Assembly: GCA_041665785.1 (NCBI GenBank)
Contig: JBAYIE010000006.1
Coordinates: 38,021 to 102,020 of the forward strand
DNA: 64,000 nt
Direction: 5' to 3'
Source of the DNA: Bacteroidia bacterium
GTDB taxonomy: Bacteria; Bacteroidota; Bacteroidia; UKL13-3
Part shown: piece after piece, positions 1-64,000 of the stretch
How the letters are laid out: every line of letters begins with the position of its first letter
Position numbering within the stretch: the stretch's first letter is position 1
The notes under the pieces: generated by a model
What the model was told of the DNA's origin: nothing
Databases searched by the model: none
The model's input: only the letters and a program-made list of their open reading frames with translations
Position numbers and translations under genes: made by a program

Positions 1-52
1 TCCGGTAGCAAAAGAAAAATGGACTGCGCCTTTAACATCTCTTTCCGTTGCG

Positions 53-1357
53 TTGCAGGAACAATTGAGTTCAACCAATATGGAGTTTCATCAGGATGGC
101 AATTCCCTGTATATTGTAGGAGGATATGGTTACAACGCTTCAACAGCGAGTCGTAAAACATTTGCTAATTTAACGGCGATCAACGTACCCGCAGTAATAA
201 ATGCTGTAATTGCAGGGACTTCCTTTGCTTCGTATTTCCGGCAACTCACTGATGTACAATTTGCGGTAACGGGTGGACACCTGAAAAAAATAAACAATAC
301 CTTTTACCTCGTTGGTGGCAACAAGTTTGACGGCGATTACAATCCCATGGGCAACCCAACCTACACACAGGTTTACACCAATGCCATCCGCAAATTTAAT
401 ATCGTTGATAACGGAAACACCATTACCATTTCACATTTACCCACCATTACTGATGCAGTAAATTTGCATCGGCGGGATTACAATGCCGTGCAACAAATTA
501 TGCCAAACGGAGCCGAAGGAATTACCGCATTTTCGGGAGTGTTTCAGCCAACCGTTAACCTGCCCTATTTAAACGCAGTGAATATCGATAGCACTGGCCA
601 TTCGGTAAACAATGCATTTCAGCAATTTTACAATCATTACCATTGCGCTGTATTGCCTCTGTATTCGGCGGTTCACAATCAGATGCACAATGTGTTTTTT
701 GGAGGCATTGCACAATACTACGACAGTGGTGGAATATTAGTACAGGACAACAATGTTCCTTTTGTTAAAACCATCGCCCGTGTTACCCGCGATGCTAATG
801 GAACAATGGCCGAATACAAATTACCTGTTGAAATGCCGGGTTTGCTGGGTTCCGGAGCCGAATTTATACCCATCACCAGCGTGCCTCACTTTGCAAACGA
901 AATAATTAAACTGGATGATCTGACTGCAGACAGCACTCTGGTAGGCTATATTTATGGTGGTATAAGCAGTACAGCTGCAAATATCTTTACCACCAATACC
1001 GGAACTCAAAGCAGCGCCAGCAGCCAGATTTTTAAAGTTTATGTAATTACCAACTCGCTGGTGGGAATGCATGAACTCAATGTGCAAAGCATAGGAACAT
1101 TGAAAATGCAAGTGTTTCCAAATCCCAACAGTGGCAGCTTCCAGATCCGTTTTAATCTGAACAAATTGGCTGAAACTAAACTCTCATTGTATAATAAAGA
1201 AGGTAAGCTTGTTGAACAACGTATGTTAACACAGTTACAGGTTGGCGAAAATACCATTCAACAAAACCTGCAATCTATTGTGCCCGGTGAGACTTATCTG
1301 CTTACACTCGAAACTCCTTATGAAAAAGCGACACAGAAAATAATCATTAAGCACTAA
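53..1357 (+). CDS. Secreted protein with a T9SS (Por) C-terminal sorting domain; function unknown. Starts at TTG and may be 5' truncated.
   Basis: The C-terminus (VFPNPNSGSFQIRF...GETYLLTLETPYEKATQKIIIKH) is typical of a T9SS C-terminal domain. The ORF begins at a TTG 53 nt from the window edge, so the true start may lie upstream. Confidence 0.55.
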   Translation: MQEQLSSTNMEFHQDGNSLYIVGGYGYNASTASRKTFANLTAINVPAVINAVIAGTSFASYFRQLTDVQFAVTGGHLKKINNTFYLVGGNKFDGDYNPMGNPTYTQVYTNAIRKFNIVDNGNTITISHLPTITDAVNLHRRDYNAVQQIMPNGAEGITAFSGVFQPTVNLPYLNAVNIDSTGHSVNNAFQQFYNHYHCAVLPLYSAVHNQMHNVFFGGIAQYYDSGGILVQDNNVPFVKTIARVTRDANGTMAEYKLPVEMPGLLGSGAEFIPITSVPHFANEIIKLDDLTADSTLVGYIYGGISSTAANIFTTNTGTQSSASSQIFKVYVITNSLVGMHELNVQSIGTLKMQVFPNPNSGSFQIRFNLNKLAETKLSLYNKEGKLVEQRMLTQLQVGENTIQQNLQSIVPGETYLLTLETPYEKATQKIIIKH

Positions 1358-1526
1358 AATTAAATAAACCGGCAGTAGGTAGCCTGACCTTATAAACGAC
1401 TTCGTGTACTTCGCATTTAATACGTAAAGCCTTTTTTGAATCACCTGTTTCGCTCATGACTGAAATTGGAATCCCGCGATAATTTAACATCCGCCTTACC
1501 TTACTTTTAGTACAAATACGCTAAAC

Positions 1527-4073
1527 TTGTTCATCAATCACATGAACATGAAAAAATGGATCGCCCTTGGCTTTAGTATATATTCAACCTTCCTGCAAGC
1601 CCAAACATCTCTGCCTGCAGCCTGGAATTTTTCATCGCCCGGCATTACATCGCCACCCATAGGCTGGACGCTTGACAACAGCCGCGCCGGTGGCACGGGA
1701 GGACAAACCTATGCATTCGGTACCGGAGATAATTTATCCTGTCGCTTTGATGCCGCCGGTGAAAACCTGATCGTATTTTTCGCCGATAAACCCGGACCCC
1801 TGAGTTATTATGTGAGTCCGCAAAATGCCGGAAATCCCTGGTCAGGTTTGTTTGAAGTACAGGAAAGCGCCGATGGAAATTCCTGGTCAAACCTGCGCAC
1901 GTTTACCAGTCAGGCTACTACCACTACCAATTTTACAAACGGCAAACGCAGCGACAATCTTTCTGCAACTACACGCTATGTGCGATTTGTGTTTACTACC
2001 AAAACAAGCGGAAACTTTGCGCTCGACAGCGTACTCATACAACAGGCACCACCACCGTTAAACGCCAGCATTCAAATCAAACAAAACGGGAATGTAATAG
2101 TAGGTGGTTCTACTTTTATACTTGGCAATGCATCGGCCACAACCTTTACTATCGAAAACAAAGGCACCGGACAAACCCTGCACCTCGATTCGGTTTCGTT
2201 TAGCGGAACAACGCCCAATGATTATTCGGTGAGCAACTTTCCGGACTCCATTATTGCAAACGGTAATGCGACTTTTACCCTGAATTTTTCAGCAGCTCAA
2301 AACGGAAGTCGTAAAGCCGCTATGAATATTTACAGCAATGATGCCGATCGACCCAAATACACCATCAACGTTTACGGAATAGGCGGAAACTATGCTACCG
2401 AACCCGCTCAGCCTCCGGTGTTAAACACAAGCAATGTGATGACTTACGGATTTGATGCGACCTTGTTGGCGCCTGTGCAGGTACCCGAGCATTATATTGT
2501 GCTCTTGTATAAAAATGGTGCCGGCGACGACAAACCGATGGATGGTGTAACCTACAAACGCGGCGATTATATTGGCGCAGCGCAGGTGCTGTATGTGGGC
2601 GATAGTGCAAGCCTGATAAAACCTACCCATATACTATCAAATACAGGTTATGCAATGAATGCCTTTTCGTTTAATGGTCCAGCCGGTTTTGAAAATTACT
2701 ACACCACCAATTCGGCCTTTCGCGGATTGATCACTCCCGGTAAAAAACCGGGTACGTATTATAGCGGAATCAACTCGGGCGCACCCAATTTTGTAAGCAC
2801 CCTGTCGCAAAAAATCAATCCGCACGATACCATTTATTATAGCCAATACATTTCACGCTTTATTCAACCTTACCTGACACGCGATACGATTGGGGGCAAA
2901 AAAATAATGAATTGCGTTTATACAACACTTCCTTATGTGTACACCGAACCCTTCCTGTTCTGGAATGGCACAAACGGAGCTACCCTAACCCGCGAACATA
3001 CCTATCCGCAAAGCTGGATGCCAACCCGCAGCCTGCCTACCTGGCCCAATGATGCAAATGGTAAAGAACTGCCTGAATACAACGATTTGCATCATTTGTT
3101 TCCGGCCGATCAGGCGTATGGAAATGGCGTACGCTCAAATTATCCGTTGGGAGAAGTAGTAACCAACCCACAACCTTCTCCGAGTGGTTTGGGTGTATTG
3201 GGAAAAGACCTCAACGGTAATACCGTGTACGAACCCACCGATGCACATAAAGGCGATGCAGCACGGGCCATCTTTTATATGTGTACGGCATACAACGGCA
3301 TCAGCGGAAACAATTGGTCCATTCCTTCATCGCAGGATCAGGATGTATTGAAGAAATGGCATTTTCAGGACTTGCCGGATAATTGGGAAATTGCCCGTCA
3401 TGAATTTATTTATTCCATTCAACACAACCGCAACCCGTTTATCGATAGCATCAATTTTGCATGCCGCATTGACTTCCGCAACATGACCTGGATAGCGAAC
3501 CCGGGCAGTTGTGGTATCGACGAGCGCCGGGTAACTGTGCTGACCCCAAATGGCGGACAAGATCTTAAAAGTGGTACCATTACCCTGGTAATGTGGGATA
3601 GCTATGCCATAGATTCTGTAAAAATAGAACTCTACCACGCCGACACCTTCTTTGCCTATTTAGGAAAAGAAGAAGCAGCACGCGAAAAGTTTTTCTGGAA
3701 AGTAGGATACCATACCGAAACCCTGAAATCCAGCGATTTTAAAATTCGCGTAACAGATCTCCATTCTCCTGCCTTTGACCTAAGTGACGATTATTTCAAA
3801 ATCGAATTCCTCCTCAATGCTCTGGACGAAATAAATAATACATACGATCTTCAGGTTTACCCTAACCCAACCTCGGGCACAGTATATCTGCAAGCTTTAA
3901 ACGGACTACAAATCCAATCCATTCGTGTATTGGATTTGCTGGGAAAAACACATTATGAAAATTCAATCCATGCAGATAATCTTGCCCAAATTCAATTGGA
4001 TAAAAAAGGAATGTATTTGGTTGAAGTAGTAACAGATCGGGGAGTGGTGAGGAAAAGGGTGGTGAGGGAATGA
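1527..4073 (+). CDS. Extracellular endonuclease I family nuclease with N-terminal beta-sandwich domains and a T9SS C-terminal domain.
   Basis: Signal peptide MKKWIALGFSIYSTFLQAQ. Endonuclease I motifs REHTYPQSW, LHHLFPADQAYGNGVRSNYPLGEV, DAHKGDAARAIFYMCTAYNG and HNRNPFIDSINFACRID. C-terminal VYPNPTSGTVYLQ...VVTDRGVVRKRVV looks like a T9SS sorting domain. Confidence 0.75.
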   Translation: MFINHMNMKKWIALGFSIYSTFLQAQTSLPAAWNFSSPGITSPPIGWTLDNSRAGGTGGQTYAFGTGDNLSCRFDAAGENLIVFFADKPGPLSYYVSPQNAGNPWSGLFEVQESADGNSWSNLRTFTSQATTTTNFTNGKRSDNLSATTRYVRFVFTTKTSGNFALDSVLIQQAPPPLNASIQIKQNGNVIVGGSTFILGNASATTFTIENKGTGQTLHLDSVSFSGTTPNDYSVSNFPDSIIANGNATFTLNFSAAQNGSRKAAMNIYSNDADRPKYTINVYGIGGNYATEPAQPPVLNTSNVMTYGFDATLLAPVQVPEHYIVLLYKNGAGDDKPMDGVTYKRGDYIGAAQVLYVGDSASLIKPTHILSNTGYAMNAFSFNGPAGFENYYTTNSAFRGLITPGKKPGTYYSGINSGAPNFVSTLSQKINPHDTIYYSQYISRFIQPYLTRDTIGGKKIMNCVYTTLPYVYTEPFLFWNGTNGATLTREHTYPQSWMPTRSLPTWPNDANGKELPEYNDLHHLFPADQAYGNGVRSNYPLGEVVTNPQPSPSGLGVLGKDLNGNTVYEPTDAHKGDAARAIFYMCTAYNGISGNNWSIPSSQDQDVLKKWHFQDLPDNWEIARHEFIYSIQHNRNPFIDSINFACRIDFRNMTWIANPGSCGIDERRVTVLTPNGGQDLKSGTITLVMWDSYAIDSVKIELYHADTFFAYLGKEEAAREKFFWKVGYHTETLKSSDFKIRVTDLHSPAFDLSDDYFKIEFLLNALDEINNTYDLQVYPNPTSGTVYLQALNGLQIQSIRVLDLLGKTHYENSIHADNLAQIQLDKKGMYLVEVVTDRGVVRKRVVRE

Positions 4074-4118
4074 GGAGGTATGTTGAGTAGCGCATATAAT
4101 TAAGTTAGTGGCAATTTT

Positions 4119-4709
4119 ATGAAAACTCTCATAAAGACATTTATTCTAATTTTAACTCTTGGCTTTACTGCACAAGGACAGACCAAGGATGTTCCTCTAT
4201 TTGACGACTATTCAATTATTAATAGGACTGTTGACAGTTTACTGAAGATCGGAACTAAAGAAATAGTCGTTTTTCAAACAACAAGACCATTCAAATATTT
4301 AAAAAGTTCGGACAGCATACTAACATTTATTTGTTGGCAAATCGCTGACAATTCTATCGTACAAATCGTTACTGATAAAATTGTTTACTCACCTCTTGAC
4401 TTTAATGGCAAAGAGATATTCACCTACAAAGACAAAATTAAAACACTAGTAACAGAGAAGGAAGAGAGCCAATGTACCTTGCAAATGATTGCTCCTGTTA
4501 TCAGCGGTAACGTCTTGTTTTATTATAGCAAAGAGCTCATTGGATACTTTGAGCACCCAGAGTCAAATAGTCCAACTAGGTATAAGCCACAGGTTGACAA
4601 AGAAAAATACCGATCTACTTGGTACAACTTAATCTATAATGTACTGACAAAAGAAAACTTTAATTTCAAAGGCCTTCCTAATTACGACAGAAGTGCCGGC
4701 TATAAGTGA
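4119..4709 (+). CDS. Hypothetical secreted protein or lipoprotein in an AT-rich islet.
   Basis: Signal peptide MKTLIKTFILILTLGFTAQGQ. GC is about 35%, well below the flanks. I recognise no domain. Confidence 0.5.
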   Translation: MKTLIKTFILILTLGFTAQGQTKDVPLFDDYSIINRTVDSLLKIGTKEIVVFQTTRPFKYLKSSDSILTFICWQIADNSIVQIVTDKIVYSPLDFNGKEIFTYKDKIKTLVTEKEESQCTLQMIAPVISGNVLFYYSKELIGYFEHPESNSPTRYKPQVDKEKYRSTWYNLIYNVLTKENFNFKGLPNYDRSAGYK

Positions 4710-4864
4710 AGAATCAAAACCAGCCACTAACAGCGCCCTTGCGTCAGTTGGGTTTAATCCTTAATTTGTACATTCGTTTCACTTGCTAGCTTTTCGCTCG
4801 GACGACTGTGACTGCGTCGCGTCATCCAACAGAATGCAAAGCCGCAAAACGTTCAGGTAATTAT

Positions 4865-5800
4865 ATGAGGACAGCCATAATATTAATCATATTATTCTCG
4901 AGAGTTTGTGCTACTGCTCAAGCGCCAATACTTTTTGAAACTCCTATTAACGTAACGATAAAAGGTTATTCCCGGAACTACTTAGCTGCGGCCATTTACA
5001 AGAAAAAAGAACCGTGGCAACAGACATCAAAAGTTGAATTTTGGTTTAATTCTAGGGGTTTAATAATACAATCAAGATTTTGGGGTAAACAACATAATTC
5101 AAATCTGAAGCTTCTAAATAAAATTACACAATACGAATACGACTCTAATGAATTAAGAATATCTAGTCAAGAATGGGAAAATTCATACCTAGATTCCATC
5201 AAGTTAAGTAACAAGACATTATATACATACGACAACTATAAAAGACTAATAAAAAAACAAATATTTTCACCTAATGAAAACAATCCTTCCTCCACAGTTG
5301 AACACATATATACTGGTGTAAAAGGTGAGGGTTTATTTACCACAATTAGTGGGGGAACAAAATACATTTATGTTTATGACAGTTTAAATCGCCTTAAATC
5401 TAGAAAACAATTTTATGGATCTAATTTGGACAAACTTAACTGGATAGAAACCTATTTTTATTTAGATGACACAACAATATGCATTACCAATGTGTTTTAT
5501 GGAGATTCTATCTTACAATATTCAAAGCAAAATATCACGATTTATAATTTGAATAAAAAGGAAATCGCCATCATTGAAGACTATCTTCCTCCAAAAGAAT
5601 CGTTCCCAGATAAAACAGAGTTTGAATACGATAAACAAGGACTGATTCTATCAATTAAAAGATACCTAAGGCTCAGTTTTAAAAGTGAATATATCCTAAC
5701 TTCATTTATTAAATACTCATATAGGCGCCCAAAATATATTGGCCAAAAATCAATTGAAAAAATTAATCAGTCACTTATAAATTTAGACAGCGGAGAATAA
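4865..5800 (+). CDS. Hypothetical secreted protein with YD-repeat-like motifs in an AT-rich islet.
   Basis: Probable start at MRTAIILIILFSRVCATAQA (the ORF track begins earlier, at 4808). Motifs YTYDNYKRLI, YVYDSLNRLKS and EFEYDKQGLILS resemble the Y.YD..(G/R)L repeat of RHS/YD proteins. Low GC. Confidence 0.5.
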   Translation: MRTAIILIILFSRVCATAQAPILFETPINVTIKGYSRNYLAAAIYKKKEPWQQTSKVEFWFNSRGLIIQSRFWGKQHNSNLKLLNKITQYEYDSNELRISSQEWENSYLDSIKLSNKTLYTYDNYKRLIKKQIFSPNENNPSSTVEHIYTGVKGEGLFTTISGGTKYIYVYDSLNRLKSRKQFYGSNLDKLNWIETYFYLDDTTICITNVFYGDSILQYSKQNITIYNLNKKEIAIIEDYLPPKESFPDKTEFEYDKQGLILSIKRYLRLSFKSEYILTSFIKYSYRRPKYIGQKSIEKINQSLINLDSGE

Positions 5801-6045
5801 CTACCACTAACTATAATGAAGATTTCTTGAGCATACAAAAATGATCGAAAAGAATATTTCAATCTATCCAAATAGTTTATTTCTTTGAACGAACAAGTAG
5901 TTGCCCGACTGACTTTGTCTGATTTATAAACTAAGACTATTGAAAATTCACCAGATATCAGGAATAAACTCCTGATCTCAGCATTTGTTCTCTCCGTTTA
6001 TTTTCCTTAGCTTCACCCCTCCTCCGCTTTTGCCTTAAAGGATTT

Positions 6046-6657
6046 TTGACCCCGCGTATTTCATTCACATCCATAAATTTGATTCCTATGCTGGAAATAT
6101 TCTCAACCCTCGACCCTTTGCTCAAAACCTTTTGGTTTGTGGCTATACCGGCTTCGCTGATTTTTATTATTCAAACCATCCTGACTTTTATGGGTGCCGA
6201 TGCTTCCGATGGATTAGAAGCCGACTTCGACGGTGATTTCAGCGGCGGCGACGAATCCTTTCAGGTGTTCTCCCTGCGCAACCTGATCAATTTTTTGCTG
6301 GGTTTCAGCTGGACCGGCATTTCGTTTTATACCACCATCTCCAATCCGCTTGGTTTAATTTTGTTTTCACTGATAGTCGGTGCATTGTTTGTATACGTAT
6401 TTTTCATCATCATCAGACAAGTACAAAAACTGGCTGAAGATAATTCATTCAAACTGATCAATACACTCAACCAATCGGCTGAAGTTTACCTCACCATTCC
6501 CGAACATAAAAGCGGAAAAGGCAAAATCATGATCAGCGTAAAAGGCGCTTTTCACGAGCTCGAAGCCATGACCGATCAGGATCGCATTCCATCCGGTGCA
6601 ACCGTTAAAGTGGTACGCATTGAGAACAACAATGTATTAATTGTAGAAAAAATTTAA
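6046..6657 (+). CDS. YqiJ / NfeD-like inner membrane protein, partner of the downstream flotillin.
   Basis: N-terminal transmembrane helices, an acidic stretch DASDGLEADFDGDFSGGDES, and a C-terminal beta-rich tail KGKIMISVKGAFHELEAM...VKVVRIENNNVLIVEKI resembling an NfeD OB-fold. It lies 10 nt upstream of a flotillin gene, as in E. coli yqiJK. The real start may be the internal MLEIFS. Confidence 0.55.
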   Translation: MTPRISFTSINLIPMLEIFSTLDPLLKTFWFVAIPASLIFIIQTILTFMGADASDGLEADFDGDFSGGDESFQVFSLRNLINFLLGFSWTGISFYTTISNPLGLILFSLIVGALFVYVFFIIIRQVQKLAEDNSFKLINTLNQSAEVYLTIPEHKSGKGKIMISVKGAFHELEAMTDQDRIPSGATVKVVRIENNNVLIVEKI

Positions 6658-6667
6658 CCCAAACCAT

Positions 6668-8185
6668 ATGAGTCCTATTATCCTTATTGTCGTAGCGGCA
6701 GTTGTCATCTTTGTTACCATCTCTGCACTGGTTTCCCGTTATAAACGTTGTCCTTCCGATAAAATATTGGTTATATACGGACGTACCGGCGGAACCTCTG
6801 CCAAATGTGTGCACGGAGGCGGAGCATTTATCTGGCCTGTAATACAGGATTATGCATTCCTTGATCTGAAACCCCTTTCCATTGAAGCCAACCTCACCAA
6901 TGCATTGAGTCGTCAGAATATTCGTGTGGATGTTCCCTGCCGTTTTACGATTGCCATCTCTACCGAAGCAGATAGTATGAATACAGCGGCCGAACGTTTG
7001 CTCGGACTTACATCGGAACAGATTCAGGAACTGGCCAAAGATATTTTGTTTGGTCAGTTGCGTTTGGTAATTGCTACCATGACCATCGAAGAAATCAATT
7101 CTGATCGCGATAAATTTCTCGACAATATTTCGAAAAACGTAGACAGTGAACTCAAGAAAATCGGATTAAAGTTGATCAACGTTAACGTAACAGATATCAA
7201 GGATGAGTCGGGGTATATTGAAGCATTGGGTAAAGAAGCCGCAGCCAAAGCGATCAACGAAGCTAAAATCAGCGTAGCCGAACAGGAGAAAATCGGAGAA
7301 ACCGGAAAAGCAATGGCAGATCGCGAAAAGGATACACAGATTGCAGAAACGCATCGTGATCGCGACGTAAAAATTGCCATCACCCAAAAAGATAAAGAGA
7401 TCAGCATTGCCACCGCCGTAAAAGACGAAACTATCGGTAAAGCAGAAGCCGAACGCGATACGCGTGTAAAAACTTCGGAAGCAAATGCCATTGCCATTCA
7501 GGGCGAAAACGAAGCGAAAATTTCCATTGCCAAATCAGATGCTAACCGTCGCGAAAAAGAAGCGGAATCGCTGCGCATTGCACTGGCTTCTGAAAAAGTA
7601 CAACAAGCCAAAGCGCTGGAAGAATCTTATGTAGCCGAACAAAAAGCCGAACTGGCACGATCCGAACGCGAACGTTCCACCCAGATCGCCAATATTGTAG
7701 TTCCTGCCGAAATAGCCAAACAACGCGCCATCATCGAAGCGCAAGCCATGGCCGAAACCATTCGCGAAAATGCAAAAGGTGAAGCCGATGCCATCTTTGC
7801 AAAAATGGAAGCCGAAGCAAAAGGATTGTTTGAAATCCTCACCAAGCAAGCCGAAGGTTACAAAGAAGTAGTAGCTGCAGCCGGTGGCGATCCTACAAAA
7901 GCTTTCCAATTGCTCCTGCTCGAAAAATTACCGGAACTGGTGCGCACACAGGTTGAAGCGGTTAAAAATATCAAGATCGATAAAATCACCGTATGGGATT
8001 CAGGCAATGGAAACAACGAAAACGGAAATTCTTCCACCGCAAATTTTGTTTCAGGTATGATGAAGACGGTTCCTCCATTGAACGACCTTTTCAATATGGC
8101 CGGGCTCAATCTACCGAATTACCTCAAGGGAAATGATGCTCCTGCGGAAGAGGATGATAAAAAAGAAAGCGGGAAGAAAGAATAA
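6668..8185 (+). CDS. Flotillin family protein (SPFH/band 7, YqiK/FloA-like).
   Basis: N-terminal transmembrane segment, then an SPFH region (ILVIYGRTGG...IRVDVPCRFTIAIS). A long EA-rich coiled coil with repeated AEQKAELARSERE / EAEAK units follows, as is typical of flotillins. Confidence 0.85.
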   Translation: MSPIILIVVAAVVIFVTISALVSRYKRCPSDKILVIYGRTGGTSAKCVHGGGAFIWPVIQDYAFLDLKPLSIEANLTNALSRQNIRVDVPCRFTIAISTEADSMNTAAERLLGLTSEQIQELAKDILFGQLRLVIATMTIEEINSDRDKFLDNISKNVDSELKKIGLKLINVNVTDIKDESGYIEALGKEAAAKAINEAKISVAEQEKIGETGKAMADREKDTQIAETHRDRDVKIAITQKDKEISIATAVKDETIGKAEAERDTRVKTSEANAIAIQGENEAKISIAKSDANRREKEAESLRIALASEKVQQAKALEESYVAEQKAELARSERERSTQIANIVVPAEIAKQRAIIEAQAMAETIRENAKGEADAIFAKMEAEAKGLFEILTKQAEGYKEVVAAAGGDPTKAFQLLLLEKLPELVRTQVEAVKNIKIDKITVWDSGNGNNENGNSSTANFVSGMMKTVPPLNDLFNMAGLNLPNYLKGNDAPAEEDDKKESGKKE

Positions 8186-8247
8186 GGTTGTTTCAAACAG
8201 TTGCTCTTTTTGTTCAACCATTTATTAGTTGAATGTATCCATAAAGG

Positions 8248-8952
8248 CTACCCAAACCTCTTCTCCACCAGCGACTGCAATTCTTTTGCCAGATCATGAT
8301 CGCTGTCCCAGCTGTACTGATGTTTCAGTTCGGTAAACAAACGCATCGCTTCATCGATATTCAACGACGAATTCAAACGGTCGATGGCCTTGGTATACTC
8401 CACTGTATTTTCATTGAACAATACATTCACAAAAGCAATTTTCTTGTTGAGCGAGATGGCTGACTTCAGGCTTTCTACCTTACCCTGCATCATTTCTGTT
8501 TTGGGGTTATTTTGTGAAATGCGTTCATGCAACAAAGGTTCTTCGTTTTGCGTTTTACTCGTACGCGAAAGGATATCCTGTAAAATAGGTTGCTCTTTAT
8601 GGGGAGGATTATTCGTTAATGGTGTATCCGTTATTGGGTTATTCGTTGGAGGTGGAATGGTTTCTTCGGGTTGAATTTCAGGTATGGCAGGTGGTGTTGG
8701 CGTTAAAACAGATTCTGCAACAATTTCAGGTGCATTGATCTGCTGATCAATCAGAGGCTTTATTTCCTCTATACTTTGCTTCACAGGATCAGGCATCTCT
8801 ATTGCCAAAGGAACTAAAATCTGAATATGCTCATACAACTCCACGCATTTGCTTTTCAGCAAAGCAATTTCCAGAGTATTGGTGGGGTGCTGACTCTTCC
8901 CGATCGCATCGGCCAGTTCCTTCACTTTTTGCATTACTTCCTGTTGATTCAT
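8248..8952 (-). CDS. Hypothetical protein with a central proline-rich linker.
   Basis: ORF with a Pro/Thr-rich stretch (TPTPPAIPEIQPEETIPPPTNNPITDTPLTNNPP). No recognisable catalytic motif. Confidence 0.45.
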   Translation of the reverse strand: MNQQEVMQKVKELADAIGKSQHPTNTLEIALLKSKCVELYEHIQILVPLAIEMPDPVKQSIEEIKPLIDQQINAPEIVAESVLTPTPPAIPEIQPEETIPPPTNNPITDTPLTNNPPHKEQPILQDILSRTSKTQNEEPLLHERISQNNPKTEMMQGKVESLKSAISLNKKIAFVNVLFNENTVEYTKAIDRLNSSLNIDEAMRLFTELKHQYSWDSDHDLAKELQSLVEKRFG

Positions 8953-9017
8953 ATAGATTTCCCTTTTTACAAAGGTCTAAAAGAAAAGGATTCAAAAAAG
9001 CATGTATTTTTACACAG

Positions 9018-9605
9018 ATGTTTTTAGAGCCCCACTTAACACAAAATCGTAAAAAAGGTTGGATCGAAGTGATTTGTGGCTCCATGTTTTCGGGCAAAAC
9101 AGAAGAGTTGATCCGCCGCCTCAAGCGCGCACGCATCGCCCATCTGAAAGTCGAAATTTTCAAACCCGGTGTCGATACCCGCTACCACGAATCAGAAATC
9201 GTTTCACACAACGCAACGGCCATTCCTTCAACTCCTGTTGAATCTTCCCTAAATATCCTGCTCATGCACAAAGATGCCGATGTAATCGGAATCGATGAGG
9301 CGCAGTTCTTCGACGATGAAATTGTCTATGTATGTGAAACGCTCGCTTCAAAAGGCATTCGTGTTGTGGTGGCCGGCCTCGATATGGATTACCTGGGCAA
9401 ACCCTTTGGACCCATGCCCAAACTCATGGCTGTGGCCGAATATGTTACAAAAGTAAACGCTGTTTGTATGGTATGCGGTGATCTGGCAACACACACCTTT
9501 CGTAAAACCAAAAACGATGCGTTGGTAATGCTCGGAGAACACGATGATTACGAGGCCCGTTGCCGTACATGTTTTTTGGAAGGGATGAAAATGCAATCAA
9601 CCTAA
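9018..9605 (+). CDS. tdk: Thymidine kinase.
   Basis: GWIEVICGSMFSGKTEELIRR P-loop and a C-terminal zinc ribbon (CMVCGD...ARCRTCF). Start chosen at MFLEPH. The ORF track extends upstream to 8802, across the divergent gene. Confidence 0.85.
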   Translation: MFLEPHLTQNRKKGWIEVICGSMFSGKTEELIRRLKRARIAHLKVEIFKPGVDTRYHESEIVSHNATAIPSTPVESSLNILLMHKDADVIGIDEAQFFDDEIVYVCETLASKGIRVVVAGLDMDYLGKPFGPMPKLMAVAEYVTKVNAVCMVCGDLATHTFRKTKNDALVMLGEHDDYEARCRTCFLEGMKMQST

Positions 9606-9646
9606 CCGATTAACGCAATAACCAATAACTTAATAACGAGTAACAA

Positions 9647-10597
9647 CTAACTCAATTGTCCCGGCTGTGCCAGATTCTCCAGCATCTCTTTCGTCATGGC
9701 ATCCAGGTCGAAACGCGGTTTCCATCCCCAATGTGCCCTTGCTTCTGCATCGTTGATGCTACGCGGCCAGCTGTCGGCAATGGCCTGACGGAAATCGGGA
9801 TTGTATTGGATTGTAAAGTCGGGAATGAATTTCTGAATGCTGGCTGCTATGCCTTTGGGATCGAAACTGATTCCTGCTACATTATAACTGCTGCGGATCC
9901 TAACTTTTTCAGCAGGCGCTTCCATCAGTTCCAGCGTTGCACGTATAGCATCGGGCATAAACATCATCGGCAACTCAGTATGTTCGCTCAGGAAGCTGGT
10001 ATACGTTTTATTTTTTAATGCTTCATGGTAAATGTGTACGGCATAATCGGTGGTTCCTCCACCCGGCGCCGACTTGTAACCGATCAATCCGGGATAACGG
10101 ATGCTGCGCACATCCACACCGAATTTCTGATGATAGTATTCGCAAAAACGTTCACCGGCTTGTTTGCTGATTCCGTAAATGGTATTCGGTTCCATAACGG
10201 TGTATTGTGGCGTATGATCGCGCGGGGTTGTCGGACCAAATACAGCTATGGAACTGGGCCAGTATACTTTTTTGATGATTCCTTCTTTGGCTGCATCCAA
10301 TACATGAAACAAGCCTTCCATATTCAGATCCCAGGCTAACTTTGGTTTTTGCTCGGCCGTTGCCGACAATAAAGCAGCCAGCAAATACACCTGAGTGATC
10401 TGGTGCTTTTTCATGATCTCATACATGGATTGTTTGTCCATCACATCCAGTTTTTCGAAAATCCCCACCTGATTTTCCAACGGACGAATATCCGAAGTGA
10501 TCACATTGTTTTCTCCGTAAACCGTTCTGCAGGTCTCAGCCAGTTCAAGGCCGATCTGGCCATTGGCGCCCATGATGAGTATTTTTTCCGTCGACAT
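9647..10597 (-). CDS. NAD-dependent epimerase/dehydratase family protein, L-threonine 3-dehydrogenase-like (extended SDR).
   Basis: GANGQIG Rossmann motif and a YxxxK-type segment (IYGISKQAGERF). Overall length and sequence resemble the UDP-glucose-epimerase-like TDH family. Confidence 0.65.
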   Translation of the reverse strand: MSTEKILIMGANGQIGLELAETCRTVYGENNVITSDIRPLENQVGIFEKLDVMDKQSMYEIMKKHQITQVYLLAALLSATAEQKPKLAWDLNMEGLFHVLDAAKEGIIKKVYWPSSIAVFGPTTPRDHTPQYTVMEPNTIYGISKQAGERFCEYYHQKFGVDVRSIRYPGLIGYKSAPGGGTTDYAVHIYHEALKNKTYTSFLSEHTELPMMFMPDAIRATLELMEAPAEKVRIRSSYNVAGISFDPKGIAASIQKFIPDFTIQYNPDFRQAIADSWPRSINDAEARAHWGWKPRFDLDAMTKEMLENLAQPGQLS

Positions 10598-10689
10598 CTA
10601 TGCTGTTATTTGGTTCGCGATATTAAAATAAACTTTTTACAAGTCGACTCAAAAGTAGTGAATGTTCATTGAATTTAATTTGAGGGAAC

Positions 10690-10975
10690 GCAATAGTGCA
10701 TCTCCGCATGATGCAGCACAACTCCGAACGATGTAGCGCATCTCCGAATGCGCGATTCCTTTCACTACAATGTTGTAGGTGTATCATTTCTCTCCCCACG
10801 TCGCGATGTTCAACCGCGTTGCGGTTTTTTGAGGAGGGGGTGTCACGTGCGGGTTATGGAGGTTGAACCGCGTTGCGGTTATGGGTTTGTTGTTGAGTGT
10901 AAGGTTAGCCCGCCTTCGCCAAAATCTTCGGCGAGGCAATGCATTCTTCATTCTTCATTCTTCATTTTAAACCCA
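10690..10975. repeat. Composite intergenic repeat locus 1: paired GCATCTCCG hairpins, two AACCGC-GTT-GCGGTT hairpin boxes and a (CATTCTT)n microsatellite box.
   Basis: gcatctccgcatgatgc and gcgcatctccgaatgcgc hairpins. tgttcaaccgcgttgcggtt and atggaggttgaaccgcgttgcggtt boxes. ggcgaggcaatgcattcttcattcttcattcttcatttt box. The same boxes recur at three other loci in the window. Confidence 0.7.
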
Positions 10976-12630
10976 TCCTCCAAACGATTCGTTCTCCACT
11001 GCAGATTCGGATCCAAAATAGATGTACAAGGTATTTCTGCATCCCAGCATTGTGCATTACCCTCCGGCATCATCACGTATCCGCCCAGAGGCAAAGGCAC
11101 ACGCTGCATGGTGTTAGTTCCATATGGAAGCAGGGTTATCAGGTTGCGTTGGAATCGGTCTGCGGGCAAATATAATTTTGTAAAAAATATACCACCGGCT
11201 ATTAATAAAACCATGCCCCCAAACATTACCCAGCGGGCTTGAAAAAGGTGATTGAAGCGAGAAATAGTAAATCGGTGCTGAAACATCCAGGCAATGTAAA
11301 ACACGAGGTATCCAAAAATAAAACGCGTAGCGGGTGCATTCATAAACCACACCGGCATAGCCAATGCAATAGTGATTAGCAACAAAGCGGAATGCTCTTT
11401 GCGAATGATTTCCTTCCAACGTTTTCTGCTCCGGCGAATCAACAAGGCAATCATCAGAAACAAGGCATCAACCACAAACAAAGCCAACAGAAATTTACTG
11501 AACAGATCCAGATGCTTAATCCATTGCACAAACCATTGGGTGAAGGGCATCTGCTTTACCGTTTCCAAATCCACACCCGGTACACGCTCGTTCGCTATAT
11601 TGATGGCGCGTTCGTATTGCAAGGTTTCTGCACGCATTTTCCAGTCTACATCAAACAAGTCCAATTGATCCACCGGATAAAGCAGGTAACCCGATTTCAA
11701 TACATTGGTTTGCAACCAGGGTGTAAACAGCAGCAGGCAAAATAAAGTCAATACTGTAATACCTTTCCGTAACACATCCAGCTTCTGCATCAACAGCCAA
11801 CCTACAGGAATAAACAATAACGTAATGGCAGATAATTTAAATGTAACCATTGTTAAAAATACCAGCAAAAGGGGTGCCCGCTTTCTCCAATCGGAAACAG
11901 GTTGTTGAATCCATTCGGTAAATGTGATCAGTGTTAATATGGTGATCGCATAATCGTTGGTAACTGCACCCACATATTTTCGGTAGGCCATCAAAATCAG
12001 ATACAAAAAGATGACGCCCTTTAAAATGAAATTCGGATCGTTTTTGCGTGGAATAAAATACACGGTAGAAACAATCAGCAATAAAGCATTGAGTACATAA
12101 ACCGATTTCAATCCGAAGAATCCCATGCCGAAATAAGCATGCAGCAAAAACCAATTTGAATTATTGCCCAACTGCCTGCGCAAATTCCCTAAACCCTTCA
12201 CTACCGGAAATTGTTCGTCCCAACGAATGGCCTGCAAATGATAATCTCCAATATCTCCAACTCCTGCTCTGCCGGCCAGATTGAGGATAGCCGCACAAAA
12301 CACAACCATAAAAAAAATCACGTGCAAGGGCGATCCAAAACAATCCTGTTTGAGCTGTGTCAGGTATTTATTCCATTCTGCTTTAACCGGCAAAACCAAA
12401 GCAGTTAGCACCATCAATATCAGCAGGTGCACCATCCATCCCATGGGCAAAAACAAGTGCAGGATTTGTAACAGCAGGGCATCCAGACATAGACCCGGAA
12501 CCAGCAAAAAAAGTGCATGTGAAACTGTGAATTCGGTTCTGAGCAATTTCGAGAAAAGGTGTAAACAAACGATGCCGGAAACCCAGGCAACCAGAAAAGC
12601 ATAGATCAGAAATATTGCAGCGGACAGCAC
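10948..12630 (-). CDS. Polytopic integral membrane protein of unknown function.
   Basis: 560 aa with a dozen or more hydrophobic helices. The last seven codons (KMKNEE-stop) are encoded by the CATTCTTCATT repeat box. Confidence 0.55.
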   Translation of the reverse strand: MLSAAIFLIYAFLVAWVSGIVCLHLFSKLLRTEFTVSHALFLLVPGLCLDALLLQILHLFLPMGWMVHLLILMVLTALVLPVKAEWNKYLTQLKQDCFGSPLHVIFFMVVFCAAILNLAGRAGVGDIGDYHLQAIRWDEQFPVVKGLGNLRRQLGNNSNWFLLHAYFGMGFFGLKSVYVLNALLLIVSTVYFIPRKNDPNFILKGVIFLYLILMAYRKYVGAVTNDYAITILTLITFTEWIQQPVSDWRKRAPLLLVFLTMVTFKLSAITLLFIPVGWLLMQKLDVLRKGITVLTLFCLLLFTPWLQTNVLKSGYLLYPVDQLDLFDVDWKMRAETLQYERAINIANERVPGVDLETVKQMPFTQWFVQWIKHLDLFSKFLLALFVVDALFLMIALLIRRSRKRWKEIIRKEHSALLLITIALAMPVWFMNAPATRFIFGYLVFYIAWMFQHRFTISRFNHLFQARWVMFGGMVLLIAGGIFFTKLYLPADRFQRNLITLLPYGTNTMQRVPLPLGGYVMMPEGNAQCWDAEIPCTSILDPNLQWRTNRLEDGFKMKNEE

Positions 12631-12639
12631 GAAGTTAAA

Positions 12640-13803
12640 TTAAGCCAGTACCTGTTTTAAATCCTCCAGCAAATCTTCTACATCTTCTACACCTACACTG
12701 AGACGCAACAAACTATCCACCACACCAGCCTTTTCGCGCTCTGCTTTGGGAATGGAAGCATGGGTCATTGTAGCCGGATGATTTACCAGCGACTCCACAC
12801 CTCCCAAACTTTCGGCCAGTGCGAATACTTTAAATCGGGAAGCGATCCGGAACGTTTCGTTGAGGTCAGCACCTTTTAACACAATGGAAATCATCCCTCC
12901 GAAATCACGCATTTGTTTTTTGGCAATTTCGTGGTTAGGATGATCTGTGAAACCCGGCCAGTAAACTTTTTCAATTTTCGGATGTGTTTTCAAATACTGT
13001 GCAATCTGCCTTCCGTTTTCGCAATGTGCTTTCATGCGCAGGTGCAACGTTTTCAATCCGCGCAATACCAGAAAACTGTCTTGCGGACCAGGAGTAGCCC
13101 CACACGAATTATGAATAAAGGCTAGTTGCTCGTGAAGGTTATCATTGTTGGTGAGCAAAGCACCCATGATCACGTCACTGTGTCCGCCTAAATATTTGGT
13201 AACACTATGCATCACAATATCGGCACCCAGATCAAGTGGGTTTTGCAGGTATGGCGATGCAAAAGTATTATCGACTGCCAGAGTAATGGAATGCTTCTTC
13301 GCTATTGCCGCGCATGCCGCAATGTCCACAATCTGCATGGTAGGGTTAGTCGGCGTTTCAATCCAGATCAGTTTGGTATTGGGATTTATGTATGCAGAAA
13401 TATTGTTCGCATCATTCATATCGATGAAATGAAATTTGATGCCAAAATTTGCAAATACCTTGGTAAACATGCGGTATGTTCCACCGTATAAATCGTTGCC
13501 GGTAATCACTTCATCACCCGGACGCAACAGTTTGATTACTGCGTCGGTGGCTCCCATACCACTACTGAAACACAATCCGTATTTTGCATTTTCCAAAGCT
13601 GCCAGGCATTTTTCGAGGGCTGTGCGCGTCGGATTTTTTCCGCGTGCATAGGCATATCCTTTGTGTTTACCCGGACTTTCCTGCCAGAAGGTAGAAGTCT
13701 GGTAAATAGGTGTCATAACCGCTCCTGTGGTTGGATCGGGCTCTTGTCCGGCATGAATGGCTTTTGTTCCGAATTTCATATTGCGTGATTTTACTGTTGG
13801 CAA
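12640..13803 (-). CDS. PLP-dependent Cys/Met metabolism enzyme (cystathionine gamma-synthase / beta-lyase / methionine gamma-lyase family).
   Basis: GTKAIHAGQ, YARGKNPTR and the SVTKYLGGHSD lysine-site motif characteristic of this family. The real start may be the internal MKFGTK (13779). Confidence 0.8.
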   Translation of the reverse strand: MPTVKSRNMKFGTKAIHAGQEPDPTTGAVMTPIYQTSTFWQESPGKHKGYAYARGKNPTRTALEKCLAALENAKYGLCFSSGMGATDAVIKLLRPGDEVITGNDLYGGTYRMFTKVFANFGIKFHFIDMNDANNISAYINPNTKLIWIETPTNPTMQIVDIAACAAIAKKHSITLAVDNTFASPYLQNPLDLGADIVMHSVTKYLGGHSDVIMGALLTNNDNLHEQLAFIHNSCGATPGPQDSFLVLRGLKTLHLRMKAHCENGRQIAQYLKTHPKIEKVYWPGFTDHPNHEIAKKQMRDFGGMISIVLKGADLNETFRIASRFKVFALAESLGGVESLVNHPATMTHASIPKAEREKAGVVDSLLRLSVGVEDVEDLLEDLKQVLA

Positions 13804-13829
13804 ACTTAAGGCAAATCTGATTGAAGAAT

Positions 13830-13940
13830 GAATAATGAAAAATTAAGAATGAAAAGTTAAATTTCTTCATTCTTCTCACCGTCGCTTCGCTTTGGCGACA
13901 CAAAGCATTCTTCATTCTTAAATTTCTCATTCTTCATTTT
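13830..13940. repeat. Composite intergenic repeat locus 2: GGCGAC-CATTCTTCATTCTT microsatellite box.
   Basis: tcgcttcgctttggcgacacaaagcattcttcattcttaaatttctcattcttcattttt, plus reverse-orientation gaatgaa runs. Lies upstream of the PLP enzyme gene. Confidence 0.6.
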
Positions 13941-14143
13941 TAATTTATTTCCTTCAAAAACAGTCCTCTGCGAACATTTGCTTCCAAATATCATTTCCAT
14001 CTGTACTTTCGCCGCTTGTACAGCGTTTTAAGCAACGTAGCTATGGTTTTGAAATTTAATGCGATTCCATTTGCATACATTGTTTTAAACCTTAACTTTC
14101 AGAACGAAACAAAACCATTGATTACTTTCAAATAAAATAGCGC

Positions 14144-14509
14144 ATGCCTACCCAGTTTATAAAGAAGATGAACAAAACCGAAGCCGGTTTTCACCTGTTG
14201 ATGATGCTTTCTATGGCCGATGATCATATTCACCATACCGAACACGATGTCATTATTGATTTTCTGAACGATCATTTCAACGACAATATCGACCTGATCA
14301 AAGAACAAGCCTTTTTGAAAGCACTTCCAGCATCAGAGCAGGAAAGCCATTTTATGGAGACGGCAGAGCATTTGTTTGCTATCAGCAACGCCGATGAACG
14401 CCACACCATAACCCGTTTTGCCATGGATGTGGTAATGGCCGACGAAACCATGCAGCATCACGAAAATAAGCTGATCAACAAGCTGTATGATTGCTGGGAT
14501 ATCGAATAA
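14144..14509 (+). CDS. TerB-like (tellurite-resistance TerB / DjlA N-terminal-like) small protein.
   Basis: 121 aa, acidic and helical (GFHLLMMLSMADDHIHHTEHDVIIDFL...). Resembles the TerB family. Weak call. Confidence 0.4.
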   Translation: MPTQFIKKMNKTEAGFHLLMMLSMADDHIHHTEHDVIIDFLNDHFNDNIDLIKEQAFLKALPASEQESHFMETAEHLFAISNADERHTITRFAMDVVMADETMQHHENKLINKLYDCWDIE

Positions 14510-14555
14510 TCCCGGGATCAAACCTTCCCCTTTTACCCATAATTTCTGGTTTTCG

Positions 14556-15029
14556 ATGCGTGCCGGCCTTATTCTGCTGGTTGTTTTTATTCCTGTAACT
14601 TCGCTCCGGGCGCAGGATTGTGTGAATCAGGCTCTCGTAAATTCAACGTATTTCTGTCCCAATCCCGAGTTTTACCCCGTATGCGGTTGCGATGGCAAAA
14701 CTTACCGCAATTTGTGCGAAGCCCAGATGCGTAATGGCATACAATACTATACCGATGGCCCCTGCACTGGTTTTGAATTCGATATTCTACCCAATATTAC
14801 CGCTACCTACCTGGAATTTACCCTGGTTCAATCGGTTAACCCCAGTTTTGTAAAAATGATCATTATGGATGCCTGGGGCAAATTTCTGGTGATTGAGAAT
14901 GTTAGCATTACACCGCGATTTTACCGCAGCATTGATGTTTCCTGGTTGATGCAGGGAGTTTATTTTATACTTGTATACGATTCCAACGACAATTACCGGT
15001 TCCGCAGGTTCGTGAAATACAACCCATAA
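14556..15029 (+). CDS. Kazal-type serine protease inhibitor domain protein with a T9SS C-terminal domain.
   Basis: Signal peptide MRAGLILLVVFIPVTSLRAQ. Kazal signature CPNPEFYPVCGCDGKTYRNLCEAQ...GPC. The C-terminal ~90 aa resemble a Por sorting domain. Confidence 0.6.
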   Translation: MRAGLILLVVFIPVTSLRAQDCVNQALVNSTYFCPNPEFYPVCGCDGKTYRNLCEAQMRNGIQYYTDGPCTGFEFDILPNITATYLEFTLVQSVNPSFVKMIIMDAWGKFLVIENVSITPRFYRSIDVSWLMQGVYFILVYDSNDNYRFRRFVKYNP

Positions 15030-15093
15030 GCCTAAACCGGTTGATATCAAAACCTTTTTTTCACATTTTGTTGTGAATTAAGAATTCCTGCCC

Positions 15094-15101
15094 TATTTTT
15101 G
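15094..15101 (+). promoter_or_regulatory. Candidate Bacteroidetes -7 box (TAnnTTTG) for the rplM-rpsI operon.
   Basis: tatttttg lies about 37 nt upstream of the rplM start, with TTG-containing sequence about 20-25 nt further upstream. Confidence 0.3.
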
Positions 15102-15138
15102 CCACCCCTTATCAGAAAAGTATAAAAATTATTTTATC

Positions 15139-15582
15139 GTGGATACATTAAGTTATAAAACAAAGTCAGCCAACAAAGCTTCCGTTAAAAAGGATTGGTT
15201 TATTGTTGATGCTGAAGGCCAGACTCTGGGCCGTTTTGCAAGCAAAGTTGCCAATATTTTAAGAGGCAAACACAAAACCAGCTTTACCCCGCATGTGGAT
15301 TGTGGTGATAATGTGATCATTATCAACGCAGAAAAGATCCGCTTTACCGGAAACAAGCTGAACGACAAAGATTACGTATTCTATTCCGGTTTCCCGGGTG
15401 GACAGCGTTTCGAGTCGGCCAAAGTGATGCTCGAGAAAAAACCAACCTACGTTGTAGAGCATGCCATCGACGGTATGTTGCCCAACAACAAGCTGGGTCG
15501 CGAAATTTTCAGAAACCTATTTGTGTATGCAGGTACAGAACATCCGCACGCAGCACAACAACCTAAAACCTTAACCTTCTAA
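15139..15582 (+). CDS. rplM: 50S ribosomal protein L13.
   Basis: DWFIVDAEGQTLGRFASKVANILRGKHK is typical of L13. Confidence 0.9.
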   Translation: MDTLSYKTKSANKASVKKDWFIVDAEGQTLGRFASKVANILRGKHKTSFTPHVDCGDNVIIINAEKIRFTGNKLNDKDYVFYSGFPGGQRFESAKVMLEKKPTYVVEHAIDGMLPNNKLGREIFRNLFVYAGTEHPHAAQQPKTLTF

Positions 15583-15590
15583 ATCAGCTA

Positions 15591-15977
15591 ATGGAAATTA
15601 TAAACGCCATAGGAAGAAGAAAAACCGCAGTTGCCCGTGTATACCTCTCAGCAGGTACCGGAAACGTAACTGTTAACGGTAAAGATGTGAAAATATTTTT
15701 TCCGTCTGTTCTCTTACAACACGCCGTAAGCAAACCGTTTGATGTATCGAATACTGCCGGTCAGTTCGACGTTAAATGCAATGTAGATGGTGGTGGAATT
15801 ACCGGACAAGCCGATGCCATTAAACTGGCTATAGCCCGTGCCCTCGTAAAACACAATACCGAATTGAAGCCTTTGCTCAAAGCCGATGGCCTGATGACGC
15901 GCGATCCACGTATGGTGGAACGTAAGAAACCGGGACAGAAAAAGGCACGCAAACGTTTCCAGTTCGTAAAACGTTAA
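15591..15977 (+). CDS. rpsI: 30S ribosomal protein S9.
   Basis: GRRKTAVARVYL...GGGITGQADAIKLAIARAL...KKARKRFQFVKR. Confidence 0.9.
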   Translation: MEIINAIGRRKTAVARVYLSAGTGNVTVNGKDVKIFFPSVLLQHAVSKPFDVSNTAGQFDVKCNVDGGGITGQADAIKLAIARALVKHNTELKPLLKADGLMTRDPRMVERKKPGQKKARKRFQFVKR

Positions 15978-16002
15978 TCAGAATCCTTTTCAATTATAAA
16001 TT

Positions 16003-16743
16003 ATGTCAAAATTCACTCAGGAAGAGTTGTTGGAAGCGGGAGTGCACTTCGGTCACTTAACCCGCAAATGGAACCCCAAGATGGCCCCATATATTTTTAT
16101 GGAGAAAAACGGGATCCACCTCATCGATCTTAACAAGACAGCCCACAAGCTGGATGAGGCCTCTAGCGCCATTAAAAACATCGTAAAATCGGGTCGTAAG
16201 ATTTTGTTCGTGGCTACCAAAAAACAAGCCAAAGAAATCATCGAAACCGAAGCGAACAAGGTAAACATGCCCTTTGTAACCGAGCGTTGGCTGGGTGGTA
16301 TGTTAACCAACTTCACTACCGTTCGTAAATCCATCAAGAAACTCCAGAATCTGGATAAGATGGCCCAGGACGGTACTTACGCAAACATCAACAAGAAAGA
16401 ACGCCTCATGGTTGAGCGCGAGAAAATCAAGTTGACCCGCTTGCTCGGAGGTATTGCCGATTTAAACCGTTTGCCTGCTGCTCTGTTTATTGTGGACGTT
16501 AAACGCGAACACATTGCTGTGGCCGAAGCGCAAAAACTGAATATTCCAACGTTTGCCCTGGTAGATACGAATTCGGATCCTACAGTTGTAGATTTCCCGA
16601 TTCCTGCCAACGACGATGCCGCTAAATCCATAGCCCTGATCGCGAAAGTAATGACCGAAGCAATTGCTGAAGGACTTGCCGAACGCAAAAAGGATAAGGA
16701 AGAAAGCGACAAAGAAGCCGTTCCTTCAACTGAAGAAGCATAA
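16003..16743 (+). CDS. rpsB: 30S ribosomal protein S2.
   Basis: [24 protein letters not shown]...[22 protein letters not shown]. Confidence 0.9.
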
Positions 16744-16749
16744 CAAGGA

Positions 16750-16785
16750 AAATCGGCTACCAAAAAATAGCCGATTTTTTTTAAG
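16750..16785 (+). terminator. Stem-loop plus T-run between rpsB and tsf (terminator or attenuator).
   Basis: aatcggctaccaaaaaatagccgatttttttt. Confidence 0.5.
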
Positions 16786-16823
16786 GAATTATTTCAATCA
16801 CATTTATTTAAGGAGAGAAAAAC

Positions 16824-17657
16824 ATGAGTACAATTAGTGCAGGTGATGTAAACAAATTGCGCCAAATGACCGGCGCCGGAATGATGGATTGCAAAAAAGC
16901 GTTGACTGAAACCAACGGAGATTTTGAAGCCGCTGTAGATTATTTACGTAAAAAAGGTGCTAAGGTATCGGCCGCCCGTGCCGATCGCGAAGCCAAAGAA
17001 GGTGCAGTGATTGCCAAAACCACTGCCGATAAGAAAACCGGAGTGATCATTCAACTGAGTTGCGAAACTGATTTCGTGGCCAAAAACGACGACTTCGTAA
17101 AATTCGCCCATGCCGTTGCTGATCTGGCCCTGGCCAACAAACCGGCTACCGCTGAAGAACTGAAGGCATTGCCTTTTGAAGGCCTGACCCTGGGTGATAA
17201 AATCACTGAACAGGTAGGTAAGATCGGAGAAAAAATTGACGTGGTACGTTACGAACTGATGAATGGCGAGAATATCGTTCCTTATATCCATGGCGCTAAC
17301 CGTCTGGGTGTATTGGTTTCATTAAGCAGCCAGCCTACCGATGCCAATTTTGTTGCCGGTAAAGATGTAGCCATGCAGGTGGCTGCCCTGAATCCGGTGG
17401 CTTTGGATAAAGATGATGTAGATTCAGCCGTTGTAGCCCGCGAAATCGAAATCGGAAAAGAACAGGCTCGTGCCGAAGGAAAACCGGAAGCCATGCTGGA
17501 AAAAATTGCTCAGGGTAAATTGGGTAAATTCTACAAAGAATCAACCCTCATGAACCAGGAGTTTGTAAAAGACAATTCCAAAACCATCGCTCAAATGCTG
17601 GATGGCGTTGAGAAAGGCCTTACTGTGAAAGCCTTCAAACGCATAGCCTTAGGTTAA
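16824..17657 (+). CDS. tsf: Elongation factor Ts.
   Basis: VNKLRQMTGAGMMDCKKALTETNGDFEAAVDYLRKKG UBA-like N-terminus. Confidence 0.9.
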   Translation: MSTISAGDVNKLRQMTGAGMMDCKKALTETNGDFEAAVDYLRKKGAKVSAARADREAKEGAVIAKTTADKKTGVIIQLSCETDFVAKNDDFVKFAHAVADLALANKPATAEELKALPFEGLTLGDKITEQVGKIGEKIDVVRYELMNGENIVPYIHGANRLGVLVSLSSQPTDANFVAGKDVAMQVAALNPVALDKDDVDSAVVAREIEIGKEQARAEGKPEAMLEKIAQGKLGKFYKESTLMNQEFVKDNSKTIAQMLDGVEKGLTVKAFKRIALG

Positions 17658-17675
17658 TCCAATAGTATTTTAATA

Positions 17676-17735
17676 AAAAAGCGACTCCAAATTGGGGTCG
17701 CTTTTTTTATGCCCGCTCTCGCGGACTTTCAGTCC
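17676..17735. terminator. Bidirectional terminator cluster between convergent tsf (+) and a T9SS protein gene (-).
   Basis: aagcgactccaaattggggtcgctttttttat hairpin with a T-run, followed by the ctcgcggactttcagtccgtgag hairpin. Confidence 0.6.
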
Positions 17736-17798
17736 GTGAGAAGCCCTCAATAATGATTAAGTAATAGCAATTGGTTAAGTTCTCCTAGAACCATTTAA

Positions 17799-19112
17799 CT
17801 ATTCAACCACCAATTTGCGCGTTGTGGCCAGATCTCCCGCTACAATTTGCATGAAATAAATTCCGGGCTTTATATCGTGTAAGGATACCTCATGTTTCGA
17901 TGCGGCTGACTTAATTCCCCAGGTTTGAACAGACTTTCCTAACTGATCGAACAATTCCAGTTGAACCGCTGCTGCGGTGCTCAAAAGTAAGCATACACTC
18001 TGCTGAGCAGGATTGGGAAATAATTCCATGGTTGACAGCTTAATCGATTCGTCTACACCAATCACAGCACCCGGACCTCTGCCATAAAAACGCAAATTGT
18101 AATTGTCATTCGCTATAAGATAATCATCATTTACAAAAACAGCGCTGGTTCCTCCTGTACTCAACTTGCCGAGAAATCGCAAGTTGGATGGATTGGTAAC
18201 GTCGAACAGGGCAACACCAAGTGAAGTGCCAACATAGAGTGTATCTTTATACAAAAATAATCCGGAATGACCCGATGGATCAAATCCCGGAACCTGCAGG
18301 TAATTGAATGAATCCAGCTGTGCATTGTTGTTCATATTGACAGAATAAACAAAAGCTTGTGATGATGTGCTTGAGGCAGTATAAAGTATTTTATTCGGGG
18401 CATCGTACAGCATTTGATCCGGATCACCAAACAGAGCTGTCAGGGTTGTTTTGGTAACCGTTGGAGCAGCCGAAACATCCATGATATTTACATTGTATCC
18501 ATCACTCGCAATTATTTTATCAGCACTCAAACGTTGTACACTTCCGCTGTTGATCCCTGAATAACTCTTCTCCGCAATTTTTGTCAGATTGTTCAAGTCA
18601 CTCAGATCGATCAGGTAATAATTGGATCCGCTATAATGCAATTTGCTTCCTTCAATCAGAAGCGAGGCCGTCATGTATCCGATATTCTTGGTTGCAATAC
18701 CATCTTTAAAGGTATTTATTTTGCGTGTCCATACCGGATTGGCCGGTGTTGACGCATTGATAATTTGTATTCCTTTGCTTCCTATAGCATAGATATCCGA
18801 ACCGCGAAACACAAAATCAGTAACACCAAACGAATCGGTTTGAATGCCCATGCGCTTCAACCGTTTAACAGAATCAATCAGAGTGATATCGTATGTATCA
18901 AAGAATCCTTTGTACGATAAATTTACATGCTGAGCACCTGCATAAATAATGTTTGGATTCGAAGGATGAGCCTTGATGACCTTCGCATACAACCCCTCAC
19001 TTGAATACGAAAATGTAGCAACCGGGTGGTAGCTTTGAGCCTGCATGTTATTCACCAGGTAAGTCAAAACAAGGAAGAAAAGAACTTTTTTCATAATGTG
19101 TGTTGAAATCAA
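17799..19112 (-). CDS. Secreted protein with a T9SS C-terminal sorting domain; function unknown.
   Basis: Signal peptide MKKVLFFLVLTYLVNNMQAQ. C-terminal MELFPNPAQQSV...GIYFMQIVAGDLATTRKLVVE. Confidence 0.6.
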   Translation of the reverse strand: MISTHIMKKVLFFLVLTYLVNNMQAQSYHPVATFSYSSEGLYAKVIKAHPSNPNIIYAGAQHVNLSYKGFFDTYDITLIDSVKRLKRMGIQTDSFGVTDFVFRGSDIYAIGSKGIQIINASTPANPVWTRKINTFKDGIATKNIGYMTASLLIEGSKLHYSGSNYYLIDLSDLNNLTKIAEKSYSGINSGSVQRLSADKIIASDGYNVNIMDVSAAPTVTKTTLTALFGDPDQMLYDAPNKILYTASSTSSQAFVYSVNMNNNAQLDSFNYLQVPGFDPSGHSGLFLYKDTLYVGTSLGVALFDVTNPSNLRFLGKLSTGGTSAVFVNDDYLIANDNYNLRFYGRGPGAVIGVDESIKLSTMELFPNPAQQSVCLLLSTAAAVQLELFDQLGKSVQTWGIKSAASKHEVSLHDIKPGIYFMQIVAGDLATTRKLVVE

Positions 19113-19260
19113 ATATACCCTTATTCACGACATTACATCGGGATAACAGAAAGTAGCAATCTGTAACCTGCTTAGTTCCGCCTTTTATAAGATGAACTTT
19201 TTAAACGGTTGCGATGCTGATTTGCCACTTTTATTTTGCATCAATCAAAGATTTGAATGG

Positions 19261-19983
19261 TTAACCGATAGGTATACTGCCTGCGCCTTTGCCGTTGGAT
19301 ATTTTTCTTAAAAATGCGGTAACCAGTTTATGCGGAACTTCCGGTGTCGAATTATCCTGCGGTACAAAAAGTGTTGCAATAAAAAAGGGATGTTTCTCCA
19401 ACTCCAGGATGCGTGCTTCGTTCATGGAATCGGTGCCTACAATTTTAAACCCGTTTGTATGCAGATGATTTTGATACTCCGGATTGAGGCCAAAATTGCA
19501 ATAATATTTCTCCTTGATTTTGCCCTGCCCAAATACTTCAAAGGTTTGTGATTTTCTGTATATAAGTTCAATCTCCAGCGTTTGACCGGCTAATGAACAA
19601 CTCAGTGGATTGATCACCAATTTAGAAGCATAGGGATCGTATTCGGCATGCTCAGCATCCTTTATACGCAGTACATTCCGGGCATATTCAATCACCATGT
19701 GCTGAAATCCGCCACAAGTGCCTAAGACCGGTAATTTATTTTCGCGTGCAAATTGAATAACCCTCAAAGCTCCGGCCATACTTTTATAAGGACTTCCCGG
19801 TGCAATCCAGAAACCGCTATAGGTTGATACGATCCGATCAAAATCACGCTGTGCCGTATCGGTAGGGATCCAGTCATATTGGAGTGGAATAGCAAATTTT
19901 ACCATAGCATGTCCAATCGCTTCATTCGTTGCCCGGTGAGGCCTGAATCCTTCCTGAAAATCTCCTATGATGGCAAGTTTCAT
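19261..19983 (-). CDS. Class I glutamine amidotransferase-like protein (CTP synthase C-terminal region-related).
   Basis: GTCGGFQHMVIEYARN catalytic Cys motif, followed by His/Glu. The protein is stand-alone. Confidence 0.65.
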   Translation of the reverse strand: MKLAIIGDFQEGFRPHRATNEAIGHAMVKFAIPLQYDWIPTDTAQRDFDRIVSTYSGFWIAPGSPYKSMAGALRVIQFARENKLPVLGTCGGFQHMVIEYARNVLRIKDAEHAEYDPYASKLVINPLSCSLAGQTLEIELIYRKSQTFEVFGQGKIKEKYYCNFGLNPEYQNHLHTNGFKIVGTDSMNEARILELEKHPFFIATLFVPQDNSTPEVPHKLVTAFLRKISNGKGAGSIPIG

Positions 19984-20064
19984 CGTGTATGAAGTTTTAA
20001 TTTGTTATTTCTCCTTCTCTCATTGTTGCACCAAATGGCACGAATACAATTGAAACATAATTTA

Positions 20065-20511
20065 TCATTTAACTTTTCCTTTCCCCTTAACTTTTAAGAT
20101 AGTCAGACCAAAAGGTGCCTTCAACTCTTTGTAATCATACATATTCAGGTATAAAGTCAGTGTATCAAAGGTATCTTCCCAGGTAACCTTGTACATATCC
20201 AGTAAAGCCATGCCATCAAATCCATGTTGGCTTTTTACCGGACAACAACTGCCCGCTCTGAAATAGCTTACTTTTTCGCCATGCGGACCAGCCAATGCAT
20301 TAAAAAATCTTCGCTGGTTTAACGGACCTTCATTTTTGGATGCACCTCCCACTTCTATTGGGTTTTTCTCTGAATATCCATACGTATTATCCGTAGATAT
20401 TTCAGTCAGCAAAACGGTTTGTTCGTTAAGCAGCCTTGGTTTTGCTGCATGCCGCGAAGCGGAACAGGAAAACACCATCGTCGAAATCCAGATGAAAATG
20501 AAATGCTTCAT
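20065..20511 (-). CDS. Hypothetical secreted protein or lipoprotein.
   Basis: Probable start at MKHFIFIWISTMVFSCSA (lipoprotein-like). The ORF track extends 21 codons further upstream. Confidence 0.45.
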   Translation of the reverse strand: MKHFIFIWISTMVFSCSASRHAAKPRLLNEQTVLLTEISTDNTYGYSEKNPIEVGGASKNEGPLNQRRFFNALAGPHGEKVSYFRAGSCCPVKSQHGFDGMALLDMYKVTWEDTFDTLTLYLNMYDYKELKAPFGLTILKVKGKGKVK

Positions 20512-20723
20512 TAGATTTTCTTTACGAATGAGAACAAAACCAACATATCCAAAGCGATTTAACGCTTTAGTCATACTTCTCCTGAAGGGTTCTTTAAAGG
20601 TACAAAGCTTTCAGGTGAAGGCAAATTAAATTGATGGCCATTTGCAAATCTGAATTAGAAAAATGACCATTTACGGATATTGCACCATCGTATTTAACGG
20701 TCTATTGATTACATACATTTGTA

Positions 20724-21782
20724 TTAACGCCTGCCATACATAGCCTCGTAATACTGCTGATATGTTCCATTGGTAATATCATCCAGCCAATCCTGATTGT
20801 TTAAATACCAATCTACCGTCAATTCCAATCCCTGTTCCGGTTGAACAGTCGGCTTCCAGCCCAATTCCGCAGTAATCTTTTGTGCATCGATAGCATAGCG
20901 CAAATCGTGTCCGGCACGGTCGGTTACGAAGGTGATTAATTTTTCTGCTGTCCCCGATTCGTTGTTGAACCTGGTATCCATGATCCTGCAAAGCATCCGA
21001 ATCAGGTCGATATTCCGCGTTTCGTTATTTCCACCAACGTTATAGGTTTCACCAATTCGACCGCTGTGAAAAATAAGGTCGATGGCCTGCGCATGATCTT
21101 TTACAAAAAGCCAGTCGCGTATGTTTTCGCCTTTGCCATAAACAGGCAGGGGAATGCTTTTGCGAATATTGTGAATGCACAAGGGAATCAACTTCTCGGG
21201 AAACTGGTTGGGACCGTAGTTATTGGAACAGTGGCTCAACACAACGGGCAACCTATACGTATTGTGATAGGCTCGTACAAAATGGTCGGATCCGGCTTTG
21301 GATGCTGAATAAGGCGATTGCGGATCGTATGGAGTGTTTTCAGAAAATAAACCATCTGTACCTAAACTGCCATAAACTTCATCGGTTGAAACGTGATAAA
21401 AGAGTTTACCTGCATAATTTCCATTCCAGTTTTCGCGGCAAGCATTCAACAGATTTACAGTTCCGATAATATTGGTAAGCACAAAATCCATTGGACTTTC
21501 AATCGACCGGTCTACATGCGTTTCAGCTGCCAGATGAATCACACTGTCAAATGCGTGTTTTGCAAAAAGTGCATTTACCATTTCAGCATCGGTTATATCT
21601 CCTTTGATGAATTGATAATTGGACCGGCCTTCCAAATCGCTCAGGTTCTCGAGATTACCAGCATAGGTAAGTTTATCTAAGTTGAAGATCTTCGCATCCG
21701 GGTAATTGTTCACAAACAGGCGTACCACATGCGAACCAATAAATCCGGCACCTCCCGTTATAAGTATTTTTCTATTTCCCAT
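20724..21782 (-). CDS. rfbB: dTDP-glucose 4,6-dehydratase.
   Basis: ILITGGAGFIGSH..., catalytic TDEVYG and YSASKAGSDHFVRAY motifs. Confidence 0.9.
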   Translation of the reverse strand: MGNRKILITGGAGFIGSHVVRLFVNNYPDAKIFNLDKLTYAGNLENLSDLEGRSNYQFIKGDITDAEMVNALFAKHAFDSVIHLAAETHVDRSIESPMDFVLTNIIGTVNLLNACRENWNGNYAGKLFYHVSTDEVYGSLGTDGLFSENTPYDPQSPYSASKAGSDHFVRAYHNTYRLPVVLSHCSNNYGPNQFPEKLIPLCIHNIRKSIPLPVYGKGENIRDWLFVKDHAQAIDLIFHSGRIGETYNVGGNNETRNIDLIRMLCRIMDTRFNNESGTAEKLITFVTDRAGHDLRYAIDAQKITAELGWKPTVQPEQGLELTVDWYLNNQDWLDDITNGTYQQYYEAMYGRR

Positions 21783-21860
21783 GAATGTTTTCCCTGAAAT
21801 TATGGATCACTAAGTTAACGCATAAGCGGGAAATTCCTGTATGCAGGTTACAATCAATCG

Positions 21861-22883
21861 TTACCCGTTATTTCCGGCACCGGCTTGTTCCCATTTCCAG
21901 GCGCTGCGCAACATATCCTCTATGCCGTATTTGGCCTTCCAATTGAGTTCCCGTGCAGCCAGTGAGGTGTCTGCGTATACCGCACCTACATCACCTTCGC
22001 GCCTTCCGGTAAGTATATAAGGAATGGCAATCCCACTTACTTTCCCAAATGCATTGATGAGGTCGAGTACCGAATAACCAACACCGGTTCCAATATTGAA
22101 GATTTCGAATTTCTTTTTATTCTGGCCTTTTATCAGCCTTTCCAAAGCCGCAATATGCGCTGTGGCCACGTCCACCACATGAATATAATCCCGGACGCAG
22201 GTGCCGTCAGCAGTATGATAATCACTGCCAAAAACATTCAGGTGCGCTCTTTTGCCTAAAGCGGTTTCGGTTATATACGGCACCAGATGATGGGGAGGAC
22301 CGTGTTGTACTTCGCCAATCAATGCCGTTTCATGTGCCCCGATCGGATTGAAATAGCGCAAGGCTAAGGCTTCAATGGGTTTGGTTTTACTGGTATGCTC
22401 CAGAATCTCTTCGCCCATTTGCTTTGTATTGCCATAGGTAGATTCAGCTTTCTTAACCGGCTCCATTTCAGTAACGGGCAAGGTGTTTGGATTACCATAA
22501 ACCGTACACGAAGAACTGAACACAATATGTTTCACTCCATGTTCCACCATAGCCTTGAGCAGGTTGATCTGCGAAAAAAGGTTATTGTGGTAGTATTTTA
22601 ATGGTTCTGCAACCGATTCATCCACCAGCAGAATTGCAGCAAAATGAATTACTGCCTTAATTTGAGGTTCGTCGCGAAACAATTGTTCCACTTCTGAAAA
22701 GTTGCATAATTCAGTTTGGTAAAATGAAGGTCGCTTTCCGGTAATCTGCTCAATGCGGTCCAGTACTTCGATGCGCGAATTCGACAGATTATCAGCAATT
22801 ACAACATCGTATCCAGCCTGAATCAGCTCAACTACAGTGTGTGAACCGATATAGCCGGTACCCCCGGTAACAAGGATTTTCAT
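21861..22883 (-). CDS. galE: UDP-glucose 4-epimerase.
   Basis: MKILVTGGTGYIGSHTVVEL, YGNTKQMGEEIL (YxxxK), RYFNPIGAH. Confidence 0.9.
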   Translation of the reverse strand: MKILVTGGTGYIGSHTVVELIQAGYDVVIADNLSNSRIEVLDRIEQITGKRPSFYQTELCNFSEVEQLFRDEPQIKAVIHFAAILLVDESVAEPLKYYHNNLFSQINLLKAMVEHGVKHIVFSSSCTVYGNPNTLPVTEMEPVKKAESTYGNTKQMGEEILEHTSKTKPIEALALRYFNPIGAHETALIGEVQHGPPHHLVPYITETALGKRAHLNVFGSDYHTADGTCVRDYIHVVDVATAHIAALERLIKGQNKKKFEIFNIGTGVGYSVLDLINAFGKVSGIAIPYILTGRREGDVGAVYADTSLAARELNWKAKYGIEDMLRSAWKWEQAGAGNNG

Positions 22884-22888
22884 ACCAA

Positions 22889-23242
22889 TCAGGCTTGTTC
22901 AGCAGTTTCTTCCCCTTCGGTTTCTTCTTCTTCGCGGGTAGTGCCTTCCATCAGGTGACGGATATCGATTAATTCGTCTTTGTTGTACTTATTCTGGTAA
23001 TCCAACAACAGATCCAGGAAATAATCCAGATTCGCTTTTCCGTCTTCTTCTTCCAGGTATAAAAAAGTATAATCGCCGTTTGCTTCAATATTCTCATAAG
23101 CCAGACGGATCATGCGTACATATCCGGGCTCATTCAGGTTGCTCTTAAACCATTCGCGCAGTGCTTTCAGCTGTTCTATCGCCTTTACTCCAACCCCTTC
23201 ATTAGCCAATGTATTTTTCAGCGCTTCCAACAAGTTTTTCAT
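22889..23242 (-). CDS. Hypothetical acidic protein.
   Basis: 117 aa with an acidic C-terminus (TTREEEETEGEETAEQA). Only 5 nt downstream of galE, so probably co-transcribed. Confidence 0.45.
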   Translation of the reverse strand: MKNLLEALKNTLANEGVGVKAIEQLKALREWFKSNLNEPGYVRMIRLAYENIEANGDYTFLYLEEEDGKANLDYFLDLLLDYQNKYNKDELIDIRHLMEGTTREEEETEGEETAEQA

Positions 23243-23305
23243 CTTTATTTGAGTTTTGTTTTGGCAACGAAACTAAACAATTTAAATATTGTAAAAAACT
23301 CAAAT

Positions 23306-23677
23306 ATGAAAGCGATCTCAACCATAGGCCTGCTGGTAGTTTCCAACCTCTTTATGACATTTGCCTGGTATGGCCATTTACAGTTTCAGAAAATAGGCTG
23401 GTTTAAAGGTACGGGGTTGATTGGAATCATCCTGATCAGCTGGTTTATCGCCTTGCTTGAATATGCTTTTCAGGTGCCGGCCAATCGCATAGGTTTTTCA
23501 AACAACGGTGGACCTTTTTCTATGGTTGAACTCAAAACCATTCAGGAAGCTATTTCTATTTTGGTCTTTATCCTGGTCAATGTGTTCATTTTTCGTGAAG
23601 GCCCTGTTCAATGGAATCATGCCCTTGGATTTATCCTCATCATTTTGGCGGTTTATATTATCTTTAAAAAGTGGTAA
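23306..23677 (+). CDS. Small DMT-superfamily membrane protein (DUF486-like).
   Basis: Four predicted transmembrane helices and AWYGHLQFQ / FQVPANRIGF motifs. Start taken at MKAIST. Confidence 0.55.
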   Translation: MKAISTIGLLVVSNLFMTFAWYGHLQFQKIGWFKGTGLIGIILISWFIALLEYAFQVPANRIGFSNNGGPFSMVELKTIQEAISILVFILVNVFIFREGPVQWNHALGFILIILAVYIIFKKW

Positions 23678-24285
23678 ACAAGATGCATCCCCGCGCAGCA
23701 CAGGCTCTATCGGTTGTTTTTCACCCGGTTTTTGTAAACAGTTTTTCGCTTCTGCTGTTGTTTCTGCTTTTTCCTTCACTGCGGTATGGAGTACATCCGG
23801 CGATGAAAGTTTTTTACTGGTCCGTTATTTTCATTTCTACCGGAATTGTTCCCATGGCCTGGGTAGGTGTGTCACGCCTGTTGGGCAAAATCGATTCTAT
23901 CCTGTTGCCCAACAGCGACGACCGCAACCTGCCTTATATTCTTACAGCCAGTTTGTACATGCTCGATTTTTACCTGGCCGGACAATGGGGTGCTTCTTCT
24001 CTTTTCAGAGCCTATTTGCTGGCTTGCAGCAGCGTGGTTGTTTCTGTGTTAATCATCAATCAATTTACTAAAATAAGTATCCATGCTGCCAGTTTAGGAG
24101 CTCTGGCCGCCGTTATTCACCAATCGGCATTGGTAGCGGGTTTTGATGTGCGTTACCTGATGATTGCTGCATTGGTGATTTCAGGTTTGGTACTTTCTGC
24201 TCGTCTTTGGGCTGAATCACACACATCAACTCAAGTGTATTTAGGTTTCTTGGTTGGTTTCTTATGGATGGTACTAATGTTATAA
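23671..24285 (+). CDS. Integral membrane protein, possibly PAP2-like.
   Basis: Multiple transmembrane helices. KISIHAAS and ARLWAESH only partially match PAP2 motifs 2 and 3. Low confidence. Confidence 0.45.
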   Translation: MVNKMHPRAAQALSVVFHPVFVNSFSLLLLFLLFPSLRYGVHPAMKVFYWSVIFISTGIVPMAWVGVSRLLGKIDSILLPNSDDRNLPYILTASLYMLDFYLAGQWGASSLFRAYLLACSSVVVSVLIINQFTKISIHAASLGALAAVIHQSALVAGFDVRYLMIAALVISGLVLSARLWAESHTSTQVYLGFLVGFLWMVLML

Positions 24286-24339
24286 CGAATTGCTGAATTT
24301 GTCCTATTGCTCAACTATATTCATTACAAAGCCCTACAG

Positions 24340-24850
24340 GAAATGCATTCTTCATTTTTCCCGCCGCCGCTGCGCTATGGCGAGGCGAGGCATTTTTCAT
24401 TCTTCATTTCATGTCCCGACAGCAGGGCTAGTCAGTCTTCGTTAAAGCTACTACCGGTCAAGTTCGCTATAGCTATGGCGAGACAAGGCATTTTCTCACC
24501 TCGCGTTGTTCAACCGCGTTGCGGTTGTGGGGTCTTTTCTTCGCATAGAGTTATGGAGGTTGAACCGCGTTGCGGTTTGTCGGGGCATGATCTGAATTTA
24601 AAGGGATAACATAACGCATTAACGAATATGCGATTCATATTGCCCAACATCGTTTTGGTGAGATGAGTCAGTCTTCGCTATAGCTTCGACAGAACAAATC
24701 CATCTACGATAAAGCTACGGCGAGGCAACGCATTCTTCATTCTTCCCGCCGCCGCTAAGGCTTTGGCGAGACAAGGCATTTTTCCCTCCTACGCTAATGC
24801 TACTGTGGACAATGCATTCCTCATTTTTAATTCTTCATTTTTAATTTTAA
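24340..24850. repeat. Composite intergenic repeat locus 3: two CATTCTTCATT + CCCGCCGCCGCT + GGCGAG boxes flanking two AACCGC-GTT-GCGGTT hairpin boxes.
   Basis: gcattcttcatttttcccgccgccgctgcgctatggcgaggcgaggcattttt. tgttcaaccgcgttgcggttgtgg. atggaggttgaaccgcgttgcggtttg. gcattcttcattcttcccgccgccgctaaggctttggcgagacaaggcattttt. Confidence 0.7.
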
Positions 24851-24863
24851 TTATCTTCCCGCC

Positions 24864-25646
24864 ATGAGTTACGAAACCATTTTATATGAAGTAAACGACG
24901 GTATAGCTACCCTCACGCTGAACCGTCCGGATGTATTCAATGCCTTTAACGAACAGCAGAGTTTTGATGTGCTGGACGCATTGAAAAAAACCGAAAAAGA
25001 TAAATCCATCCGTGTACTGATTATCACAGGAGCAGGCAAAGCGTTTTGTTCGGGTCAGGACCTGAAAAGTATAGCCGGAAGCCAGAATCGTTCCTTGAGC
25101 GATTCGTTGTACAAACGTTACAATCCCATGATCCGTGCATTGCGCAACATACCCATACCGGTTATATGCAAACTCAACGGTGTGGCTGCAGGCGCCGGAT
25201 GCTCGCTAGCACTGGCCTGCGATTTTATTGTAGCGTCAGAGGTTGCAACGTTAATTGAAGTGTTTATACATGTTGGTCTGGTACTTGATTCCGGATCTTC
25301 ATACTTCCTTCCGCGTATAGTTGGATCCAACCGTGCATTTGAACTCAGTACCATGGGTGGAAAAGTTTCGGCTATGCAGGCACTCGAATGGGGAATGGTA
25401 AACCGTCTAGTGAAACATGAAGAACTGGATGCAGAGACGCAAAAAATTGCAGCCTTTTATGCGCAAGCTCCTACCAAGGCAATTGCATTGATCAAAAAAA
25501 TGCTGAATAAATCTTCTCACTCAGATCTCGATACCATGTTGCAGTACGAAGCCTATTGCCAGGAAATTGCAGGTCGCAGCGATGATTACAAAGAGGGCGT
25601 TAGTGCTTTCAACGAAAAACGTAAAGCAGCATTCAAAGGTTCATAA
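24864..25646 (+). CDS. Enoyl-CoA hydratase/isomerase (crotonase) family protein.
   Basis: LTLNRPDVFNAFN, ITGAGKAFCSGQDLK, VICKLNGVAAGAGCSLALACDF. Confidence 0.85.
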   Translation: MSYETILYEVNDGIATLTLNRPDVFNAFNEQQSFDVLDALKKTEKDKSIRVLIITGAGKAFCSGQDLKSIAGSQNRSLSDSLYKRYNPMIRALRNIPIPVICKLNGVAAGAGCSLALACDFIVASEVATLIEVFIHVGLVLDSGSSYFLPRIVGSNRAFELSTMGGKVSAMQALEWGMVNRLVKHEELDAETQKIAAFYAQAPTKAIALIKKMLNKSSHSDLDTMLQYEAYCQEIAGRSDDYKEGVSAFNEKRKAAFKGS

Positions 25647-25655
25647 TCCAGGCGT

Positions 25656-26054
25656 ATGAAAACAACCGATATCCACCAAACACTCACCTTCCCAACCACT
25701 CCGCTTGATCTGTATCAATGCCTGATGGATGAACGAAAGCACAGTTCATTCACCGGATCTCCTGCAGTGATTGAAGACAAAGAAGACACATCCTTCACAA
25801 CATATGATGGATATATTGAAGGTAAAAATATTGTACTGGAACGCGGAAAGAAAATTGTGCAAACCTGGAAAGCCAACGAAGAAGAATGGCCGGAAAATCA
25901 CTTTTCGGAAGTGGTTTTTTCGCTGAGTGCGTCGCCTGAAGGTTGCCTGCTTGAATTTTATCATACTGCCGTTCCGGAGACTTTGGCTAAGGATATAGAG
26001 GCAGGCTGGGCCCAATATTACTGGGATCCATTGCGGTATTACCTGAACCGGTAA
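25656..26054 (+). CDS. SRPBCC superfamily protein (AHSA1 / activator of Hsp90 ATPase-like).
   Basis: 132 aa with a start and length consistent with an AHSA1-type domain. Confidence 0.6.
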   Translation: MKTTDIHQTLTFPTTPLDLYQCLMDERKHSSFTGSPAVIEDKEDTSFTTYDGYIEGKNIVLERGKKIVQTWKANEEEWPENHFSEVVFSLSASPEGCLLEFYHTAVPETLAKDIEAGWAQYYWDPLRYYLNR

Positions 26055-26159
26055 GTTTATCGGTGTGCGGTTTTTGTAACTCTTAAACTAGTTGCACCAA
26101 CTTGTCCTGCAATCTTCCTTTATTGATTTTACTGGTTAGTCATCACTTAACTTCGACCT

Positions 26160-26715
26160 ACAGGTACGTCGCGATGTACAACCGCGTTGCGGTTGGATGT
26201 CACGTCAGCTGCCTACGCCATCTGTTATTGAGGTGAAACCGCGTTGCGGTTAGTTGCTGCTGGCTATGGTTTCAGCTATTGGGTGAGATATAGCATTACG
26301 ATCAGTTGCTTGCTATCTTTGGCTTCGGTTATTGAGGTGTAACCGCGTTGCGGTTAGTTGCGGTTAGTTGCTGCTGGCTATGGTTTCCGTAAGCAGAGTG
26401 ATATTGCGTTACGATTAGTTGCTCGCTTACTTTGGCTTCGGTTATTGAGGGGTAACCGCGTTGCGGTTTGTTGAGGTTAGTTGCTGCTGGCTATGGTTTC
26501 CGTTAGCAGAGTGATATTGCGTTGCAATTAGTTGCTTGCTGTCCTTAGCTTTTGTTATTGAGGTGTAACCGCATTGCGGTTAGTTGCATCGTTGCATAAT
26601 GATAGATTATGAATCGTTTCCTTCCCCTGCACTTCGGTGAGGCGATGCATTCTTCCCGCCGCCGCTAAAGCTACCGCGGGCAATGCATTTTTCATTCTTC
26701 ATTCTTCATTTTCTC
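26160..26715. repeat. Composite intergenic repeat locus 4, including a ~3.4-copy tandem array of ~105-119 bp units (26223..26590). Each unit carries the AACCGC-GTT-GCGGTT hairpin. The locus ends with CCCGCCGCCGCT and (CATTCTT)n boxes.
   Basis: Units begin gttattgagg(t/g)g(t/a)aaccgcgttgcggttagttgc...gctgctggctatggtttc...gatattgcgtt(a/g)c(g/a)attagttgct...ctttggcttcg. Terminal gatgcattcttcccgccgccgctaaagctaccgcgggcaatgcatttttcattcttcattcttcatttt. Confidence 0.75.
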
Positions 26716-27105
26716 CCCCACCCATTCCCGTATATAATCAACAATCTCATGGGTATTGGCGCCCGGAAGAAACAATTTTCCAACGCCTGCTTTTGTGAGT
26801 GTTTTTAAATCTTCGTCCGGAATAATTCCACCACCTGTAAGCAGAATATCGCTGAGGCCTTCCTGCTTCATCAATTCGAGTAACCTTGGAAATACAGTAT
26901 TGTGTGCCCCTGATAAGATACTCACACCGATTACATCCACATCTTCCTGGAGGGCTGATTTAACAACCATTTCAGGTGTCTGACGCAATCCGGTGTAAAT
27001 AACTTCCATGCCGGCATCGCGCAGTGCGGTGGCAATTACTTTGGCTCCGCGGTCGTGGCCATCGAGGCCAACTTTTGCTACCAGTACGCGTATAGGTCTA
27101 TTCAT
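26692..27105 (-). CDS. Cobalamin (B12)-binding domain protein, similar to the methylmalonyl-CoA mutase C-terminal domain.
   Basis: [33 protein letters not shown]...[14 protein letters not shown]12-binding Rossmann signature (DxHxxG). The final KMKNEE-stop is encoded by the CATTCTTCATT repeat box. Confidence 0.8.
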
Positions 27106-27749
27106 TTTTTCTGAGATACAGGATCTATAGGTTCAAAACGAATCGTATTCTTATTCCCCACTTCCCGTTTGAAATAGCGAAGCAATTGTGCTTCATTCAT
27201 TTGATAAAAAACGACGGAATCTTTCTTCCCCTCCGGAATTTTACTCAGCAATTTTAGCATGGTAACATCTTTGGCATACACCTCCCGATAATTCATTTGA
27301 TCCTTATTGCGTGTAAGCAAAGTAAGCTGAAGGTAATTTTTAAGCCGGTCTTTTTGTAAAGCTTTATCGGATGCATTGATGGACGAAAACCGAATTTCAT
27401 CTCCTGCTTTCCAGCAAATATTCGAATTCCAGAATTGCGGTTCCTGATCATCCTTTTTCGAGATGAAATATAAATTTTGATACTGGCTCAACATGGACGA
27501 GGAATCTATTTTAAATTCTGTTTTCCATCCCGATTCTTCCAACGATTCAATGCGATCAGCAAAGATCCGGATGCGAACAGAATCCAATTTTTTGTGTTGA
27601 AAGAATCCCTGAAATCCACCAACCATCCAATGGTATTCACCTTGCAATTCTTTTGGAAATTCCGGAACCGGTTGACCCGGAAAGCGATCAAGACGACTTA
27701 CTGTACAAGCCGATAAAACGATCAGGAAGAAAAGAATGAGTCGGTTCAT
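27102..27749 (-). CDS. Hypothetical lipoprotein.
   Basis: Likely start at [17 protein letters not shown] (lipobox). The ORF track extends further upstream, into the gltX 3' end. Confidence 0.45.
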
Positions 27750-29278
27750 GCGTGTAACGCTTTCAATGCATTTTGCAAACGCAATATCGTATTTTCTTTT
27801 CCAAACAAAGCACACATTTCGAAGATAGGTGGTCCGCCGGCTACGCCTGTTAAACACACGCGCAACAATTGCAGGAAATCTTTGTTGGAAACTTCGTTTT
27901 GGTTTAATGCATCGTTATATGATTGTTCTACTACAACTGCATCAAAAGTAGTAGCCTGCTTCAAGCCATTGATTAAACTATTCAATACTGCCGGCGATTT
28001 TTCATTCCACCGTTTACTTACCACTCCCTGATCATATTCCGAAGGAACTACAAACAAATAATTTCCCATTTCCCACAATTCCCTGGTGAAGGAAATTTTT
28101 TCCTTAATCAGTTCGGTTGCTTTGGCAATGTATGCATCATCCACCTGCAATTGATGCGCCAACACCTGCTTTTTCATTTCTGCAACCAAAAGCGCTGTAT
28201 CTGAATGTCTGACGTATTGCTGATTGTACCACCGTGCCTTATTCTGATCAAACTTTGCACCTGATTTACTTACCCGGTCGAGCGAAAATGCGGCAACCAA
28301 TTCTTCCTTTGAATAAATTTCCTGGTTGGTCCCCGGATTCCATCCCAAAAATGCCAATAGGTTCACCACAGCTTCAGGCATATATCCGGTTTCGCGGTAA
28401 CCGCTCGAAATTTCGCCACTCGTTGGGTCTTTCCATTCCAGAGGGAAAACCGGGAATCCCAAACGATCGCCATCTCGTTTGCTGAGCTTTCCGTTACCTT
28501 CCGGTTTCAGCAACAAAGGCAGATGCGCAAACTTCGGCATTACTTCTTCCCATCCTAAAAAACGGTACAATAAAACATGTAAAGGTGCAGATGGCAACCA
28601 TTCTTCACCACGGATCACATGGGTAATTTGCATCAAATAATCATCCACCACATTCGCCATATGATACGTAGGCATTCCATCGCTTTTATACAATACCTTA
28701 TCGTCCATTTGCGAAGTATTGAAACTCACCCATCCTCGGATCTCATCGTGAAATTTCACTTCCTCCTTGCGCGGCAACTTTATGCGCACCACATACGGCA
28801 GACCTTGCTCCAGCCGGCGCTTCACTTCATCCTCGGGCAGCGTGGTAGAATTGTTCATGGCACTGCGCGTAATAGCATCGTACTTGGCATCCACATTCGA
28901 TGCTTTCAACCGTTCGCGCATCGCATCCAATTCTTCCGGTGTATCAAAAGCATAATAAGCATGACCGGCTTCTATAAGCTGATCCACATATTTTTTATAC
29001 ATGGGTTTGCGATCACTCTGGCGGTAAGGTGCATGTGGACCATCGCCAAACCCTATTCCTTCGTTGGGTTCAATCCCCAGCCAACGCAACGATTCAATGA
29101 TATACTGTTCTGCTCCCGGTACAAAGCGTGTCTGATCAGTATCTTCAATACGGAGTATAAAATCTCCTCCGTGTTTTTTAGCCAGTAAATAATTATACAA
29201 GGCAGTGCGCACACCACCAATGTGCAAAGGCCCCGTAGGACTGGGGGCAAATCGTACCCTAACTCTTCTGTCTGTCAT
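27746..29278 (-). CDS. gltX: Glutamate--tRNA ligase.
   Basis: RFAPSPTGPLHIGGVRTALYNY (HIGH motif) and GNGKLSKRDG (KMSKS motif). Confidence 0.9.
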   Translation of the reverse strand: MTDRRVRVRFAPSPTGPLHIGGVRTALYNYLLAKKHGGDFILRIEDTDQTRFVPGAEQYIIESLRWLGIEPNEGIGFGDGPHAPYRQSDRKPMYKKYVDQLIEAGHAYYAFDTPEELDAMRERLKASNVDAKYDAITRSAMNNSTTLPEDEVKRRLEQGLPYVVRIKLPRKEEVKFHDEIRGWVSFNTSQMDDKVLYKSDGMPTYHMANVVDDYLMQITHVIRGEEWLPSAPLHVLLYRFLGWEEVMPKFAHLPLLLKPEGNGKLSKRDGDRLGFPVFPLEWKDPTSGEISSGYRETGYMPEAVVNLLAFLGWNPGTNQEIYSKEELVAAFSLDRVSKSGAKFDQNKARWYNQQYVRHSDTALLVAEMKKQVLAHQLQVDDAYIAKATELIKEKISFTRELWEMGNYLFVVPSEYDQGVVSKRWNEKSPAVLNSLINGLKQATTFDAVVVEQSYNDALNQNEVSNKDFLQLLRVCLTGVAGGPPIFEMCALFGKENTILRLQNALKALHA

Positions 29279-29363
29279 AAGAGCGGCAAAGATAGCAATT
29301 GTACCCTTTGCACCAAACCATGAAATCCTTCGCGAATAGCTGTGAATTCAATACCTTTGGCCC

Positions 29364-29666
29364 ATGATAAAGCATATCGTATTCTGGAAACTGAAAGAGG
29401 AGGCACACGGTTTGGGAAAGGCCGATAATGCCCGCATGATCAAATCAAAATTGGAAAGCTTAAACGGTCAGATTCCGGGCCTGATCAAAGTAGAAGTGGG
29501 TATCGATTTTTTGCATTCGCCCGAATCGGCCGATCTGGTCTTATACAGTGAATTTGAAAGTCGCGAAGCTTTGCAGGTTTATGCTTCACATCCGTTGCAT
29601 ACTGCCATCATGCCTTATATCGCAGAAGCCCGAAGCGAACGAAGGGTGGTAGATTACGAGGATTGA
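29364..29666 (+). CDS. Dabb family stress-responsive A/B-barrel protein.
   Basis: MIKHIVFWKLKEEA...GLIKVEVGIDF...HPLHTAIMPYI is typical of the Dabb domain. Confidence 0.7.
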   Translation: MIKHIVFWKLKEEAHGLGKADNARMIKSKLESLNGQIPGLIKVEVGIDFLHSPESADLVLYSEFESREALQVYASHPLHTAIMPYIAEARSERRVVDYED

Positions 29667-30428
29667 TTAAGGCGTATTCAAATGCAATACCATGCGTATA
29701 CTTCCTGAATTCTGAATGGAAGTATATCCTGCATCCAATGGATTTTCTAATCCTTTTGGCAACCGGTTCTCATCGAAACGGATCCATTCGCCGGCTTTGA
29801 TCCAATAGGTGCGGGGTGGAATTTCTGTTTCCGCAACAAATCCAACTGCTTTAAATCCCTGGCCTGTACTCCAGTCCTTATCAATATAGGTCATAACGTG
29901 AGCCGGATGGACTTCAGCAATAAAAAAAGCCAGTAGTTTGGCTAGTCCTCCGCGAATGGCCAAATCACCGGCCGTGGCAAAGCGTTCCCATTCATACGAC
30001 CGATAAGGCACCACTTTATTTTGCATAATCCGTGCTTTGCTAAAAGTGGCTACAGCGATCAGCTCTTCGCCTGCAAACATCCCGATTTTATAGTAAGCGC
30101 CTGTTGATCCCTGCAAATGATAGGTGTCTAAAAAAGCAGCAGCAATTGGTTTGTCAATACGCTTTACATGCATATTGCGGGCATGCAAACGACGGCTTAA
30201 ACCCAATAGGGAACGTAGACGCGCCTGCACAATTTCCTGCTTAACCAACCATTGATCTTCCCAGATATGCAATGCGTGCTGAGCCCCTTTACCAAACCGA
30301 AAAACAGTAACCCTTCCCGGTTTTGAAATACTGTGTAATTGTAGATGCAACGAAATTGGTAATGCTGATTCATCTACACCCAACTCACGGATAAAATCAA
30401 TAATTTCTTTTGAAAAATCGGATTTCAT
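29667..30428 (-). CDS. Hypothetical protein.
   Basis: 253-aa ORF with reasonable codon usage. No motif I can name confidently. Confidence 0.45.
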   Translation of the reverse strand: MKSDFSKEIIDFIRELGVDESALPISLHLQLHSISKPGRVTVFRFGKGAQHALHIWEDQWLVKQEIVQARLRSLLGLSRRLHARNMHVKRIDKPIAAAFLDTYHLQGSTGAYYKIGMFAGEELIAVATFSKARIMQNKVVPYRSYEWERFATAGDLAIRGGLAKLLAFFIAEVHPAHVMTYIDKDWSTGQGFKAVGFVAETEIPPRTYWIKAGEWIRFDENRLPKGLENPLDAGYTSIQNSGSIRMVLHLNTP

Positions 30429-30494
30429 TTACTGTTTGCGCACAAAAAAAGCATGACCGCAAAGATCATGCTTTCCTTGTTGTTTGACTAATCC

Positions 30495-31511
30495 TTACTG
30501 AATAGGAAATGCGATTTCAGTCAACCATTTTGAGGTATCTTTTTCCATACCCGGATCGGTCACATAAATTTCCATCGGCGCACCTGCGCTTTGCATGCCG
30601 TTTTTAGCCATGTATGCAAATGCTTCGTTGTAAACCGGACCGGTTTTGGTATAATCTCCATAGTATTTTACCACCAATGCCTTAGTAGCCGGCATTTCGT
30701 GACATTTCACATTGCCATCGTCTTTCATTTTGGCAGTTACAGGAACTGCTGCTTCCATATCGGTAGACACACTGTCGTAACTATAATAAATAGACACTGG
30801 TGATCCTGCATATTGTACGTTGGCCTTATGCATTGCCTCACCAATTGCTGCATACCAGGCGCCAAATTTAGCACTGGTCAGATCACTCAAATTTACTTTT
30901 TCACGAATGCCTGCTACCAAAGTAGCCGGTAACTGACGCTCTTCAAATTGACAACCGGCAATGGTTTCTGCTGCCAGTGGGGCTTTCTCTGATAACTCTT
31001 TCAAATTGGCTAATCCTTTTTCATAATCAGGCCCGATAAATTTATCCATCATCAACCCGAAAAATTTCGCAATCGGATTCATTCCCATATCCGAATCCAT
31101 GGTCCATGTTACTTTAACACCCTCGGTGGTAGCCTCAAAATTAAACTCAGCATAAGCCGGATCCATTCCTTCAAAATCCATTTGCGTTTTGATATGTGCA
31201 GGAGCATGTGATTCCACAATCGAAAGTTTGCCGTTTCCTACCTGATCATGCTTGCTTTTCCACTCGTAAAAGGCACCTGAACCTGCAGTTATATCGCTGT
31301 AAGTAATGGTCATTTCAGGGTCAATTTTATGCCATGGCGACCATTGTTCCCAGGCCTTTAATTCATTCACCAAGGCAAATACAGTTTCCGGAGTTGCCTT
31401 CATTTCAAGCGAACGCTCCACATGCACTTTACGGGGTAAAAAGAATGACACCACCAATAATAACAGTATTATTACCAGCAGTATGATTCCAATCTTTTTT
31501 AAAATTTTCAT
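30495..31511 (-). CDS. SRPBCC-domain (START/Bet v1-like) protein fused to a GyrI-like small-molecule-binding domain, N-terminally membrane anchored.
   Basis: N-terminal transmembrane helix, then ATPETVFALVNELKAWEQWSPW (SRPBCC). The C-terminal half resembles a GyrI-like effector-binding domain. Confidence 0.55.
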   Translation of the reverse strand: MKILKKIGIILLVIILLLLVVSFFLPRKVHVERSLEMKATPETVFALVNELKAWEQWSPWHKIDPEMTITYSDITAGSGAFYEWKSKHDQVGNGKLSIVESHAPAHIKTQMDFEGMDPAYAEFNFEATTEGVKVTWTMDSDMGMNPIAKFFGLMMDKFIGPDYEKGLANLKELSEKAPLAAETIAGCQFEERQLPATLVAGIREKVNLSDLTSAKFGAWYAAIGEAMHKANVQYAGSPVSIYYSYDSVSTDMEAAVPVTAKMKDDGNVKCHEMPATKALVVKYYGDYTKTGPVYNEAFAYMAKNGMQSAGAPMEIYVTDPGMEKDTSKWLTEIAFPIQ

Positions 31512-31549
31512 ATTTGTATAGGATTAGAAGGGTAAATTTAAAAATAAAA

Positions 31550-32572
31550 ATGTCAAAAACAATTAAAAACACTGCTACCGTTCAACACATTTTAATGCCG
31601 GTTATTTATATCTTTTTATGCTTAGTATTTGCATTCCTGTTGAACAGCGGCAGTTTAAATGAAGACGAAAAAAACCGGAGCGACTTTGAGGAACATTACC
31701 GTATTCATAGTTTACCATTACCGGCAAGTGTGAGTTTTGCAGGTGAGTCCATATCACTCGAAGATCCGGATAATCTCGAGCGGTATGATAAAGAATTACT
31801 GACCAATATATACTGGCAATCGCAAACCTTGTTGTTTATCAAAAGGGCACATAAATATTTTCCGGTTATCGAAAAAATTCTGCGTGAACAAAATATTCCC
31901 GACGACTTCAAATACCTCGCTGTAGCCGAAAGTGGATTGCAATATGCCGTGGTTTCACCATCTAACGCAACAGGAGTATGGCAATTTCTGGATGGAACAG
32001 GTAAACGCTATGGCTTAACAATCAATGAGGAAGTGGACGAACGTTATCATCTCGAAAAAGCGACCCTTGCTGCATGCGCCTATTTCAGAGAAGCTTACAA
32101 CGAATTTAACAGTTGGGCTCTCGTGGCTGCATCGTACAATATGGGAATTGTAGGAGTGCGAAAACAACTGGAAATGCAACAAACAAGTTCCTTTCACAAT
32201 TTGTACCTGAACAGCGAAACTTCCAGGTATTTATTTCGCATCATCGCATTAAAAAATATACTCAACAAACCGGAGCAATTTGGTTTTCATGTACCCGTAG
32301 CACAGCATTATAAAATGCCGGAAAGTATAGTTGTTCATGTAAATTCAAGCTTGCCTGATCTTGCTGTATTTGCCAATCAGAATAATTCGGGATACCGATG
32401 GTTAAAGCTCCTCAATCCATGGTTGCGCAAAAACACCCTGACCATAAAAGATGGCCGGGATTACTATATCCGTCTTCCCAAACAATCAAGTTTACTGAGT
32501 GGATTCAGAGATAAAATTGTAGGTGATACTATTGAGTTGGCGGCAACCAATTACAACCCAACTGTAAAATAA
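31550..32572 (+). CDS. Lytic transglycosylase (SLT domain) protein.
   Basis: YLAVAESGLQYAVVSPSNATGVWQFLDGTGKRYGL...VAASYNMG. SLT catalytic E-S motif. Confidence 0.7.
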   Translation: MSKTIKNTATVQHILMPVIYIFLCLVFAFLLNSGSLNEDEKNRSDFEEHYRIHSLPLPASVSFAGESISLEDPDNLERYDKELLTNIYWQSQTLLFIKRAHKYFPVIEKILREQNIPDDFKYLAVAESGLQYAVVSPSNATGVWQFLDGTGKRYGLTINEEVDERYHLEKATLAACAYFREAYNEFNSWALVAASYNMGIVGVRKQLEMQQTSSFHNLYLNSETSRYLFRIIALKNILNKPEQFGFHVPVAQHYKMPESIVVHVNSSLPDLAVFANQNNSGYRWLKLLNPWLRKNTLTIKDGRDYYIRLPKQSSLLSGFRDKIVGDTIELAATNYNPTVK

Positions 32573-32603
32573 AAGCACAGCAAAATTTTACGCTTGTATC
32601 AGG

Positions 32604-33179
32604 TTATTTATACAACCGATGTGCTTCGATGAATTCCTCTACTTTTTCAGGCACCAGATATTTGATGGATTTGCCGGCCTGTATGGTTTCGCGGATATAG
32701 GTGGATGAAATATTCAGCAAAGGAACTTCAAACACATGTATTGCGGGATGATTGGACAGCAATGGATTTTCATGATATCCTGCACGCCGGTAAACATATA
32801 CCTGATGTTCTTGCAGGATCTCTTCATAATTCTTCCACAAATGAAAAGTTTGCAGGTTATCGCCTCCGATGATCGGAAAAAAAGCATCTTCCGGAAATTG
32901 TGTGCGCAGAAACTTCAGGGTATTCGCTGTGTAAGATGGGCGCGTCATGGCAAACTCCACTTCACTCGCTGCAAAACGTGTATCGTGCCCGATGGCCAGG
33001 TTGATCATCTCAAGCCGCATGTTTTCATCTACCAATACATCGTTTTCTTTAAACGGATTTTGCGGCGAAAGCACAAACCAGATCTTATCCAATCCGCCAA
33101 ACTCAATGAAATAATTGGCAATGAGCAAATGCCCTGTATGAATCGGATTAAACGAACCAAAAAACAAACCGATCTTCAT
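32604..33179 (-). CDS. nadD: Nicotinate-nucleotide adenylyltransferase.
   Basis: MKIGLFFGSFNPIHTGHL (HxGH nucleotidyltransferase motif) and ISSTYIR. Confidence 0.85.
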   Translation of the reverse strand: MKIGLFFGSFNPIHTGHLLIANYFIEFGGLDKIWFVLSPQNPFKENDVLVDENMRLEMINLAIGHDTRFAASEVEFAMTRPSYTANTLKFLRTQFPEDAFFPIIGGDNLQTFHLWKNYEEILQEHQVYVYRRAGYHENPLLSNHPAIHVFEVPLLNISSTYIRETIQAGKSIKYLVPEKVEEFIEAHRLYK

Positions 33180-33736
33180 TTCAAAAATGCATTAACCAGA
33201 TGTTCCGCTTCGCTCAGCGCATCTTCGAGTATCACATTGTGAATTACCTTTTCGAATTTGTCTTCGTAAGCCAGTTCATGAATGGCTTTATCTATACGCA
33301 TACGCAAGGTTTCTTCAGTCTCGGTTGATCGGTATCGCAAACGTTCTTCCAGCACTTTTATACCCGGTGGTTTAACAAATATTACCAATGCTTTATCGCC
33401 GAAATACTGCTTAATGTTCAAGCCTCCTTCCACATCAACATCAAATATGACGGTCTTCCCCAGATTCCAGATCCGAACCACTTCCGACTTCAGCGTACCG
33501 TAATAATTCCCTCCGTATACTTCTTCGTATTCCAGAAACTCATCGCGGGCAATGCGTTCCTTAAATTCTTCTAACGTAAAAAAATAATAATCTTTGCCAT
33601 GCACTTCGCTGGGTCTTTTCGGACGTGTACAGGCACTTACAGAAAAAGCCAGACGCTCGTCGAGCGACAACAGATGCTTTACAATGGTGGTTTTACCCGA
33701 CCCCGACGGAGCACAAAATACGATTGCTTTACCCAA
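33176..33736 (-). CDS. gmk: Guanylate kinase.
   Basis: IVFCAPSGSGKTT P-loop. Overlaps nadD by 4 bp. Confidence 0.9.
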   Translation of the reverse strand: MGKAIVFCAPSGSGKTTIVKHLLSLDERLAFSVSACTRPKRPSEVHGKDYYFFTLEEFKERIARDEFLEYEEVYGGNYYGTLKSEVVRIWNLGKTVIFDVDVEGGLNIKQYFGDKALVIFVKPPGIKVLEERLRYRSTETEETLRMRIDKAIHELAYEDKFEKVIHNVILEDALSEAEHLVNAFLK

Positions 33737-33828
33737 AATTATGTGGTTGAATTGGGGTACGAATTACGGGGTCAACGAGCCGAATTACAAGCGATGAATG
33801 AGAACTTCGGAAATTTATTTAGAAATAA

Positions 33829-34262
33829 TTACGAATGACGAAGTACAAAGTACGAAGTAGCTAAGCCTGGAACTTGTCCTTAATTTAGATCTATCTCTTA
33901 CCAGAGGACTATCATAATTACGAATTACAAATTACGAAGTACGAAGTGGCTAAGCCTGGAACTTGCCCTTAATATAGATCTTTCTCTTATTAGAGGATTA
34001 TCATAATTACGAAGTACAGATTACGAAGTACGAAGTGGTTAAGCCTAGAACTTGTCCTTAATTTAGATCTTTCTCTTACCAGAGGATTATCATAATTACA
34101 TAATTACGAAGTACAGATTACGAAGTACGAAGTGGCTAAGCCTGGAACTTGTCCTTAATTTAGATCTTTCTCTTATCAGAGGATTATCACAATTACATAA
34201 TTACCAAGTACGATGTGGTCACATCCGGAAACTTGGTCTCATTTTCGATTTATCTCTTACAA
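33829..34262. repeat. Tandem direct repeat array: 4 good copies plus 1 degenerate copy of an ~85-98 bp unit containing TACGAAGTACGAAGTGGCTAAGCCTGGAACTTG.
   Basis: Units acgaagtacgaagtggctaagcctggaacttgtccttaatttagatctttctcttaccagaggattatcataattac repeat with a few substitutions. Sits between gmk and a four-helix-bundle gene. Confidence 0.8.
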
Positions 34263-34270
34263 ACTGAGAA

Positions 34271-34639
34271 TCACTGCTGTTTGTTTCTACTTTTTCGAAT
34301 GGATTGAATGGATTTTACAACAATTGCCAAAAACTCTTCATACGCTTTTGTAAGCTCAACGATTGAGGATTCTAATGCGGGAAACCTTGCTTTCAAAATG
34401 AAAAGAAAATGGATCGTTTCATCGGCTTCCTCCTCAACAATTTTATACTTATTAAGAAAATCAGCCTTAGATTTCGCTCTGCGTGTAGCCCGGAAATTGG
34501 AAGCAACAGAATTTGATGATCGCGTTATTTGCTTTACTATTTCATTATCTGATGTCCGGAAAGGGATATGATCCGTTAGCTCCATTACCTGCAATGCAAG
34601 GTTTCGGGTAAGGTCCATCCATTCATTTATGGTTCTCAC
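34271..34639 (-). CDS. Four-helix-bundle protein of the 23S rRNA intervening-sequence protein / Avd family.
   Basis: 122 aa, all-helical (EWMDLTRNLALQVMELTDHIP...SNSVASNFRATRRAKSKADFLNKYKIVEEEADETIHFLFILK). Closely resembles the TIGR02436-type four-helix-bundle proteins. Confidence 0.7.
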   Translation of the reverse strand: MRTINEWMDLTRNLALQVMELTDHIPFRTSDNEIVKQITRSSNSVASNFRATRRAKSKADFLNKYKIVEEEADETIHFLFILKARFPALESSIVELTKAYEEFLAIVVKSIQSIRKSRNKQQ

Positions 34640-34754
34640 AGGCTTTAATAAATTACTAAATAACCTGATTAACCCTACTCTTCAAAACGAATATTAGAGT
34701 TCCCGACTATCCATTCACAAATAACATAATTAACTGATTTCTTACTCTCGCAAC

Positions 34755-35130
34755 TCCACTTTCCACTTCGTAATTTGTACTTCGTAATTCCAAACCCTTC
34801 CCCGTGACCAAAAGGCCCTAACTTAGCACCCATTCATTAGCGGGCCCACTTCGTAATTGGTAATTGGGTTAGTAGTTATTTTGTTATTTAATTCAGGCAT
34901 TCTGGTAAGCCACTTCGTAATTTGTACTTCGTACTACTTAGTTCGTACTTCCATTCCCGTGACCAAAAGCCTCTAACCTTTGCACTCATCCACATGCGTA
35001 CCCACTTCGTACTTCGTAATCCGTCATTCGTACTTATATTCCCGTGACCAAAAGTCCCTAACTTAGCACCCATTCGTTAGCGAGCCCACTTCGTACTTCG
35101 TAATCTGTACTTCGTACTTTTTAATCCGTA
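34755..35130. repeat. Tandem repeat array of 3 copies: TTCCCGTGACCAAAAG(G/T)CCCTAACTTAGCACCCATTC(A/G)TTAGCG(G/A)GCCCACTTCGTA(A/C)TT. Shares the CTTCGTACTTCGTA motif in inverted orientation with the 33829..34262 array.
   Basis: Three copies keyed on cccgtgaccaaaag. taagccacttcgtaatttgtacttcgta is the reverse complement of tacgaagtacgaagtggcttag in the other array. Confidence 0.75.
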
Positions 35131-35133
35131 CTT

Positions 35134-36003
35134 CTAAATTACATTATTTATCTGTTCCTTAATCTTCTCCAACTCATCCTTCATCTCCACCACCCGTTGC
35201 TGAATTTTAAAATGATTGGCTTTAGAACCCATGGTATTGATTTCGCGGCCCATTTCCTGTGCAATAAATCCGAGCTTTTTACCCGATGATTTCATACGCA
35301 TGGTTTCCAGAAAATACTGGCAATGCTGGATCAGGCGTGTACGCTCTTCGGTTACATCAAACTTCTCAATATAGTAGAGCAGTTCCTGTTCGAAACGGTT
35401 TTTATCATAAGAAGCTTCGCTGATCTGTTGCAGCTCCTGATCAATTTTGGTGCGCAATGCATCGATACGTTCCGGTTCCAATACTTCTACTTCTTTCACA
35501 AGTTGGATAATTGCCTGAGTCATACGGTTCAGTTCATCCGACAACATCTCCCCTTCTTTGATTCTGAACTTTTCAAATTCTACAAAGGCTTTGTTCAACA
35601 CATCCATCAGTATTTTCATGTCCTCTTCGCGGTTCTCATCCACCGTTTGTTGAAACAGGTTGGGAAGACTCATGATGTTTTGTACAATATTTTCCGTTCC
35701 CAGGTTAAATTCCTTCACCACATTGGTCAATTCATTGAGGTAGTAACGGGCTACATCTTTGTTGAGCGGTAATACTTTGTCTTCGGCCAGTTTGAACACC
35801 ACATTTACGTTAACCTGACAAGATCCGCGTTCCACAAGGCGATTCAACTCCTTACGCACCTCGGTCTCCTTGTTTTGCCAACCTTTGGGAAGGCGCAGGT
35901 TCAGTTCCAGAAATTTGTTGTTCAGGGACTTGAATTCCACTTTAACGGCAAACCTTTCGGTTTCCAGTTCGGCTTGTCCAAAGCCGGTCATCGATCGTAG
36001 CAT
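35134..36003 (-). CDS. yicC: YicC family stress-induced protein (YicC/RNase AM family).
   Basis: MLRSMTGFGQAE...KSLNNKFLELNLRLP N-terminal signature, plus a C-terminal DUF1732-like helical region. Confidence 0.85.
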   Translation of the reverse strand: MLRSMTGFGQAELETERFAVKVEFKSLNNKFLELNLRLPKGWQNKETEVRKELNRLVERGSCQVNVNVVFKLAEDKVLPLNKDVARYYLNELTNVVKEFNLGTENIVQNIMSLPNLFQQTVDENREEDMKILMDVLNKAFVEFEKFRIKEGEMLSDELNRMTQAIIQLVKEVEVLEPERIDALRTKIDQELQQISEASYDKNRFEQELLYYIEKFDVTEERTRLIQHCQYFLETMRMKSSGKKLGFIAQEMGREINTMGSKANHFKIQQRVVEMKDELEKIKEQINNVI

Positions 36004-36083
36004 GTGTCAGTATTTTAAACAAATGTAGGGGAAAGGTCAGAATGTTTACCAGTAATTTCAGGCAAGAATGAAGCGGAAATTTT

Positions 36084-36644
36084 TCAAAACGCATACCCGA
36101 TCCGGATATTCAACAGAATATCGTATTTCAACAACCGGTCTCCATCCGGAAACAAGGTAGTTTTGCCGACGGATGAAGGCAATGCACCCGTTTCGCGAAT
36201 CAAGAGATAGTGCACATAGCCATACGAAAATTCAGCCAGAAAACCGGAACGCGTTACCAATTGGTAACCCATCTTTAACCCTATGCCAAATGCATTGTTG
36301 GTAAAGTTACTGCTGGCAATGGCTTCGTAATGATAATAGCGACTACGTGCCATGGCTCCAATAAAGGTACCGCCCAGTGGTTGTTTATGATCGGCAAAAT
36401 AATAGCGGTAACCCAAATCCGATTTCAGGATGAGGGGATAATCCGTCAGACCCTTCACGCGCATGGTCAACGTCCAGGATTGCTTTTCGTAAAAAGACTG
36501 CTCGTATTGGAGGGAGACATAATTGATCAGGTCGACAGAAATGGCATGGGTCAGGCTTTCACGACCGGCTGCCTCATCGGACTGTGCTATGGCTGTCCCG
36601 GCTAGTCCCGTCAGCAGTGTTAAAAAACAAACAACCGCTTTCAT
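36084..36644 (-). CDS. Outer-membrane beta-barrel (porin-family) protein, hypothetical.
   Basis: Signal peptide MKAVVCFLTLLTGLAGTAIAQ. Alternating hydrophobic beta-strand pattern ending in an aromatic residue (RIGYAF). Confidence 0.5.
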   Translation of the reverse strand: MKAVVCFLTLLTGLAGTAIAQSDEAAGRESLTHAISVDLINYVSLQYEQSFYEKQSWTLTMRVKGLTDYPLILKSDLGYRYYFADHKQPLGGTFIGAMARSRYYHYEAIASSNFTNNAFGIGLKMGYQLVTRSGFLAEFSYGYVHYLLIRETGALPSSVGKTTLFPDGDRLLKYDILLNIRIGYAF

Positions 36645-36794
36645 GCCATCAAAGATATACACAAAATATCGGAGAAAGGGAAAGAAATACAGGAAATAAA
36701 GTTTGCGGGGATGAGTGGTTTGGGATGAGGGTTTCGGTTAAATGAATTTCAATATTTTTTTTCGACAAGCAGAAATATTATGACAGGTAAACCT

Positions 36795-37700
36795 TCATGC
36801 AGTTTTTGTAATTGCAGCCCTTGAGGCTTTCCAATTCACCAAAAACACTCCCCCGAAAATAACGGCGATGTCGAGCACCTTCTCCAGCGTGAGCGCATCT
36901 TTGCCCAGAATGAGCGCAATAACCACGGCCATTACCGGTTGCAGATAAATATACGAACCTACAAGGGATGAAGTGGCATGACGCAGTGCATACGCATTCA
37001 ACACATAGGTCATAAACGTGGTACCTATGGTTACAAAAGCGATACTCCACCAAACGATGGGAGTAAAACTTTGCCAGTCGGTTTGCACAAAATCGGAAAT
37101 GCCAAAAGGCAATACCACAAAGAATCCGAAAAAGAAGGACCACAGGGTAACAGTTAAGGGGTGGTATTTGTGCATCAGCGATTTGGCATATACCAGGTAA
37201 AACGCATAGATGATGGCATTGAGCATGATAAAAACATCGCCCCATACCTTATCGCTATCAAAACGGAAGCGGGTACCGCCCATCAGCATCAGGGCACCGA
37301 ATGCAGCAATCAGAATTCCGAGGACTTTTTGTACAGAAAGTTTTTCTTTGAGCAAAAGTGCCGCAAATACCACGACAAAAATGGGTGTATTCAACATCAG
37401 CACAGCTCCATTAATAGGTGTAGTAATCGACAATCCCTTAAAGAATAAAAGCATATTGAAGGCTACACCAAACAAAGCACTGATGAACAATTTACGGTAG
37501 TCTTTGCGGTCGTGAATTTTTTGTTTTACCACTACCGCATGAAAAATAAAAATGCAAACCAACGCAACAGTAACCCGCATCAGAATAAAAGCGGAAGGCT
37601 GTACAAATTCCGGCATAACAATTTTGGCAATGGAAAAAGTGGCCGCATACAACAAAGCAACTACGAATAAGGCCAGATGTATTTTCAAGGTTCGGTTCAT
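36795..37700 (-). CDS. DMT family (EamA-like) transporter.
   Basis: Ten predicted transmembrane helices in two EamA-like halves. Confidence 0.75.
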   Translation of the reverse strand: MNRTLKIHLALFVVALLYAATFSIAKIVMPEFVQPSAFILMRVTVALVCIFIFHAVVVKQKIHDRKDYRKLFISALFGVAFNMLLFFKGLSITTPINGAVLMLNTPIFVVVFAALLLKEKLSVQKVLGILIAAFGALMLMGGTRFRFDSDKVWGDVFIMLNAIIYAFYLVYAKSLMHKYHPLTVTLWSFFFGFFVVLPFGISDFVQTDWQSFTPIVWWSIAFVTIGTTFMTYVLNAYALRHATSSLVGSYIYLQPVMAVVIALILGKDALTLEKVLDIAVIFGGVFLVNWKASRAAITKTA

Positions 37701-39085
37701 GCTTTATCAATCAATTGCGAAAATTTTTCCTGCTCTTCGGCCGGGAAATTAAATGCCCGCGATTCTTTGATAAAACGAATGGATAAAAAGATAGCCGAGA
37801 AAGTAAGTCCGAGCGATAAACCAAACCAGATTCCATATAACTCCCATCCCAATGCACTGGCCATCCACCAGCCCGCAGGTATGCCCACTACCCAATAGGC
37901 AATAATGGTGATCAAAGTTGGAATGCGCGTATCGGCCAAACCACGGAGAATACCCAGACTCACACATTGCACTCCATCGCTGAGCTGAAACAAGGCCGCA
38001 ATCAGCAGCAGGTTGGCAGCTAAATCCGATACCATAGGATCGGGCGTGTAAAAATAAACCAACATGCGGTTGGCCAAAGCAAACACAATGGCAGTAGCTG
38101 CCATAAACAATACACTCATGATAAGCGCTGCTCTGCCCGAAAACATCATGTCCTTTTTATTTTTTCGTCCCCATGCATCACCCACCACAATGGATCCACC
38201 TACCGAAAGTCCGGTGGCCACCATATAAGTAACCGATGCCAGATTGATAGCGATCTGATGTGCCGCTAACTGGTTCTTACCAAACCATCCAATCATAACA
38301 GCTGCAAAGGCAAATGCACCCACTTCAAAAAAGTATTGAAAACCAGATGGCACACCCACTTTAAAAATCAATTTCAACAATTGCAGGTTTCCGATCCGTT
38401 CTTTCACATGCAGAAACTGATGGTAGATCGGATTTCGTAAAACAAAGGCAATCATAACTACAGCCATCAGCAGTCGTGTGATCGAAGTAGCATAGCCGGC
38501 TCCGTTCAATCCATAGGCCGGAAAACCCAGTTTACCAAAAATCAAAATCCAGTTGAGCAATACATTGAGCAATAAACCGGCAATGGTAATCACCGCTGCA
38601 GGTTTGGTATACGAAAGTCCGTCGCTGAATTGCTTGGCTGCCATAAACAACAGCATAAAAACGGTTCCGGCATTCAGGATATGCAGGTAGGGTTTGGTAA
38701 GCTCCGTTACTTCTTCATCCTGACCAAGCCAATGCAGATTCAGAGTAAACATATAAAGCAGCAAACAAATGAAAAAACTCAGGATCAGGCTGGCCCAGAT
38801 TCCCTGACGAAAAAACAACGCTACTTCGTTTGTATGTCCACCACCGCGTGATTTTGCAACCAGCGGTGAAATGGCGGTAAGGGTTCCAATACCAAGGATG
38901 GTTACAAAAAAGAAAACGGAATTGGCCAGTCCGGCTGCAGCCAGGTTGGTGGCATCCAGACGCCCGATCATTACAATATCAGCTACACCCATCAATACGA
39001 TACCGATTTGTCCGATGATAATCGGATAACTCAGTCGCAGGATAGGACCAAAATAAGGCTGATATTTCTTAAAAATGTGGAACAC
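37697..39085 (-). CDS. MATE family efflux transporter.
   Basis: 12 transmembrane helices. N-terminal LRLSYPIIIGQIGIVLMGVADIVMIGRL is typical of NorM-like MATE proteins. Overlaps the EamA gene by 4 bp. Confidence 0.85.
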   Translation of the reverse strand: MFHIFKKYQPYFGPILRLSYPIIIGQIGIVLMGVADIVMIGRLDATNLAAAGLANSVFFFVTILGIGTLTAISPLVAKSRGGGHTNEVALFFRQGIWASLILSFFICLLLYMFTLNLHWLGQDEEVTELTKPYLHILNAGTVFMLLFMAAKQFSDGLSYTKPAAVITIAGLLLNVLLNWILIFGKLGFPAYGLNGAGYATSITRLLMAVVMIAFVLRNPIYHQFLHVKERIGNLQLLKLIFKVGVPSGFQYFFEVGAFAFAAVMIGWFGKNQLAAHQIAINLASVTYMVATGLSVGGSIVVGDAWGRKNKKDMMFSGRAALIMSVLFMAATAIVFALANRMLVYFYTPDPMVSDLAANLLLIAALFQLSDGVQCVSLGILRGLADTRIPTLITIIAYWVVGIPAGWWMASALGWELYGIWFGLSLGLTFSAIFLSIRFIKESRAFNFPAEEQEKFSQLIDKA

Positions 39086-39384
39086 GTTGTCGGAAAAAAG
39101 GGTTGCGAAAATACGATAATTTGTCGGGCCTCAAACAGAGAGAAGCGGAATTTTATTGCAAAAACTTTATTGTTAATCGCTGAAATAACAATCGTATAAA
39201 CATAGCTGTTTCGGTGGTTTGAATGCAGGTTTATAATGGTCATATTTTGCACATCTTTGCTGAGAATGGTTTCCTCATTGAATCATTTTTGATTGCCAGA
39301 CCTTCTTAAAAAAACCTATAAAACCATTAACAGTGGATCAGTTAATGAATAAAATCCGGGATAAAAAATTGCTATATTCGAATA

Positions 39385-39567
39385 ATGGACAAAGTTCTCA
39401 AAATAGTTAACCTCAAAGCAAAGCAATCAGACTATGCTTATTGGATAACGAAAGACATCCGGGAAAGACTTGAGGCCATTGAACTTTTGAGACAACAATA
39501 CATAAATTTCAGAAAGGATGTTCAACCAAGACTTCAAAGAGTTTGTAGAATTACTCATCAGAAATAA
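39385..39567 (+). CDS. Small hypothetical ORF overlapping the start of the next gene; part of an AT-rich cassette.
   Basis: 60 aa, overlaps the downstream ORF by 50 nt in another frame. Low GC. Uncertain whether it is real. Confidence 0.3.
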   Translation: MDKVLKIVNLKAKQSDYAYWITKDIRERLEAIELLRQQYINFRKDVQPRLQRVCRITHQK

Positions 39568-39955
39568 GGCAGAGTATCTTATCGTTGGGGGTTATGCGGT
39601 AGGCGTTCACGGGCATCCCAGATATACAGGAGATCTCGATATTTGGCTGAATCCGACACCTGAAAATGCCGAGAAGATTTTAAAGTGTGTCAACGAGTTT
39701 GGGTTTTCTTCTTATGGATTGACAAAGTCAGATTTTATGAAAGAGGGCAATGTGATCCAGTTGGGTTATCCTCCTCTGCGCATTGATCTTTTGAGTCAAA
39801 TTGATGGTGTTGTTTTTAGTGAGTGCTTTAAAAATCGCATGGAGGTTGAAATTGACTCACTTGTTGTAAATTTTATAGGATACGCAGATTTATTAAAGAA
39901 TAAAAAGGAATCTGGCAGACTAAGGGATATGGATGATCTGGATCATTTGAAATGA
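39518..39955 (+). CDS. Nucleotidyltransferase-fold (Pol-beta superfamily-like) protein, hypothetical.
   Basis: GGYAVGVHGHPRYTGDLDIWL resembles the G-x-x...D-x-D nucleotidyltransferase motif. AT-rich relative to the flanks. Confidence 0.5.
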   Translation: MFNQDFKEFVELLIRNKAEYLIVGGYAVGVHGHPRYTGDLDIWLNPTPENAEKILKCVNEFGFSSYGLTKSDFMKEGNVIQLGYPPLRIDLLSQIDGVVFSECFKNRMEVEIDSLVVNFIGYADLLKNKKESGRLRDMDDLDHLK

Positions 39956-40246
39956 ATATGCCAGACGCTCCAAAGTTAAAAAGGTACATGATTTGCTACT
40001 GAATTCGCTTTTTTTACGCTAATACTTCAATGATACCACAATGCCGGCATAGGGGGCGAAGCGGCATCCCATGCAGGTAAGCAGGAATAAACTAAAAAAT
40101 GAGCAGAATTAATCTTGCGCAACCTGCATGGATACAGCGGAGCACCCGACCCTGAGGGTGAGCCGGTGAATGTTAATGGCCTGGTGAATATTCCGTAGCG
40201 AAACCGGAAGGGGATGCCCCAAATAATAAAATGAAATCAGTTTGCT

Positions 40247-40924
40247 TTATCCTTTGACCGGCAGAGCAATTGCACATACACTGATTTTGCAGGTAGCAGG
40301 CAAACATTTAATCAAAGCTTCCAGCGTAGCACCGGTGGTAATTACATCGTCGCATACCAACAGATGTTTGTTTTCAAGCACTGCTGCATCTTTTACAGTA
40401 AACACTTCGCTTACATTCATCCAGCGTTCAAAACGCGATTTGCGGGTTTGGGTTTCGGTAGCCGTTTTCTTCCCTACGGCATGCGATAAATCGGCGATGG
40501 ATAAGGCTTCGGCAATACCTTGTGCAAAGCAGGCACTTTGGTTGTAACCGCGTTTGCACAATTTGCTCTTGTGCAACGGAACAGCCACGACGGCATCTGG
40601 AAGCAATTCCAATTCCTTCAACTGGTTGCCATATGTTTTACCCAAAAATGTAGCGAGTTCCTGGTTGCCTTTATACTTGAGCTGATGCAGAATTTTTTGT
40701 CCGATGCCTTCCTTCTTGAAATAGATATACGCATAAGCGCGCTCAACAGAACATCTTCCCCAGAAAATCTTTTCAACCGGATTTTCGCGCACGCGGTGAA
40801 AATGCGTTTGCGGTAAATGATACAAACAAGAAGTACACAGGTGCTGTTCGTGTGCCTGCAAACCCTGATTGCACCCGATGCACAGGTGCGGATACAAGAG
40901 GTCGATCAGGGACTTGAGAAACAC
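40247..40924 (-). CDS. ComF family protein (phosphoribosyltransferase domain).
   Basis: N-terminal Cys4 (CIGCNQGL...CTSCL) and a C-terminal PRTase motif LLVCDDVITTGATL. Confidence 0.8.
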   Translation of the reverse strand: MFLKSLIDLLYPHLCIGCNQGLQAHEQHLCTSCLYHLPQTHFHRVRENPVEKIFWGRCSVERAYAYIYFKKEGIGQKILHQLKYKGNQELATFLGKTYGNQLKELELLPDAVVAVPLHKSKLCKRGYNQSACFAQGIAEALSIADLSHAVGKKTATETQTRKSRFERWMNVSEVFTVKDAAVLENKHLLVCDDVITTGATLEALIKCLPATCKISVCAIALPVKG

Positions 40925-43284
40925 TACTCCGCTTTGATCACGCGTATGGTTTTCTTTTCGCCTCCCAGTTCCATTTGTAAAAAGTATACACCCGGTTTTT
41001 GGTGCGTAAATGCATCAAGCAATAACGTTTGTTTTCCTGCCAGATAGAGTTGCTCCGGAATGTTTGCTACTTCTTCCCCGATCAGGTTAAACAGTGTAAA
41101 ACGCATAGGCATATTGCGCGACAATTGAACCGACAATTTCAAATCGCCTGTATATGGATTCGGATAAACGTCCAGACCGGTATACTGCGGTTGATTTTCT
41201 TCCAGCGCGGTTGGGAATGCATACGTTTCGCCATAAGCAGTGTCGGCGCAACCGTAATTGTTGAATGCAACCAGTTTGTAACGGAACATACCACTGTCGG
41301 GAACCGTAACATCATTCAATGATTCGGAAGAGCTGGTATACGAGGTAGATCCGATATTGTATTGCCATTGGATGAAACTGGTGCCGGATGAAGTATTGGT
41401 GGCTGATAATTTATTTCCGATCTGAACCAGACTGAATGATGCAGTTGGTGAAGGATAAACCTGAATGTTGCTGCTGAATGAATCGCTTGCTACACCCAGG
41501 GTATCATATACGGTAAGTGTTACCACATAGGTTCCTGGATTTTCATACACCAGTTCAGGATTGAGTTCGGTAGTACTGATTTGTCCGTTGCCAAAATCCC
41601 ATTTGAAAGAAGAGGCGGACGTAGAGCTGTTTTCCAAACTAATGCTTAGAGGGGCACAGCCTGAAATCCGGCTTGGGGTAAAAGCTGCAGCCGGTTGTGA
41701 ACTGAACTTGAACGTAATGGAACTATCGGGGTTCAGGGTAATATTGGTAATGAAGATATTGGATGAAGCATAGGTTACCTGATGGTTGGTGCTGGGCTTT
41801 GTAAAAGGCGTAATGTTTTTGTTATTTGTAGTTCCGGGAAACAGGTCGCCTGCATTTCCGTTGTTGATATTCCTTTCCATTTCACGGTTGCCATCGGCTT
41901 GCAGCAAATGAACACCCAGATTGGCCGTATCGTTGTTTACATTATTGCCCGACTGAGATAAACGTCCGGCATAATTGGTATTGATTTGCCATACAGCAAG
42001 TCCTTTCGATGGTACAAATTTATCAAAGCCTTTGTTCTGACGGTTTTCAAGCAGGAAAAACTCATTCGACTTTTTGGTATTGATGCGGTATGCAAAATTA
42101 CTATCGGCTACCGCTTTTGGAATGGTATAGGTGCCAATATCTGTAATGGTAACAGTAGTACCCCAGTTCATGGCATAGCGCGACCATGCATCAAGTATAG
42201 AGGGCGTCTTCTGGTAATTTAACCAGGTACCTGCTGCCATGATTGTATAATTACCGCAACCGGCATTGTTGTATTGAGTAGAATATAAATCGGGCAAATC
42301 CAGAATATGGCCGAACTCATGTGCTATCACTCCTATTCCGACAATGATATTGGATCCGCCGTTGTACAATTTCTCCGGGAACATGCAATAAGCACTGAAC
42401 TTCTTTCCGTCTTTGGTAGGAGTTTGTGTTGAGCCTAAAGTAGAACGGAATGAATGAATATAATTTCCATAATTCGGTGCACTTTGTTCTTCGGCACCAA
42501 TTCCGGAGTGAATCAGAATTACTGCATCAACATATCCGTCGCTATCGCTGTCGTATTGCGAAAAATCGACTACCGAATCGGCGTCGTTGATAGCGCCGAG
42601 CAACAATTTACGCGTGGCTGAACCATACGACGGACTGCTTGTTTTGCCGTAATATTTATATCCGCTATCGGAAGTAAACCATCCATACACATCGCAATTG
42701 ATGCGTAAACGTCCTTTGGTAGCCTGCATATAATAATCGCGGAAACTTCCGGTTGGGTGATTGTCCTGATTCAACAATACTTCAAAATTTGAGGTTGGAA
42801 TGGTAGCCGGTAAGTCGGTATACTGAACCATCAGAATCAACACCTTGCGATCTCCGGCCGAAGGAAAAACATTGGCCCCGGCTTTACCCATTTCCTGTTC
42901 CATGGCGGCTTGTTGCTGAAAATATTGCATCAATACCGACTGCTGGGCAGCACTATACCGTAAATGTGGAGTTAACAAGCTTGTTTTTTGCATGTTACGA
43001 TCGGCAGCATCCGATGCTACGGCTCCGCTTAAGGTCAGGTTTCCGCTGGCATCCGGTGTAGCATATTCGTAATTACCGGTTGATTTATTAAAAAGAACGG
43101 TATAGCCGCTGCTTGTTTCTAAGTAACTAATGGCTTCATTACCATAAGGATACAATGTAATGGAGGAACCATCGGCCTGCACTTGCGTATTGTGCTGAGG
43201 GTTTACACCGCAATTGGAACGCTGAGCCAGAGTGGCAAAAGAAACAAAAAACAACAACAGAAATGCTGAAAAGGGTTTGTTCAT
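40924..43284 (-). CDS. Secreted M6-like (immune inhibitor A-type) zinc metalloprotease with PKD-like domains and a T9SS C-terminal sorting domain.
   Basis: Signal peptide MNKPFSAFLLLFFVSFATLAQ. HEFGHILDLPDLY zinc-binding HExxH motif. PKD-like region (FKWDFGNGQ...YVVTLTVYD). C-terminal VYPNPYTGDLKL...GVYFLQMELGGEKKTIRVIKAE. Confidence 0.75.
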   Translation of the reverse strand: MNKPFSAFLLLFFVSFATLAQRSNCGVNPQHNTQVQADGSSITLYPYGNEAISYLETSSGYTVLFNKSTGNYEYATPDASGNLTLSGAVASDAADRNMQKTSLLTPHLRYSAAQQSVLMQYFQQQAAMEQEMGKAGANVFPSAGDRKVLILMVQYTDLPATIPTSNFEVLLNQDNHPTGSFRDYYMQATKGRLRINCDVYGWFTSDSGYKYYGKTSSPSYGSATRKLLLGAINDADSVVDFSQYDSDSDGYVDAVILIHSGIGAEEQSAPNYGNYIHSFRSTLGSTQTPTKDGKKFSAYCMFPEKLYNGGSNIIVGIGVIAHEFGHILDLPDLYSTQYNNAGCGNYTIMAAGTWLNYQKTPSILDAWSRYAMNWGTTVTITDIGTYTIPKAVADSNFAYRINTKKSNEFFLLENRQNKGFDKFVPSKGLAVWQINTNYAGRLSQSGNNVNNDTANLGVHLLQADGNREMERNINNGNAGDLFPGTTNNKNITPFTKPSTNHQVTYASSNIFITNITLNPDSSITFKFSSQPAAAFTPSRISGCAPLSISLENSSTSASSFKWDFGNGQISTTELNPELVYENPGTYVVTLTVYDTLGVASDSFSSNIQVYPSPTASFSLVQIGNKLSATNTSSGTSFIQWQYNIGSTSYTSSSESLNDVTVPDSGMFRYKLVAFNNYGCADTAYGETYAFPTALEENQPQYTGLDVYPNPYTGDLKLSVQLSRNMPMRFTLFNLIGEEVANIPEQLYLAGKQTLLLDAFTHQKPGVYFLQMELGGEKKTIRVIKAE

Positions 43285-43448
43285 CTTTAGATTAGTTATA
43301 ACTGGTTTGGGTCGCAAAATAATGAAAATCACGTATTAAACACTTGATCGAGGCAATAGATTCCAAAAGATGCAAAAAAGATGCCTCAGTTATTCAAAGA
43401 CACGCTATTTCATTATGAATCAAGATAAAATCCTGACTGTGGGGAAGG

Positions 43449-44525
43449 TTATTCTTCCGTTTTGGATAAGTAGAGCGTTTGGCTTGGAAAAGCAAACTCA
43501 AGTCCTTTTTCCTTTACAGCCAGCATAATCTGAAGGTTGATTTCTTCTTTCACCCGCAACATGTACTCATATTCGTTGCTGTTTACAAAATAGAGGACTA
43601 AAATATCAAGTGAGCTTGATCCGAAACCAAAGAAATGAACCGTACAATTCGGCAGGGTATCAGGGTGTTCGCTGATAATACGTTTTAATTCCTCTGTCAT
43701 TTCACGCATCTGTTCAGCCGTTGTTTGATAGGTAAGATTTAACATGAATTTTACCCGCCTCATTTCCGTTGAGGTAATATTGTTTAGGATTGAATCTGCA
43801 ATCTTTTTGTTGGGAACAATTTGAAGCGATTTATGGAAGGTCCGGATGCGGGTACTTCTGAATCCAACATGTTCTACCGTACCTGAAGTATCTCCAAATT
43901 CAATGGTATCTCCGGGTTTAAAGGGACTATCGAGGTAAATAATAAACGAGCCTAACAGGTTAGCCAGTGTATCCTGAGCTGCCAGTGCAACCGCCAGTCC
44001 GCCTATACCCAGAGAAGCCACCAAGGCAGTAATATTCACATTGAAGATAAAGCGTAATCCTGCAAAAAGAGCCAGGGTCATCAATACTATCTTGATCAGT
44101 TCGCGTACAAATACGATTAACCCGGGACTCGTTTCCTCTTGCCTGTTTTTTACAACCAGCGCGGCAAAATCAATGCCTTTGAGCATGATTTTAACAACCA
44201 CCACCAATACGGCGATCTTAAATACCACCAGGATAAACCAGCGCATTCCGTACTGAGAAGCGGGAACCAAATCCCACGATTCCGGAAAATGGAGCCGGTT
44301 AAAGGCGAGGTACAGAATGATCAGGGTGAAAAGTTGCTCAATGGGTTTGCGAAGAAGTTGAACAAACTCATCGGACAATAAATTCTGAGATACCTTTTTA
44401 AAGAAAACATAGGTGGTTTTGCTCACCAGTTTGGCAGCAAAACGTTTCAATACAAATCCGGTCAGCAGAATTCCAACAAACCACAACCAGTTGATCCATT
44501 CGTTATTCGAAAGCAATTCTTCCAT
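43449..44525 (-). CDS. Mechanosensitive ion channel (MscS family) protein.
   Basis: Transmembrane region, then PGDTIEFGDTSGTVEHVGFRSTRIRTFHKSLQIVPN (MscS beta-domain signature). Confidence 0.85.
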   Translation of the reverse strand: MEELLSNNEWINWLWFVGILLTGFVLKRFAAKLVSKTTYVFFKKVSQNLLSDEFVQLLRKPIEQLFTLIILYLAFNRLHFPESWDLVPASQYGMRWFILVVFKIAVLVVVVKIMLKGIDFAALVVKNRQEETSPGLIVFVRELIKIVLMTLALFAGLRFIFNVNITALVASLGIGGLAVALAAQDTLANLLGSFIIYLDSPFKPGDTIEFGDTSGTVEHVGFRSTRIRTFHKSLQIVPNKKIADSILNNITSTEMRRVKFMLNLTYQTTAEQMREMTEELKRIISEHPDTLPNCTVHFFGFGSSSLDILVLYFVNSNEYEYMLRVKEEINLQIMLAVKEKGLEFAFPSQTLYLSKTEE

Positions 44526-44539
44526 TCAGGGTCTCGGGT

Positions 44540-45046
44540 TTAAAAACCGATGCGTTTACGTCCGTGCTCTACGATTTCAGCCTTCTTAAGCACATCGTCC
44601 TTCATGGTATCTTTATATTTTTGGAGAGCATGACTCAACTTGACATCATGCGTGGCTAAAATTTGTGCAGCAAGCAGTCCTGCATTTTTCGCATTGTTGA
44701 TGGCTACAGTTGCCACCGGTACCCCTCCGGGCATTTGCACTATCGACAACAGGGAATCCAGTCCGTCCATGGCTTTGAGCTTAACCGGTACACCAATAAC
44801 GGGCAAGATCGTGATGGATGCTACCATACCCGGAAGATGGGCTGCACCACCTGCACCGGCAATGATAACCTTCAATCCTCTTTCGCGTGCCGATTTCGCA
44901 TATTCAAACATACGGTCGGGTGTGCGGTGCGCTGATACCACCGTGATCTCGTAGGCTATATTAAATTCTTCGAGCACTTTAGCCGCTTCGTTCATGATTT
45001 CCAGATCGGAATCCGATCCCATTATTATTCCTACTAAAATTGTCAT
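44540..45046 (-). CDS. purE: 5-(carboxyamino)imidazole ribonucleotide mutase.
   Basis: [11 protein letters not shown]...[13 protein letters not shown]. Start taken at MTILVG. Confidence 0.85.
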
Positions 45047-45095
45047 GGCTGCATTTTTATCTGCCACGAAAGTACGTAACATCCATTTGAAATCA

Positions 45096-46076
45096 TCAAT
45101 TTAACTGGTAATACACCACCATTGCAATAACTGCATAAATCACGATCTCCTTTAACCAGAAGCGTTTACTGCTGATCAGATAGTAACCTGTTACTATACT
45201 AAGTGGTATGCTGATAAAGCCAACCGAATACAACATATTGTTGCGTTCGGTGATAAGTGCGAAAGTTCCAAACAGGGTAAAAATGGCAATGCTTTGAATG
45301 ATACGTCTTGTTTTTACTTTGTTGCGGAAAAAATTCTGCTGCAAATGAAATGCTCCTATGGCTGCAAGCGGCAAAAGCAATAACCATGGAGCCAGTTGTT
45401 CCAGAGAGTGAATTACAGGGTGAATACTCAATACATACAAATCAGACTCCCATAATGCTTGTAATTCGGAGAGCCGGTTAGTCATGTAATAAAAAATAAA
45501 TACAAAATACATAGGCAATAAAATGCCCATTAACGAGATGATAATATACCTCAGATTGAAGGAAGTAAATACCACTACACTGATTAATATAAAAGGCAAA
45601 AAGAGTATGAGATAATAATTGAACATGATGCCTACACCCAGGTACATACCGGAATCGAATACCAATAGCAAAGGTTTGGGTGATTCATATAAGTAACATA
45701 AGCGTTGAAAAAGCAGGATGATAAAAGTATTGGACAATAATTGCGGAGTGAGTTGAAACTGTTCGGCATACAGGCTATTCAGCAAAACAAACATGAAACC
45801 CGGCAGATAGGTGTCTTTGTATAAAATTTCGTGCCTGCTCACCGTATAATTCAACATCAGTGCCTGAGCAACCACCAATACAAACGCAGCTATATATCCA
45901 ATAAGGTGTGGATTGTTCAATGTCTTCAAAAAATCGAAAAGGATATTGGATAAAAAAGCCGAATACATCAATTCGTAGGGTTGCGGATCCAGAAAGAACT
46001 GAATGCGAAATAAAGCTGCCAGAACTATAAGTGAAATTGCAGCCAGCAACGAATTATGTCGGAAAATATTTAACAA
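45096..46076 (-). CDS. Polytopic membrane protein of unknown function.
   Basis: 326 aa with about 9 hydrophobic helices. Confidence 0.5.
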
Positions 46077-46087
46077 TTGCTTCGCAT

Positions 46088-47566
46088 TTAATAGGTCACT
46101 TTCATGATGCTGAATTTACGGTCTTTCATGGCACAAATGAGCGTACTGTTAGCCGAGATCTGACGCGATTCTGGTGGCATCAGCGACACATAATAACTCA
46201 TCGCTTTGATCAGAATGCGCGTATCAATTTCACCCTTCGGACTAATGGTGCTGATCATAATATCGGACTCGGCAGATGCATCCATGCTGTAAATCAAAGC
46301 GACCGAACTGTTGGTATTGAGTGTAACAAAAGAAGAATAATATCCGCCATCATTTACACTCGATTGCCTCTTTTTGATAACGTCGTTGAATTGCATTTTG
46401 CCTTCGGTATCCAGCGAAAATACCATCACTTCATCGTAATTGTAAACCGTTCGTGAAGATGTTTGCTGAAACCCATTGACAAAATACGTATACACCTGTT
46501 TGGTCTCATAACTTTTTTCGGCAATAACCATACAACCTCCATCGCTCCTGGGTATAATTTTACGAATTAAAAGATCACTCAATCCGGGAGAGTTTTCGTT
46601 GGTGAGCACAGAAGTTGATTTATGCACCAAAGATTTGTCGAAAGGATATGACCTGCGAACCCGGTAAGACAAGGTACGGATATCAATACTGCACATGAAA
46701 ATACCATCAAGTGAGTTCTCAGTTGTTTTATCGCGGTAAAATCCCGAAACCGTTACACTTTGATGGTAGTTGTTTACAACCAAACCGAGGTCTACAATTT
46801 CCGTTGAGTCATTTCCCAATTCAAATTCGGTCAGATCGTTTTGCGTTGCGCTGATGGCATACAGGAAAAACTTTCGTTGCGATTCCCCCCTCTTCTTTAC
46901 CGGCGAATCCGGAAAATCAATCAACACAAAAGCATTATCGCTATCGTCGCATTCAAATCCGGTGATGAATACGTCTTCAACCGGATAATTTAACGGATAG
47001 TACTTTGAAAACAAAGGAGCCAACTCGTTGGTAAAAGCCTGTACTGCTAGTATGGATGCTTCTCCGTCTTTGGCTTTCATCAGATACATGATATAATATT
47101 TTGATTTGTCGATCGACTGTTTGATGTAAAAAGCATGTTTGTCTTTTATCGCAGAAGCATCTACCTGAAACAAAGTTTGAGCTGTACCTGCTGTAGCCAG
47201 TTGGTCATCTGCCCTCCAATACAGGAAATCATATTTATCCTGCACATTGTTGCGTGTAAGTCCAAATGCAATCAATCCGGTGTGTTGCAACATTACTTTT
47301 TCAATAATAGAACCCGGAGGCTGCCAAAGTTCTTTTGAAATATCAAGGGCTAAATTGCTTTTATAGCGTTCCAGAATTAATTCACGCGTAAATTCATTGT
47401 CTTTGGATCGCAGCAAAAAATATCCGGCCGGATTAGACCCCAGGATCAGGGTATAATTGCTGCGCGACTTTACCTTCTGCTGGTTTGACCATTCTACGGT
47501 TTGAGCCTTCAATGCATCGGGTACATTGAACAAAAGAAGTAAAATCCAAATTCGAAAATTTTTCAC
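46088..47566 (-). CDS. Hypothetical secreted protein.
   Basis: Signal peptide MKNFRIWILLLLFNVPDALKAQ. No recognisable motifs. Confidence 0.5.
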   Translation of the reverse strand: MKNFRIWILLLLFNVPDALKAQTVEWSNQQKVKSRSNYTLILGSNPAGYFLLRSKDNEFTRELILERYKSNLALDISKELWQPPGSIIEKVMLQHTGLIAFGLTRNNVQDKYDFLYWRADDQLATAGTAQTLFQVDASAIKDKHAFYIKQSIDKSKYYIMYLMKAKDGEASILAVQAFTNELAPLFSKYYPLNYPVEDVFITGFECDDSDNAFVLIDFPDSPVKKRGESQRKFFLYAISATQNDLTEFELGNDSTEIVDLGLVVNNYHQSVTVSGFYRDKTTENSLDGIFMCSIDIRTLSYRVRRSYPFDKSLVHKSTSVLTNENSPGLSDLLIRKIIPRSDGGCMVIAEKSYETKQVYTYFVNGFQQTSSRTVYNYDEVMVFSLDTEGKMQFNDVIKKRQSSVNDGGYYSSFVTLNTNSSVALIYSMDASAESDIMISTISPKGEIDTRILIKAMSYYVSLMPPESRQISANSTLICAMKDRKFSIMKVTY

Positions 47567-47589
47567 GCATACAAATTAATTTAATTTCC

Positions 47590-47626
47590 ATAAAAAAAGC
47601 GGGCATTTCGCCCGCTTTTCATATTT
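47590..47626 (-). terminator. Rho-independent terminator downstream of the giant repeat-protein gene.
   Basis: The minus strand reads gaaaagcgggcgaaatgcccgcttttttt: an 8-bp GC-rich stem followed by a T-run. Confidence 0.7.
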
Positions 47627-47639
47627 GGTATCAAAAGAA

Positions 47640-50600
47640 CTACCGGTTGATGACGATCCGTTTGTTGGTTACCGAGTTATCTATTCTCAAATTGATCCAG
47701 TAAACTCCCGACGACTGACCTGATAAATCAAGGTTGAAGGAGCCGGCATTCAGTTCCTTCTCTCCTTTATAAATCACTTTACCCAAAACATCGACCACCT
47801 CTATGCTTACCCGGAATGCAGCTATATCTTGTAACGATACGGTTACATGACCATCTCCGCTTGGGTTTGGATAAATCCTGGCTGCATTCAAAAGATCTAA
47901 ATCCATCAATCCGCTCTTGATGAAATTGAATGCATCGCTGATGCTTTTGCAATTGGAGGCATTTCCTGTTTCCACCGAATAATTACCATTTTGCGTGGCA
48001 ATCAGATTTTTTGAATTTGCACCACTTATGTTGTTGCCATTCAACTTCCACTGATAGGTTGCGGCAGTAACCGAACACACTAATGTATCGCTGCTGCCAT
48101 TGCGTGTAACAACCGGTTTAACCGGAAGTACATCAATTGTAACAGTTAGCGAAGCTGTTGTATCGGTGGAACAACCGGTATGCACAAGCGCCCTGTATTG
48201 ACGGGAAACAAATGCCGAAACAGTGGTGTTGGTATGTGTATACATTTCATTCGCACTTCCTGCAATAGGTATCCAACTACCCGCATTGTCTTTGAAAATC
48301 CAACCGGTTACAACTCCTCCGTTGATAAAACCACTTGCAGTAACTGCAATGGAATTTCCAGTACAATAAATTGTTGCAGTCGAAGTTGGAACCACGCTGT
48401 TCGCATTCCCCTGCAATTGGGGGTTGATGGTTATCTGCAATGTTCCGGTTGTATCGTAACTGCAGTTAGCGGTATTGAATATAATGGCCCGGTATTCACG
48501 CACCTTGGTATACGAAACATTGGTTGAAGTATGATAGAGAGTGAAGCCGTTATCGTTTATCGCAGTCCAGAAGTTCGCAACGCTGTCGCGGAACAACCAC
48601 TTTACAACACTGCCCGAAAATCCACTTACATTAATGATGGCCGGGGTACCTGCACAAATTGAAGTGTTGTTGCTGGCCGGCATAATAGCGAGATTACTTC
48701 CGTTGGTTATAATATTGATATTTACCGTTACCACTCCAGAACTATCGATGCTACAACCTGAAGTATTGTTCAACAAGGTGCGGTATTCACGGATTATATT
48801 GCTACTTACCTGTGTATTGAAATCATTGATTGATGCAGCGCTACCGGCATTCAGGTATTGCCATTCTTCTCCGGTATTCCGGAACAACCATTGCTGAATG
48901 GTATACCCAACAGGAGTATTGATAAATACATTCACCGGGTTGCCTGAACAAACAGTCAGCTGAGATGCCTGAGCCGTTGTGGCATTCACTCCATTTTGTA
49001 TCGGGTTGATGGTAACAGTGGCCGGTGCAGTGGTATCAAAACTGCATCCGGAAGAATTGATTACCAGAGCTCGGTATTGACGCACAAGCAATGAAGAAGT
49101 CTGGGTATTTACATCACTCCACGATGAAGAAGTAATATTTAAGATTTGCCAGTTATCGGTTGGATTATCGCGGTACATCCAGTATTTCACAGATGATCCG
49201 TTGAATGATCCCAGGGTGATGGTAACCAGTGCACCTGAACATACATTACTATTAGATAAAGCAGGAACAACAGTATTTTGGTTACCATATCCAATCGCAC
49301 TAACATTCACTCCAACGGATGCAGAGGTATCGGTGGGACAACCTGCACCTTTAACAACTACCACTTTATATTGGCGGGTAAATCCAGTGCTGGTTTGTGT
49401 AGCATAATCGTTGAGCGAAGTGGCTGATGTAATGGCCAGATTTGTCCAGCCTCCATTGTCTGTATTCTGCATCCAGCGTTGAATGGAATTGCCACTTCCC
49501 GGATTAACGCTGAGGTTAATCGTAGCACCTGAACATATGGACGTGCTGGCCACTGCAGGAACTATCGTATTATCGATCCCGATTGTACGCGGATTGATGG
49601 ATACGGTCTTAACGGCACTGCTGTCCATACTACAACTGTTATTGTTTTTTATGATAATACGGTACGCTCTTGTTACCGGTGCACTCACAGTAGTATTGTA
49701 ATCCGTTAAAGTTGTCGCACTTCCTGAGTACAAAGTCATCCATGGACCATTGTTGTTGCTGTATAACCAGGATTGTACCGTATGACTTCCTAGACCTGAG
49801 GTTCCTAAAATTACCGGAGTACCGGTACAATATGATCCACCATTTGAAGTCACCATGATATTGGTATCTGTGCCGAGCATACGGGGAGAAATAAAGGCTG
49901 TATCGTTGATGGAAGTTGTATCATACCGGCAACTTGCTGATTTGTAAATCAACAATGCATATTGCCGGTTAATGGCATTTGTCGTATTGGTATTGTAATC
50001 GGTTATGCTGATGGAGTACCTGTGCATATTGTTCCATGCTCCGCTGTATCCATCGCGGTACAGCCAGGTGTTTAATTGTACACCACTCAATCCATATGCA
50101 TCTACATCAATGAAGGAGCCGGTACAAACTCCCTTATTGCCATTGATTGCTGTGCTCGAAAACGTATCGGTTCCGTATATTAATGGATTGATATATACTG
50201 ACACTTCACCGGAAGTATCAAGCGTACAGGAGTTGCTCTTGCTTATTATTGCACGGTACCTGCGGTTCACCAGACTCACCGTATTTACAGACTGTATGAT
50301 GCCCGACAAAGAACTATACATAGGAATCCATGGACCTAAATCTTCACTGTATAACCAGTATTGTACAAAATTGCCCGATCCGGCATTTATATTGATATTG
50401 AATGAATTCCCTGAACAAACATTAGACCCTGATTGTGAAGTTGGAACAATGCTGTTGTCGTTTCCGTATGTTTTCGGATTAATGGTAATTACAGATGCCG
50501 CGGTGGTATCGATCCGGCAATTGCCCGCTTTATACAAAATAGCGCGATAACCCATTGTATAGGAGTTTTGTTGTGAAGCAGCAAACTCACCAAATTGATA

Positions 50601-53600
50601 ATTGGTGACCGGAGTAATATATCCTCTGTCTATCCAGTTTCCTCCGTTAAAATTATACAACATTCGGATAACAGTGGTATCCGATGCAACATTCATCGAA
50701 ACAGTATAATTCATGCCCATACAGGTTGATAGTGGTACTACCGGCGATCTTGCATTGTTATTTCCCAATACAACAGGATTGATGGTTACGGTAAGTTTTG
50801 CAGTTGTATCTAAACGGCATGTGGAATTGTTGTTGATGATGGCTACATAATCGCGTGTAACGGTTGTTCCTACATAGGTGTTGTAATCTGAAATATTGTT
50901 GGAATTGCCATTCAATAATACCGTCCACGATTTATTGTTATCGCGCGAGAGCCATCGTACAATTGAATTGCCACTTCCTGCTGTAACTGCAATGCTTTGA
51001 ACAGGTGAGCCGGCACAAACATTTACAGAGGTAGCGGTTGGAACTTTTGAAATATCCGTACCTGCAATTTTTGGAGAAATGGTAATGGTTACAGCATTCG
51101 TAGTGTCGTAGCTGCAATTCTTTAAGAGTATTACTTTGTATTGCCGGGTGGTTACATTGCTGAAATAGGTATTGTTATCGTTGATACTGGATGCTGAGGT
51201 AACAGAATGCGTAAACCATTCACCATTATTATCCTTGTATAACCAGCGTTGAATGGTAGAACCCGCTACACTTAAACTGATACCAGCGGTATTTCCGGCA
51301 CAGATCGACGCGTTCGTTGTAGTAGGTGTTGCTGCGCTTAATCCTCCGGTATAATTACGTAAGAATACACTATCCATTCGAGTTGAATCAGAAATACAGG
51401 AGCTCGTCGAAACAACAATGGCTCTGTAAAAACGCCAGGTGGAAGAGGCAACTGCTGTATTGGTATGGTTAAAGAATGATGTACTGCTTGAAGGTATTAC
51501 CTGCCAGCTCATTTTATTGTCATCACTGAAGAGCCACCGTTCGATGTAAAAGGAGGTGCTGACGCTCATACTTACAGTGTTTCCGGCACAAACAGTATCT
51601 GCTGAATTCACAAATGCAGCCAATCCGCTAATTCCATAAGTTTTATTTTTAATAAAAACATCTTTTACGCGATTTAGAGTGTCGTAACTGCAGGTGGCTC
51701 CTTTCAATACAATCGCTGTATAGCTCTTAATGGTTCCCGGAGGATATAAGGTCGTATTATCGGTGATACTGGAGGACTGGGTGGAGGAAGTGAAATTCTG
51801 CCAATTGCTTTTGTTAATGGCATACAACCATTTCCAAACAGAATTTCCATTGCCTGGTGATAAACTCAGACCTAAGTTGGTTCCTGCACATATGGTATCG
51901 AAAGCTGATATGCTGATACTGGAATCATTTCCGTAACTGATCGCTTTGATAATTACAGCTACCGCTTGTGTGCTGTCAAAATCACAGGAACTGGTATCAC
52001 TGATAATAGCCCGGTACAACCGCGTAACGGAATTGGAAACTTGCGTTAAATTATGGGTATAAGCATGTACATCTGAATTGTACGCATTCACCCAGGGACC
52101 GGTTACCCCATTGTCGCTGTATGTCCAGCGTTGCACTGTATACACACTGGAAGTTGGTACACTCAGGGAAACCGTAGATCCTGAACACATGGATGTCTTG
52201 TTTGTTGTTGGCAAAATAGCACGGTTACTGATATTCGAACCCTGAGGTTGAATCAATAGGGTTAATGCTGAAGTGGTGTCAGCCTGACACGTATTCGTAT
52301 TGTTTACAATGGTGCGGTATGAGCGGCTGACAGGTTCTGCGACCCATGAATTCAAATCGGTTATTGTACTGTTGGTATTGTTGTTTGTGAACATGTTTCT
52401 CCATTCGCCGTTATTATCGGTAGTGATCCACTTTGCAATCGTGTAACCCGAAGAAATATTTTTCAGTGCAATATCAACGGGTGTTCTGTAACACCAGATG
52501 TTTCGGGTGCTCGAAGGCTGCAAACTGCTGATATTACCACGTACCAATGGACTGATGAGTATATTAACTGCATTGGACGTATCGATGGAACAAGCTACCG
52601 GGTTCGTGATAATGGCACGATAAGCCCGGTTAACCGGACTACTTCCGTTGATATTGTATTCTATAATACTGCTTGCATTCGTTGTATAACCAAAATCTTC
52701 CCAATCGCCATTGTTGGAACTCATCACCCATTTCAAAACCGTTCCGGTATAGGTGCCTGAATTGAGGTAAATTTGCGGCGTTGTACTGCGGTTACATACC
52801 GATGAAACACTGGAGAGAGGCGTTACGGAAACTTGTCCGCGAACACTTGGATTGATAGTCACGCTGTATGCTGTCGATGAATCATAACTGCAAGCATTGG
52901 TATTGTCAACAATCACGCGGTACGACCGGGTAGTTGTAACAGGAACATAGGTATTGGTATGAGAATAAGAATTGGTTGCCGATGATGGAATTTCATTCCA
53001 GGCCCCATTCAGGTTGTCGCGGTAGATCCATCTGCGAACACTGCCTGCAGTTGGCAGCGTATTGGAAATAACATTCACTCCAACCGGTGATGTACTGCAG
53101 AAAATACCGGAAGCAGAAGTAATGGCTACTGCACCAGCGTTTCCTTTTGTGCGTGCATTGATTTGCACGGATACTGCAGCTGTAGTGTCATATGAACAAC
53201 CATTGGTATAAGTAATAGCGCGGTACGACCTTGACGTGTTGGCCAAAACCTGCGTATTGGATTCATAAAAATTGGTTGTTGAACTGGAACTGCTTATTTC
53301 TAACCATGGTCCGGTTTGGTTATTGCGATAAATCCATTTTTGAATATTGTTGCCAACTAAAGAAACATTGAATGTATTGCCACTGCAAATACTTACTGTG
53401 TTAGCAGTAGGTTGCAAAGCCGGAGCATTACCGTAACCATAAGGTTTGAGTTGTACCGACAAAATCTGCGTTGTATCTATGCTACAGGTTCCCTGTCTTA
53501 CCAAAAAAGCACGGTAATCACGATTAGTAGCTGAATTCACATAGGATTTGTTATCATATAAATAGGTTGATGCAGTTGAGCTCGCAAATTCTGACCAGTT

Positions 53601-56141
53601 ACCACCATTGTCGCGATACATCCATTTTTGCACAGACCCTGAATAGTTGTTGAGGTAAACCGTTAAGGTTGAACCTGAACAATTCACTGTTGAATTGGTA
53701 ATTGGAGTGTGCGAACTTGTTGTTCCATTCATCAAGGGTGATAATACCACTGTAACAGCGTTGGAGGTGTCTGTTGTACAGGTATTATTGTTGTTGATTA
53801 CAACTTTATATTCCCGATTGGTTTGAGTCAATACACGTGTTCCTGCCGTGCTTTCGGTGTATGTAAAAGAGGTGCCGGTCAAATTTTTCCAATCACCTCC
53901 ATTGTCGCGCGACATCCACCTAACCACACTAAATCCGCTCAGAGAAGCACAGGTAATTTGCAAACTTGTTCCACTGCATATGGCATTTGAACTGGCTGTA
54001 GGTAAGATATTGGGATTGTTTTGCCCCACACGTTGATTTACCATTAGGGTTATCGATTGCGTAGTATCGTATTTGCACATTCCCTGATTGTAAAGAATTA
54101 CACGGTATGTTTTACTGGGATTATTTGTGCTGGTATAATCACTTGGATTGGTGGAGTTATACCCGAATGCATACCAGTTTTGAGAAGCTAATTCTCTTCC
54201 AATCCAATTGCTTACCGTATACCCGGTTGGCGGTACAATTCCCAGTTGCGTATTGTTTCCATTGCAAATGTCCGACTGCGTGGAGTAGGGAGTTACAGCC
54301 AATGAACCTCTGATTAACGGATTGATCTCCACATGTACTTCATTGGAAGTATCCAGGCGAAGTGTTTCCAGATTTTTTATCAAGGCACGGTAACTGCGTA
54401 TGGTTTGTGAATTCAGGCTTCCTGTATTATTGTCGTAAAAGGTTGTATTGGTTTGTGCAGATAACACATTCCAGTCGCCGGTTTTATTATCGCGATAAAT
54501 CCAACGGCCAATCAACATACCTGTTGGCAGCGAAATGTATCCGCTTACCTGTGCACCAACACAATAGGCTGGTTGGTTGATGATGGGTGTAATATCTGCC
54601 AATCCTCCGGGTGCAGGCAATTTGATCAAAACCTGAACTGCCGGTGTTGTATCTATACGGCATTGAATGGTATTGTTGAGCAATACCCGGTAAGCACGTT
54701 GTGTATTGCTGCTCATGTTGGTATTGTTGTCGGTGTAGGTATATCCTGAACCCAGCTGTACCCAATTGCCGGTATTGTTATTACGGTATATCCAATAGCT
54801 AACCGGTGTACCATCGCTAATCTGCAATTTTACCTGTGCCCCTGCACATACTTCTGTTAATGAGGTTGCGGGAATGGCCTTGTTTGTAATTCCTCTCCGG
54901 TTAGCTCTTACGGTGTAAAAAACCGAAGCTGAAGTATCATAACTGCAATTCAAAGAAGCATTGTTCACCACAGCACGCACTTCACGCGTAAGATCATTTA
55001 AAATATTGCTGTTGCTGGTAAGTGATGCGGTAGTGCTATTGCTGAAATTCGTCCACGGCCCGGTTGCGCTATCTCTGTAATACCATGATCGGGATGATGG
55101 CCCCTGCATTTGAAATGTTTGGTTACTCCCGGCACAAACATCAATCAAACTGCCTGTAATCTGAGGTACCATATTCAACAGATAGCGGCGTTGTGCCGCC
55201 TGAATAAACAAGGAAACTTCATCCGATGTATCAGCACTGCAGGTATTGGAATTCAGGAGTACTACTTTATAACTACGGTTGATTGACGCAGAAACTGCCG
55301 TGTTATAATCGATTGCAGTAGTGGTGGCTGAACTAAAAACATTCCATGAGGTAGCACTTCCATCCCGGTACAACCAGTTGCCGATCTCCATGGGCCATTC
55401 CAATTGTAAACTCACACTGCTTCCCCCGCATATTTGCTGTTGTGTCAAAATCGGTTTAATATTTACATTGTTTCCGGCAACCACCGGATTTATTTGTATA
55501 GCTACGCTTGCTGAAGAATCCAGTTCACATGTAGCCGGATCCTTTACCATAACCCTGAATTCGCGCAGGGTATTGATATTCACATAAGGCATTTGTATGT
55601 TGAGTGATTGGCTGCTGCTGTTGATATACACCATCCAGCTTCCTCCATTATCGCGGTAAATCCATTGCGTTATCTGTGTACCCGCATTCATGATTCTCAA
55701 TGTCACAGTGCTTCCGCCACATGCCTGATAAGCAGAAGCCGATAATGAAATTCCATCGTTGTTTCCATAAGATGGAGGTACCACATTTACATCGACTCCA
55801 TCTGTAGTATCACTTGCACATGAAGCGGTTGTTACAATCGCTCTGAATGTGCGTACGGTTGGCACCGTTTGCGACATATAAAAATTGATATTGTCGCTGT
55901 TGGTATTGTACGCAATCCAACTACCGGTATTATTATCGCGGTAAACCCAACGGGTAACCGGTAAACCAGTAGCATACACGTATACGGTATTGCCCGAACA
56001 AATAGTTTCGTTTGATACGGTTGGTTTATAATTCGCCACTGCTCCACACTGTGCCCACGACGTTCCATAATTGGTCAACAGCAAACCAAAAATCAGCAGG
56101 AAAGAATACACAGATTTAAAAAGGATGTCGAAGTTTTTCAT
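47640..56141 (-). CDS. Giant (2833 aa) T9SS-secreted protein composed of about 27 divergent tandem ~100-aa repeats; probable adhesin or surface protein.
   Basis: Signal peptide MKNFDILFKSVYSFLLIFGLLLTNYGTSWAQ. Each repeat carries W(L/I)YRDN.G.W, R.YRA(I/V) and C..DTS..V.V.I.P motifs (for example WIYRDNKTGDW, WLYKDNNGEW, WMYRDNGGNW). C-terminal IYPNPSGDGHVTVSL...GVYWINLRIDN sorting domain. Confidence 0.8.
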   Translation of the reverse strand: MKNFDILFKSVYSFLLIFGLLLTNYGTSWAQCGAVANYKPTVSNETICSGNTVYVYATGLPVTRWVYRDNNTGSWIAYNTNSDNINFYMSQTVPTVRTFRAIVTTASCASDTTDGVDVNVVPPSYGNNDGISLSASAYQACGGSTVTLRIMNAGTQITQWIYRDNGGSWMVYINSSSQSLNIQMPYVNINTLREFRVMVKDPATCELDSSASVAIQINPVVAGNNVNIKPILTQQQICGGSSVSLQLEWPMEIGNWLYRDGSATSWNVFSSATTTAIDYNTAVSASINRSYKVVLLNSNTCSADTSDEVSLFIQAAQRRYLLNMVPQITGSLIDVCAGSNQTFQMQGPSSRSWYYRDSATGPWTNFSNSTTASLTSNSNILNDLTREVRAVVNNASLNCSYDTSASVFYTVRANRRGITNKAIPATSLTEVCAGAQVKLQISDGTPVSYWIYRNNNTGNWVQLGSGYTYTDNNTNMSSNTQRAYRVLLNNTIQCRIDTTPAVQVLIKLPAPGGLADITPIINQPAYCVGAQVSGYISLPTGMLIGRWIYRDNKTGDWNVLSAQTNTTFYDNNTGSLNSQTIRSYRALIKNLETLRLDTSNEVHVEINPLIRGSLAVTPYSTQSDICNGNNTQLGIVPPTGYTVSNWIGRELASQNWYAFGYNSTNPSDYTSTNNPSKTYRVILYNQGMCKYDTTQSITLMVNQRVGQNNPNILPTASSNAICSGTSLQITCASLSGFSVVRWMSRDNGGDWKNLTGTSFTYTESTAGTRVLTQTNREYKVVINNNNTCTTDTSNAVTVVLSPLMNGTTSSHTPITNSTVNCSGSTLTVYLNNYSGSVQKWMYRDNGGNWSEFASSTASTYLYDNKSYVNSATNRDYRAFLVRQGTCSIDTTQILSVQLKPYGYGNAPALQPTANTVSICSGNTFNVSLVGNNIQKWIYRNNQTGPWLEISSSSSTTNFYESNTQVLANTSRSYRAITYTNGCSYDTTAAVSVQINARTKGNAGAVAITSASGIFCSTSPVGVNVISNTLPTAGSVRRWIYRDNLNGAWNEIPSSATNSYSHTNTYVPVTTTRSYRVIVDNTNACSYDSSTAYSVTINPSVRGQVSVTPLSSVSSVCNRSTTPQIYLNSGTYTGTVLKWVMSSNNGDWEDFGYTTNASSIIEYNINGSSPVNRAYRAIITNPVACSIDTSNAVNILISPLVRGNISSLQPSSTRNIWCYRTPVDIALKNISSGYTIAKWITTDNNGEWRNMFTNNNTNSTITDLNSWVAEPVSRSYRTIVNNTNTCQADTTSALTLLIQPQGSNISNRAILPTTNKTSMCSGSTVSLSVPTSSVYTVQRWTYSDNGVTGPWVNAYNSDVHAYTHNLTQVSNSVTRLYRAIISDTSSCDFDSTQAVAVIIKAISYGNDSSISISAFDTICAGTNLGLSLSPGNGNSVWKWLYAINKSNWQNFTSSTQSSSITDNTTLYPPGTIKSYTAIVLKGATCSYDTLNRVKDVFIKNKTYGISGLAAFVNSADTVCAGNTVSMSVSTSFYIERWLFSDDNKMSWQVIPSSSTSFFNHTNTAVASSTWRFYRAIVVSTSSCISDSTRMDSVFLRNYTGGLSAATPTTTNASICAGNTAGISLSVAGSTIQRWLYKDNNGEWFTHSVTSASSINDNNTYFSNVTTRQYKVILLKNCSYDTTNAVTITISPKIAGTDISKVPTATSVNVCAGSPVQSIAVTAGSGNSIVRWLSRDNNKSWTVLLNGNSNNISDYNTYVGTTVTRDYVAIINNNSTCRLDTTAKLTVTINPVVLGNNNARSPVVPLSTCMGMNYTVSMNVASDTTVIRMLYNFNGGNWIDRGYITPVTNYQFGEFAASQQNSYTMGYRAILYKAGNCRIDTTAASVITINPKTYGNDNSIVPTSQSGSNVCSGNSFNININAGSGNFVQYWLYSEDLGPWIPMYSSLSGIIQSVNTVSLVNRRYRAIISKSNSCTLDTSGEVSVYINPLIYGTDTFSSTAINGNKGVCTGSFIDVDAYGLSGVQLNTWLYRDGYSGAWNNMHRYSISITDYNTNTTNAINRQYALLIYKSASCRYDTTSINDTAFISPRMLGTDTNIMVTSNGGSYCTGTPVILGTSGLGSHTVQSWLYSNNNGPWMTLYSGSATTLTDYNTTVSAPVTRAYRIIIKNNNSCSMDSSAVKTVSINPRTIGIDNTIVPAVASTSICSGATINLSVNPGSGNSIQRWMQNTDNGGWTNLAITSATSLNDYATQTSTGFTRQYKVVVVKGAGCPTDTSASVGVNVSAIGYGNQNTVVPALSNSNVCSGALVTITLGSFNGSSVKYWMYRDNPTDNWQILNITSSSWSDVNTQTSSLLVRQYRALVINSSGCSFDTTAPATVTINPIQNGVNATTAQASQLTVCSGNPVNVFINTPVGYTIQQWLFRNTGEEWQYLNAGSAASINDFNTQVSSNIIREYRTLLNNTSGCSIDSSGVVTVNINIITNGSNLAIMPASNNTSICAGTPAIINVSGFSGSVVKWLFRDSVANFWTAINDNGFTLYHTSTNVSYTKVREYRAIIFNTANCSYDTTGTLQITINPQLQGNANSVVPTSTATIYCTGNSIAVTASGFINGGVVTGWIFKDNAGSWIPIAGSANEMYTHTNTTVSAFVSRQYRALVHTGCSTDTTASLTVTIDVLPVKPVVTRNGSSDTLVCSVTAATYQWKLNGNNISGANSKNLIATQNGNYSVETGNASNCKSISDAFNFIKSGLMDLDLLNAARIYPNPSGDGHVTVSLQDIAAFRVSIEVVDVLGKVIYKGEKELNAGSFNLDLSGQSSGVYWINLRIDNSVTNKRIVINR

Positions 56142-56177
56142 AAAGTCAGCATTTAAATTTGAATGGGGTCAGTTAAT

Positions 56178-56185
56178 CAAATCTA
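56178..56185 (-). promoter_or_regulatory. Candidate -7 box (TAGATTTG on the minus strand) about 40 nt upstream of the giant gene start.
   Basis: The minus strand reads tatagatttgattaactgacc...atg, matching the Bacteroidetes TAnnTTTG consensus. Confidence 0.3.
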
Positions 56186-56297
56186 TATGATTTCTTACGG
56201 AAAAAGGTTCACACCAGCTGAAGAATTAAGAAAGTGGCTTCCTTTTTTATGTATAAGGTATGGAATGCGTATGAGGCAACGACATTCCGTATAAACT

Positions 56298-57608
56298 TCA
56301 TTTACCCAAGGCCTTTTTGTAAACCATCATACAACGTTCACGGGCAGCAACATGATTTACGATAGGTTCCGGGTAATCCGGAGTATTTAATTCAGGCAGC
56401 CATTTGCGGATAAATTCAAATCCCGGGTCAAATTTCTTTTGTTGGCTTTCGGGATTGAAAATCCGGAAATACGGTGCTGCATCATTTCCACAACCTGCCA
56501 CCCATTGCCAGCCTCCGTTATTGGCGCTAAAATCGAAATCGAGGAGCTGCTGTGCAAACCAGGCCTCACCCCATCGCCAGTCGATCAGCAAATGTTTTAC
56601 CAGAAAACTGGCTGCTACCATGCGTACGCGGTTGTGCATGAAACCGGTTTGAAGGAGTTCACGCATTCCGGCATCAACCAGCGGATAACCGGTTTTGCCT
56701 GCACGCCATCGGGCAAATTGCATTTCATCGTTGATCCATAAAATCTGATCGTAATGCGCTTTAAACGATTTGCCTTCTCCCACTTGCGGAAATTGATCGA
56801 GGATCATGAAATAAAAATCGCGCCAGATCAGCTCGTTTAAAAATGCAGATGAATTTGCTTGTGCCTGCCTCACCAGTTCACGGATACTGATGGTGCCAAA
56901 ACGTAAATGCACGCCTAATCGTGTAGTGCCTTGCAGGGCTGGATAATTTCTGTTCGCTGCATAATTCAGTAACATTTTTTCGTCGAAAACAGTTGGAGGA
57001 ATTTCTGCTGTGCAATTTTTAAAACCCAGTTGTTCCAGTGTAAGAAAAGGCAAACCTGATATTTTATACAACGCTGAAGTATGATCCTGGCTTGGATATT
57101 CCGCCACACCGGCTTCTTTCAAATGAAGCAACCATTTTTTGGAATAAGGTGTAAAAACAGTAAAGGGTTGCCCATTGTCTTTGGCTATTTCCAACCCTTC
57201 GAACAGGCATTGATCTTTGTAGACATGAAAGGATGCCCCATTCGTTTGGGCCAGATGCTCAATGTGTCTGTCGCGCTCCTTGGCATAAGGTTCATAATCA
57301 CGATTAAGAAAAATATGTTTGATCGGATATTGCTCAAACAAACTTTTCCATACTTCCCGCGGGGATCCATGCAACACCAATAAATCGCTTCCCAATGCAT
57401 TCAGTTCAGATTTTAAAAGTTGCAATTGACGGTGAATAAACACTATCCTTCTATCGCTTTTATTTTCTATCGCATCCAGAATTTCTGTATCAAAAATAAA
57501 AACGGGCAATACCGGCAATCCGCTCTTCAATGCATGGTAAAGTCCATGATTGTCGTGCAAACGCAAATCGCGTCGAAACCAAAAAACAGAAATGGGGGGA
57601 GTTTGCAT
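56298..57608 (-). CDS. Deoxyribodipyrimidine photo-lyase / cryptochrome family protein.
   Basis: VFWFRRDLRLHDNHGLYHAL N-terminus and a C-terminal FAD-binding region (WREFY-like RDFYFMILDQFP...GGWQWVAGCGNDAAPYFRIFNP). Confidence 0.85.
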   Translation of the reverse strand: MQTPPISVFWFRRDLRLHDNHGLYHALKSGLPVLPVFIFDTEILDAIENKSDRRIVFIHRQLQLLKSELNALGSDLLVLHGSPREVWKSLFEQYPIKHIFLNRDYEPYAKERDRHIEHLAQTNGASFHVYKDQCLFEGLEIAKDNGQPFTVFTPYSKKWLLHLKEAGVAEYPSQDHTSALYKISGLPFLTLEQLGFKNCTAEIPPTVFDEKMLLNYAANRNYPALQGTTRLGVHLRFGTISIRELVRQAQANSSAFLNELIWRDFYFMILDQFPQVGEGKSFKAHYDQILWINDEMQFARWRAGKTGYPLVDAGMRELLQTGFMHNRVRMVAASFLVKHLLIDWRWGEAWFAQQLLDFDFSANNGGWQWVAGCGNDAAPYFRIFNPESQQKKFDPGFEFIRKWLPELNTPDYPEPIVNHVAARERCMMVYKKALGK

Positions 57609-57645
57609 GCCGGGTTAGAATTAAACAATAGCGGCTGCTAAATGT

Positions 57646-58143
57646 TTATCCTACCGAACGGATTTTCTTTTCGATCGAAGTAGTGGAATACCCGGGAAGA
57701 AAATCTATGGTTTTTACTTCGCCGCCTTTAGCCACAACTATATCGTATCCTACTATATCTTCGGGCTTGTAATCACTTCCTTTTACCAAAACATCCGGTT
57801 GCACCACACGAATCAATTCGTAGGGCGTTTCTTCGTCAAATAATATTACCGCATCTACAAATGTCAGGGATGCCATAATAAAGAGGCGCGAATCTTCATT
57901 CTGTATAGGGCGGCCGGGTCCTTTAAGACGGCTCACCGAATGATCTGTATTGAGTGCTACAATCAGTTTATCGCCGAGGTCGGCTGCCTGCGAAAGATAA
58001 TCGACATGGCCTTTGTGCAACAAATCGAAACACCCGTTGGTAAAAACCACTTTGGCATGTTCGCGGTTCCAGAGTTCAAGTCGTTGCAACAATACTTCCC
58101 GGCTCTGACAAATCTTTGATTCAATATAGGCTTTATGCTTCAT
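57646..58143 (-). CDS. D-glycero-beta-D-manno-heptose 1-phosphate adenylyltransferase-like cytidylyltransferase (RfaE domain II family).
   Basis: VVFTNGCFDLLHKGHVDYL (HxGH). A 165-aa stand-alone domain. Confidence 0.75.
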   Translation of the reverse strand: MKHKAYIESKICQSREVLLQRLELWNREHAKVVFTNGCFDLLHKGHVDYLSQAADLGDKLIVALNTDHSVSRLKGPGRPIQNEDSRLFIMASLTFVDAVILFDEETPYELIRVVQPDVLVKGSDYKPEDIVGYDIVVAKGGEVKTIDFLPGYSTTSIEKKIRSVG

Positions 58144-59153
58144 GCTTCTTTGCTCAGCTGTTTGCGCTCTTGTATGAACGTGTAAATTAAGGAAAAAGTT
58201 CCGACTGCCAGAATCATGAGCATTTGCATGCCGTGTGAAACAAAACCAAAAACCCCGCCCCCCAGCGAACTTACTCCGTATAAGGCCAGTCCTTTAGCTA
58301 CAAAAATATGGTAAGCTCCGATACCGCCTGAAACCGGGGCTGCAAAACCAAATGTACCCACTACCAATATGCTCATTGCAGCCGAAATTCCAATGTGCGA
58401 CGTTTCATCGATGGCCATCAGGTAGCAATAGGTATTCAGAAAATACAATCCCCAAATCAATGCGGTTTGCAAAAAAAACATTCCCGGAGATTTCAATTTA
58501 AACACCGAAGCAAACCCATTTCCAAATCCCCGAATCAGGTTAACTATTTTTGCAATGAGGGTCATTTGCAACAGATGCACTCTACTCCGGTAAACCAAAT
58601 AACCAACCAACAGTAAAATCAGTAAAGCTATAACTCCATATGCAGCCGGGAATCCGGCAATTTTCTCTTCCAGGGGAGTAAAAAATGTTTCCGAAAAAAA
58701 ACTATACAAAGTGTCAAATTCGATCACCAATACACCGGCAGTCAATGCAAGCAAAATCAACATATCAAAGACCCGCTCCACCACAACGGTACCCAGCGAT
58801 TCATGCATGGGAATGCGATCGGTACGGTTTAAAATACCACAACGGCTCACCTCACCCATCCGGGGAATGGCAAAATTGAAGAGGTATCCGATCATCACGG
58901 CATTGAAAGCGTTCATGCCTGATGGTTTTTTGCCGAGTGGCTCCAGCATCAGGTTCCAGCGCAGGGCGCGCACCAGATGACTCGACAGGGAAACTGTAAC
59001 GGCCATGAAGATCCAGAAATAATTGGCATTGCGGAATCCGTCGAGCAGGGCTTCGTAATTAAGGTTGAGGTTTACGAATGCCAATACCAGCAGGCCCACA
59101 CCGAGGCCAAAAAAGAGGAGGAACTTAGCTATGGATTTAAGTTTTCCGGTCAA
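58140..59153 (-). CDS. Lysylphosphatidylglycerol-synthase-like transmembrane domain (UPF0104, flippase-like) protein.
   Basis: [29 protein letters not shown]...[26 protein letters not shown] is typical of UPF0104. Confidence 0.7.
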
Positions 59154-59500
59154 ACCGAAAGGCGGTTATTGTTATCGGGATATACAGCAACAGGCTTATA
59201 TTGTTTGGCTTCTTCGAAATCCATGGTGGCGTATGAAATGATAATGAGGTGATCTCCCACAAAGCCTTTACGGGCGGCAGGACCATTGAGGCAGATAATG
59301 CCTGAATTGCGCTCTCCCTTGATGATATAGGTTTCGAGGCGTTCGCCGTTGTTTACGTTCACTACCTGTACCTTCTCGTTTTCGATCATATTGGCTGCCT
59401 CCATCAATGCTTCATCGATGGTAATGCTACCCACGTAGTGCAACTCCGTTTCGGTAAGTTTGGCGCGGTGTATCTTGGATTTGAGTACTTCTATTTGCAT
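59150..59500 (-). CDS. panD: Aspartate 1-decarboxylase.
   Basis: [29 protein letters not shown] with the pyruvoyl-forming G-S cleavage site. Start chosen at MQIEV. The ORF track extends 29 codons further upstream. Confidence 0.85.
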
Positions 59501-59607
59501 AAAATCGGTGCAAATGTAGGAGTAATATTTGATATTGCCTCGAAGCGAAACTATGAGTACCTTCGTCCCCTTGTATAAACTCACCATCTACGAGGTTATA
59601 CAAACTA

Positions 59608-59694
59608 CGGAGAGTTGTCAGAGTGGCCGAACGAGCGCGCTTGGAAAGCGCGTATACTGTAACAGGTATCGAGGGTTCGAATCCCTCACTCTCC
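59608..59694 (+). tRNA. tRNA-Ser (anticodon GGA), type II with a long variable arm.
   Basis: ggagagt acceptor stem pairs with actctcc. Anticodon stem gcgcgc / gcgcgt with loop ttGGAaa. TTCGAAT T-loop. Near-identical in architecture to E. coli tRNA-Ser(GGA). Confidence 0.85.
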
Positions 59695-59701
59695 GCAAAC
59701 C

Positions 59702-59730
59702 CAAAATCCCGCTTTTGCGGGATTTTGTAC
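59702..59730 (+). terminator. Hairpin immediately after tRNA-Ser.
   Basis: aaaatcccgcttttgcgggatttt: a 10-bp stem with a 4-nt loop. Confidence 0.55.
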
Positions 59731-59736
59731 GTTAAC

Positions 59737-60003
59737 GAGCACTGCGTCAAAAGCCCCAAAGCTTTTGTAAGCAGGGCGAAGTGAACGTACAACAAATTCC
59801 CGCCTAGGGAATTTGGGTTTGTTTCTCCCCCCAACGGGATCGCGCGCCAGCGCAATCTTTCCTGATTAGTTAGTTTCCGATAGCACTGCGTCAAAAGCCC
59901 CAAAGCTTTTGTAAGCAGGGCGAAGTGAACGTACAACAAATTCCCGTCTAGGGAATTTGGGTTTGTTTCTCCACCCAATGGGATCGCGCGTTAGCGCAAT
60001 CTT
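59737..60003. repeat. Two tandem direct copies of a ~122-bp element (59737..59859 and 59882..60003) downstream of tRNA-Ser.
   Basis: agcactgcgtcaaaagccccaaagcttttgtaagcagggcgaagtgaacgtacaacaaattcccg(c/t)ctagggaatttgggtttgtttctcc(c/a)ccca(ac/at)gggatcgcgcg(cc/tt)agcgcaatctt. Copies differ at about 6 positions. Each contains aattcccgNctagggaatt and aaagc..gcttt hairpins. Confidence 0.8.
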
Positions 60004-60102
60004 AAAGTATTATTTATATGTAAAATGCAATTCTTTTGAAGGATTCCCAAAAATATGCACCACCCATATTTCAATTTAAATTTGAATAAATCCAATATAG
60101 TT

Positions 60103-60501
60103 TCACTTTACCCGGAATCCTAATTCATAACAACTATTATCAGTGGGATTATAATTAAAAGTGCAACCTGAATTCTCCCGATTATTCTTTTTTAGTTTTG
60201 ACTCATCATTATATTTATTTACAGTGTCATAACACTTTCGATTTGAATAAACCATAAAGTAATAAAAAGTAAAGAAGCCGAGATAAGCCAGAGCCAAAAA
60301 AAAAATTATATAATCTCTTTCTACCTGATTGATCGTTTTTATTGAGATCAAAGTCATACCTATTGTTATACTCCAAAGAATAGTAATTATTGTCATAAGA
60401 TTTAGTGCTCCCCAGTGATGCCTATCGTTTTTTAGAAATCGAAAGAAGTCATAACATCTATAATAAAATATATTTAACAATGTCTTCATTTTACCCTTCA
60501 A
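60103..60501 (-). CDS. Small membrane protein (2 transmembrane helices), translationally coupled to the upstream Fic gene.
   Basis: 132 aa with hydrophobic segments LMTIITILWSITIGMTLISI and IIFFLALAYLGFFTFYYFMVY. Overlaps the Fic gene by 4 bp. AT-rich. Confidence 0.5.
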   Translation of the reverse strand: MKGKMKTLLNIFYYRCYDFFRFLKNDRHHWGALNLMTIITILWSITIGMTLISIKTINQVERDYIIFFLALAYLGFFTFYYFMVYSNRKCYDTVNKYNDESKLKKNNRENSGCTFNYNPTDNSCYELGFRVK

Positions 60502-61580
60502 CCAGCTTTTAACAGATTAAACAAATCAATATTGATATACAACATATCTCTACCCACCTTTTCACCTTTCAAAACACCGATCTTCTCAAGGTCTTTCAGG
60601 TATTTGCTTGCCGTAAAGCGTGTGATGCCGAGTTGATCTTCCAATGCCGATATCCTCGCGTAGGGTTGATGAAACAGCACTTCTACCAGTTCTTTGGAAT
60701 AAATCTTTGGCCGCTTCAACTTTACTTTCTCAATTGTTTTTTCTAACAATAACTTAATTCCCCGGATAGTTTTGATCGTATCCGTTGCAGAATATGCTAC
60801 CGATTCCAGCATATATACAATCCATTCTTCCCAATTTCTATTTTGACGAACATTATTCAACCCTTTATAATATTGCTTCTTCTGTTTAATTATAAATGAA
60901 CTTAGGTATAAAATAGGCAACTCAAGCAATCCTTCATGAATGAGATAAAGAACATTTAAAATACGCCCGGTTCTGCCATTTCCATCATAAAATGGATGTA
61001 TAGATTCAAACTGATAATGCATTATTCCCATCCTAATCAATGGATCCATATCCTCGTTCGTTCCATTTATATATTCTTCCAGATTCTTCAGTTTATCCTG
61101 AATAATATCTTTCCCAAACGGGGGGGTATAAATTACTTTACCAGTTCGGACTTGCTTTAAAGCAGTTCCGGGCTGATTTCTTATCCCGGCATTATTCCCC
61201 ATCAGGCATTCCTGAATCTTCATCAACTCTCGGGTCGTTATAAGTTTTTTCTTTTTGATCAACTCATATCCCAGCCACATCGCTTGCTTATAATTCAGAA
61301 CCTCTTTAACAGCAGCATTCAAATCCGTATTACCAACCGAATATGCCTTATAAAGCTCATCCTGTGTGGTTACAATATTTTCAATCGCTGAACTATCTCT
61401 GGCTTCACGCAGTACCAGACTGTCTAAAATGATTACCGGGTTTGGGATCAGACCGGTCATTCCTTTGAGTTCGGCCAAGGCTTTATTCGCTTGAATCGCT
61501 TTATTATAAACCTTGGGTGTCAATGTTAACTTTGGCGGTAATAACGGAAGTTTATTATATGGTTTATCTGGGCTGTACAT
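60498..61580 (-). CDS. Fic/DOC family protein (class II, N-terminal inhibitory motif, C-terminal winged-helix).
   Basis: Fic motif HPFYDGNGRTGR. Inhibitory S-SAI-E-N motif near the N-terminus. C-terminal HTH-like region (ISALEDQLGITRFTASKYLKDLEKIGVL). AT-rich. Confidence 0.85.
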   Translation of the reverse strand: MYSPDKPYNKLPLLPPKLTLTPKVYNKAIQANKALAELKGMTGLIPNPVIILDSLVLREARDSSAIENIVTTQDELYKAYSVGNTDLNAAVKEVLNYKQAMWLGYELIKKKKLITTRELMKIQECLMGNNAGIRNQPGTALKQVRTGKVIYTPPFGKDIIQDKLKNLEEYINGTNEDMDPLIRMGIMHYQFESIHPFYDGNGRTGRILNVLYLIHEGLLELPILYLSSFIIKQKKQYYKGLNNVRQNRNWEEWIVYMLESVAYSATDTIKTIRGIKLLLEKTIEKVKLKRPKIYSKELVEVLFHQPYARISALEDQLGITRFTASKYLKDLEKIGVLKGEKVGRDMLYINIDLFNLLKAG

Positions 61581-61589
61581 TATCTGGCC

Positions 61590-61745
61590 ATTTTTGATAT
61601 GTTAATTTTTTCACGTTTTTTCAACATATCTCAAAAATACGTGAATTGCTTTAACATATCCAAACAATATGTTTAAAGTATTGGGTTATTTCAACATATT
61701 GCAAAAATGGGTGCGTTCCTTTAACATATCCCCTCCCCAAAAAAC
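61590..61745. promoter_or_regulatory. Upstream region of the Fic gene with six reiterated TT(C/T)AACATAT(C/T) motifs in both orientations, arranged as two ~45-bp direct repeats.
   Basis: atatgttaa, ttcaacatatctc, tttaacatatcc, caatatgtttaa, ttcaacatattgc, tttaacatatccc. Units ttcaacatatctcaaaaatacgtgaattgctttaacatatcc and ttcaacatattgcaaaaatgggtgcgttcctttaacatatcc. Confidence 0.5.
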
Positions 61746-61798
61746 CCTTCAATGATTTTGTGCCCTGATTCCTCACACACTCACCCACTCACTCATAC

Positions 61799-63985
61799 TC
61801 ATTCTCCTTTCCTCTTCCCAAAATACTCCTTCGCCTTTTCCTTATAGTAAGGCTGCATTTCGGCCGGAATGGTTTGCAGCAATTCCTGCTCTTTTTGTTT
61901 TTGTTTCTGGTACTGCTCAAAAGAAGGGGGCGCTGCGCGCGGCTTTTCTTTCGCCTGTTCCGATTCGCGTTTCTTGTCTTCTTCCTGCTTGCGCTCGGCT
62001 TTCTCGCTTTCCAGCAGGCGTGTCATGATTTCTTCCTGGCGCTGCAACATTTGACGCGTGAGGTTTTTGTTGAAGAGTTCCTTTTCGGTTTGTTCCATCA
62101 AACGTTGCAATTCCTGCAGTTTGGCATTGCCTCCAAGCTGCTCCTTTTCTTTTGCCCCTAACTCGTTCAACATTTTTTGCATTTGCTGTCGGATGGCCAT
62201 TTGCTGAGCTGCCATGCGTGCATATTCCTGACTGCCCATTCCGGGTTTTTCGCCCGGCTTGTTGCCCTTACCTTCCTGTTTGTTCAACCCTTCGCGCAAT
62301 TGTTTGTTCAGCTCTTCCTGCATTTTCTTCATGGTCGACATGCTCTTGCTTTTTCCTTTACCCTTGCCTTTTCCTTGTCCCTTCTTTTGTTGCTTACCTT
62401 TTTCGCCGCTGCTCTTGGCTTGCATTTGCTCCTGCAATTGCTTGAGCACTTCACTCAACAGCACCCCGAGGTTGTTGGCATTCATCATGGCTTGTTGCTG
62501 ATTCAACCGGATCTGACCAATATTACGCGAACCATAACCCTCGATGCTTTTATCCAGGTTGGCATTCAGTTTCGATACTTCACGGTTGATGAAGGTACTT
62601 ATTTCAGGAATGCGCTTGCTTAAGGCCACCAGCGAATCTTCAATGATGCGGGCATTGTCTTTGATGTTTTTCTGCCTGCGTGCCATATCCACGTATTGCG
62701 GATTGTAATTGTTGACCCGTTTAAATTCTTCCATCAATTGCTCCTGATCCGTACTCAGCTGTATCGTATTCTCTAAAATTTCCCGCAAGGCTTCAGCATT
62801 GATTTCATCTTCCTTTTGCTCTTCGGCATCCAGTTCCTTCTTCAACTTATCGTTCAGCTCCTTCATTTTTTTAGCCGCCTTCTTCTGACTTTCAGCCGCG
62901 TTTTTTGGATCTTCTTTTTCCAGCTGCTCTTCACTTTGTTTTTGATCCTGCTCTATTTCCTGTTGCTCCTTTTCAGTGTTCCCCAATTCCTTGGGCTCTT
63001 CCAGTTCTTTGTTTTTTTCCTGTATATCTTTCAGCTCTTCTTTCAGGTCTTTAAATTCCCCGGAAAGCTTTTCTTGCTCCAATTGGATCTCTCGAAGGCC
63101 TTTCTTTCCCTCTTCTTTCTCGGCGCCGGCAGGCTTATCTTTACCGGAACATTTTTTCGCTAAATCTTCCTGCTTTTGGGTAAGCTCATCGAGTTGGCGT
63201 ATGGCTTCTTCGCGCTTCTTTTCCAGTTCCAGTTGTTTAAACTGCTCTAGCATGCGATCCAGTTCTTTCTCTACATCTTTATTGTTCATCTGCAGCTTTT
63301 CCATCTCATCTTTCACCGCGTCTTTGTTTTGTCGCTGCATCATTTCTTCCAGTTGCTGCATGAGTTTTTTCATCTCATCGCTCATCACCTCATTAAACAA
63401 CTTGTTGATTTGCTCCTGCTTTTCCATCAAAGCATCCTGCTGCTTCCTGAATTCCTGTTCCTGCCGTGTTAATTCCTTTTGCTTGTTTTTGATTTGTTCG
63501 ATATCGCGGTTCAGTTCCTGTTGGCGTTGCAGAATTTTCTCCAGCTTCTTTTTCTCTTCCCAGGTAAATTCACGGTTCTCGTGCATTTTGTTTTCGATGG
63601 CTTTCAATTCCTTCTGCAGATTTCGTGCTTCACGGATCGCTTCTTCCATTTGTTGCTTCAATGATTCGCTTCCACTTTCGTGATTTTTTTCGAGTTCATT
63701 TACCGATGGTGCTTTATATACCATCACCTTTGAACGTGTAGATTTAGCTCCAAAAACCCCATCGTTATCCCACACTTCAAAATAATATTCTACCTGATCC
63801 GACGGACTGATCCCTATTTCGCTGAGGTTAATCTGATAACTGAAACGCGCCGTACGCGAAACGGCATCCATCGAAACCGGCAAACGGTGCAAACCGGATT
63901 TTATTTTTTCTTCCTGTTCCGATGTGGTGTATCTGTAATTAAAGGTCAATCGCGTTAAACCATGATCGTCTTCTGCATCTCCCAT
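61799..63985 (-). CDS. Long coiled-coil protein, K/E/Q-rich; N-terminus probably beyond the window edge.
   Basis: More than 700 aa of heptad-like EK-rich sequence (LQKELKAIENKMHEN..., EKEQLGGNAKLQELQRLMEQ...) with a GKGKGKGKSKS stretch. The ORF runs to the window end. Confidence 0.55.
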   Translation of the reverse strand: MGDAEDDHGLTRLTFNYRYTTSEQEEKIKSGLHRLPVSMDAVSRTARFSYQINLSEIGISPSDQVEYYFEVWDNDGVFGAKSTRSKVMVYKAPSVNELEKNHESGSESLKQQMEEAIREARNLQKELKAIENKMHENREFTWEEKKKLEKILQRQQELNRDIEQIKNKQKELTRQEQEFRKQQDALMEKQEQINKLFNEVMSDEMKKLMQQLEEMMQRQNKDAVKDEMEKLQMNNKDVEKELDRMLEQFKQLELEKKREEAIRQLDELTQKQEDLAKKCSGKDKPAGAEKEEGKKGLREIQLEQEKLSGEFKDLKEELKDIQEKNKELEEPKELGNTEKEQQEIEQDQKQSEEQLEKEDPKNAAESQKKAAKKMKELNDKLKKELDAEEQKEDEINAEALREILENTIQLSTDQEQLMEEFKRVNNYNPQYVDMARRQKNIKDNARIIEDSLVALSKRIPEISTFINREVSKLNANLDKSIEGYGSRNIGQIRLNQQQAMMNANNLGVLLSEVLKQLQEQMQAKSSGEKGKQQKKGQGKGKGKGKSKSMSTMKKMQEELNKQLREGLNKQEGKGNKPGEKPGMGSQEYARMAAQQMAIRQQMQKMLNELGAKEKEQLGGNAKLQELQRLMEQTEKELFNKNLTRQMLQRQEEIMTRLLESEKAERKQEEDKKRESEQAKEKPRAAPPSFEQYQKQKQKEQELLQTIPAEMQPYYKEKAKEYFGKRKGE

Positions 63986-64000
63986 AAAATACCGCTGAGC

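Follow-up and report, generated by a model that had tools for sequence, protein, structure and literature searches.

How did two AT-rich genes for apparently exported proteins come to lie between a T9SS nuclease gene and a yqiJ-flotillin operon, and what may they encode? The islet occupies positions 4100-5900 of the window, by which we mean the whole 64-kb stretch of DNA analysed, and has 33.0% GC against 0.442 in the left flank (1-4099) and 0.443 in the right one (6046-12000). Across the window, 1.8-kb stretches have a mean GC of 0.4265 (sd 0.023), and the minimum begins at 4100, about 4 sd under the mean. Also, GC3 is 0.35 in gene 1 and 0.27 in gene 2 against 0.451 +/- 0.043 in 28 other genes, these being the two lowest values among 32 genes. 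The earlier note on this DNA had described the islet as about 35% GC and below its flanks; it is indeed the lowest-GC stretch of the window, but the value is 33%. The neighbours had been named correctly, since domain matches agree: the upstream gene carries Endonuclease_1 and Por_Secre_tail domains, and downstream lie an NfeD-like/YqiJ-like gene and then a Band_7/FloT flotillin gene. ORFs and N-terminal leaders confirm the two signal-peptide proteins of 196 and about 311 aa. The proposal of horizontally acquired cargo is supported by composition and GC3, by a lack of synteny and by homologues that lie in unrelated contexts, and conserved synteny across the family at a similarly low GC was not found. 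In the search for an empty site, a genome scan with the flotillin, which is about 90% identical across orders, gave 80 loci, none of them syntenic; a metagenome scan with the nuclease gave relatives at no more than 47% identity and no empty site. What the earlier note overlooked was an attC-type site between the two genes and core motifs at both ends of the islet, and these identify the mode of its acquisition.

Gene 1 (4119-4709, + strand) has homologues in three loci, L001, L002 and L003. These loci, with a GC of about 0.36, are long arrays in which small and for the most part unannotated genes share one strand. Every intergenic space in these arrays holds an imperfect palindrome of about 130 nt, TAAC...GTTA. 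We built a covariance model, R1, only from 15 sites of these three loci, and RNAalifold found compensatory double-sided changes in 16 of the 18 predicted pairs of the same 15 sites. The family consensus is ..ATAAC and GTTA-NNN-GCAAT, AAC and GTT being invariant, and the centre of the repeat, TTTCGCATTTATTTTTATCTTGGTTGACAG, is conserved too. As a control, model R1 was run on a further 1.83 Mb of Bacteroidota DNA, where all sites that scored 18 bits or more stood in gene-cassette contexts. In the window it has a sole match, with filters on or off: a full-length one (model positions 1-132; 34.1 bits, E 2e-5) to a putative attC-type site at 4725-4858 on the + strand, with R'' ..CTAAC at 4727-4731, paired arms, and R' GTTCAGG at 4851-4857. 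The score of 34 bits is far under that of the array copies (50-130 bits), and the R' core reads GTTC where 53 of 54 family sites read GTTA; the locus of a gene 2 homologue, L005, has GTTACCGGTAAT. The core 7-mers, CACTAAC and GTTCAGG, follow the canonical RYYYAAC/GTTRRRY only in part. The single-sequence fold of 4725-4858 is no better than that of shuffles (z 0.09), and Rfam, which holds no such family, gave no match. The evidence for this candidate site is comparative, not thermodynamic.

The left boundary of the islet is an R'-type core, GTTAGTGGCAAT, at 4104-4115 (+ strand), with a putative crossover between G4104 and T4105, 3 nt ahead of the gene 1 ATG; no palindrome arm was recognised upstream of it. 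It fits the extended core GTTA-NNN-GCAAT (54 sites, positions 4 and 11 each being A in 53 of them). In all gene 1 homologues GTTAG..G(C/A)AAG/TTT stands at the equivalent place, a solo copy in locus L006 has GTTAGTGGCAAG, identical to the left core of the window, and the homology of the gene 1 flank to the array copies ends exactly at GTT. The extended-core pattern has four matches in the window against one expected, so it is the position of this core that is informative and not the motif count. At the right end, CCACTAAC at 5804-5811 (+ strand) is a probable R'' remnant of the site of cassette 2, the remainder being absent. Here the window reads TAActaccacTAAC followed by tataatgaag and L005 reads TAActaccggTAAC followed by agcggccttgcgccattgccgtta, the homology stopping right after AAC. 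This 8-mer occurs three times in the window (4724, 5804 and, as the complement, 4104), each time at a cassette boundary. Inverted repeats, folding and R1 with filters off recovered no missing arm for the second site. The gene 2 homologue in L005 (P0002, 52% identity) points to the same limits: conservation of its upstream flank starts at the core GTTACCGG, its stop codon is followed by a canonical R1 5' arm, and the 59 nt present upstream on its contig hold no gene 1-type flank.

Outside the window, the cassette boundary lies at GTT in six independent contexts, the gene 1 flanks being homologous only from GTT onward, and an R1 site adjoins every gene 1 homologue whose surroundings could be checked. 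In L006 a solo cassette has GTTAGTGG on one side, overlapping a T9SS-CTD gene at its stop codon, and a complete 68-bit site on the other; such an arrangement reads as the signature of insertion by attC x secondary-site recombination. In L008, which has the most similar yqiJ (81%), two to four different cassettes with R1 sites lie directly upstream of this gene, and a GTTGGGGCAAT core is found just before it. Two Flavobacterium phages, filifjonk9-1 and mumin6-3, are 99.6-99.9% identical and differ by three whole-cassette indels. The indel junctions share only GTTATAAG, GTTA and GTTA, placing the crossover within the GTTA core (4-8 nt). In Flavobacterium phages of the genera Muminvirus and Lillamyvirus, 10-15 R1-family sites are interspersed among small genes and DNA methyltransferase genes, with the sites on one strand and the genes on the other; repeats are not mentioned in the published description of these phages. 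R1-family sites were also found on Flavobacteriales plasmids of clinical and food isolates with arr, lnu(H), blaOXA and blaMYO-1. Additionally, in two loci an IS110-family element lies within the R' end of a site, and IS1111-attC elements insert likewise in integron attC sites. An integrase or tyrosine recombinase adjoining the arrays was not seen in the stretches read, which stop short of the array ends. A tyrosine recombinase by R1 sites on the Myroides plasmid p63039 was considered as cassette integrase; it scores 166 bits against the IntI cutoff of 265 bits, belongs to a duplicated IS91 module and is without the IntI-specific insert. Being in an IS91 module and not a canonical IntI, it was not taken as the cassette integrase.

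Taken from sequence comparison, these findings make it likely that the islet consists of two separate integron-type gene cassettes of a system widespread in Bacteroidota. Cassette 1 has the parts expected of a gene cassette, namely an ORF with a same-strand AAC/GTT palindrome, covarying stems in the site family and crossover between G and TT. In this proposal a cassette would be a promoterless unit that starts with 5'-TTA NNN GCAAT, continues with a few nt and one ORF, and closes with the imperfect palindrome of about 130 nt, in the order R'' ..TAAC, paired arms, partly conserved centre and R' ending in G-3'. A hypothetical site-specific recombinase of the tyrosine type would cut and rejoin between the G and TT of the R' core; cassettes would leave as circles and re-insert mostly in long arrays, and now and then at a bare GTT elsewhere. 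A Bacteroidota donor of about 35% GC may have provided a two-cassette unit, or two successive cassettes, inserted at a GTT 30 nt past the stop codon of the T9SS nuclease gene. The islet would have entered in the orientation of that gene, so that read-through transcription could express both genes. Afterwards the cassette 2 site would have lost everything past its R'' box and the internal core would have changed from GTTA to GTTC, and the loss of the second site together with the core mutation may have left the islet immobile. None of the 14 window ORFs of 300-460 aa is a tyrosine recombinase (13 ORFs were scanned against Pfam, and the 316-aa ORF at 9647-10597 is an Epimerase family match; other sizes were scanned in part). 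With no recombinase found, a truncated second site and a mutated first core, the islet probably represents either an insertion stranded off-platform or a remnant.

The second of these options is the alternative that survives best, and we regard it as rather unlikely. It holds that the islet is what decay has left of a once larger resident cassette array, a CALIN after loss of its platform and neighbours. In this sense, the truncated downstream site and the mutated internal core show that decay is ongoing, and L008 has its two to four different R1 cassettes at the equivalent place upstream of yqiJ. Furthermore, the sequence AGCGCA, found 15 nt ahead of the left core, is similar to the 3' arm that these sites usually have. 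A simple attC x GTT insertion would not leave a truncated site behind gene 2, which counts against the favoured explanation. Nevertheless, the left junction is without a recognisable palindrome arm and only 30 nt from the stop codon of an intact T9SS nuclease gene, the like junction in L006 bounds a single complete cassette between ordinary genes, and neither a recombinase nor a further site was found in the 64 kb. Insertion of cassettes from elsewhere is the reading that we prefer, and acquisition of this kind is ordinary.

Both cassette products are predicted to be Sec/SPI-exported envelope proteins. The gene 1 family has an N-terminal hydrophobic leader that ends in a conserved Gln (A-x-G before Q21) and the gene 2 family one that ends in x-x-A before Q19, in agreement with the Q-rule that Bacteroidetes follow for substrates of signal peptidase I (PMC5837995). 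The 196-aa product of gene 1 has no match in Pfam, NCBIfam, PADLOC, PHROGs or PDB by profile. Only five homologues, at 71-83% identity, were found among 5.8 billion proteins. With dN/dS of 0.13-0.28 in unsaturated pairs, the product is under purifying selection. Searches of the islet cargo gave nothing significant in Rfam, PADLOC, PHROGs or tblastn against 50,697 phage records; two weak matches were seen, one to PADLOC E1-E2 at 15.9 bits and one to a PHROG at E 0.05. A third round of homologue searching, by family profile, added a single 1-kb contig. Predicted structures of both proteins have a mean pLDDT of 34.5 and 35.7 and are unusable as models.

Gene 2 (4865-5800, + strand) is an ORF of 311 aa from ATG, readable as 330 aa from GTG at 4808, and it is predicted to encode an exported protein of YD (Rhs-type) beta-hairpin repeats. 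The earlier note had pointed out three YD-like motifs; they lie at residues 120, 169 and 252, and Pfam, NCBIfam and PDB-profile searches uphold them, but a fourth, YEYDSNELRIS, at residue 90 makes four and not three. RHS_repeat (PF05593) matches at 23 bits against a cutoff of 22 and TIGR01643 at 20 bits against 15.8, and the family profile reaches the solved Rhs repeat regions of 8h8a, 7q97 and 8qjb at E 4e-10 to 1e-4; the profile searches thus back the motifs. Unlike Rhs/YD proteins, which exceed 1000 aa, gene 2 encodes 311 aa in total and is without the repeat shell of more than 700 aa, the core with its cleavage motif, the C-terminal toxin tip and a PAAR/VgrG partner. No toxin domain, Rhs core or other further domain was detected in it; it has a Sec signal peptide and belongs to a stand-alone family of signal-peptide proteins of about 300 aa, of which a search of 1.84 billion proteins gave 38 representatives at E<=1e-3. 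The mature product would be a strip of about 290 aa of YD beta-hairpins, too short for an Rhs cage. Most likely, although with low confidence, it acts as a periplasmic or surface binding protein, possibly a protective one. This exported YD-repeat family is so far uncharacterised.

The exported products and the YD repeats of gene 2 bring up another explanation, that we are dealing with orphan immunity or toxin-associated genes of polymorphic-toxin or T6SS/Rhs systems and that their source arrays are rAID-like. This is compatible with the cassette explanation, and we give it little credence. In its favour, both proteins are exported, like immunity proteins against toxins that act in the periplasm, gene 2 bears YD repeats, and the L002 array holds a WapI-family immunity gene. 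Also, the rAID-1 clusters of Bacteroidales are low-GC co-directional arrays with integron-like repeats and orphan immunity genes (Ross et al. 2019, 10.1101/471110). Against it, neither protein matches an immunity family, a toxin domain or a defence model, and no toxin gene, Rhs core, PAAR/VgrG or T6SS gene adjoins. The gene upstream, beyond the cassette boundary, is not a toxin partner as expected for an immunity gene but the secreted endonuclease I with a T9SS tail. The other array cargo is generic (SRPBCC, YCII, ArsR, HepT/MNT, YkuD and ATPases), and the XerD-like recombinase was not seen. Moreover, gene 1 and gene 2 travel separately: five other contexts contain gene 1 but no gene 2. With a recombination site between them and a separate occurrence, a functional pair is not supported by the comparison, and the earlier idea of an orphan immunity or toxin-associated pair, for which no toxin domain, adjacent toxin gene, immunity family or defence-model match was found, has to be given up.

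Much fainter is the case for the palindromes as regulatory or structural elements, such as terminator/promoter modules or REP/MITE-like repeats, with an islet that came by transformation and illegitimate recombination or by a transposon; we consider this very improbable. The conserved repeat centre is unusual for a mere spacer, the element lies on the strand opposite to the genes in phages, and a recombinase was not found. T4-type phages shuffle genes via repeated promoter-stem-loop modules (PeSL), which provides a precedent. On the other side, the three phage crossovers do not extend beyond the GTTA core of 4-8 nt, and their flanks are unrelated; this confinement does not correspond to homologous recombination or independent MITE insertion. 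The units of gene 1 and gene 2 run from GTT to the site end in whichever of the unrelated contexts they lie, and the stems covary while the sequence drifts. A sigma-70/terminator scan was uninformative. The non-coding DNA at 5801-6045 (245 bp, 34% GC) carries a hairpin, ATCAGGA-ATAAAC-TCCTGAT, at 5957-5976; both had been reported before and are present, but the hairpin is unremarkable, as the folding of its region is no better than that of shuffles (z -0.27) and it is not terminator-like. The AT-rich spacer as a whole extends from 5812 to 6087, just ahead of the ATG at 6088 with which the yqiJ-like gene likely starts, and holds no notable ORF, no Rfam family and no similarity to any locus compared. 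Bacteroidetes have the -7 consensus TAnnTTTG, and a -7-like TAAATTTG is found at 6076-6083; TAAATTTG-N6-ATG is kept upstream of yqiJ in L008, and L076 has TAAATTTT. Lastly, that both genes are native, fast-evolving, low-GC genes of the lineage is hardly credible, given the lowest GC and GC3 in the window, homologues in unrelated genomes with quite different neighbourhoods and a mobile-cassette recombination site between the genes, even if no close relative of the genome is at hand to exclude vertical inheritance directly.

For the locus itself, the cassette explanation gives, in place of a vague toxin/immunity idea, a definite acquisition mechanism and precise boundaries of the elements. Beyond it, one site family links chromosomal arrays, stray cassettes, the cassette turnover of 99.9%-identical lytic phages and plasmid resistance genes, the latter for beta-lactams (beta-lactamase), lincosamides and rifampin in clinical and food isolates. 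We tentatively propose, as a possibility that falls short of the case for the islet, that the family represents a Bacteroidota-wide integron-like exchange driven by a non-IntI recombinase (possibly Xer-like as in rAID-1, or host-encoded in trans), which would move single genes among chromosomes, virulent Flavobacterium phages, Flavobacteriales resistance plasmids and bare GTT sites. If a dedicated recombinase is found, the accessory-gene trade of Bacteroidota and their phages becomes testable, and so do the origin of some Flavobacteriales resistance cassettes and the kinship with rAID-1.

Complete integrons are reported to be almost absent from Bacteroidetes proper (Néron et al., PMC9024848). 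A complete integron would have intI, attI and Pc by its first cassette; in the window no ORF of 300-460 aa is a tyrosine recombinase, and the upstream neighbour of the first cassette is the T9SS nuclease gene. The closest known counterparts are CALINs and SALINs, which have been described together with integrase-mediated insertion at genomic GWT sites (10.1101/2022.09.11.507474; PMC9024848; PMC8618304). With them the R1 cassettes share promoterless single-gene units, imperfect palindromic sites with AAC...GTT and crossover between G and TT; long same-strand arrays elsewhere, with lone cassettes by host genes in the reading direction of the upstream gene; and no integrase nearby, with many cargo proteins exported or without known function. 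In the literature, 10-30% of cassettes carry signal peptides (PMC8618304). The differences are R1 sites of about 130 nt, the GTTA-NNN-GCAAT core, a spacer asymmetry of 1 nt versus 5 nt beside the core and the conserved centre; canonical 7-mers appear in R1 only in part and no IntI was found. A CALIN has at least two attC sites and no integrase, and the window has one intact site plus an 8-nt R'' remnant, with no integrase found. Strictly, the islet is a SALIN plus a second, site-less cassette, and with one site truncated it would not pass as a CALIN at the default setting of IntegronFinder.

Lytic phages can carry CALINs with methyltransferase cassettes, as Polaribacter phage P12002L does (Qi et al. 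2023, PMC9892861). The R1-family sites of Muminvirus and Lillamyvirus are likewise placed between small genes and methyltransferase genes. Unlike those CALINs, the arrays of the Flavobacterium phages are much longer, and all genes in them run opposite to the sites; R1 matches nothing in P12002L, including its published IntI1-active attC sites. In length the sites recall the VCR of Vibrio cholerae, homogeneous attC sites of about 125-130 nt in very long arrays with small unknown genes and toxin-antitoxin pairs. The R1 family has this site length and long small-gene arrays, with HepT/MNT in L001 as a toxin-antitoxin example, whereas phylum and sequence are different and an IntIA-type integrase was not seen by R1 arrays.

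The comparison with rAID-1 brings the system back to its own phylum. A 5' XerD-like recombinase with more than 44% identity to BF9343_RS08045 defines rAID-1 (10.1101/471110), and none was found in the window or seen in the L001 and L002 stretches, which exclude the array starts. In contrast with rAID-1, the array cargo here is mostly not immunity-like, with environmental Bacteroidia, phages and Flavobacteriales plasmids as hosts; the repeats can be likened by description only. In composition and layout the two are alike. Clusters of rAID-1 have at least two co-directional genes at no more than 41% GC with repetitive intergenic sequence, and the islet has two such genes, 33% GC and an R1 site. 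Both belong to the same phylum and form low-GC co-directional arrays of small genes, with repeats 'reminiscent of integrons' and some immunity genes, such as WapI in L002.

The AT-rich islet between the T9SS nuclease gene and the yqiJ-flotillin operon is composed of two cassettes of an integron-like system. Its low GC content, previously judged by eye, was borne out: positions 4100-5900 have 33.0% G+C vs 44.2% and 44.3% in the flanks, and among all 1.8-kb stretches of the window (mean 42.65%, sd 2.3) the minimum starts exactly at 4100. Third-position G+C of gene 1 (4119-4709, 196 aa; 0.35) and gene 2 (4865-5800, 311 aa; 0.27) is the lowest among the 32 genes measured (0.451 +/- 0.043 in 28 others). 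The signal peptides proposed for both products were likewise found: each has a hydrophobic leader followed by a family-invariant glutamine, in line with the 'Q-rule' that signal peptidase I substrates follow in Bacteroidetes (PMC5837995). The neighbours are those described before, with an endonuclease I carrying a T9SS tail upstream and, downstream, an NfeD/YqiJ-like gene and flotillin; the hairpin is present at 5957-5976, and no special mark was found on it. Flotillin (window 6668-8185 and loci L007-L086) shows 85-95% identity across Flavobacteriales, Chitinophagales, Cytophagales, Sphingobacteriales and Bacteroidales, the adjoining YqiJ-like protein only 55-81% in the same comparison, which points to either unusually strong conservation of flotillin or horizontal spread of its gene.

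The assignment comes from relatives in which gene 1 homologues lie within long same-strand runs of small genes at about 36% G+C (L001, on a 701-kb contig, L002 and L003), where a few genes encode recognisable cargo (HepT/MNT, WapI, SRPBCC, ArsR, YkuD, ATPases). Every intergenic space of these runs carries ..ATAACAGCGGCCTTGCG.. directly after the stop codon and ..CGCAAGGCCGCGGAACGTTAG.. directly before the next start. Fifteen of these elements could be aligned over about 132 nt, and RNAalifold predicts for them a long stem in which 16 of 18 pairs are retained through two-sided changes. A covariance model of this attC-type palindrome (R1), trained on only these 15 sites, detected about 30 sites in the three loci and exactly one full-length site in the window, at 4725-4858 between gene 1 and gene 2 (34 bits, E 2e-5). 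In a control scan over 1.83 Mb of further Bacteroidota sequence, strong matches occurred only at evident small-gene cassettes and the rest reached at most 17 bits. The conserved core of 54 sites is GTTA-NNN-GCAAT. Elsewhere in the window, a second low-GC patch (59400-61600, minimum 32% near 60.0 kb) contains a SoFic-like Fic/DOC gene (60498-61580, minus strand) and an adjoining unannotated 183-aa ORF (59427-59978, minus strand), with no R1 site in it; a 2833-aa ORF occupies 47640-56141 (minus strand).

The centre of attC sites is normally a variable loop. The R1 sites have there a conserved segment, TTTCGCATTTATTTTTATCTTGGTTGACAG (alignment columns ~50-90; e.g. L002 12600-12650). It is only partly kept in the window site and might act as a promoter or as a binding site for a protein. 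Several L001 sites (6560-6610, 8700-8750, 9600-9640, 10200-10250) contain in their centre a nested GC-rich mini-palindrome, cccgatcccgatagctatcgggactatcggg, that stretches them to 150-170 nt. Some IS elements, the IS1111-attC group, target attC sites; IS110-family elements were seen inserted into R1 sites, at the R' (3') end, in two unrelated loci (L002 ~3714-4955, L004 ~31-1260). They are 74% identical to each other, both lie near or adjoin a gene 1 cassette, and by analogy they are reminiscent of this group.

Alignment of the flanks of six gene 1 copies delimits the cassette. Similarity starts at the GTT of GTTAG(T/G/C)(G/T)G(C/A)AA(G/T)TT, which is followed by ATG, and runs on through the gene into the palindrome; upstream of this GTT, the arrays have the 3' arm of the preceding palindrome, and the window and the solo copy L006 have unrelated host sequence. 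At the left junction in the window (4104, GTTAGTGGCAAT) the core fits GTTA-NNN-GCAAT perfectly. L006 is a single cassette with a complete palindrome (68 bits). On one side the G of its GTT is shared with the stop codon of a T9SS-CTD gene; on the other lies a convergent gene. Both solo cassettes (window 4074-4118; L006 150-182) lie directly downstream of, and co-directional with, a gene for a T9SS C-terminal sorting domain protein, and their left junctions, TAATTA(A)/GTTAGTGGCAA, are nearly identical; the core supplies the G that completes the host stop codon in L006. Around the homologue of gene 2 (L005), the upstream flank is conserved from GTTACCGGTAATTAT-ATG onward, and a canonical palindrome 5' arm follows the stop codon. 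The window counterpart upstream of gene 2 is GTTCAGGTAATTAT-ATG, and after its stop codon only TAActaccacTAAC is retained, where similarity to L005 stops. The internal window site has lost the A at core position 4, present in 53 of 54 sites. Cassette 1 extends from T4105 to G4851, and cassette 2 starts at T4852, its site being lost beyond 5811.

That such units recombine is indicated by phages. R1-type elements were found in four IMG/VR contigs (L126-L129) and in cultured lytic Flavobacterium phages (Muminvirus, Lillamyvirus; L130, MN812222, rc 1-9822; L131, MN812206 1-10500; L132, MN812208 1-10500), in 10-15 copies that separate small genes and several DNA methyltransferase genes; these repeats go unmentioned in the paper on the phages. 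Filifjonk9-1 and mumin6-3 are 99.6-99.9% identical and differ by three indels, each consisting of whole gene-plus-palindrome units. At the three junctions the parental flanks share only GTTATAAG, GTTA and GTTA, next to unrelated sequences. Junctions of this kind reflect a site-specific recombination whose crossover lies at the core triplet, like that at the attC sites of integrons, and not homologous recombination between repeats. Gene strand is opposite to that of the site in all phage loci and the same in all nine bacterial loci. CALINs (clusters of at least two attC sites lacking an integrase) with methyltransferase cassettes are known from other lytic phages (PMC9892861), and the published Polaribacter phage sites fell outside the R1 family in our scan.

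On Flavobacteriales plasmids, the resistance genes arr, lnu(H), a GNAT gene, blaOXA and blaMYO-1 (a metallo-beta-lactamase gene) all have a strong R1 site behind them, of up to 87 bits (Empedobacter brevis pSE1-3-20kb, L134 4473-6146; Myroides odoratimimus p63039, L135 5522-8119), and therefore these genes are cassettes of the R1 system. Further matches occur on Riemerella, Myroides albus, Chryseobacterium and Emticicia plasmids. The Myroides odoratimimus plasmid also carries a duplicated module (3185-5163 and 9244-11222) of an IS91-family transposase and a 300-aa Xer-like tyrosine recombinase, both copies adjoining the 5' (R'') end of an R1-like site (junction ..GGTTTAGTTC/AACATCGC..). It is the only recombinase found beside R1 sites, in loci that stop short of the array ends; as an integron integrase it scored 166 bits vs a cutoff of 265, and the IntI-specific insert is missing.

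What the two genes do was also considered. The earlier note had read them as a possible toxin or immunity pair, which is unsupported for either gene. The YD-like motifs that it quoted in the gene 2 protein are there, together with a fourth; they are genuine YD repeats, because they pass curated cutoffs (Pfam RHS_repeat 23 vs 22 bits, TIGR01643 20 vs 15.8 bits) and a profile from 26 family members matches solved Rhs repeat regions (8h8a, E 4e-10; also 7q97 and 8qjb). The family comprises 38 representatives at E <= 1e-3 in an exhaustive HMMER search, nearly all of about 300 aa with the same leader and repeat layout, and a few very large repeat proteins. The gene 2 product, however, falls well short of the length that an Rhs shell requires, and no Rhs core, toxin or partner genes were found for it. 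The gene 1 protein had no significant match in Pfam, NCBIfam, PADLOC, PHROGs or the PDB; it is nevertheless encoded by a real gene under purifying selection (dN/dS 0.13-0.28). Both are extremely rare: out of 5.8 billion proteins, five are homologous to the gene 1 product (71-83% identity) and a single one to that of gene 2 (52%). An immunity-type function of either product is still conceivable, as rAID-1, the closest described arrays in the phylum, store orphan immunity genes.

Regarding its origin, the most likely course is that a recombinase supplied in trans inserted the islet at a bare GTT, 30 nt past the nuclease gene, and that both window sites decayed afterwards. The 64-kb window holds no second R1 site, and its ORFs of 300-460 aa include no tyrosine recombinase. 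No close relative yielded an unoccupied insertion site. Off-platform insertion at GWT 'attG' sites, giving SALIN (single-site) and small CALIN elements, is documented for integrons (bioRxiv 10.1101/2022.09.11.507474; also PMC9024848, PMC8618304), and exported proteins are common cassette cargo (PMC8618304). The islet has the same orientation as the nuclease gene, and therefore read-through from the latter could express its genes, which would be promoterless. As the main alternative, the islet would be what is left of a larger local array: in the genome with the most similar yqiJ (L008), other cassettes with R1 sites occupy the corresponding place upstream of yqiJ. Three of 80 flotillin-anchored Bacteroidota loci have R1-bearing cassettes within 2.5 kb of the operon (L008 5163-7690; L076 1087-1676 and 4732-6426; L018 11789-13165). 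In L008 they adjoin yqiJ on its upstream side, the same arrangement as in the window, and a GTTGGGGCAAT core immediately precedes yqiJ. A fourth locus (L044 11684-11698) has the 17-mer AAGTTAGTGGCAATTTT just after flotillin, and 0.47 Mb of nuclease-anchored loci had no R1-bearing cassettes. The operon may be a landing hotspot, with marginal statistics (about 0.05).

The R1 site family, which appears little described, occurs in chromosomal arrays, in lytic phages and with resistance genes on plasmids (arr, lnu(H), blaOXA, blaMYO-1), and is a more interesting by-product than the assignment of the islet itself. No IntI was found in window ORFs of 300-460 aa or beside the R1 sites seen. We file the islet, whose one full-length site was recognised by model R1, as a pair of stray cassettes in the manner of CALIN/SALIN elements, unproven as a canonical integron. 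Its sites match the core 7-mers of canonical integrons only partly. The islet works as integron cassettes do.

Follow-up and report, generated by a model that had tools for sequence, protein, structure and literature searches.

Four loci (A to D, Table 1), lying between genes and over the 3' ends of genes, are genuine clusters in which short DNA hairpins and seven-base units recur, the Bacteroidia counterpart of the "junk-like" intergenic REP/BIME elements of E. coli. All four fall inside 16 kb of the 71.6 kb read from the contig, that is, the window (the whole stretch of 64,000 nucleotides analysed) and 7.6 kb beyond it, and the boxes are all where an earlier note on this DNA had put them. 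Compared with the chance expectation from 100 dinucleotide-preserving shuffles, AACCGCGTTGCGGTT at ≤1 mismatch is matched 9 times where 0.00 is expected, each time on the + strand, at 10812, 10866, 24512, 24563, 26180, 26237, 26341, 26454, and 26567. Likewise, GCATTCTTCATT at ≤1 mismatch has 13 matches, all + (0.85 expected), and CCCGCCGCCGCT has 3, also on the + strand (0.15 expected).

At least four modules make up the mosaic. REP1, (C/G)AACCGC-GTT-GCGGTT(G/C), consists of a 7-bp stem closed by a GTT loop and, on its 5' side, a conserved flank that is either A-type (GTCGCGRTGTWC) or B-type (GTTATKGAGGTNN); its units are arranged head-to-tail with periods of 51 nt and 113 nt. REP2 is a second hairpin with the loop TTCGCTAAAGCTAC and the unit CCCRCC-TTCGCTAAAGCTAY-GGCGRG...GCATT, so that CCCGCCGCCGCT and GGCGAGRCAA, previously listed as separate boxes, are the two arms of a single hairpin unit. 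The third module is an A/T-rich heptamer tail, (CATTCTT)n, and the fourth, a GCGCAT...ATGCGC hairpin, is GCGCATCTCCGAATGCGC, present in locus A with a diverged copy in locus C. This last module had been missed before. In the 113-nt tandem repeat of locus D, intact hairpin units alternate with decayed ones.

Table 1 Coordinates of the repeat modules and adjoining features in the window
Feature	Position	Strand	Context
Locus A mosaic	10690..10975	+	3' of 560-aa DUF8201 gene, 5' of epimerase gene (both -)
A, GCGCAT..ATGCGC hairpin	10736-10753		related 20-nt tandem at 10702-10748
A, REP1 A-type	10798-10826		
A, REP1 B-type	10852-10880		
A, REP2	about 10909-10943		
A, heptamer tail	10941-10968		
560-aa gene, last codons and stop (...FKMKNEE*)	10948..10968	-	reverse strand of locus A heptamer tail
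Locus B	13822..13945		between divergent PLP-enzyme (-) and TerB (+) genes
B, inverted heptamer array	13822-13860		
B, degenerate GC hairpin GTCGC..GCGAC	about 13883-13901		
B, forward heptamer tail	13905-13945		
Locus C	24339..24850	+	between 200-aa gene and enoyl-CoA hydratase (ECH) gene (both +)
C, CATT/REP2/tail block	24339-24408		
C, REP2-like	24440-24494		
C, REP1 A-type	24498-24526		
C, REP1 B-type	24549-24577		
C, diverged GCGCAT-type hairpin	about 24614-24640		
C, REP2 units	24676, 24707, 24753, 24792		
C, heptamer tail	24808-24850		end 13 nt 5' of hydratase ATG
Locus D	26166..26712	+	between convergent AHSA1 (+) and B12-binding (-) genes
D, REP1 A-type	26166-26194		
D, REP1 B-type	26223-26251		
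D, 113-nt tandem repeat, 3 copies	26243-26587		REP1 units at 26341, 26454, 26567
D, REP2 units	about 26632-26690		
D, heptamer tail	26685-26712		
B12-binding-domain gene, last codons and stop (...GEKMKNEE*)	26692..26712	-	reverse strand of locus D heptamer tail

The clusters are non-coding: the gene table has nothing in locus C and no more than a 46-aa ORF in locus D. The heptamer tails of loci A and D hold the last codons of two real genes, and the ortholog of the B12-binding gene at an empty site has the C-terminus ...ERNRPNT*. The AACCGC hairpin is absent from locus B, which consists only of heptamers and a degenerate GC hairpin, and whose entire region folds into a long hairpin (z = -3.06). 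The different orientations reported for the boxes hold for the one inverted heptamer stretch of this locus; everywhere else the boxes are co-oriented, on the + strand regardless of the direction of the neighbouring genes.

Stem covariation and linked Y1 genes

The AACCGC-GTT-GCGGTT hairpin folds as had been proposed, and its stem covaries. In our alignment of REP1 stems, 97% of cells are paired and three of the seven pairs show compensatory changes. The six internal pairs of this alignment were partly selected for pairing, so the independent evidence for covariation is that of the seventh pair and of the variant stems. The seventh pair, unused in the selection, is paired in 32 of 40 cases (permutation p < 5e-5), and variant stems retain identical flanks, e.g. 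GTCGCGGGTGTTC-AACCCTTTTAGGGTT in L165. The REP2 stem covaries as well (CCGCC/GGCGG, CCACC/GGTGG, CTACC/GGTAG).

Among 160 loci chosen by hairpin sequence alone, 12 contain a gene for a Y1 transposase of the IS200/IS605 type (148 aa), namely L052, L056, L060, L127, L164, L157, L158, L154, L147, L105, L038, and L067, while the other 148 are without it; the sequence of one further locus, L118, breaks off at the Y1 start codon. By a rough estimate assuming a low-copy gene and a genome of a few Mb, a random 8-kb piece would contain such a gene in less than 1 of 160 cases. The nearest hairpin is 7-92 nt from the gene in 10 of the 12 loci. L052 belongs to the complete chromosome (OZ257140.1, 3.28 Mb) of a close relative in the Bacteroidia, with 85% ECH identity to the window, and there CAACCGCGTTGCGGTTGGATGT, matching the A-type unit at 26179-26201 of the window, is located 8 nt after the Y1 stop codon. 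In Saprospiraceae, CAACCACGTCGTGGTTG is found 5 nt past the stop codon of a Y1 gene that occupies a single conserved site, between rlmN and DinB, in different genomes. Being fixed at this one site, the gene behaves as a resident would, not as a hopping IS.

The protein belongs to Pfam Y1_Tnp and scores 56-76 bits with NCBIfam transpos_IS200 (cutoff 55), and 21-29 bits with REP_Tyr_transpos, far under the cutoff of 80. Every hairpin-linked copy has the Y..xQ..HH motif and a C-terminal (E/D)(W/F/Y)DEKY, a signature of subclass 1.2, which is listed as lacking REPs and described as low in copy number and without IS200 end structures (Quentin et al. 2018, PMC6006769). No Y1 gene was found in the 71.6 kb of window and adjoining 7.6 kb by tblastn or in the gene table. 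The closest homologs found are only 72% identical to the OZ257140.1 protein, and none could be linked to the window's samples.

Distribution among relatives and in other phyla

In another metagenome, Ga0172379, REP1 arrays (51-nt period) with REP2 and heptamer tail occur at seven intergenic sites on six long contigs (about 44-106 kb each), and the DNA flanking these modules does not match the window. The refutation offered by the earlier note, boxes confined to the window through a local duplication, thus fails, because the same modules sit at unrelated loci, and its reading as a modular, dispersed, REP-like family is borne out. Within the 71.6 kb of this strain itself, local spread and genome-wide dispersal are equally compatible with the data.

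Two relatives differ from the window at the same sites. The syntenic L166 (ECH 87% identical) has two empty sites, 92 and 9 bp long against 579 and 638 bp in the window; since it carries the same genes without the elements, these are not required parts of the control regions of those genes. In L167 (ECH 98% identical) the two sites measure 240 and 149 bp and contain fewer modules, locus D being without a REP1 array, and the differences from the window are block replacements, not clean insertions. The lineage specificity supposed earlier is wrong for the hairpin: this 15-mer, preceded by a comparable 5' flank, is also present in Planctomycetota, Verrucomicrobiota, Acidobacteriota, and other Bacteroidota. 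The full mosaic, however, was not found in the relatives with 85-87% ECH identity, over a region of roughly 15-20 kb surrounding ECH.

Origin of the clusters

We consider it fairly probable that the four loci hold clusters of a mosaic family of the REP/BIME type, with REP1 serving as substrate for a RAYT-like Y1 transposase whose gene lies elsewhere in the genome. REP1 would then be the cognate single-strand DNA substrate of an HUH enzyme of the IS200/IS605 superfamily (147-148 aa, usually single-copy, with the Y---Q--HH signature of subclass 1.2), whose gene is presumably present in this genome and which would act in trans, as RAYTs do on REPs. This enzyme may bind the folded hairpin on single-stranded DNA, then cut and rejoin beside it, and may thereby carry or copy stretches containing the hairpin to positions between genes and across gene 3' ends. 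Local slippage or unequal recombination would then make the clusters longer or shorter and produce the 51-nt and 113-nt arrays. REP2, the GCGCAT..ATGCGC hairpin, and the heptamer tail might be further motifs, either carried along with REP1 or building up next to it, comparable to the extra motifs in the BIMEs of E. coli. Neither terminal inverted repeats nor a target-site duplication was seen, which fits the "peel and paste" Y1 chemistry established for IS200/IS605 (PMC6006769). In favour of this reading, the data show the repetition and dispersal of the modules, their intergenic position, their presence or absence in relatives, the covarying stems, and the linkage of hairpin and Y1 gene in other genomes; binding, cutting, and mobilization by the enzyme are inferred. 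Several observations speak against it: no Y1 gene in the 71.6 kb, all four loci within 16 kb, head-to-tail units without a GTAG tag, the low REP_Tyr_transpos score, the listing of subclass 1.2 as lacking REPs, and the block replacements in L167.

It seems unlikely that the modules are instead host cis-acting elements, RNA hairpins ending or stabilizing transcripts and heptamers tuning downstream translation, kept as useful and only incidentally linked to a transposase. Three of the five heptamer arrays do face a start codon in forward orientation, at 13 nt (ECH), 43 nt (PLP enzyme, start as called), and about 200 nt (TerB), and they resemble the TAACTGA heptamer repeats of Beggiatoaceae, Cyanobacteria, and Bacteroidetes, for which the accessible text of PMC4679880 proposes translational control. 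Two clusters also lie at gene 3' ends, where E. coli REPs stabilize mRNA (PMC6006769). Nevertheless, L166 does without the elements, module number varies between strains with 98% identical ECH, a T-run follows only one of the nine REP1 hairpins, Rfam gives no match even at E ≤ 1, and the + orientation is independent of neighbouring genes. The two explanations are not mutually exclusive, as mobile REPs can acquire host roles, and the repeats may have some effect on the host. We give slightly less credit to a satellite-like local expansion of a few seed motifs that would owe their amplification and shuffling solely to replication slippage, unequal crossing-over, and gene conversion among neighbouring loci, without a transposase. 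The regular head-to-tail periods, the 113-nt unit of one intact and one decayed hairpin, the proximity and co-orientation of the loci, the block-like strain differences, and the two assemblies that break within an array (Logan contigs L003 and L004 both stop at window position 26272, in locus D) would all suit it. However, recombination alone does not account for the presence of these modules on six other contigs, at loci unrelated to those of the window, and it leaves unexplained both the conserved 5' flanks around covarying stems and the hairpins beside Y1 genes in 12 motif-selected loci across phyla.

It is improbable that the hairpins are the LE and RE of an ordinary autonomous IS200-type element, the window copies being solo ends or relics of past insertions and deletions, even if the protein passes the IS200 model and fails the RAYT one, and hairpins lie on both sides of the gene in L157 and flank it in inverted orientation in L147. 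Hairpins far outnumber genes (148 of 160 loci lack one, and the 71.6 kb has nine hairpins and none), the Saprospiraceae gene stays at its syntenic site, subclass 1.2 is of low copy number and without IS200 ends (PMC6006769), and decay of an IS does not leave tandem arrays of one end. MITEs mobilized by a DDE transposase, evoked by the inverted heptamer arrays around a short core in locus B and by similar inverted heptamer pairs in other genomes, are very improbable: terminal inverted repeats are absent from loci A, C, and D, the empty sites show no target-site duplication, the units form co-oriented direct arrays, and no DDE transposase is seen nearby. The MITE-like features suggested by the earlier note were not found.

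Comparison with known repeat systems

The family shares with the REP/BIME and RAYT systems of Enterobacteria and Pseudomonas (TnpA_REP; REPtrons, REPIN-RAYT) short extragenic palindromes in many copies, mosaic clusters mixing the palindrome with other conserved motifs, a position between genes and at gene 3' ends, a presence and number that differ among closely related strains, a small HUH Y1 transposase gene of low copy number that is itself bordered by palindromes, and the lack of target-site duplication. It departs from canonical REPs in its head-to-tail arrays, where RAYT-mobilized REPINs are typically inverted doublets, in the absence of a GTAG/CGTC tag at the hairpin foot, replaced by a conserved GA-N-GT-NN flank, and in clusters ending in A/T-rich heptamer arrays. 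The hairpin is short, with just 7 bp of stem and a 3-nt loop; its sequence, conserved between phyla, is not species-specific; and the linked transposase is of the IS200-like subclass 1.2, not class 2 (REP_Tyr_transpos 21-29 vs 80 bits). The subterminal hairpins of IS200/IS605 elements (IS608, ISDra2) are likewise small perfect or imperfect hairpins recognized on single-stranded DNA by a Y1 HUH transposase, as is probably the case here, with conserved bases 5' of the foot and a hairpin a few nucleotides past the transposase stop codon. In contrast to these, the present hairpins are multiplied and scattered without the gene, which is low-copy and syntenic and therefore not part of a transposing unit.

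Intergenic direct repeats of heptamers include the STRR heptamers of heterocystous cyanobacteria. The TAACTGA repeats, as far as the accessible text of PMC4679880 describes them, are tandem 7-nt units in intergenic DNA, often directly 5' of a start codon when forward or just past a stop codon when reversed, and missing from the same site in close relatives, several kinds of heptamer being present in each genome. The present ones read CATTCTT/CATTTTT (ACTTCGT in a second family) and are physically fused to GC-rich hairpin units (REP2), a linkage that this accessible text does not mention. Finally, short palindromic repeats with a CGTC tag occur in Bacteroidetes and other phyla, mostly as head-to-head dimers without an associated transposase, with stems of 8-9 bp that begin with A/T pairs, loops of 4-5 nt, and the tag immediately adjoining the foot (Di Nocera et al. 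2013, PMC3733652). The A-type flank also has CGTCGCG upstream of the hairpin, but its CGTC is about 10 nt from the foot and restricted to A-type units, and in the family described here a Y1 gene is linked to the hairpin.

Modules of the repeat clusters

The earlier note had described a set of short boxes recurring between genes, and we recover these boxes at four loci, A to D (see table), in numbers far exceeding chance. With up to one mismatch, AACCGCGTTGCGGTT has 9 matches in the window against 0.00 expected and GCATTCTTCATT has 13 against 0.85, and CCCGCCGCCGCT has 3 against 0.15; all of these lie on the + strand. The feature is real and well-defined, and the main idea of the note was right in kind. 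The metagenome contig containing the window is 110.6 kb long and comes from a Bacteroidia MAG with a GC content of 0.43, and gene calling within the clusters returns one 46-aa ORF and otherwise none.

Comparison of loci A to D with related loci resolved four modules: REP1, REP2, a heptamer tail, and a further hairpin that was absent from the boxes first listed. The arms of REP2 correspond to the CCCGCCGCCGCT and GGCGAG boxes of the note, and repeat finding and TRF indicate two kinds of 5' flank for the REP1 hairpin. On the + strand, REP1 units are followed by REP2 units and then by the heptamer tail. Modules are freely gained and lost between clusters, and their mix varies in order and number among loci A to D, L167 (a relative whose enoyl-CoA hydratase, ECH, is 98% identical), and the related loci L126-L150. 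The window contains 9 REP1 units, spread over three loci; in locus B, heptamers are accompanied by nothing but a degenerate, REP2-like GC hairpin. REP1 units are arranged head-to-tail with a spacing of 51-57 nt; spacings of 104-113 nt occur in locus D, where intact and decayed hairpin units alternate in three copies of a 113-nt tandem repeat (repeat finding, TRF). Their orientation is uniform, both for 9/9 units of the window and within each cluster from metagenome sample Ga0172379. A hairpin match with two mismatches at 3426-3440 lies inside a gene, without the family flanks, and was treated as chance.

Repeat modules and associated features, with window positions unless a related locus (L-number) is named
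Feature	Position	Strand	Description
Locus A	10690-10975		repeat cluster
Locus B	13822-13945		repeat cluster
Locus C	24339-24850		repeat cluster
Locus D	26166-26712		repeat cluster
REP1			7-bp stem and 3-nt loop, (C/G)AACCGC-GTT-GCGGTT(G/C)
REP1 A-type			5' flank GTCGCGRTGTWC; first unit of the cluster in every case
REP1 B-type			5' flank GTTATKGAGGTNN; one to several copies per cluster
REP2			second hairpin; arms CCCRCC / GGCGRG around loop TTCGCTAAAGCTAY, then CAANGCATT
Heptamer tail			A/T-rich, 7-nt period; CATTCTT / CATTTTT / AATTTTT
Fourth module			GCGCAT-YTCCKA-ATGCGC hairpin
Period-7 arrays by TRF	10942-10966, 13822-13853, 26686-26710		
Second repeat family	33824-35148		inverted arrays bracketing the 122-aa gene
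122-aa gene	34271-34639	-	Pfam 23S_rRNA_IVP
89-nt unit of second family	L145 7724-8090		unrelated locus
Repeats in very long gene	48400-56000		spacings of ~291, 582, 870, and 1170-1200 nt
144-nt direct repeat	59738-60016		two copies, 92-95% identical, immediately downstream of tRNA 59609-59695
65-nt direct repeats	61597-61731		two adjacent A/T-rich copies, 75% identical, between a Fic-family gene and the next gene
Saprospiraceae Y1 gene	L170-L173 6001-6447; also L168, L169		
178-aa Y1_Tnp-like gene	L177 14072-14608; L178 12920-13456		weak Pfam match, motif SHIH...YIHMNP
Two tandem SAM-I/IV riboswitch aptamers	L060 1956-2221		53.5 and 41.9 bits, between Y1 gene and metK
Prepilin-coding 15-mer matches	L101 545-575; similar in L016, L019, L039, L053, L070, L094, L107		
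Heptamer arrays	L085 1156-1602, 3838-3965; L113 (many); L063 4025-5900		
Heptamer arrays	L097 6911-6995; L101 578-734, 2505-2648; L165 9814-9905, 19921-19954		

Tandem heptamers of at least three units are intergenic and lie close to start codons or stop codons. In two unrelated - strand genes, the last codons are supplied by a heptamer tail, and both proteins end in KMKNEE followed by the stop.

The hairpin proposed in the note holds as well, as the REP1 stem and loop fold in every context. In an alignment of 40 oriented REP1 units, 97% of cells are paired and both sides change in 3/7 stem pairs; because pairing was partly a selection criterion for the inner six, the independent evidence of covariation is narrower. 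The 7th pair, which was outside the selection criteria, is CG in 12 units, GC in 12, GU in 5, UA in 2, AU in 1, and unpaired in 8 (permutation p < 5e-5). Variant stems that keep the family flanks are found in the L150 array (AACCCC-GTT-GGGGTT) and on the chromosome OZ257140.1, both as GTCGCGGGTGTTC-AACCCTTTTAGGGTT followed by heptamers and as GAAGGTTG-AACCCCTTTCGGGGTT, and REP2 stems likewise covary. Column counts over 28 units give G-7, A-6, G-4, and T-3 as conserved flank positions, with GTAG absent and CGTC present in A-type units only, ~10 nt from the hairpin foot. A covarying stem with conserved flanks is the pattern that would be expected from a protein reading the folded hairpin plus adjacent bases, which is how IS200/IS605 transposases and TnpA_REP recognize DNA (PMC6006769).

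Other repeats are present in the window. The second repeat family comprises, to the left of the 122-aa gene, a tandem of 89/97 nt in ~4 copies with TACGAAG-type heptamers and, to the right, ACTTCGT heptamers with three copies of a 64-nt unit. The spacer between the guanylate kinase and YicC genes measures ~1400 bp in the window versus 99 bp in the syntenic relative L166, which indicates that the whole cassette of the 122-aa gene is an insertion. Each of the 65-nt repeats next to the Fic-family gene has an internal ATATGTT...AACATAT symmetry. Several repeat families inside the very long gene look like repeated protein domains rather than DNA elements, and in L181 this gene encodes a 2833-aa Por_Secre_tail/Ig-like protein.

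Dispersal and turnover between relatives

The note held that the family is dispersed and not the product of a local duplication, and the boxes are indeed not confined to the window, the modules being found on other metagenome contigs. Metagenomes were scanned for pairs of exact hairpins separated by 30-60 nt, which gave 44 loci, six of them on long contigs of sample Ga0172379 (GC 0.42-0.45). These six contigs carry REP1 arrays, REP2 units, and heptamer tails as in the window, always in intergenic clusters, and gave no DNA match to the window outside the repeats; one of them also bears the second repeat family of the window. Dispersal is thereby seen in contigs of another organism, the four loci of the window all lying within 16 kb of the 71.6 kb of contig read.

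Orthologous loci, reached via ECH homologs, reveal gain and loss between relatives. In the fully syntenic L166 (87% ECH identity), two intervals measure 92 and 9 bp versus 579 and 638 bp in the window, and in L167, where modules are fewer and locus D is devoid of the REP1 array, they measure 240 and 149 bp. No target-site duplications were seen between the window and L166 or L167, at junctions blurred by divergence and block replacement. Four further relatives with 86-87% ECH identity (L177-L180) have no modules, and synteny around ECH differs there. A TerB look-up for strain variants near loci A and B returned the same strain only, and the orientation of REP units relative to GC skew was inconsistent in sign over the 7 loci compared. 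Two independent assemblies end at window position 26272, within the tandem array. In practice, such clusters break short-read assemblies, give rise to spurious ORFs, and alter the 3' ends of genes, all of which bears on the annotation of Bacteroidota MAGs.

A Y1 transposase gene next to the hairpin

In the low-GC Bacteroidota matches, the hairpin directly adjoins a 147-148-aa gene encoding a Y1 HUH transposase (Pfam PF01797). The protein scores 56-76 bits with the NCBIfam model transpos_IS200 (cutoff 55) and 21-29 bits, below the cutoff of 80, with REP_Tyr_transpos, the model of REP-associated Y1 transposases (RAYTs). Among the matches listed, 12/160 loci chosen by hairpin sequence alone contain this gene, at 7-92 nt from the nearest hairpin in 10/12 of them. 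These loci belong to Bacteroidota and to GC-rich genomes labelled Verrucomicrobia and Klebsiella, among others, and include OZ257140.1, a complete chromosome with an ECH 85% identical to that of the window. There, CAACCGCGTTGCGGTTGGATGT, the same sequence as the A-type unit of locus D, begins 8 nt past the Y1 stop codon; the closest homolog found of this Y1 protein stands at 72%. No Y1 gene was found in the window or in the 7.6 kb beyond its end, and this genome would presumably carry one elsewhere.

Every hairpin-linked Y1 protein has the motif Y..xQ..HH and a C-terminal (E/D)(W/F/Y)DEKY. The Y---Q--HH motif marks these proteins as subclass 1.2, which Quentin et al. 2018 defined by this signature and which comprises low-copy proteins of ~148 aa, without IS200-type ends and with no REPs, in Cyanobacteria and Bacteroidetes (PMC6006769). 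In Saprospiraceae, the Y1 gene occupies one conserved site in different genomes, with rlmN upstream and DinB-family genes downstream. A compensated hairpin, CAACCACGTCGTGGTTG, is located 5 nt past its stop codon and different small hairpins are repeated on either side. This Y1 behaves as a resident gene and not as an insertion sequence. A different, 178-aa Y1_Tnp-like gene is found downstream of DXP synthase in relatives with 87% ECH identity (see table), and Y1 transposases of more than one class may thus exist in this lineage.

Conservation of the hairpin and of its flank extends over several phyla. In GTDB species genomes, a scan for GKNN plus the hairpin gave at least 116 loci, mostly noise or other families among the matches listed. 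A rough regex sort of the listed matches assigned, out of these at least 116 loci, ~23 to a GC-rich 'GGGCT...' unit of PVC and Acidobacteria, ~10 to proteobacterial long palindromes, and ~8 to coding sequence for prepilin N-termini (KPQRGFT), and left ~70 without class. The exact 15-mer lies in coding sequence in GC-rich Proteobacteria, where its reverse strand gives the prepilin-type N-terminus (K)PQRGFTLIEL, and therefore part of the cross-phylum match list is unrelated to the repeats.

Origin of the clusters and of the heptamer arrays

We consider it probable that the loci form a REP/BIME-like mosaic family with a hairpin unit that serves a RAYT-like Y1 transposase, provided in trans, as its substrate. 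The transposase would act upon the REP1 hairpin unit, and the regular arrays would arise by local tandem amplification. The REP1 unit is a palindromic stem-loop like the short (~20-40 nt) units of REP/RAYT systems, and the low-copy Y1 gene flanked by the same palindromes that marks such systems is seen in other genomes but not in the 71.6 kb read. As in BIMEs, palindromic units and further conserved motifs form combinations that vary in order and number. In contrast to REP/RAYT systems, the GTAG/CGTC tag at the hairpin foot is missing (PMC3733652), and the linked transposase is IS200-like and outside the RAYT clade (class 2). The inverted doublets of REPINs and BIMEs are also missing, the units being head-to-tail, an arrangement reported as rare among dimers of known REP families (PMC3733652). 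Head-to-tail units, the lack of a foot tag, and a non-RAYT transposase indicate a variant rather than a canonical REP family. The category itself, selfish or semi-domesticated intergenic repeats, is ordinary; the organisation and the transposase partner are unreported so far, and a full-text literature search retrieved no paper with the hairpin sequence.

To our knowledge, REP/RAYT systems are understood almost solely from Proteobacteria. The present case points to a Bacteroidia equivalent, with head-to-tail arrays and heptamer tails, and to another branch of the Y1 transposases, listed in a published survey as being without repeats (PMC6006769). Conservation of the hairpin across phyla makes a biochemical test concrete and cheap, with one 148-aa protein and one 30-nt oligonucleotide.

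None of the other explanations accounts equally well for the transposase linkage and the dispersal together. The clusters could be host cis-regulatory elements, and the location of their heptamers near start or stop codons would suit this; we regard it as unlikely, and a putative host role could in any case coexist with mobility. Neither the window nor 16 related loci gave an Rfam match at the gathering score, and at E <= 1 no match in 10600-27000 overlapped a cluster. Intrinsic terminators were rejected, a T-run directly following 1/9 hairpins (TTTTT after the unit at 10812) and G- or A-rich sequence following the other eight. Satellite expansion by recombination alone would produce tandem arrays such as that of locus D and would leave the adjoining Y1 genes aside; we give it a low probability.

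That the clusters are relic IS200 ends, a possibility which the IS200-like transposase brings to mind, seems improbable for a subclass described without such ends. The resemblance to MITEs put forward in the note did not hold up: loci A, C, and D have no terminal inverted repeats, and no duplication appears at the junctions of empty or shorter sites, where divergence limits resolution. The MITE reading was consequently rejected as highly improbable. A CRISPR array was also rejected, given that repetition extends to the 'spacers' of locus D (113-nt tandem, 86% matches) and that the gene tables contain no cas.

The heptamer tails match intergenic heptamer repeats known, though unexplained, from Beggiatoaceae, Cyanobacteria, and Bacteroidetes (PMC4679880). 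The reported taxonomic range of heptamer repeats overlaps that of subclass 1.2. Several genomes from other phyla, all chosen via the hairpin scan, have frequent period-7 arrays, which often form inverted pairs separated by ~50-100 nt (see table), and TAACTGA- and STRR-type heptamer repeats often occur as inverted pairs. The overlapping range, the fused tails, and the arrays in hairpin-bearing genomes suggest a single enzyme system behind both, which would explain the heptamer tails fused to hairpin units here and the heptamer arrays in several hairpin-bearing genomes. We advance as a speculative and unlikely extension that subclass 1.2 Y1 proteins might be a pan-bacterial RAYT-like 'domesticated' clade with (C/G)AACCNN-loop-NNGGTT(G/C) plus GA-N-GT as substrate, and that this enzyme system might also generate or disseminate the intergenic heptamer arrays of Bacteroidota, Cyanobacteria, Planctomycetota, and Acidobacteriota, TAACTGA- and STRR-type repeats among them. 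If true, the heptamer link would give this class of bacterial tandem repeats the mechanism that it has so far lacked. No heptamer arrays were found in 50 kb at the Saprospiraceae loci with the Y1 gene. The heptamer TTGGTCA is common to a Planctomycetota MAG and the Bacteroidia chromosome OZ257140.1, and AGTCCAA is common to a Pyrinomonadaceae MAG and the same chromosome.

Follow-up and report, generated by a model that had tools for sequence, protein, structure and literature searches.

A KMKNEE C-terminus shared by two unrelated Bacteroidia proteins is probably the read-out of a heptanucleotide repeat at their 3' ends

Two unrelated genes with the same ending

In the window, a 64,000-nucleotide stretch of a Bacteroidia bacterium contig, we examined two minus-strand genes with identical endings. 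The first (10948..12630) encodes a DUF8201/LIC_10190-like membrane protein of 560 amino acids ending in EDGFKMKNEE-stop. Our own Pfam scan of this protein gave no match, and its assignment to PF26626 comes from the precomputed domains of homologs, one of which (P0001) is 100% identical to it. The second (26692..27105) encodes the C-terminal, B12-binding subunit of methylmalonyl-CoA mutase (137 amino acids; PF02310, E=9.5e-24 in the Pfam scan), which ends in KMKNEE-stop. The shared ending, which the initial annotation had pointed out, was confirmed by translation of both ORFs, and the two sites lie within 16 kb of each other.

In the membrane protein gene, the KMKNEE codons occupy 10951-10968 and read AAA ATG AAG AAT GAA GAA, followed by a TGA stop at 10948-10950 (TCA on the plus strand). 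In the B12 gene, the corresponding positions are 26695-26712 and 26692-26694 (again TCA on the plus strand). The 21 nt at 10948-10968 and 26692-26712 are identical (plus strand, TCATTCTTCATTCTTCATTTT) and lie inside heptamer runs at both sites. At both genes, the tail and the stop codon come from the repeat, as had been proposed, although the 24-mer quoted for it, AATGCATTCTTCATTCTTCATTTT, is absent verbatim from both sites, the exact common string being the 21 nt. Both protein sequences, tails included, recur in independent assemblies (NCBI, JGI, Logan, and ENA), so the ending is no one-off assembly artefact, and the tail is unchanged across three assemblies of the window's species. Neither protein is really extended: the B12 subunit has 137 residues against a family mode of 135, and the membrane protein has 6 residues after GF against about 2 to 9 in most homologs.

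A composite element in four intergenic spacers

TRF reported a (CATTCTT)3.6 run at 10942..10966 (plus strand, 100% matches), corresponding to (AAGAATG)n on the gene strand, and a second (CATTCTT)3.6 run at 26686..26710 (plus strand, 94% matches), whose first unit is CATTTTT. The first site has GCATT followed by three CTTCATT units, and the second begins with GCATTTTTCATT before the shared part. The 19-mer CATTCTTCATTCTTCATTT has 8 matches with at most 2 mismatches in the window, compared with none in 100 shuffles. The runs belong to a composite element made of a GC-rich core of about 36 nt (consensus CCCGCCnnCGCTAAAGCTACGGCGAGGCAATGCATT) followed by (CTTCATT)n, and this pairing of core and run recurs at seven further places in the window. 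Ten copies, spread over four spacers, align to one consensus. All ten are on the plus strand, and the directions of the neighboring genes vary (tandem, divergent, co-directional, and convergent spacers). As regards a MITE-like nature, the aligned copies show no terminal inverted repeats, and inverted heptamer runs occur at one locus, 13820-13946.

By alignment and folding, core copy D (CCCGCCTTCGCC-AAAATC-TTCGGCGAGGCAATGCATT), with a modest hairpin, lies at 10915..10945 (plus strand). Core copies F and C (26618..26689, plus strand) lie directly upstream of the second run on the plus strand, that is, downstream of the B12 gene. The inverted pair at 13820..13946 comprises a degenerate (TGAAGAA)n run, core copy G, and a (CATTCTT)n run, and has a significant fold (z about -4); it sits in the divergent spacer between a Cys/Met-PLP gene (12640..13803, minus strand) and an ORF starting at 14144 (plus strand). 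Short heptamer runs accompany copies E0 and E at 24312..24412 (plus strand), downstream of ORF 23671..24285. Copies I, H, A, and B follow at 24448..24852 (plus strand), where 12 nt separate the last heptamer run from the start codon of the enoyl-CoA hydratase gene (ATG at 24864). A second repeat family, the palindrome AACCGCGTTGCGGTT, co-occurs with the heptamer element. It is present twice at 10812..10880 (plus strand), with further copies at 24512, 24563, 26180, 26237, 26341, 26454, and 26567, and it is borne by a 113-nt tandem repeat (three units; 26243..26587, plus strand) that belongs to the 637 nt of repeats separating the convergent AHSA1 and B12 genes. Other heptamer arrays detected by TRF in the window are AATTACG, TACGAAG, and ACTTCGT.

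The element might instead serve the transcript, as a 3' hairpin, a terminator, or a termination/stalling module whose placement is selected and whose peptide is incidental. A GC-rich hairpin does begin about 14 nt past each stop, and the spacers of convergent genes are filled by elements; the reported effect of REP elements near stop codons on translation in Escherichia coli provides a further lead. However, the minus strand downstream of the two genes showed no intrinsic terminator, in the sense of a GC-rich hairpin with a T-run, and an Rfam search with the element matched no family. The predicted hairpins of the element gave z values of -1.64, -1.09, -0.28, and -1.34 against shuffles; the folds downstream of the two genes (-1.64 and -1.09) are thus no better than shuffled sequence, which leaves the 3' hairpin of the initial annotation weak. 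The ten copies also keep to the plus strand regardless of gene direction. We consider a transcript role quite improbable.

Why the run reads as KMKNEE-stop

Each AAGAATG unit contributes a TGA and, since 7 is not divisible by 3, 21 nt are enough to bring a stop in all three frames; whatever ORF reads into the run terminates in a suffix of RMKNEE-stop. In the membrane protein and B12 ORFs, translation ends at the third TGA. Both come in at one and the same end of the element (AAAATGAAG...) and in the same phase, which yields identical tails, and the chance that two ORFs enter the run in the same phase is 1/3. We read the shared KMKNEE-stop as a passive read-out of the heptanucleotide repeat lying on both 3' ends, with a probability of roughly 0.85. 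One point against it, no more than suggestive, is that the ORF ends observed for this element family, namely the two in the window and a third at metagenome locus L211 (IEKMKE-stop), all use the phase AAA ATG AAG, for which the chance is 1/9.

Slippage in a run of this kind could also be imagined to make it a contingency locus, giving the proteins alternative short and longer C-termini. Exactly three TGAs are available at each site, and the last of them is the stop; with one unit fewer, the two proteins would gain about 12 and about 31 codons, running on into the core of the element, and run length varies in close relatives (about 9 units versus 3.6). Whole-unit gain or loss with at least three left would leave the protein unchanged, however, and the relative whose membrane protein is 92% identical, with about 9 units, also has 560 amino acids and ends at the third TGA. 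The three assemblies of the species have the same tail, and the genes are housekeeping genes rather than surface or restriction genes. Since about 9 and 3.6 units both give 560 amino acids, and extension would occur only below three TGAs, a phase-variable locus is barely credible here.

Homologs and relatives end differently

Among 75 DUF8201 homologs inspected, the endings consist of GF[RK]I and 2 to 7 variable residues. The B12 subunits, in the 60 matches listed, end in EWV followed by 5 to 6 residues, and 120 B12 homologs range from 133 to 147 amino acids (mode, 135). A KMKNEE ending was not seen in any of the 224 retrieved homologs of the two proteins. A DUF8201 relative of 53% identity ends in GFRIKNSTN-stop, with the run absent. 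The protein of a sister genome (83%) ends in GFRGK-stop, followed by GTGAATGA/GTAAATGA units, and the B12 gene of that genome ends in EWAKVNE-stop; both sister genes end in a different repeat unit. The 92% relative ends in GFRMKDEK-stop, followed by about 9 degenerate ARRATGA units, and differs from the window at 3 of the 6 tail residues. In L123, a syntenic relative, the B12 gene ends repeat-free in DWVERNRPNT-stop; its spacer to the convergent AHSA1 gene is 9 nt, compared with 637 nt of repeats in the window, and the ECH-PAP2 spacer is 92 nt, compared with 578 nt.

The ortholog comparison thus shows repeat-free or differently repeated relatives ending otherwise, and the earlier proposal of a repeat at the 3' ends supplying the stop and a 6-residue tail agrees with the repeat-free L123 ending and the lack of a KMKNEE homolog. 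These alignments support the view that the repeat took the position of ancestral, non-conserved C-terminal codons. The element would have been inserted or expanded at gene 3' ends and then filtered by selection, replacing a short variable tail and the native stop as far as GF[K/R] and EWV, where conservation ends. Survival would have been restricted to insertions that kept an early stop and an intact functional domain, which would explain the placement of the element at 3' ends, and the tail itself would be neutral. The four-genome series would then exemplify intergenic repeats advancing to the edge of constraint and overwriting dispensable tails.

Could the tail be ancestral, at least in DUF8201, with the run as a local duplication of the 3' end of that gene? 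The family tails GFRIKNE-stop, GFRIKNSTN-stop, and GFRIEND-stop do resemble GFKMKNEE, and 8 of 12 positions agree between AGGATTAAGAAC in L124 and AAAATGAAGAAT. Yet the run is found with the 36-nt core seven more times in the window, and such runs occur in many phyla, so it was not born from the DUF8201 gene. The B12 family tail (EWV-K-x-N-R-x-x) is unlike KMKNEE, and KMKNEE is absent from all orthologs (224 homologs). An ancestral tail with a locally born run is therefore very doubtful indeed. Because the native tail in near relatives, R-I-K-N-..., resembles K-M-K-N-E-E, part of the DUF8201 tail may predate the repeat, or the junction may have been guided by microhomology.

Heptamer runs in other genomes

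We sampled 112 (CATTCTT)n runs from many phyla and considered ORFs of at least 100 amino acids for ends inside the runs. The phyla and groups with the run include Bacteroidota, Verrucomicrobiota, Kiritimatiellae, Planctomycetota, Cyanobacteria, Clostridia, and Parabeggiatoa. Such an ORF ended inside the run in 25 of the 112 cases, with stop offsets of 2, 9, or 16 only and phases of 8/8/9 (6/8/9 in another count). The seven run-ended ORFs that we checked are all genuine genes (GltD-like, TsaE, NUDIX, thioesterase, MgsA, QueA, and an HTH regulator). KMKNEE-stop and RMKNEE-stop endings turn up in other phyla, and the run-ended ORF at locus L080 of another genome also has KMKNEE-stop.

According to the initial annotation, the tail could act as a degron or tag. 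The recurrence of KMKNEE and RMKNEE across phyla, the same six-residue ending on two unrelated proteins within 16 kb, and the L211 ORF of a related metagenome contig, which ends in EKMKE-stop in the same phase, would fit an encoded C-terminal tag (degron or sorting signal) delivered by the repeat to many proteins. However, phase use is uniform (8/8/9), which means that most run-ended ORFs receive E-stop or NEE-stop alone. The tail changes more quickly than the protein as a whole (RMKDEK at 92% identity), and in the sister genome it is replaced by unrelated tails from a different repeat unit. A tag would be conserved in orthologs or favor one phase; the orthologous tails are RMKDEK, GFRGK, EWAKVNE, and ERNRPNT, each followed by a stop, and the phases are even. 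The recipients are housekeeping enzymes without a functional link. Known bacterial C-terminal degrons, such as the ssrA tag, have hydrophobic ends, unlike the acidic, hydrophilic KMKNEE. The ssrA tag is added cotranslationally by tmRNA, and its hydrophobic terminal residues are recognised by proteases. The likeness to the ssrA/tmRNA system lies in a short common C-terminal peptide on unrelated proteins, whereas the KMKNEE tail is gene encoded, acidic, and not conserved. A functional tag is very improbable; the tail is probably a neutral side effect of a repeat of a known sort, judging from these comparisons. For annotation, all-frame-stop repeats can create identical short C-termini, which are not to be read as tags.

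Gene 3' ends are the commonest neighbors of the run in the sample. An ORF end lies inside or within 30 nt of the run in 54 of 112 cases in the AAGAATG sense versus 17 of 112 in the stop-free sense (48 versus 7 in another count). This strong polarity would also suit a transcript role, but it is explicable by selection against read-through in the stop-free orientation. In Bacteroidales, the run lies at a fixed 7 to 9 nt upstream of a TAnnTTTG -7 promoter box (9 versus 1 of 121). Phylum spread, 3'-end polarity, and fixed promoter spacing would fit a reading in which the run is a functional module across many phyla, for instance a protein-binding site, and selection keeps it at gene boundaries. 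We think this unlikely; if it were true, KMKNEE tails would mark genes with a regulated 3' boundary. Should the polarity and the promoter spacing hold, heptamer runs would be worth studying as boundary elements, which is a separate question.

Comparison with known repeats

The closest described counterparts are the TAACTGA heptamer direct repeats of Beggiatoaceae, Cyanobacteria, and some Bacteroidetes (MacGregor 2015, Front Microbiol 6:1397, PMC4679880). They have a period of 7 and two to several copies, are mostly intergenic, are patchy across phyla, and give stops in all three frames in one orientation; they overlap the stop of 13 ORFs, with an ORF-end overlap of at most 18 nt, and close relatives without them have shorter spacers (PMC4679880). 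In the BOGUAY genome, they lie mostly just upstream of start codons (PMC4679880). The window's repeat shares the period-7 tandem, the mostly intergenic position, the patchy phylum distribution, and the shorter spacers of repeat-free relatives, and its 18-nt tail equals their maximum ORF-end overlap. It differs in its unit (AAGAATG/CATTCTT), in being appended to a GC-rich core of about 36 nt, and in that the commonest neighbor of the sampled CATTCTT runs is a gene 3' end. It thus belongs to the class of intergenic all-frame-stop heptamers, being a period-7 tandem with stops in all frames that is intergenic and absent from the spacers of relatives. The TAACTGA family proper was rejected on account of the different unit: the repeat is of the same kind but a different family. 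Heptamer-supplied gene ends are already described in principle for TAACTGA; the unit and core of the window differ.

Cyanobacterial STRR heptamers, with associated small dispersed repeats (reportedly described by Mazel et al. in 1990 and Elhai et al. in 2008), are likewise genome-specific tandem heptamer families of intergenic regions, several per genome; the window comes from a Bacteroidia metagenome-assembled genome and has other units. REP/BIME and REPIN elements are said to have been treated by Bertels and Rainey in 2011. REPs are short GC-rich imperfect palindromes in intergenic clusters, often past stop codons or between convergent genes. The window's element resembles them in its GC-rich copies in spacers and in its mosaic clusters with other repeat families, but its predicted hairpins are weak, and REPs are not known to carry a heptamer tail and do not normally provide a stop codon. 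Rickettsia palindromic elements and Neisseria Correia elements carry terminal inverted repeats, and the segments they contribute are internal or longer. Like them, the window's dispersed repeat gives codons to unrelated proteins, but its contribution is at most 6 terminal codons and a stop, of simple sequence.

Two genes with one repeat-encoded end

Two unrelated ORFs in the window share a KMKNEE-stop end, as the initial annotation had noticed; both translations agree and the underlying 21 nt are identical. The first ORF (10948..12630, minus strand) encodes a 560-aa protein of the DUF8201/PF26626 membrane family (LIC_10190 in one source's naming), whose C-terminal end is ...RLEDGFKMKNEE followed by the stop. 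The second (26692..27105, minus strand) encodes a 137-aa protein with a B12-binding domain (Pfam PF02310), which is named methylmalonyl-CoA mutase C-terminal subunit in source records and has the tail KMKNEE. In both ORFs, the six codons of the tail plus the stop are the reverse complement of one string, TCATTCTTCATTCTTCATTTT, located at 10948-10968 and 26692-26712, and Tandem Repeats Finder placed (CATTCTT)3.6 runs at 10942-10966 and 26686-26710. A 24-mer quoted in the initial annotation has no verbatim copy at either site, which is a minor detail. Near-matches to a 19-mer numbered eight in the window and none in shuffles; the DNA beneath the tails is thus a repeat, and chance identity can be ruled out. 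An assembly artefact was ruled out as well, as identical proteins were found in NCBI, JGI, ENA, and Logan assemblies. The window comes from a Bacteroidia MAG, to which the NCBI proteins MFA6262333.1 and MFA6262315.1 belong.

Between the glutamyl-tRNA synthetase (GluRS) and B12 genes lies a 251-aa ORF (27102-27857, minus strand) without a Pfam match, which as listed overlaps the GluRS ORF (27746-29278, minus strand) by 112 nt. Its version in relatives is called at 215 to 217 aa, so its real start probably lies downstream of the listed one.

The repeat element in the window

Ten copies of the element occupy four spacers (10.6-10.97 kb, 13.8-13.95 kb, 24.3-24.86 kb, and 26.06-26.71 kb). Aligned, they give one consensus, in which (CTTCATT)n comes after CCCGCCnnCGCTAAAGCTACGGCGAGGCAATGCATT. 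All 10 cores are on the plus strand, irrespective of the arrangement of the adjoining genes (tandem, divergent, co-directional, or convergent); the 13.8-kb spacer has the one instance of a reverse-oriented heptamer run (13820-13853). A second family, the AACCGCGTTGCGGTT palindrome, co-occurs with the heptamer element in nine copies (10812, 10866, 24512, 24563, 26180, 26237, 26341, 26454, and 26567) and in a 113-nt tandem array of three copies built with it (26243-26587). This palindrome family was also found in two relatives, loci L243 and L211. Scanning metagenomes with the degenerate core pattern GGCGAGRCRABGCATTYTT gave 118 loci, nearly all of them chance single matches, among which only L211 carries the element family.

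The initial annotation had also proposed that the repeat may form a 3' hairpin in the transcript. A hairpin or terminator is not supported, since a terminator scan of both downstream regions found no hairpin-plus-T-run on the gene strand, RNA folds downstream of the two stops were no better than shuffles (z of -1.6 and -1.1), and Rfam, searched with the full window at gathering thresholds, gave tRNA-Ser as the sole match and none for the element. The z-scores of post-stop segments ranged from -0.3 to -1.6, which is not significant; the only well-folding segment among those folded was the inverted pair at 13815-13950, with a z of about -4.

Why the tails coincide

The gene strand reads (AAGAATG)n, with one TGA per 7 nt, so that consecutive TGAs take the three frames in turn. 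Backwards from an in-frame TGA the codons read E, E, N, K, M, and R and then reach the preceding TGA; therefore, every ORF entering the run ends in a suffix of RMKNEE-stop. Both ORFs come in at the same end of the element (AAAATGAAG...), in the phase that passes over the first two TGAs. Two ORFs abutting the same repeat end share a phase with a chance of 1/3. The three ORF ends known for this element family, those of the two window genes and of L211 (...IEKMKE-stop), are all in one phase (3/3), a leftover oddity with a chance of 1/9.

We searched a species-representative genome collection with the 18-mer CATTCTTCATTCTTCATT and found at least 120 stretches; the window's own genome is not among the matches listed. 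Hosts among the matches listed include Prevotellaceae, Bacteroidaceae, Saprospiraceae, Verrucomicrobia, Kiritimatiellae, Planctomycetota, cyanobacteria, Clostridia, and Parabeggiatoa. Flanks were long enough for analysis in 112 of the listed runs, and in 25 of these an ORF of 100 aa or more terminates within the repeat. The stop is the first, second, or third TGA in 8, 8, and 9 of these ORFs (an earlier count gave 6, 8, and 9 of 23), so there is no bias toward the full peptide among the 25 ends. Their tails are ...E, ...NEE, and ...(R/K/x)MKNEE before the stop, and one of these ORFs (locus L080) has the exact KMKNEE end. Seven of the 25 were scanned (GltD-like, TsaE, NUDIX, FlK thioesterase, MgsA, QueA, and an HTH regulator) and are real genes: their Pfam domains stop only a few residues short of the run.

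Literature searches on this heptamer and on Bacteroidetes heptamer repeats found one match only, MacGregor 2015 (PMC4679880), which describes TAACTGA heptamer direct repeats in Beggiatoaceae, Cyanobacteria, and five Bacteroidetes. In the forward orientation, these have stops in all three frames, and therefore their overlap with ORF ends is at most 18 nt; 13 ORFs have stops overlapped by the repeats, and relatives without them have shorter spacers (PMC4679880). The window shows this same phenomenon, by a mechanism already known, with another unit that is joined to a GC-rich core repeat.

History of the gene ends

Not one of the 224 homologs retrieved has a KMKNEE end, in agreement with the initial proposal that the tail comes from the repeat. 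DUF8201 homologs end in ...DGF[RK]I followed by 2 to 7 variable residues, and B12 subunit homologs end in ...EWV followed by 5 or 6 variable residues; the modal length of the B12 subunit is 135 aa in the family versus 137 in the window. The repeat thus takes the place of a dispensable tail and does not lengthen the protein.

Three relatives place the window's ends (GFKMKNEE and KMKNEE, each in 3.6 units) in context. SRR17843154 (L123 and L124; 53% identity for DUF8201 and 88% for B12) is syntenic with the window, and its proteins end in GFRIKNSTN, with no run, and ...DWVERNRPNT. Its spacer between B12 and the convergent AHSA1 gene is 9 nt, versus 637 nt of repeats in the window, and its ECH-PAP2 spacer is 92 nt versus 578 nt. 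In SRR28401846 (L001 and L122; 83% and 95%), both orthologs end within a short tandem repeat of another unit than the window's: DUF8201 ends in GFRGK inside GTGAATGA/GTAAATGA units (L001, 6670-6784), with GAATGCTTGCC cores after them, and B12 ends in EWAKVNE inside GTAAATGA units (L122, 3385-3440). The GTAAATGA unit has a period of 8 and stops in all frames. The unit is thus shared by the two loci of each genome and changes from genome to genome. At L122, the genes downstream of B12 are rearranged, with an RND efflux operon in place of AHSA1/ECH. In SRR33452767 (L243; 92% for DUF8201, B12 not found), the protein ends in GFRMKDEK at the third TGA of about nine degenerate ARRATGA units; it is still 560 aa long, with three of the six tail residues changed.

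The repeat origin of tail and stop is thus supported: the 21 nt lie in heptamer runs, and the tails of relatives follow their own units. The occupation of these gene ends by repeats therefore predates the split of these lineages. The peptide drifts along with the repeat unit, an early stop being the only thing maintained. The idea of KMKNEE as a degron or tag, raised initially, is not supported; the phases are uniform, the tail diverges rapidly, the sister genome SRR28401846 has other tails, and the end is acidic and not hydrophobic. Contingency switching through unit number is unlikely, because the protein stays the same when units are gained or lost above three TGAs. A local origin of the run from the DUF8201 tail itself has some resemblance in its favor (R-I-K-N-... 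versus K-M-K-N-E-E, with an 8/12-nt match), but the same core bears the run elsewhere in the window and the run is widespread in other genomes.

Runs at gene boundaries

ORFs reading AAGAATG end inside the run or at most 30 nt off in 54 of 112 runs among the matches listed, versus 17 of 112 for ORFs reading CATTCTT, which more often end 31 to 100 nt away (37 cases among the matches listed). Many runs form inverted pairs, (GAATGAA)n-spacer-(TTCATTC)n (L002 to L121 and the window). In Bacteroidales/Prevotellaceae, (CATTCTT)n runs end 7 to 9 nt upstream of the -7 promoter box of Bacteroidetes, TAnnTTTG, an arrangement present in 9 of 121 runs among the matches listed (L002, L033, L052, L064, L073, L079, L082, L112, and L117), versus 1 of 121 for the control orientation. 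These promoter-side runs occupy the place where the -33 region would be. Given the 3'-end polarity and the fixed spacing to the -7 box, there is a slight chance that runs of this kind act at gene boundaries.

Other repeats in the window

Another heptamer system lies at 33825-34213 and 34750-35134. One part is an 89- to 97-nt unit in 4.3 copies, with AATTACG/TACGAAG heptamers and a unique stretch of about 60 nt; the other, a family in the opposite orientation, has ACTTCGT heptamers and TTCCCGTGACCAAAAG..CTAACTTAGCACCC. The ORF at 35134..36003 (minus strand) ends exactly at the edge of the ACTTCGT array. A tRNA-Ser(GGA) gene (59609-59696) precedes a hairpin, behind which lies a 144-nt direct repeat (59738-60003; 1.8 copies, 95% identical). 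This repeat may be one more intergenic element or may come from duplication of an attachment-site region.

Follow-up and report, generated by a model that had tools for sequence, protein, structure and literature searches.

The window, a 64-kb stretch of DNA from an uncultured Bacteroidia lineage, contains a non-coding tandem array of 364 bases (positions 26224–26587) between an SRPBCC gene and a B12-binding gene, which is where the preliminary description had placed it. Both genes are read toward the array, and the spacer that separates them (SRPBCC|B12) is 637 nt long. A single hairpin unit precedes the array, and a mosaic of further modules follows it, the last of which overlaps the stop of the B12-binding gene. 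Two dispersed hairpin pairs, each consisting of a first (hp1) and a second (hp2) unit, represent the same repeat family elsewhere in the window. The features are listed below by position.

10797–10880, plus strand: dispersed pair of hp1 (10812) and hp2 (10866), head-to-tail, 54 nt apart, followed by a CATTCTT module
24497–24577, plus strand: dispersed pair of hp1 (24512) and hp2 (24563), head-to-tail, 51 nt apart
25656–26054, plus strand: SRPBCC/AHSA1 gene (PF08327), convergent with the B12-binding gene
26165–26207, plus strand: leading hp1-type unit, TACGTCGCGATGTAC-AACCGCGTTGCGGTT-GGATGTCACGTCA, sharing its flank with the dispersed copies at 10797 and 24497
26224–26327, plus strand: array unit 1, 104 nt; A1 half with an intact hairpin at 26237–26251, B1 half with the decayed hairpin TATAGC-ATT-ACGATC
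26328–26440, plus strand: array unit 2, 113 nt; A2 hairpin at 26341–26355, GGTTAGTTGC duplication at 26347–26371, B2 half
26441–26553, plus strand: array unit 3, 113 nt; A3 hairpin at 26454–26468, B3 half
26554–26587, plus strand: partial unit 4 (A4), 34 nt; hairpin at 26567–26581 with the loop ATT
26588–26712, plus strand: downstream mosaic modules, CATAATGATAGATTATGAATCGTTTCC followed by CCCGCCGCCGC..GCATTTTTCATTCTTCATTCTTCATTTT, common to the relative L028
26692–27105, minus strand: B12-binding-domain gene (PF02310), convergent with the SRPBCC gene

Tandem Repeats Finder, run on the window, described the array in two ways, with a period of 113 and 3.0 copies at 26243–26587 (86% matches, score 506) and with a period of 52 and 6.7 copies at 26224–26587. 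When the unit borders are anchored on GTTATTGAGG, the array consists of units of 104, 113, 113, and 34 nt, or 3.3 copies. The about 3.4 copies of 105–119 nt reported earlier were thus correct as to the existence of the array, and slightly off as to the range of unit lengths. Units 2 and 3 are 88.5% identical, units 1 and 2 78%, and units 1 and 3 74%. Every unit is a diverged dimer of a sub-unit of approximately 52–61 nt and is made up of an A half, GCTnnCTTTGGCTTCGGTTATTGAGGTGTAACCGCGTTGCGGTTAGTTGC, in which the AACCGC-GTT-GCGGTT hairpin is intact, and a B half, GCTGGCTATGGTTTCCGTAAGCAGAGTGATATTGCGTTACGATTAGTTGC, in which the hairpin has decayed in B1 and B2. In B3 the hairpin reads ATTGC-GTT-GCAAT, and its pairing is kept through two double changes. 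The resulting order, A1 B1 A2 B2 A3 B3 A4, is that of a higher-order repeat, and six 50-nt sub-units with alternating A and B identity recur at spacings of 104, 61, 52, 61, and 52 nt. The B halves were also considered as decayed hp1 units, an assignment that was rejected because they align better to the A halves (best score 14.8) than to hp1 (3.0). The 10-nt duplication of GGTTAGTTGC noted in copy 2 is real (2.5 copies, 100%), and a diverged form of it is present in unit 3 (26460–26483). A CRISPR array was rejected, since the whole period repeats and the "spacers" are homologous between units. No open reading frame (ORF) of at least 40 aa extends across the array. A 46-aa ORF at 26555–26695 on the minus strand, which is a called gene in public assemblies, consists only of repeat modules and the last array unit and is probably a spurious call.

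The basic element of the family measures approximately 52–57 nt and carries a triloop hairpin of 6–7 bp with the foot AACC/GGTT, here AACCGC-GTT-GCGGTT. A conserved flank of about 13 nt precedes the hairpin and contains ATGTTC in hp1 and GTTATGGAGGTTG or GTTATTGAGGTGT in hp2; in the dispersed pairs the conserved flanks are CGCGATGTTC for hp1 and GTTATGGAGGTTG for hp2. The hairpin-bearing 15-mer AACCGCGTTGCGGTT occurs nine times at 0–1 mismatch in the 64 kb, always on the plus strand, versus 0.18 occurrences expected. All nine copies are intergenic and their hairpins span 15–19 nt, as is characteristic of REPs in the sense of short (20–40 nt), many-copy extragenic palindromes. The family is confined to three loci in the window, and at each of them the hairpin units are followed by common further modules, with a block of CATTCTT heptamers as the last. 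Scored against hp2 the A halves reach 19.6, compared with 9.8 for hp1. One module of the dispersed family has therefore expanded locally and head-to-tail into the array, as had been proposed, and this module is of the hp2 type, GTTAT(T/G)GAGGT..AACCGCGTTGCGGTT. Orientation relative to transcription varies, the copies at 10.8 kb being antisense and those at 24.5 kb sense; GC skew on the plus strand is negative, a value with which gene orientation is confounded in a 64-kb window. The same family is found in a related organism from another metagenome, with four units per locus (L026 and L027). L026 contains two tandem hp1-hp2 modules and L027 four units, one of which, AACCCC-GTT-GGGGTT, represents a G-C to C-G swap. 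Viral contigs contained no hairpin pairs, and a literature search for the 15-mer AACCGCGTTGCGGTT retrieved no paper. The CATTCTT heptamer module also occurs at gene ends in its own right (10935–10968, 13899–13932, 24724–24757, 24808–24841, and 26679–26712) and two minus-strand ORFs that are unrelated to each other take their final codons and their stop from it, both ending in KMKNEE*. An analogous run of AATGAGT heptamers lies at the same gene end in the relative L029.

Several other repeats are present in the window. A gene of the 23S_rRNA_IVP family (PF05635; 34271–34639, minus strand) is bracketed by two tandem arrays at 33825–34213 and 34756–35148, whose 89/97-nt units are rich in TACGAAG heptamers. 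These two arrays are mutually inverted, with arms that reach up to 97% complementarity across 34 nt, and an array of this PF05635-flanking family also exists in L026 (7724–8090). At 59609–60016, starting 42 nt after tRNA-Ser(GGA), a 144-nt unit is repeated in 1.8 copies with 95% identity; the 183-aa ORF across this duplication matches nothing in Pfam and is likely to be a spurious call. An ORF of 2,833 aa (47640–56141, minus strand) contains several internal repeat families. Pfam searches with the ORFs that adjoin the repeats of the window revealed no transposase.

Comparison with relatives dates the array to this lineage. L024 shows complete synteny with the region, with an SRPBCC protein that is 73% identical and a nucleotide identity of approximately 71–76%, and its SRPBCC|B12 spacer is 9 nt long. 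In L028, at 86–90% nucleotide identity, the spacer comprises 149 nt and has kept the CATTCTT module and another hairpin module, and the AACCGC hairpin is absent. The array entered the SRPBCC|B12 spacer in this bacterial lineage only. A second spacer, between a PAP2-like gene and an ECH gene (the locus at 24497–24577), equals its counterpart in L028 plus exactly one 54-nt hairpin unit, and the single unit retained by L028 is decayed. The unit counts of the two species are thus 8 versus 0 in the SRPBCC|B12 spacer and 2 versus 1 in the PAP2-like|ECH spacer. Across loci and species, counts of 0, 1, 2, 4, and 8 were observed, and gain and loss therefore proceed by whole copies. Within the species, the comparison comprises only identical assemblies and short-read contigs that break off within the array.

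A scan for the hairpin pair alone, with one genome per species, retrieved 17 loci from 14 metagenome-assembled genomes (MAGs) of six phyla. All 17 loci are intergenic and many are tandem arrays. A Y1_Tnp gene (PF01797) is present in 6 of them. In L008, L012, and L022, which are orthologous loci of three species, and in L018, a 148-aa Y1 gene starts 17–18 nt after the hairpin array, which in these loci is arranged head-to-tail in 2.3–3.4 copies of 52–53 nt units. The gene-adjacent units of L018 and L008 have in common with the units of the window the 15-mer and the preceding 13 nt, GTTATGGA(T/G)GTTG. In L014, from a member of the Pyrinomonadaceae (Acidobacteriota), hairpins enclose the Y1 gene on both sides (3+3, inverted relative to each other), an arrangement that resembles a REPtron. 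This L014 gene (about 4007–4447, minus strand) is split by a frameshift, and it could be a pseudogene or reflect a sequencing error. In L010 (Saprospiraceae) the Y1 gene is located 3.5 kb from the hairpin pair. In L008 (1956–2221) and L022 (1900–2165), two tandem SAM-I/IV riboswitch aptamers lie directly 3' of the Y1 gene, in front of a 472-aa ORF. In four phyla the hairpin arrays were found with no Y1 gene in the up to 8 kb fetched. Arrays of the identical 15-mer AACCGCGTTGCGGTT occur in L011 (2566–3271), L009 (6431–6507), L017 (1530–1598), and L021 (5220–5289), often beside a second hairpin, CCCAGGG..CCCTGGG; tandem or dispersed arrays of AACCGCGTTGCGGTT are represented in Planctomycetota, Verrucomicrobiota, Oligoflexia (27-nt period), and Treponema (55-nt period).

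Loci retrieved by their hairpins are subject to ascertainment bias, and an unbiased test was therefore based on two homologues, P0071 and P0164, that were picked by protein alone. P0071 resides at one locus in 7 contigs, each of which ends 142–719 nt upstream of the gene. Here, TTCAACCGC-TTC-GCGGTTG is found on both sides of the gene and CAACCCT-GAA-AGGGTTG just before the start codon. P0164 likewise resides at one locus (rlmN|Y1|DinB) in 23 contigs, with TTCAACCAC-GTC-GTGGTTGG 6 nt past the stop and TAACCCT-GAA-AGGGTTA before the start. These hairpins (AACCGC-TTC-GCGGTT, AACCCT-GAA-AGGGTT, and AACCAC-GTC-GTGGTT) lie 6–330 nt from the gene and are absent from the rest of the locus. A scan defined as AACC plus at least two further pairs, a loop of 3–6 nt, and GGTT found none in 38.5 kb of control loci and, once the three repeat loci are set aside, none in the window. 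In other genomes, the hairpins flank the Y1 gene in L008, L012, L022, L018, L014, L031, and L038, so that AACCNN-N3-NNGGTT hairpins accompany the gene in all lineages examined. No Y1 gene is located within the 64-kb window, so that this organism is tied to the enzyme by the sequence homology of its repeats to those in other genomes and not by co-occurrence.

The Y1 proteins contain an HuH motif of the form DHLH, DHVH, or DHAH, the residues WQ, and the tyrosine motif YVENQENHH, YVLNQEIHH, or YVLNQPEHH. Among the matches listed (120 of 1,673 homologues at E<=1e-15), Y...Q..HH and DH[LIV]H are present in 120 of 120, and 107 of these 120 are 148 aa long. Subclass 1.2 of TnpA-Y1 has been described as 148-aa proteins with DH[IV]H, WQ, and YIKNQKEHH, which occur at low copy number in Cyanobacteria and Bacteroidetes (Quentin et al. 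2018, PMC6006769). Because of the Y---Q--HH motif, the enzyme next to the hairpins is assigned to this subclass, with which it agrees in its length of 148 aa, in DH[LIV]H and WQ, in its low copy number, and in its presence in Bacteroidetes. It differs from the published description in that the gene is flanked by AACCNN-N3-NNGGTT hairpins, whereas subclass 1.2 was reported to have no IS properties and is entered in Table 1 of that study as "REP: no" (PMC6006769), and in that one member belongs to the Acidobacteriota (L014). We found no later work on REPs of subclass 1.2 in the literature collection searched, and viral contigs contained no Y1 relatives of this subclass. A class 2 RAYT was considered as the candidate enzyme and rejected: the proteins score 26–28 bits with the NCBIfam model REP_Tyr_transpos (RAYT), versus a cut-off of 80, and their tyrosine motif is YVENQENHH, not YIxxNP. 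With the NCBIfam IS200 model they reach 56–62 bits versus a cut-off of 55, and their best solved relative is IS608 TnpA (E = 4e-5). The Y1 gene is syntenic in 4 species, and P0071 and P0164 each keep a single locus in all their contigs. In being fixed at one locus across samples and species, it resembles a domesticated RAYT, not an IS.

Several alternatives to a mobile-repeat origin have to be weighed, beginning with the reality of the array itself. Two Logan short-read assemblies stop inside it, as would be expected of a repeat that was collapsed or inflated during assembly; however, they break exactly at the sole 31-nt exact repeat, which is also the longest inside the array, and their flanks equal the window although they leave the copy number unresolved. 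The units differ from each other by 12–26%, and the 637-nt spacer is spanned in identical form by an ENA k141 contig and a JGI contig (each 110.6 kb), with 0 mismatches to the window over 12.4 and 17.5 kb. An assembly artefact, the possibility that the preliminary description itself had named as an objection, is thus hardly credible. That description had also suggested an array of structured RNA. Small structured RNAs transcribed from the spacer, for example as an sRNA, as a sponge for proteins, or as a type III antitoxin, would be in line with repeated units that each contain a hairpin with some compensatory changes, and with a content of 68% G+T on the plus strand. The sole consensus structure over 20 copies of the family is a hairpin of 5–6 bp, in which 95% of cells are paired, double changes affect 3 of 6 pairs, and the covariation score was reached by 0 of 500 shuffles. 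Double changes in quasi-palindromes can also come from template switching, with no selection needed. Against a structured RNA, Rfam gave no match at the array, either at gathering thresholds on the whole window or at E<=10 on 25900–26800, and none at the arrays of 18 other loci at gathering thresholds. When the spacer and individual units were folded as RNA, on either strand, the result was no better than for shuffles (z -0.5 to -1.6). Moreover, only the short hairpin is conserved, the B-type hairpins, which make up half of all hairpins, are decayed (0 to -2.5 kcal/mol), a scan of the array for sigma-70 promoters and terminators yielded no site above chance, and close relatives lack the array. 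There is no toxin-like gene adjoining it either, and a ToxI-like type III toxin-antitoxin system was rejected because the neighbours are the convergent SRPBCC and B12-binding genes, with no endoribonuclease toxin. We therefore regard a structured RNA as very unlikely.

The further suggestion of a contingency locus, in which copy number would switch the expression of a neighbour by phase variation, finds some agreement in the tandem nature of the repeat and in the different unit numbers of related species, but the arrangement of the genes argues against it. The array lies 3' of both convergent genes, and since both are read toward the spacer, neither a reading frame nor the spacing of a promoter can be altered by the number of units. 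Each frame of the array contains 7–8 stops, a scan for the Bacteroidetes -7 box (TAnnTTTG) gave one site versus 0.5 expected, which is chance level, slippage should be rare between units of 104–113 nt that are only 74–88% identical, and the copy number was the same in two assemblies. Phase variation thus appears extremely improbable. Less easily dismissed, though still unlikely, is an exapted, REP-like role in cis on the convergent transcripts, where the array would stabilise 3' ends or block read-through or, in a variant, offer a series of binding sites to a DNA-binding protein of the host, a role that has been described for E. coli REPs. Such a role would be compatible with the BIME-like origin favoured below and does not exclude it. 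The position in the 3' region of both genes and the moderate stability of the A-type hairpins (-8.4 kcal/mol as RNA and -6.2 as DNA) would fit, and REPs elsewhere are mostly situated downstream of ORFs (PMC3733652). However, no array hairpin is followed by a T-run on its 3' side, the array contains no terminator-like site, relatives manage with spacers of 9 or 149 nt, and orientation to transcription is not fixed. Finally, the repeat may derive from a MITE or a solo end of an ordinary mobile IS (of the DDE type, IS200/IS605, or PATE) that was later duplicated. This origin would account for a dispersed, intergenic repeat gained in one lineage, and the IS200 TnpA-related Y1 gene that adjoins copies elsewhere slightly exceeds the cut-off of the IS200 model. 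Yet terminal inverted repeats are missing (0 inverted pairs in 25900–26800), no target duplication is visible at the boundaries set by comparison with L028 and L024, and the Y1 gene, besides belonging to a subclass described as having no IS properties, is syntenic across species and restricted to a single locus in the 7 and 23 contigs mentioned above. We consider a MITE or IS end quite improbable.

Among known repeat systems, the array resembles in its workings most closely the BIME-2 clusters of E. coli. Both consist of short extragenic hairpins in tandem at one locus, with copy numbers that vary between genomes and with same-locus copies that are more alike than copies at different loci, and in both, here in other genomes, such hairpins also border a single-copy Y1 (HUH) gene on its two sides to form a REPtron. 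For BIME-2, the tandem copies have been proposed to arise by strand transfer by the enzyme (PMC3333891). Unlike BIME-2, all units of the array are head-to-tail instead of alternating, the GTAG tag is missing, the stem is perfect with 6–7 bp and a triloop, an A+B higher-order repeat has formed, and the candidate enzyme belongs to class 1 (subclass 1.2), not to the class 2 RAYTs. The GTAG and CGTC super-families of REPs (Di Nocera et al. 2013, PMC3733652) are likewise small palindromic intergenic repeats of several phyla, often situated between convergent or co-directional genes and sometimes clustered. Those REPs have an unpaired tag at the foot, and CGTC stems are 8–9 bp long with loops of 4–5 nt (PMC3733652), none of which is present here. 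The tag GT[AG]G/CGTC is absent from the foot of the stem, where the 5' flanks are ATGTTC, GGAGGTTG, or GAGGTGT. A CGTC in some copies was rejected as a tag, being 9 nt upstream of the stem in 2 of 5 hp1 copies only and absent from the L026 copies. Inverted pairs of the REPIN/BIME kind number 0 in 25900–26800, all nine copies being on the plus strand. Structurally, the array is closest to the boxB run in the pneumococcal BOX element, boxA-(boxB)n-boxC (PMC3049150), which is also a modular intergenic mosaic with an internal module of about 45–55 nt in variable tandem number and is also the source of spurious ORFs annotated by gene callers. The sequences are unrelated, however, and the terminal inverted repeats and target duplications of BOX, which is thought to use a DDE transposase (PMC3049150), are not seen here. 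Lacking a GTAG or CGTC tag, inverted dimers, and a class 2 RAYT, the array is best filed as a REP/BIME variant outside the named families.

We interpret the array as a BIME-like cluster whose units belong to a non-coding, REP-like hairpin repeat that is probably serviced by a subclass 1.2 Y1 enzyme, and assign this reading a probability of roughly 0.6. An hp1-hp2 pair would have entered the convergent SRPBCC|B12 spacer in this lineage, and the hp2 unit would have been duplicated, with one copy diverging into the B half. The A+B dimer would then have been amplified about three times, giving rise to the higher-order repeat, and the GGTTAGTTGC slip would have preceded the last duplication. Dispersal of the repeat may have occurred in trans through a single-copy subclass 1.2 Y1 (HUH) enzyme acting on the single-stranded hairpin, in which case an enzyme of this kind would be present in this genome. 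Mobilisation of single-stranded hairpins is established for IS608 TnpA and the TnpA-REP of E. coli (PMC3333891). The array itself may have grown by slipped-strand events or unequal recombination between identical stretches of 26–31 nt or, alternatively, by Y1 strand transfer as proposed for BIME-2. The A units carry GTGT or GTGA where the hairpins adjacent to Y1 genes have a TTC/TTG foot, and this difference, together with the decay of the B hairpins, favours passive duplication for the array itself. Tandem growth may thus be independent of the Y1 enzyme. If the array affects the cell at all, for instance by placing a hairpin at the 3' end of read-through transcripts, this would be incidental.

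A more far-reaching reading, to which we would give somewhat less than even odds, is that AACCNN-N3-NNGGTT triloop hairpins with a (T)TC/TTG foot are the cognate REPs of the orphan Y1 enzymes of subclass 1.2. They would constitute a third type of REP beside GTAG and CGTC, spreading and multiplying head-to-tail and common to Bacteroidota and Acidobacteriota, of which the array in the window would be a product. Judging from the arrays of the identical 15-mer, this type perhaps also extends to Planctomycetota, Verrucomicrobiota, Spirochaetota, and Bdellovibrionota.

Taken alone, the array is ordinary: repeat DNA, selfish or neutral, that expanded within a single spacer in a single uncultured lineage of Bacteroidia. 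In practical terms, its hairpin units break short-read assemblies and yield spurious ORF calls. What the analysis adds is a candidate pairing of a defined hairpin (6-bp stem, triloop, AACC/GGTT foot) with a widespread Y1 family that exceeds 1,600 proteins at E<=1e-15 and that the only survey we found had described as having neither REPs nor IS properties (PMC6006769). If this pairing is true, the subclass 1.2 enzymes would gain a substrate, and domesticated systems of the REP/RAYT type would extend past the Proteobacteria-style GTAG repeats. It would also explain why one and the same 15-mer recurs in the arrays of several phyla.
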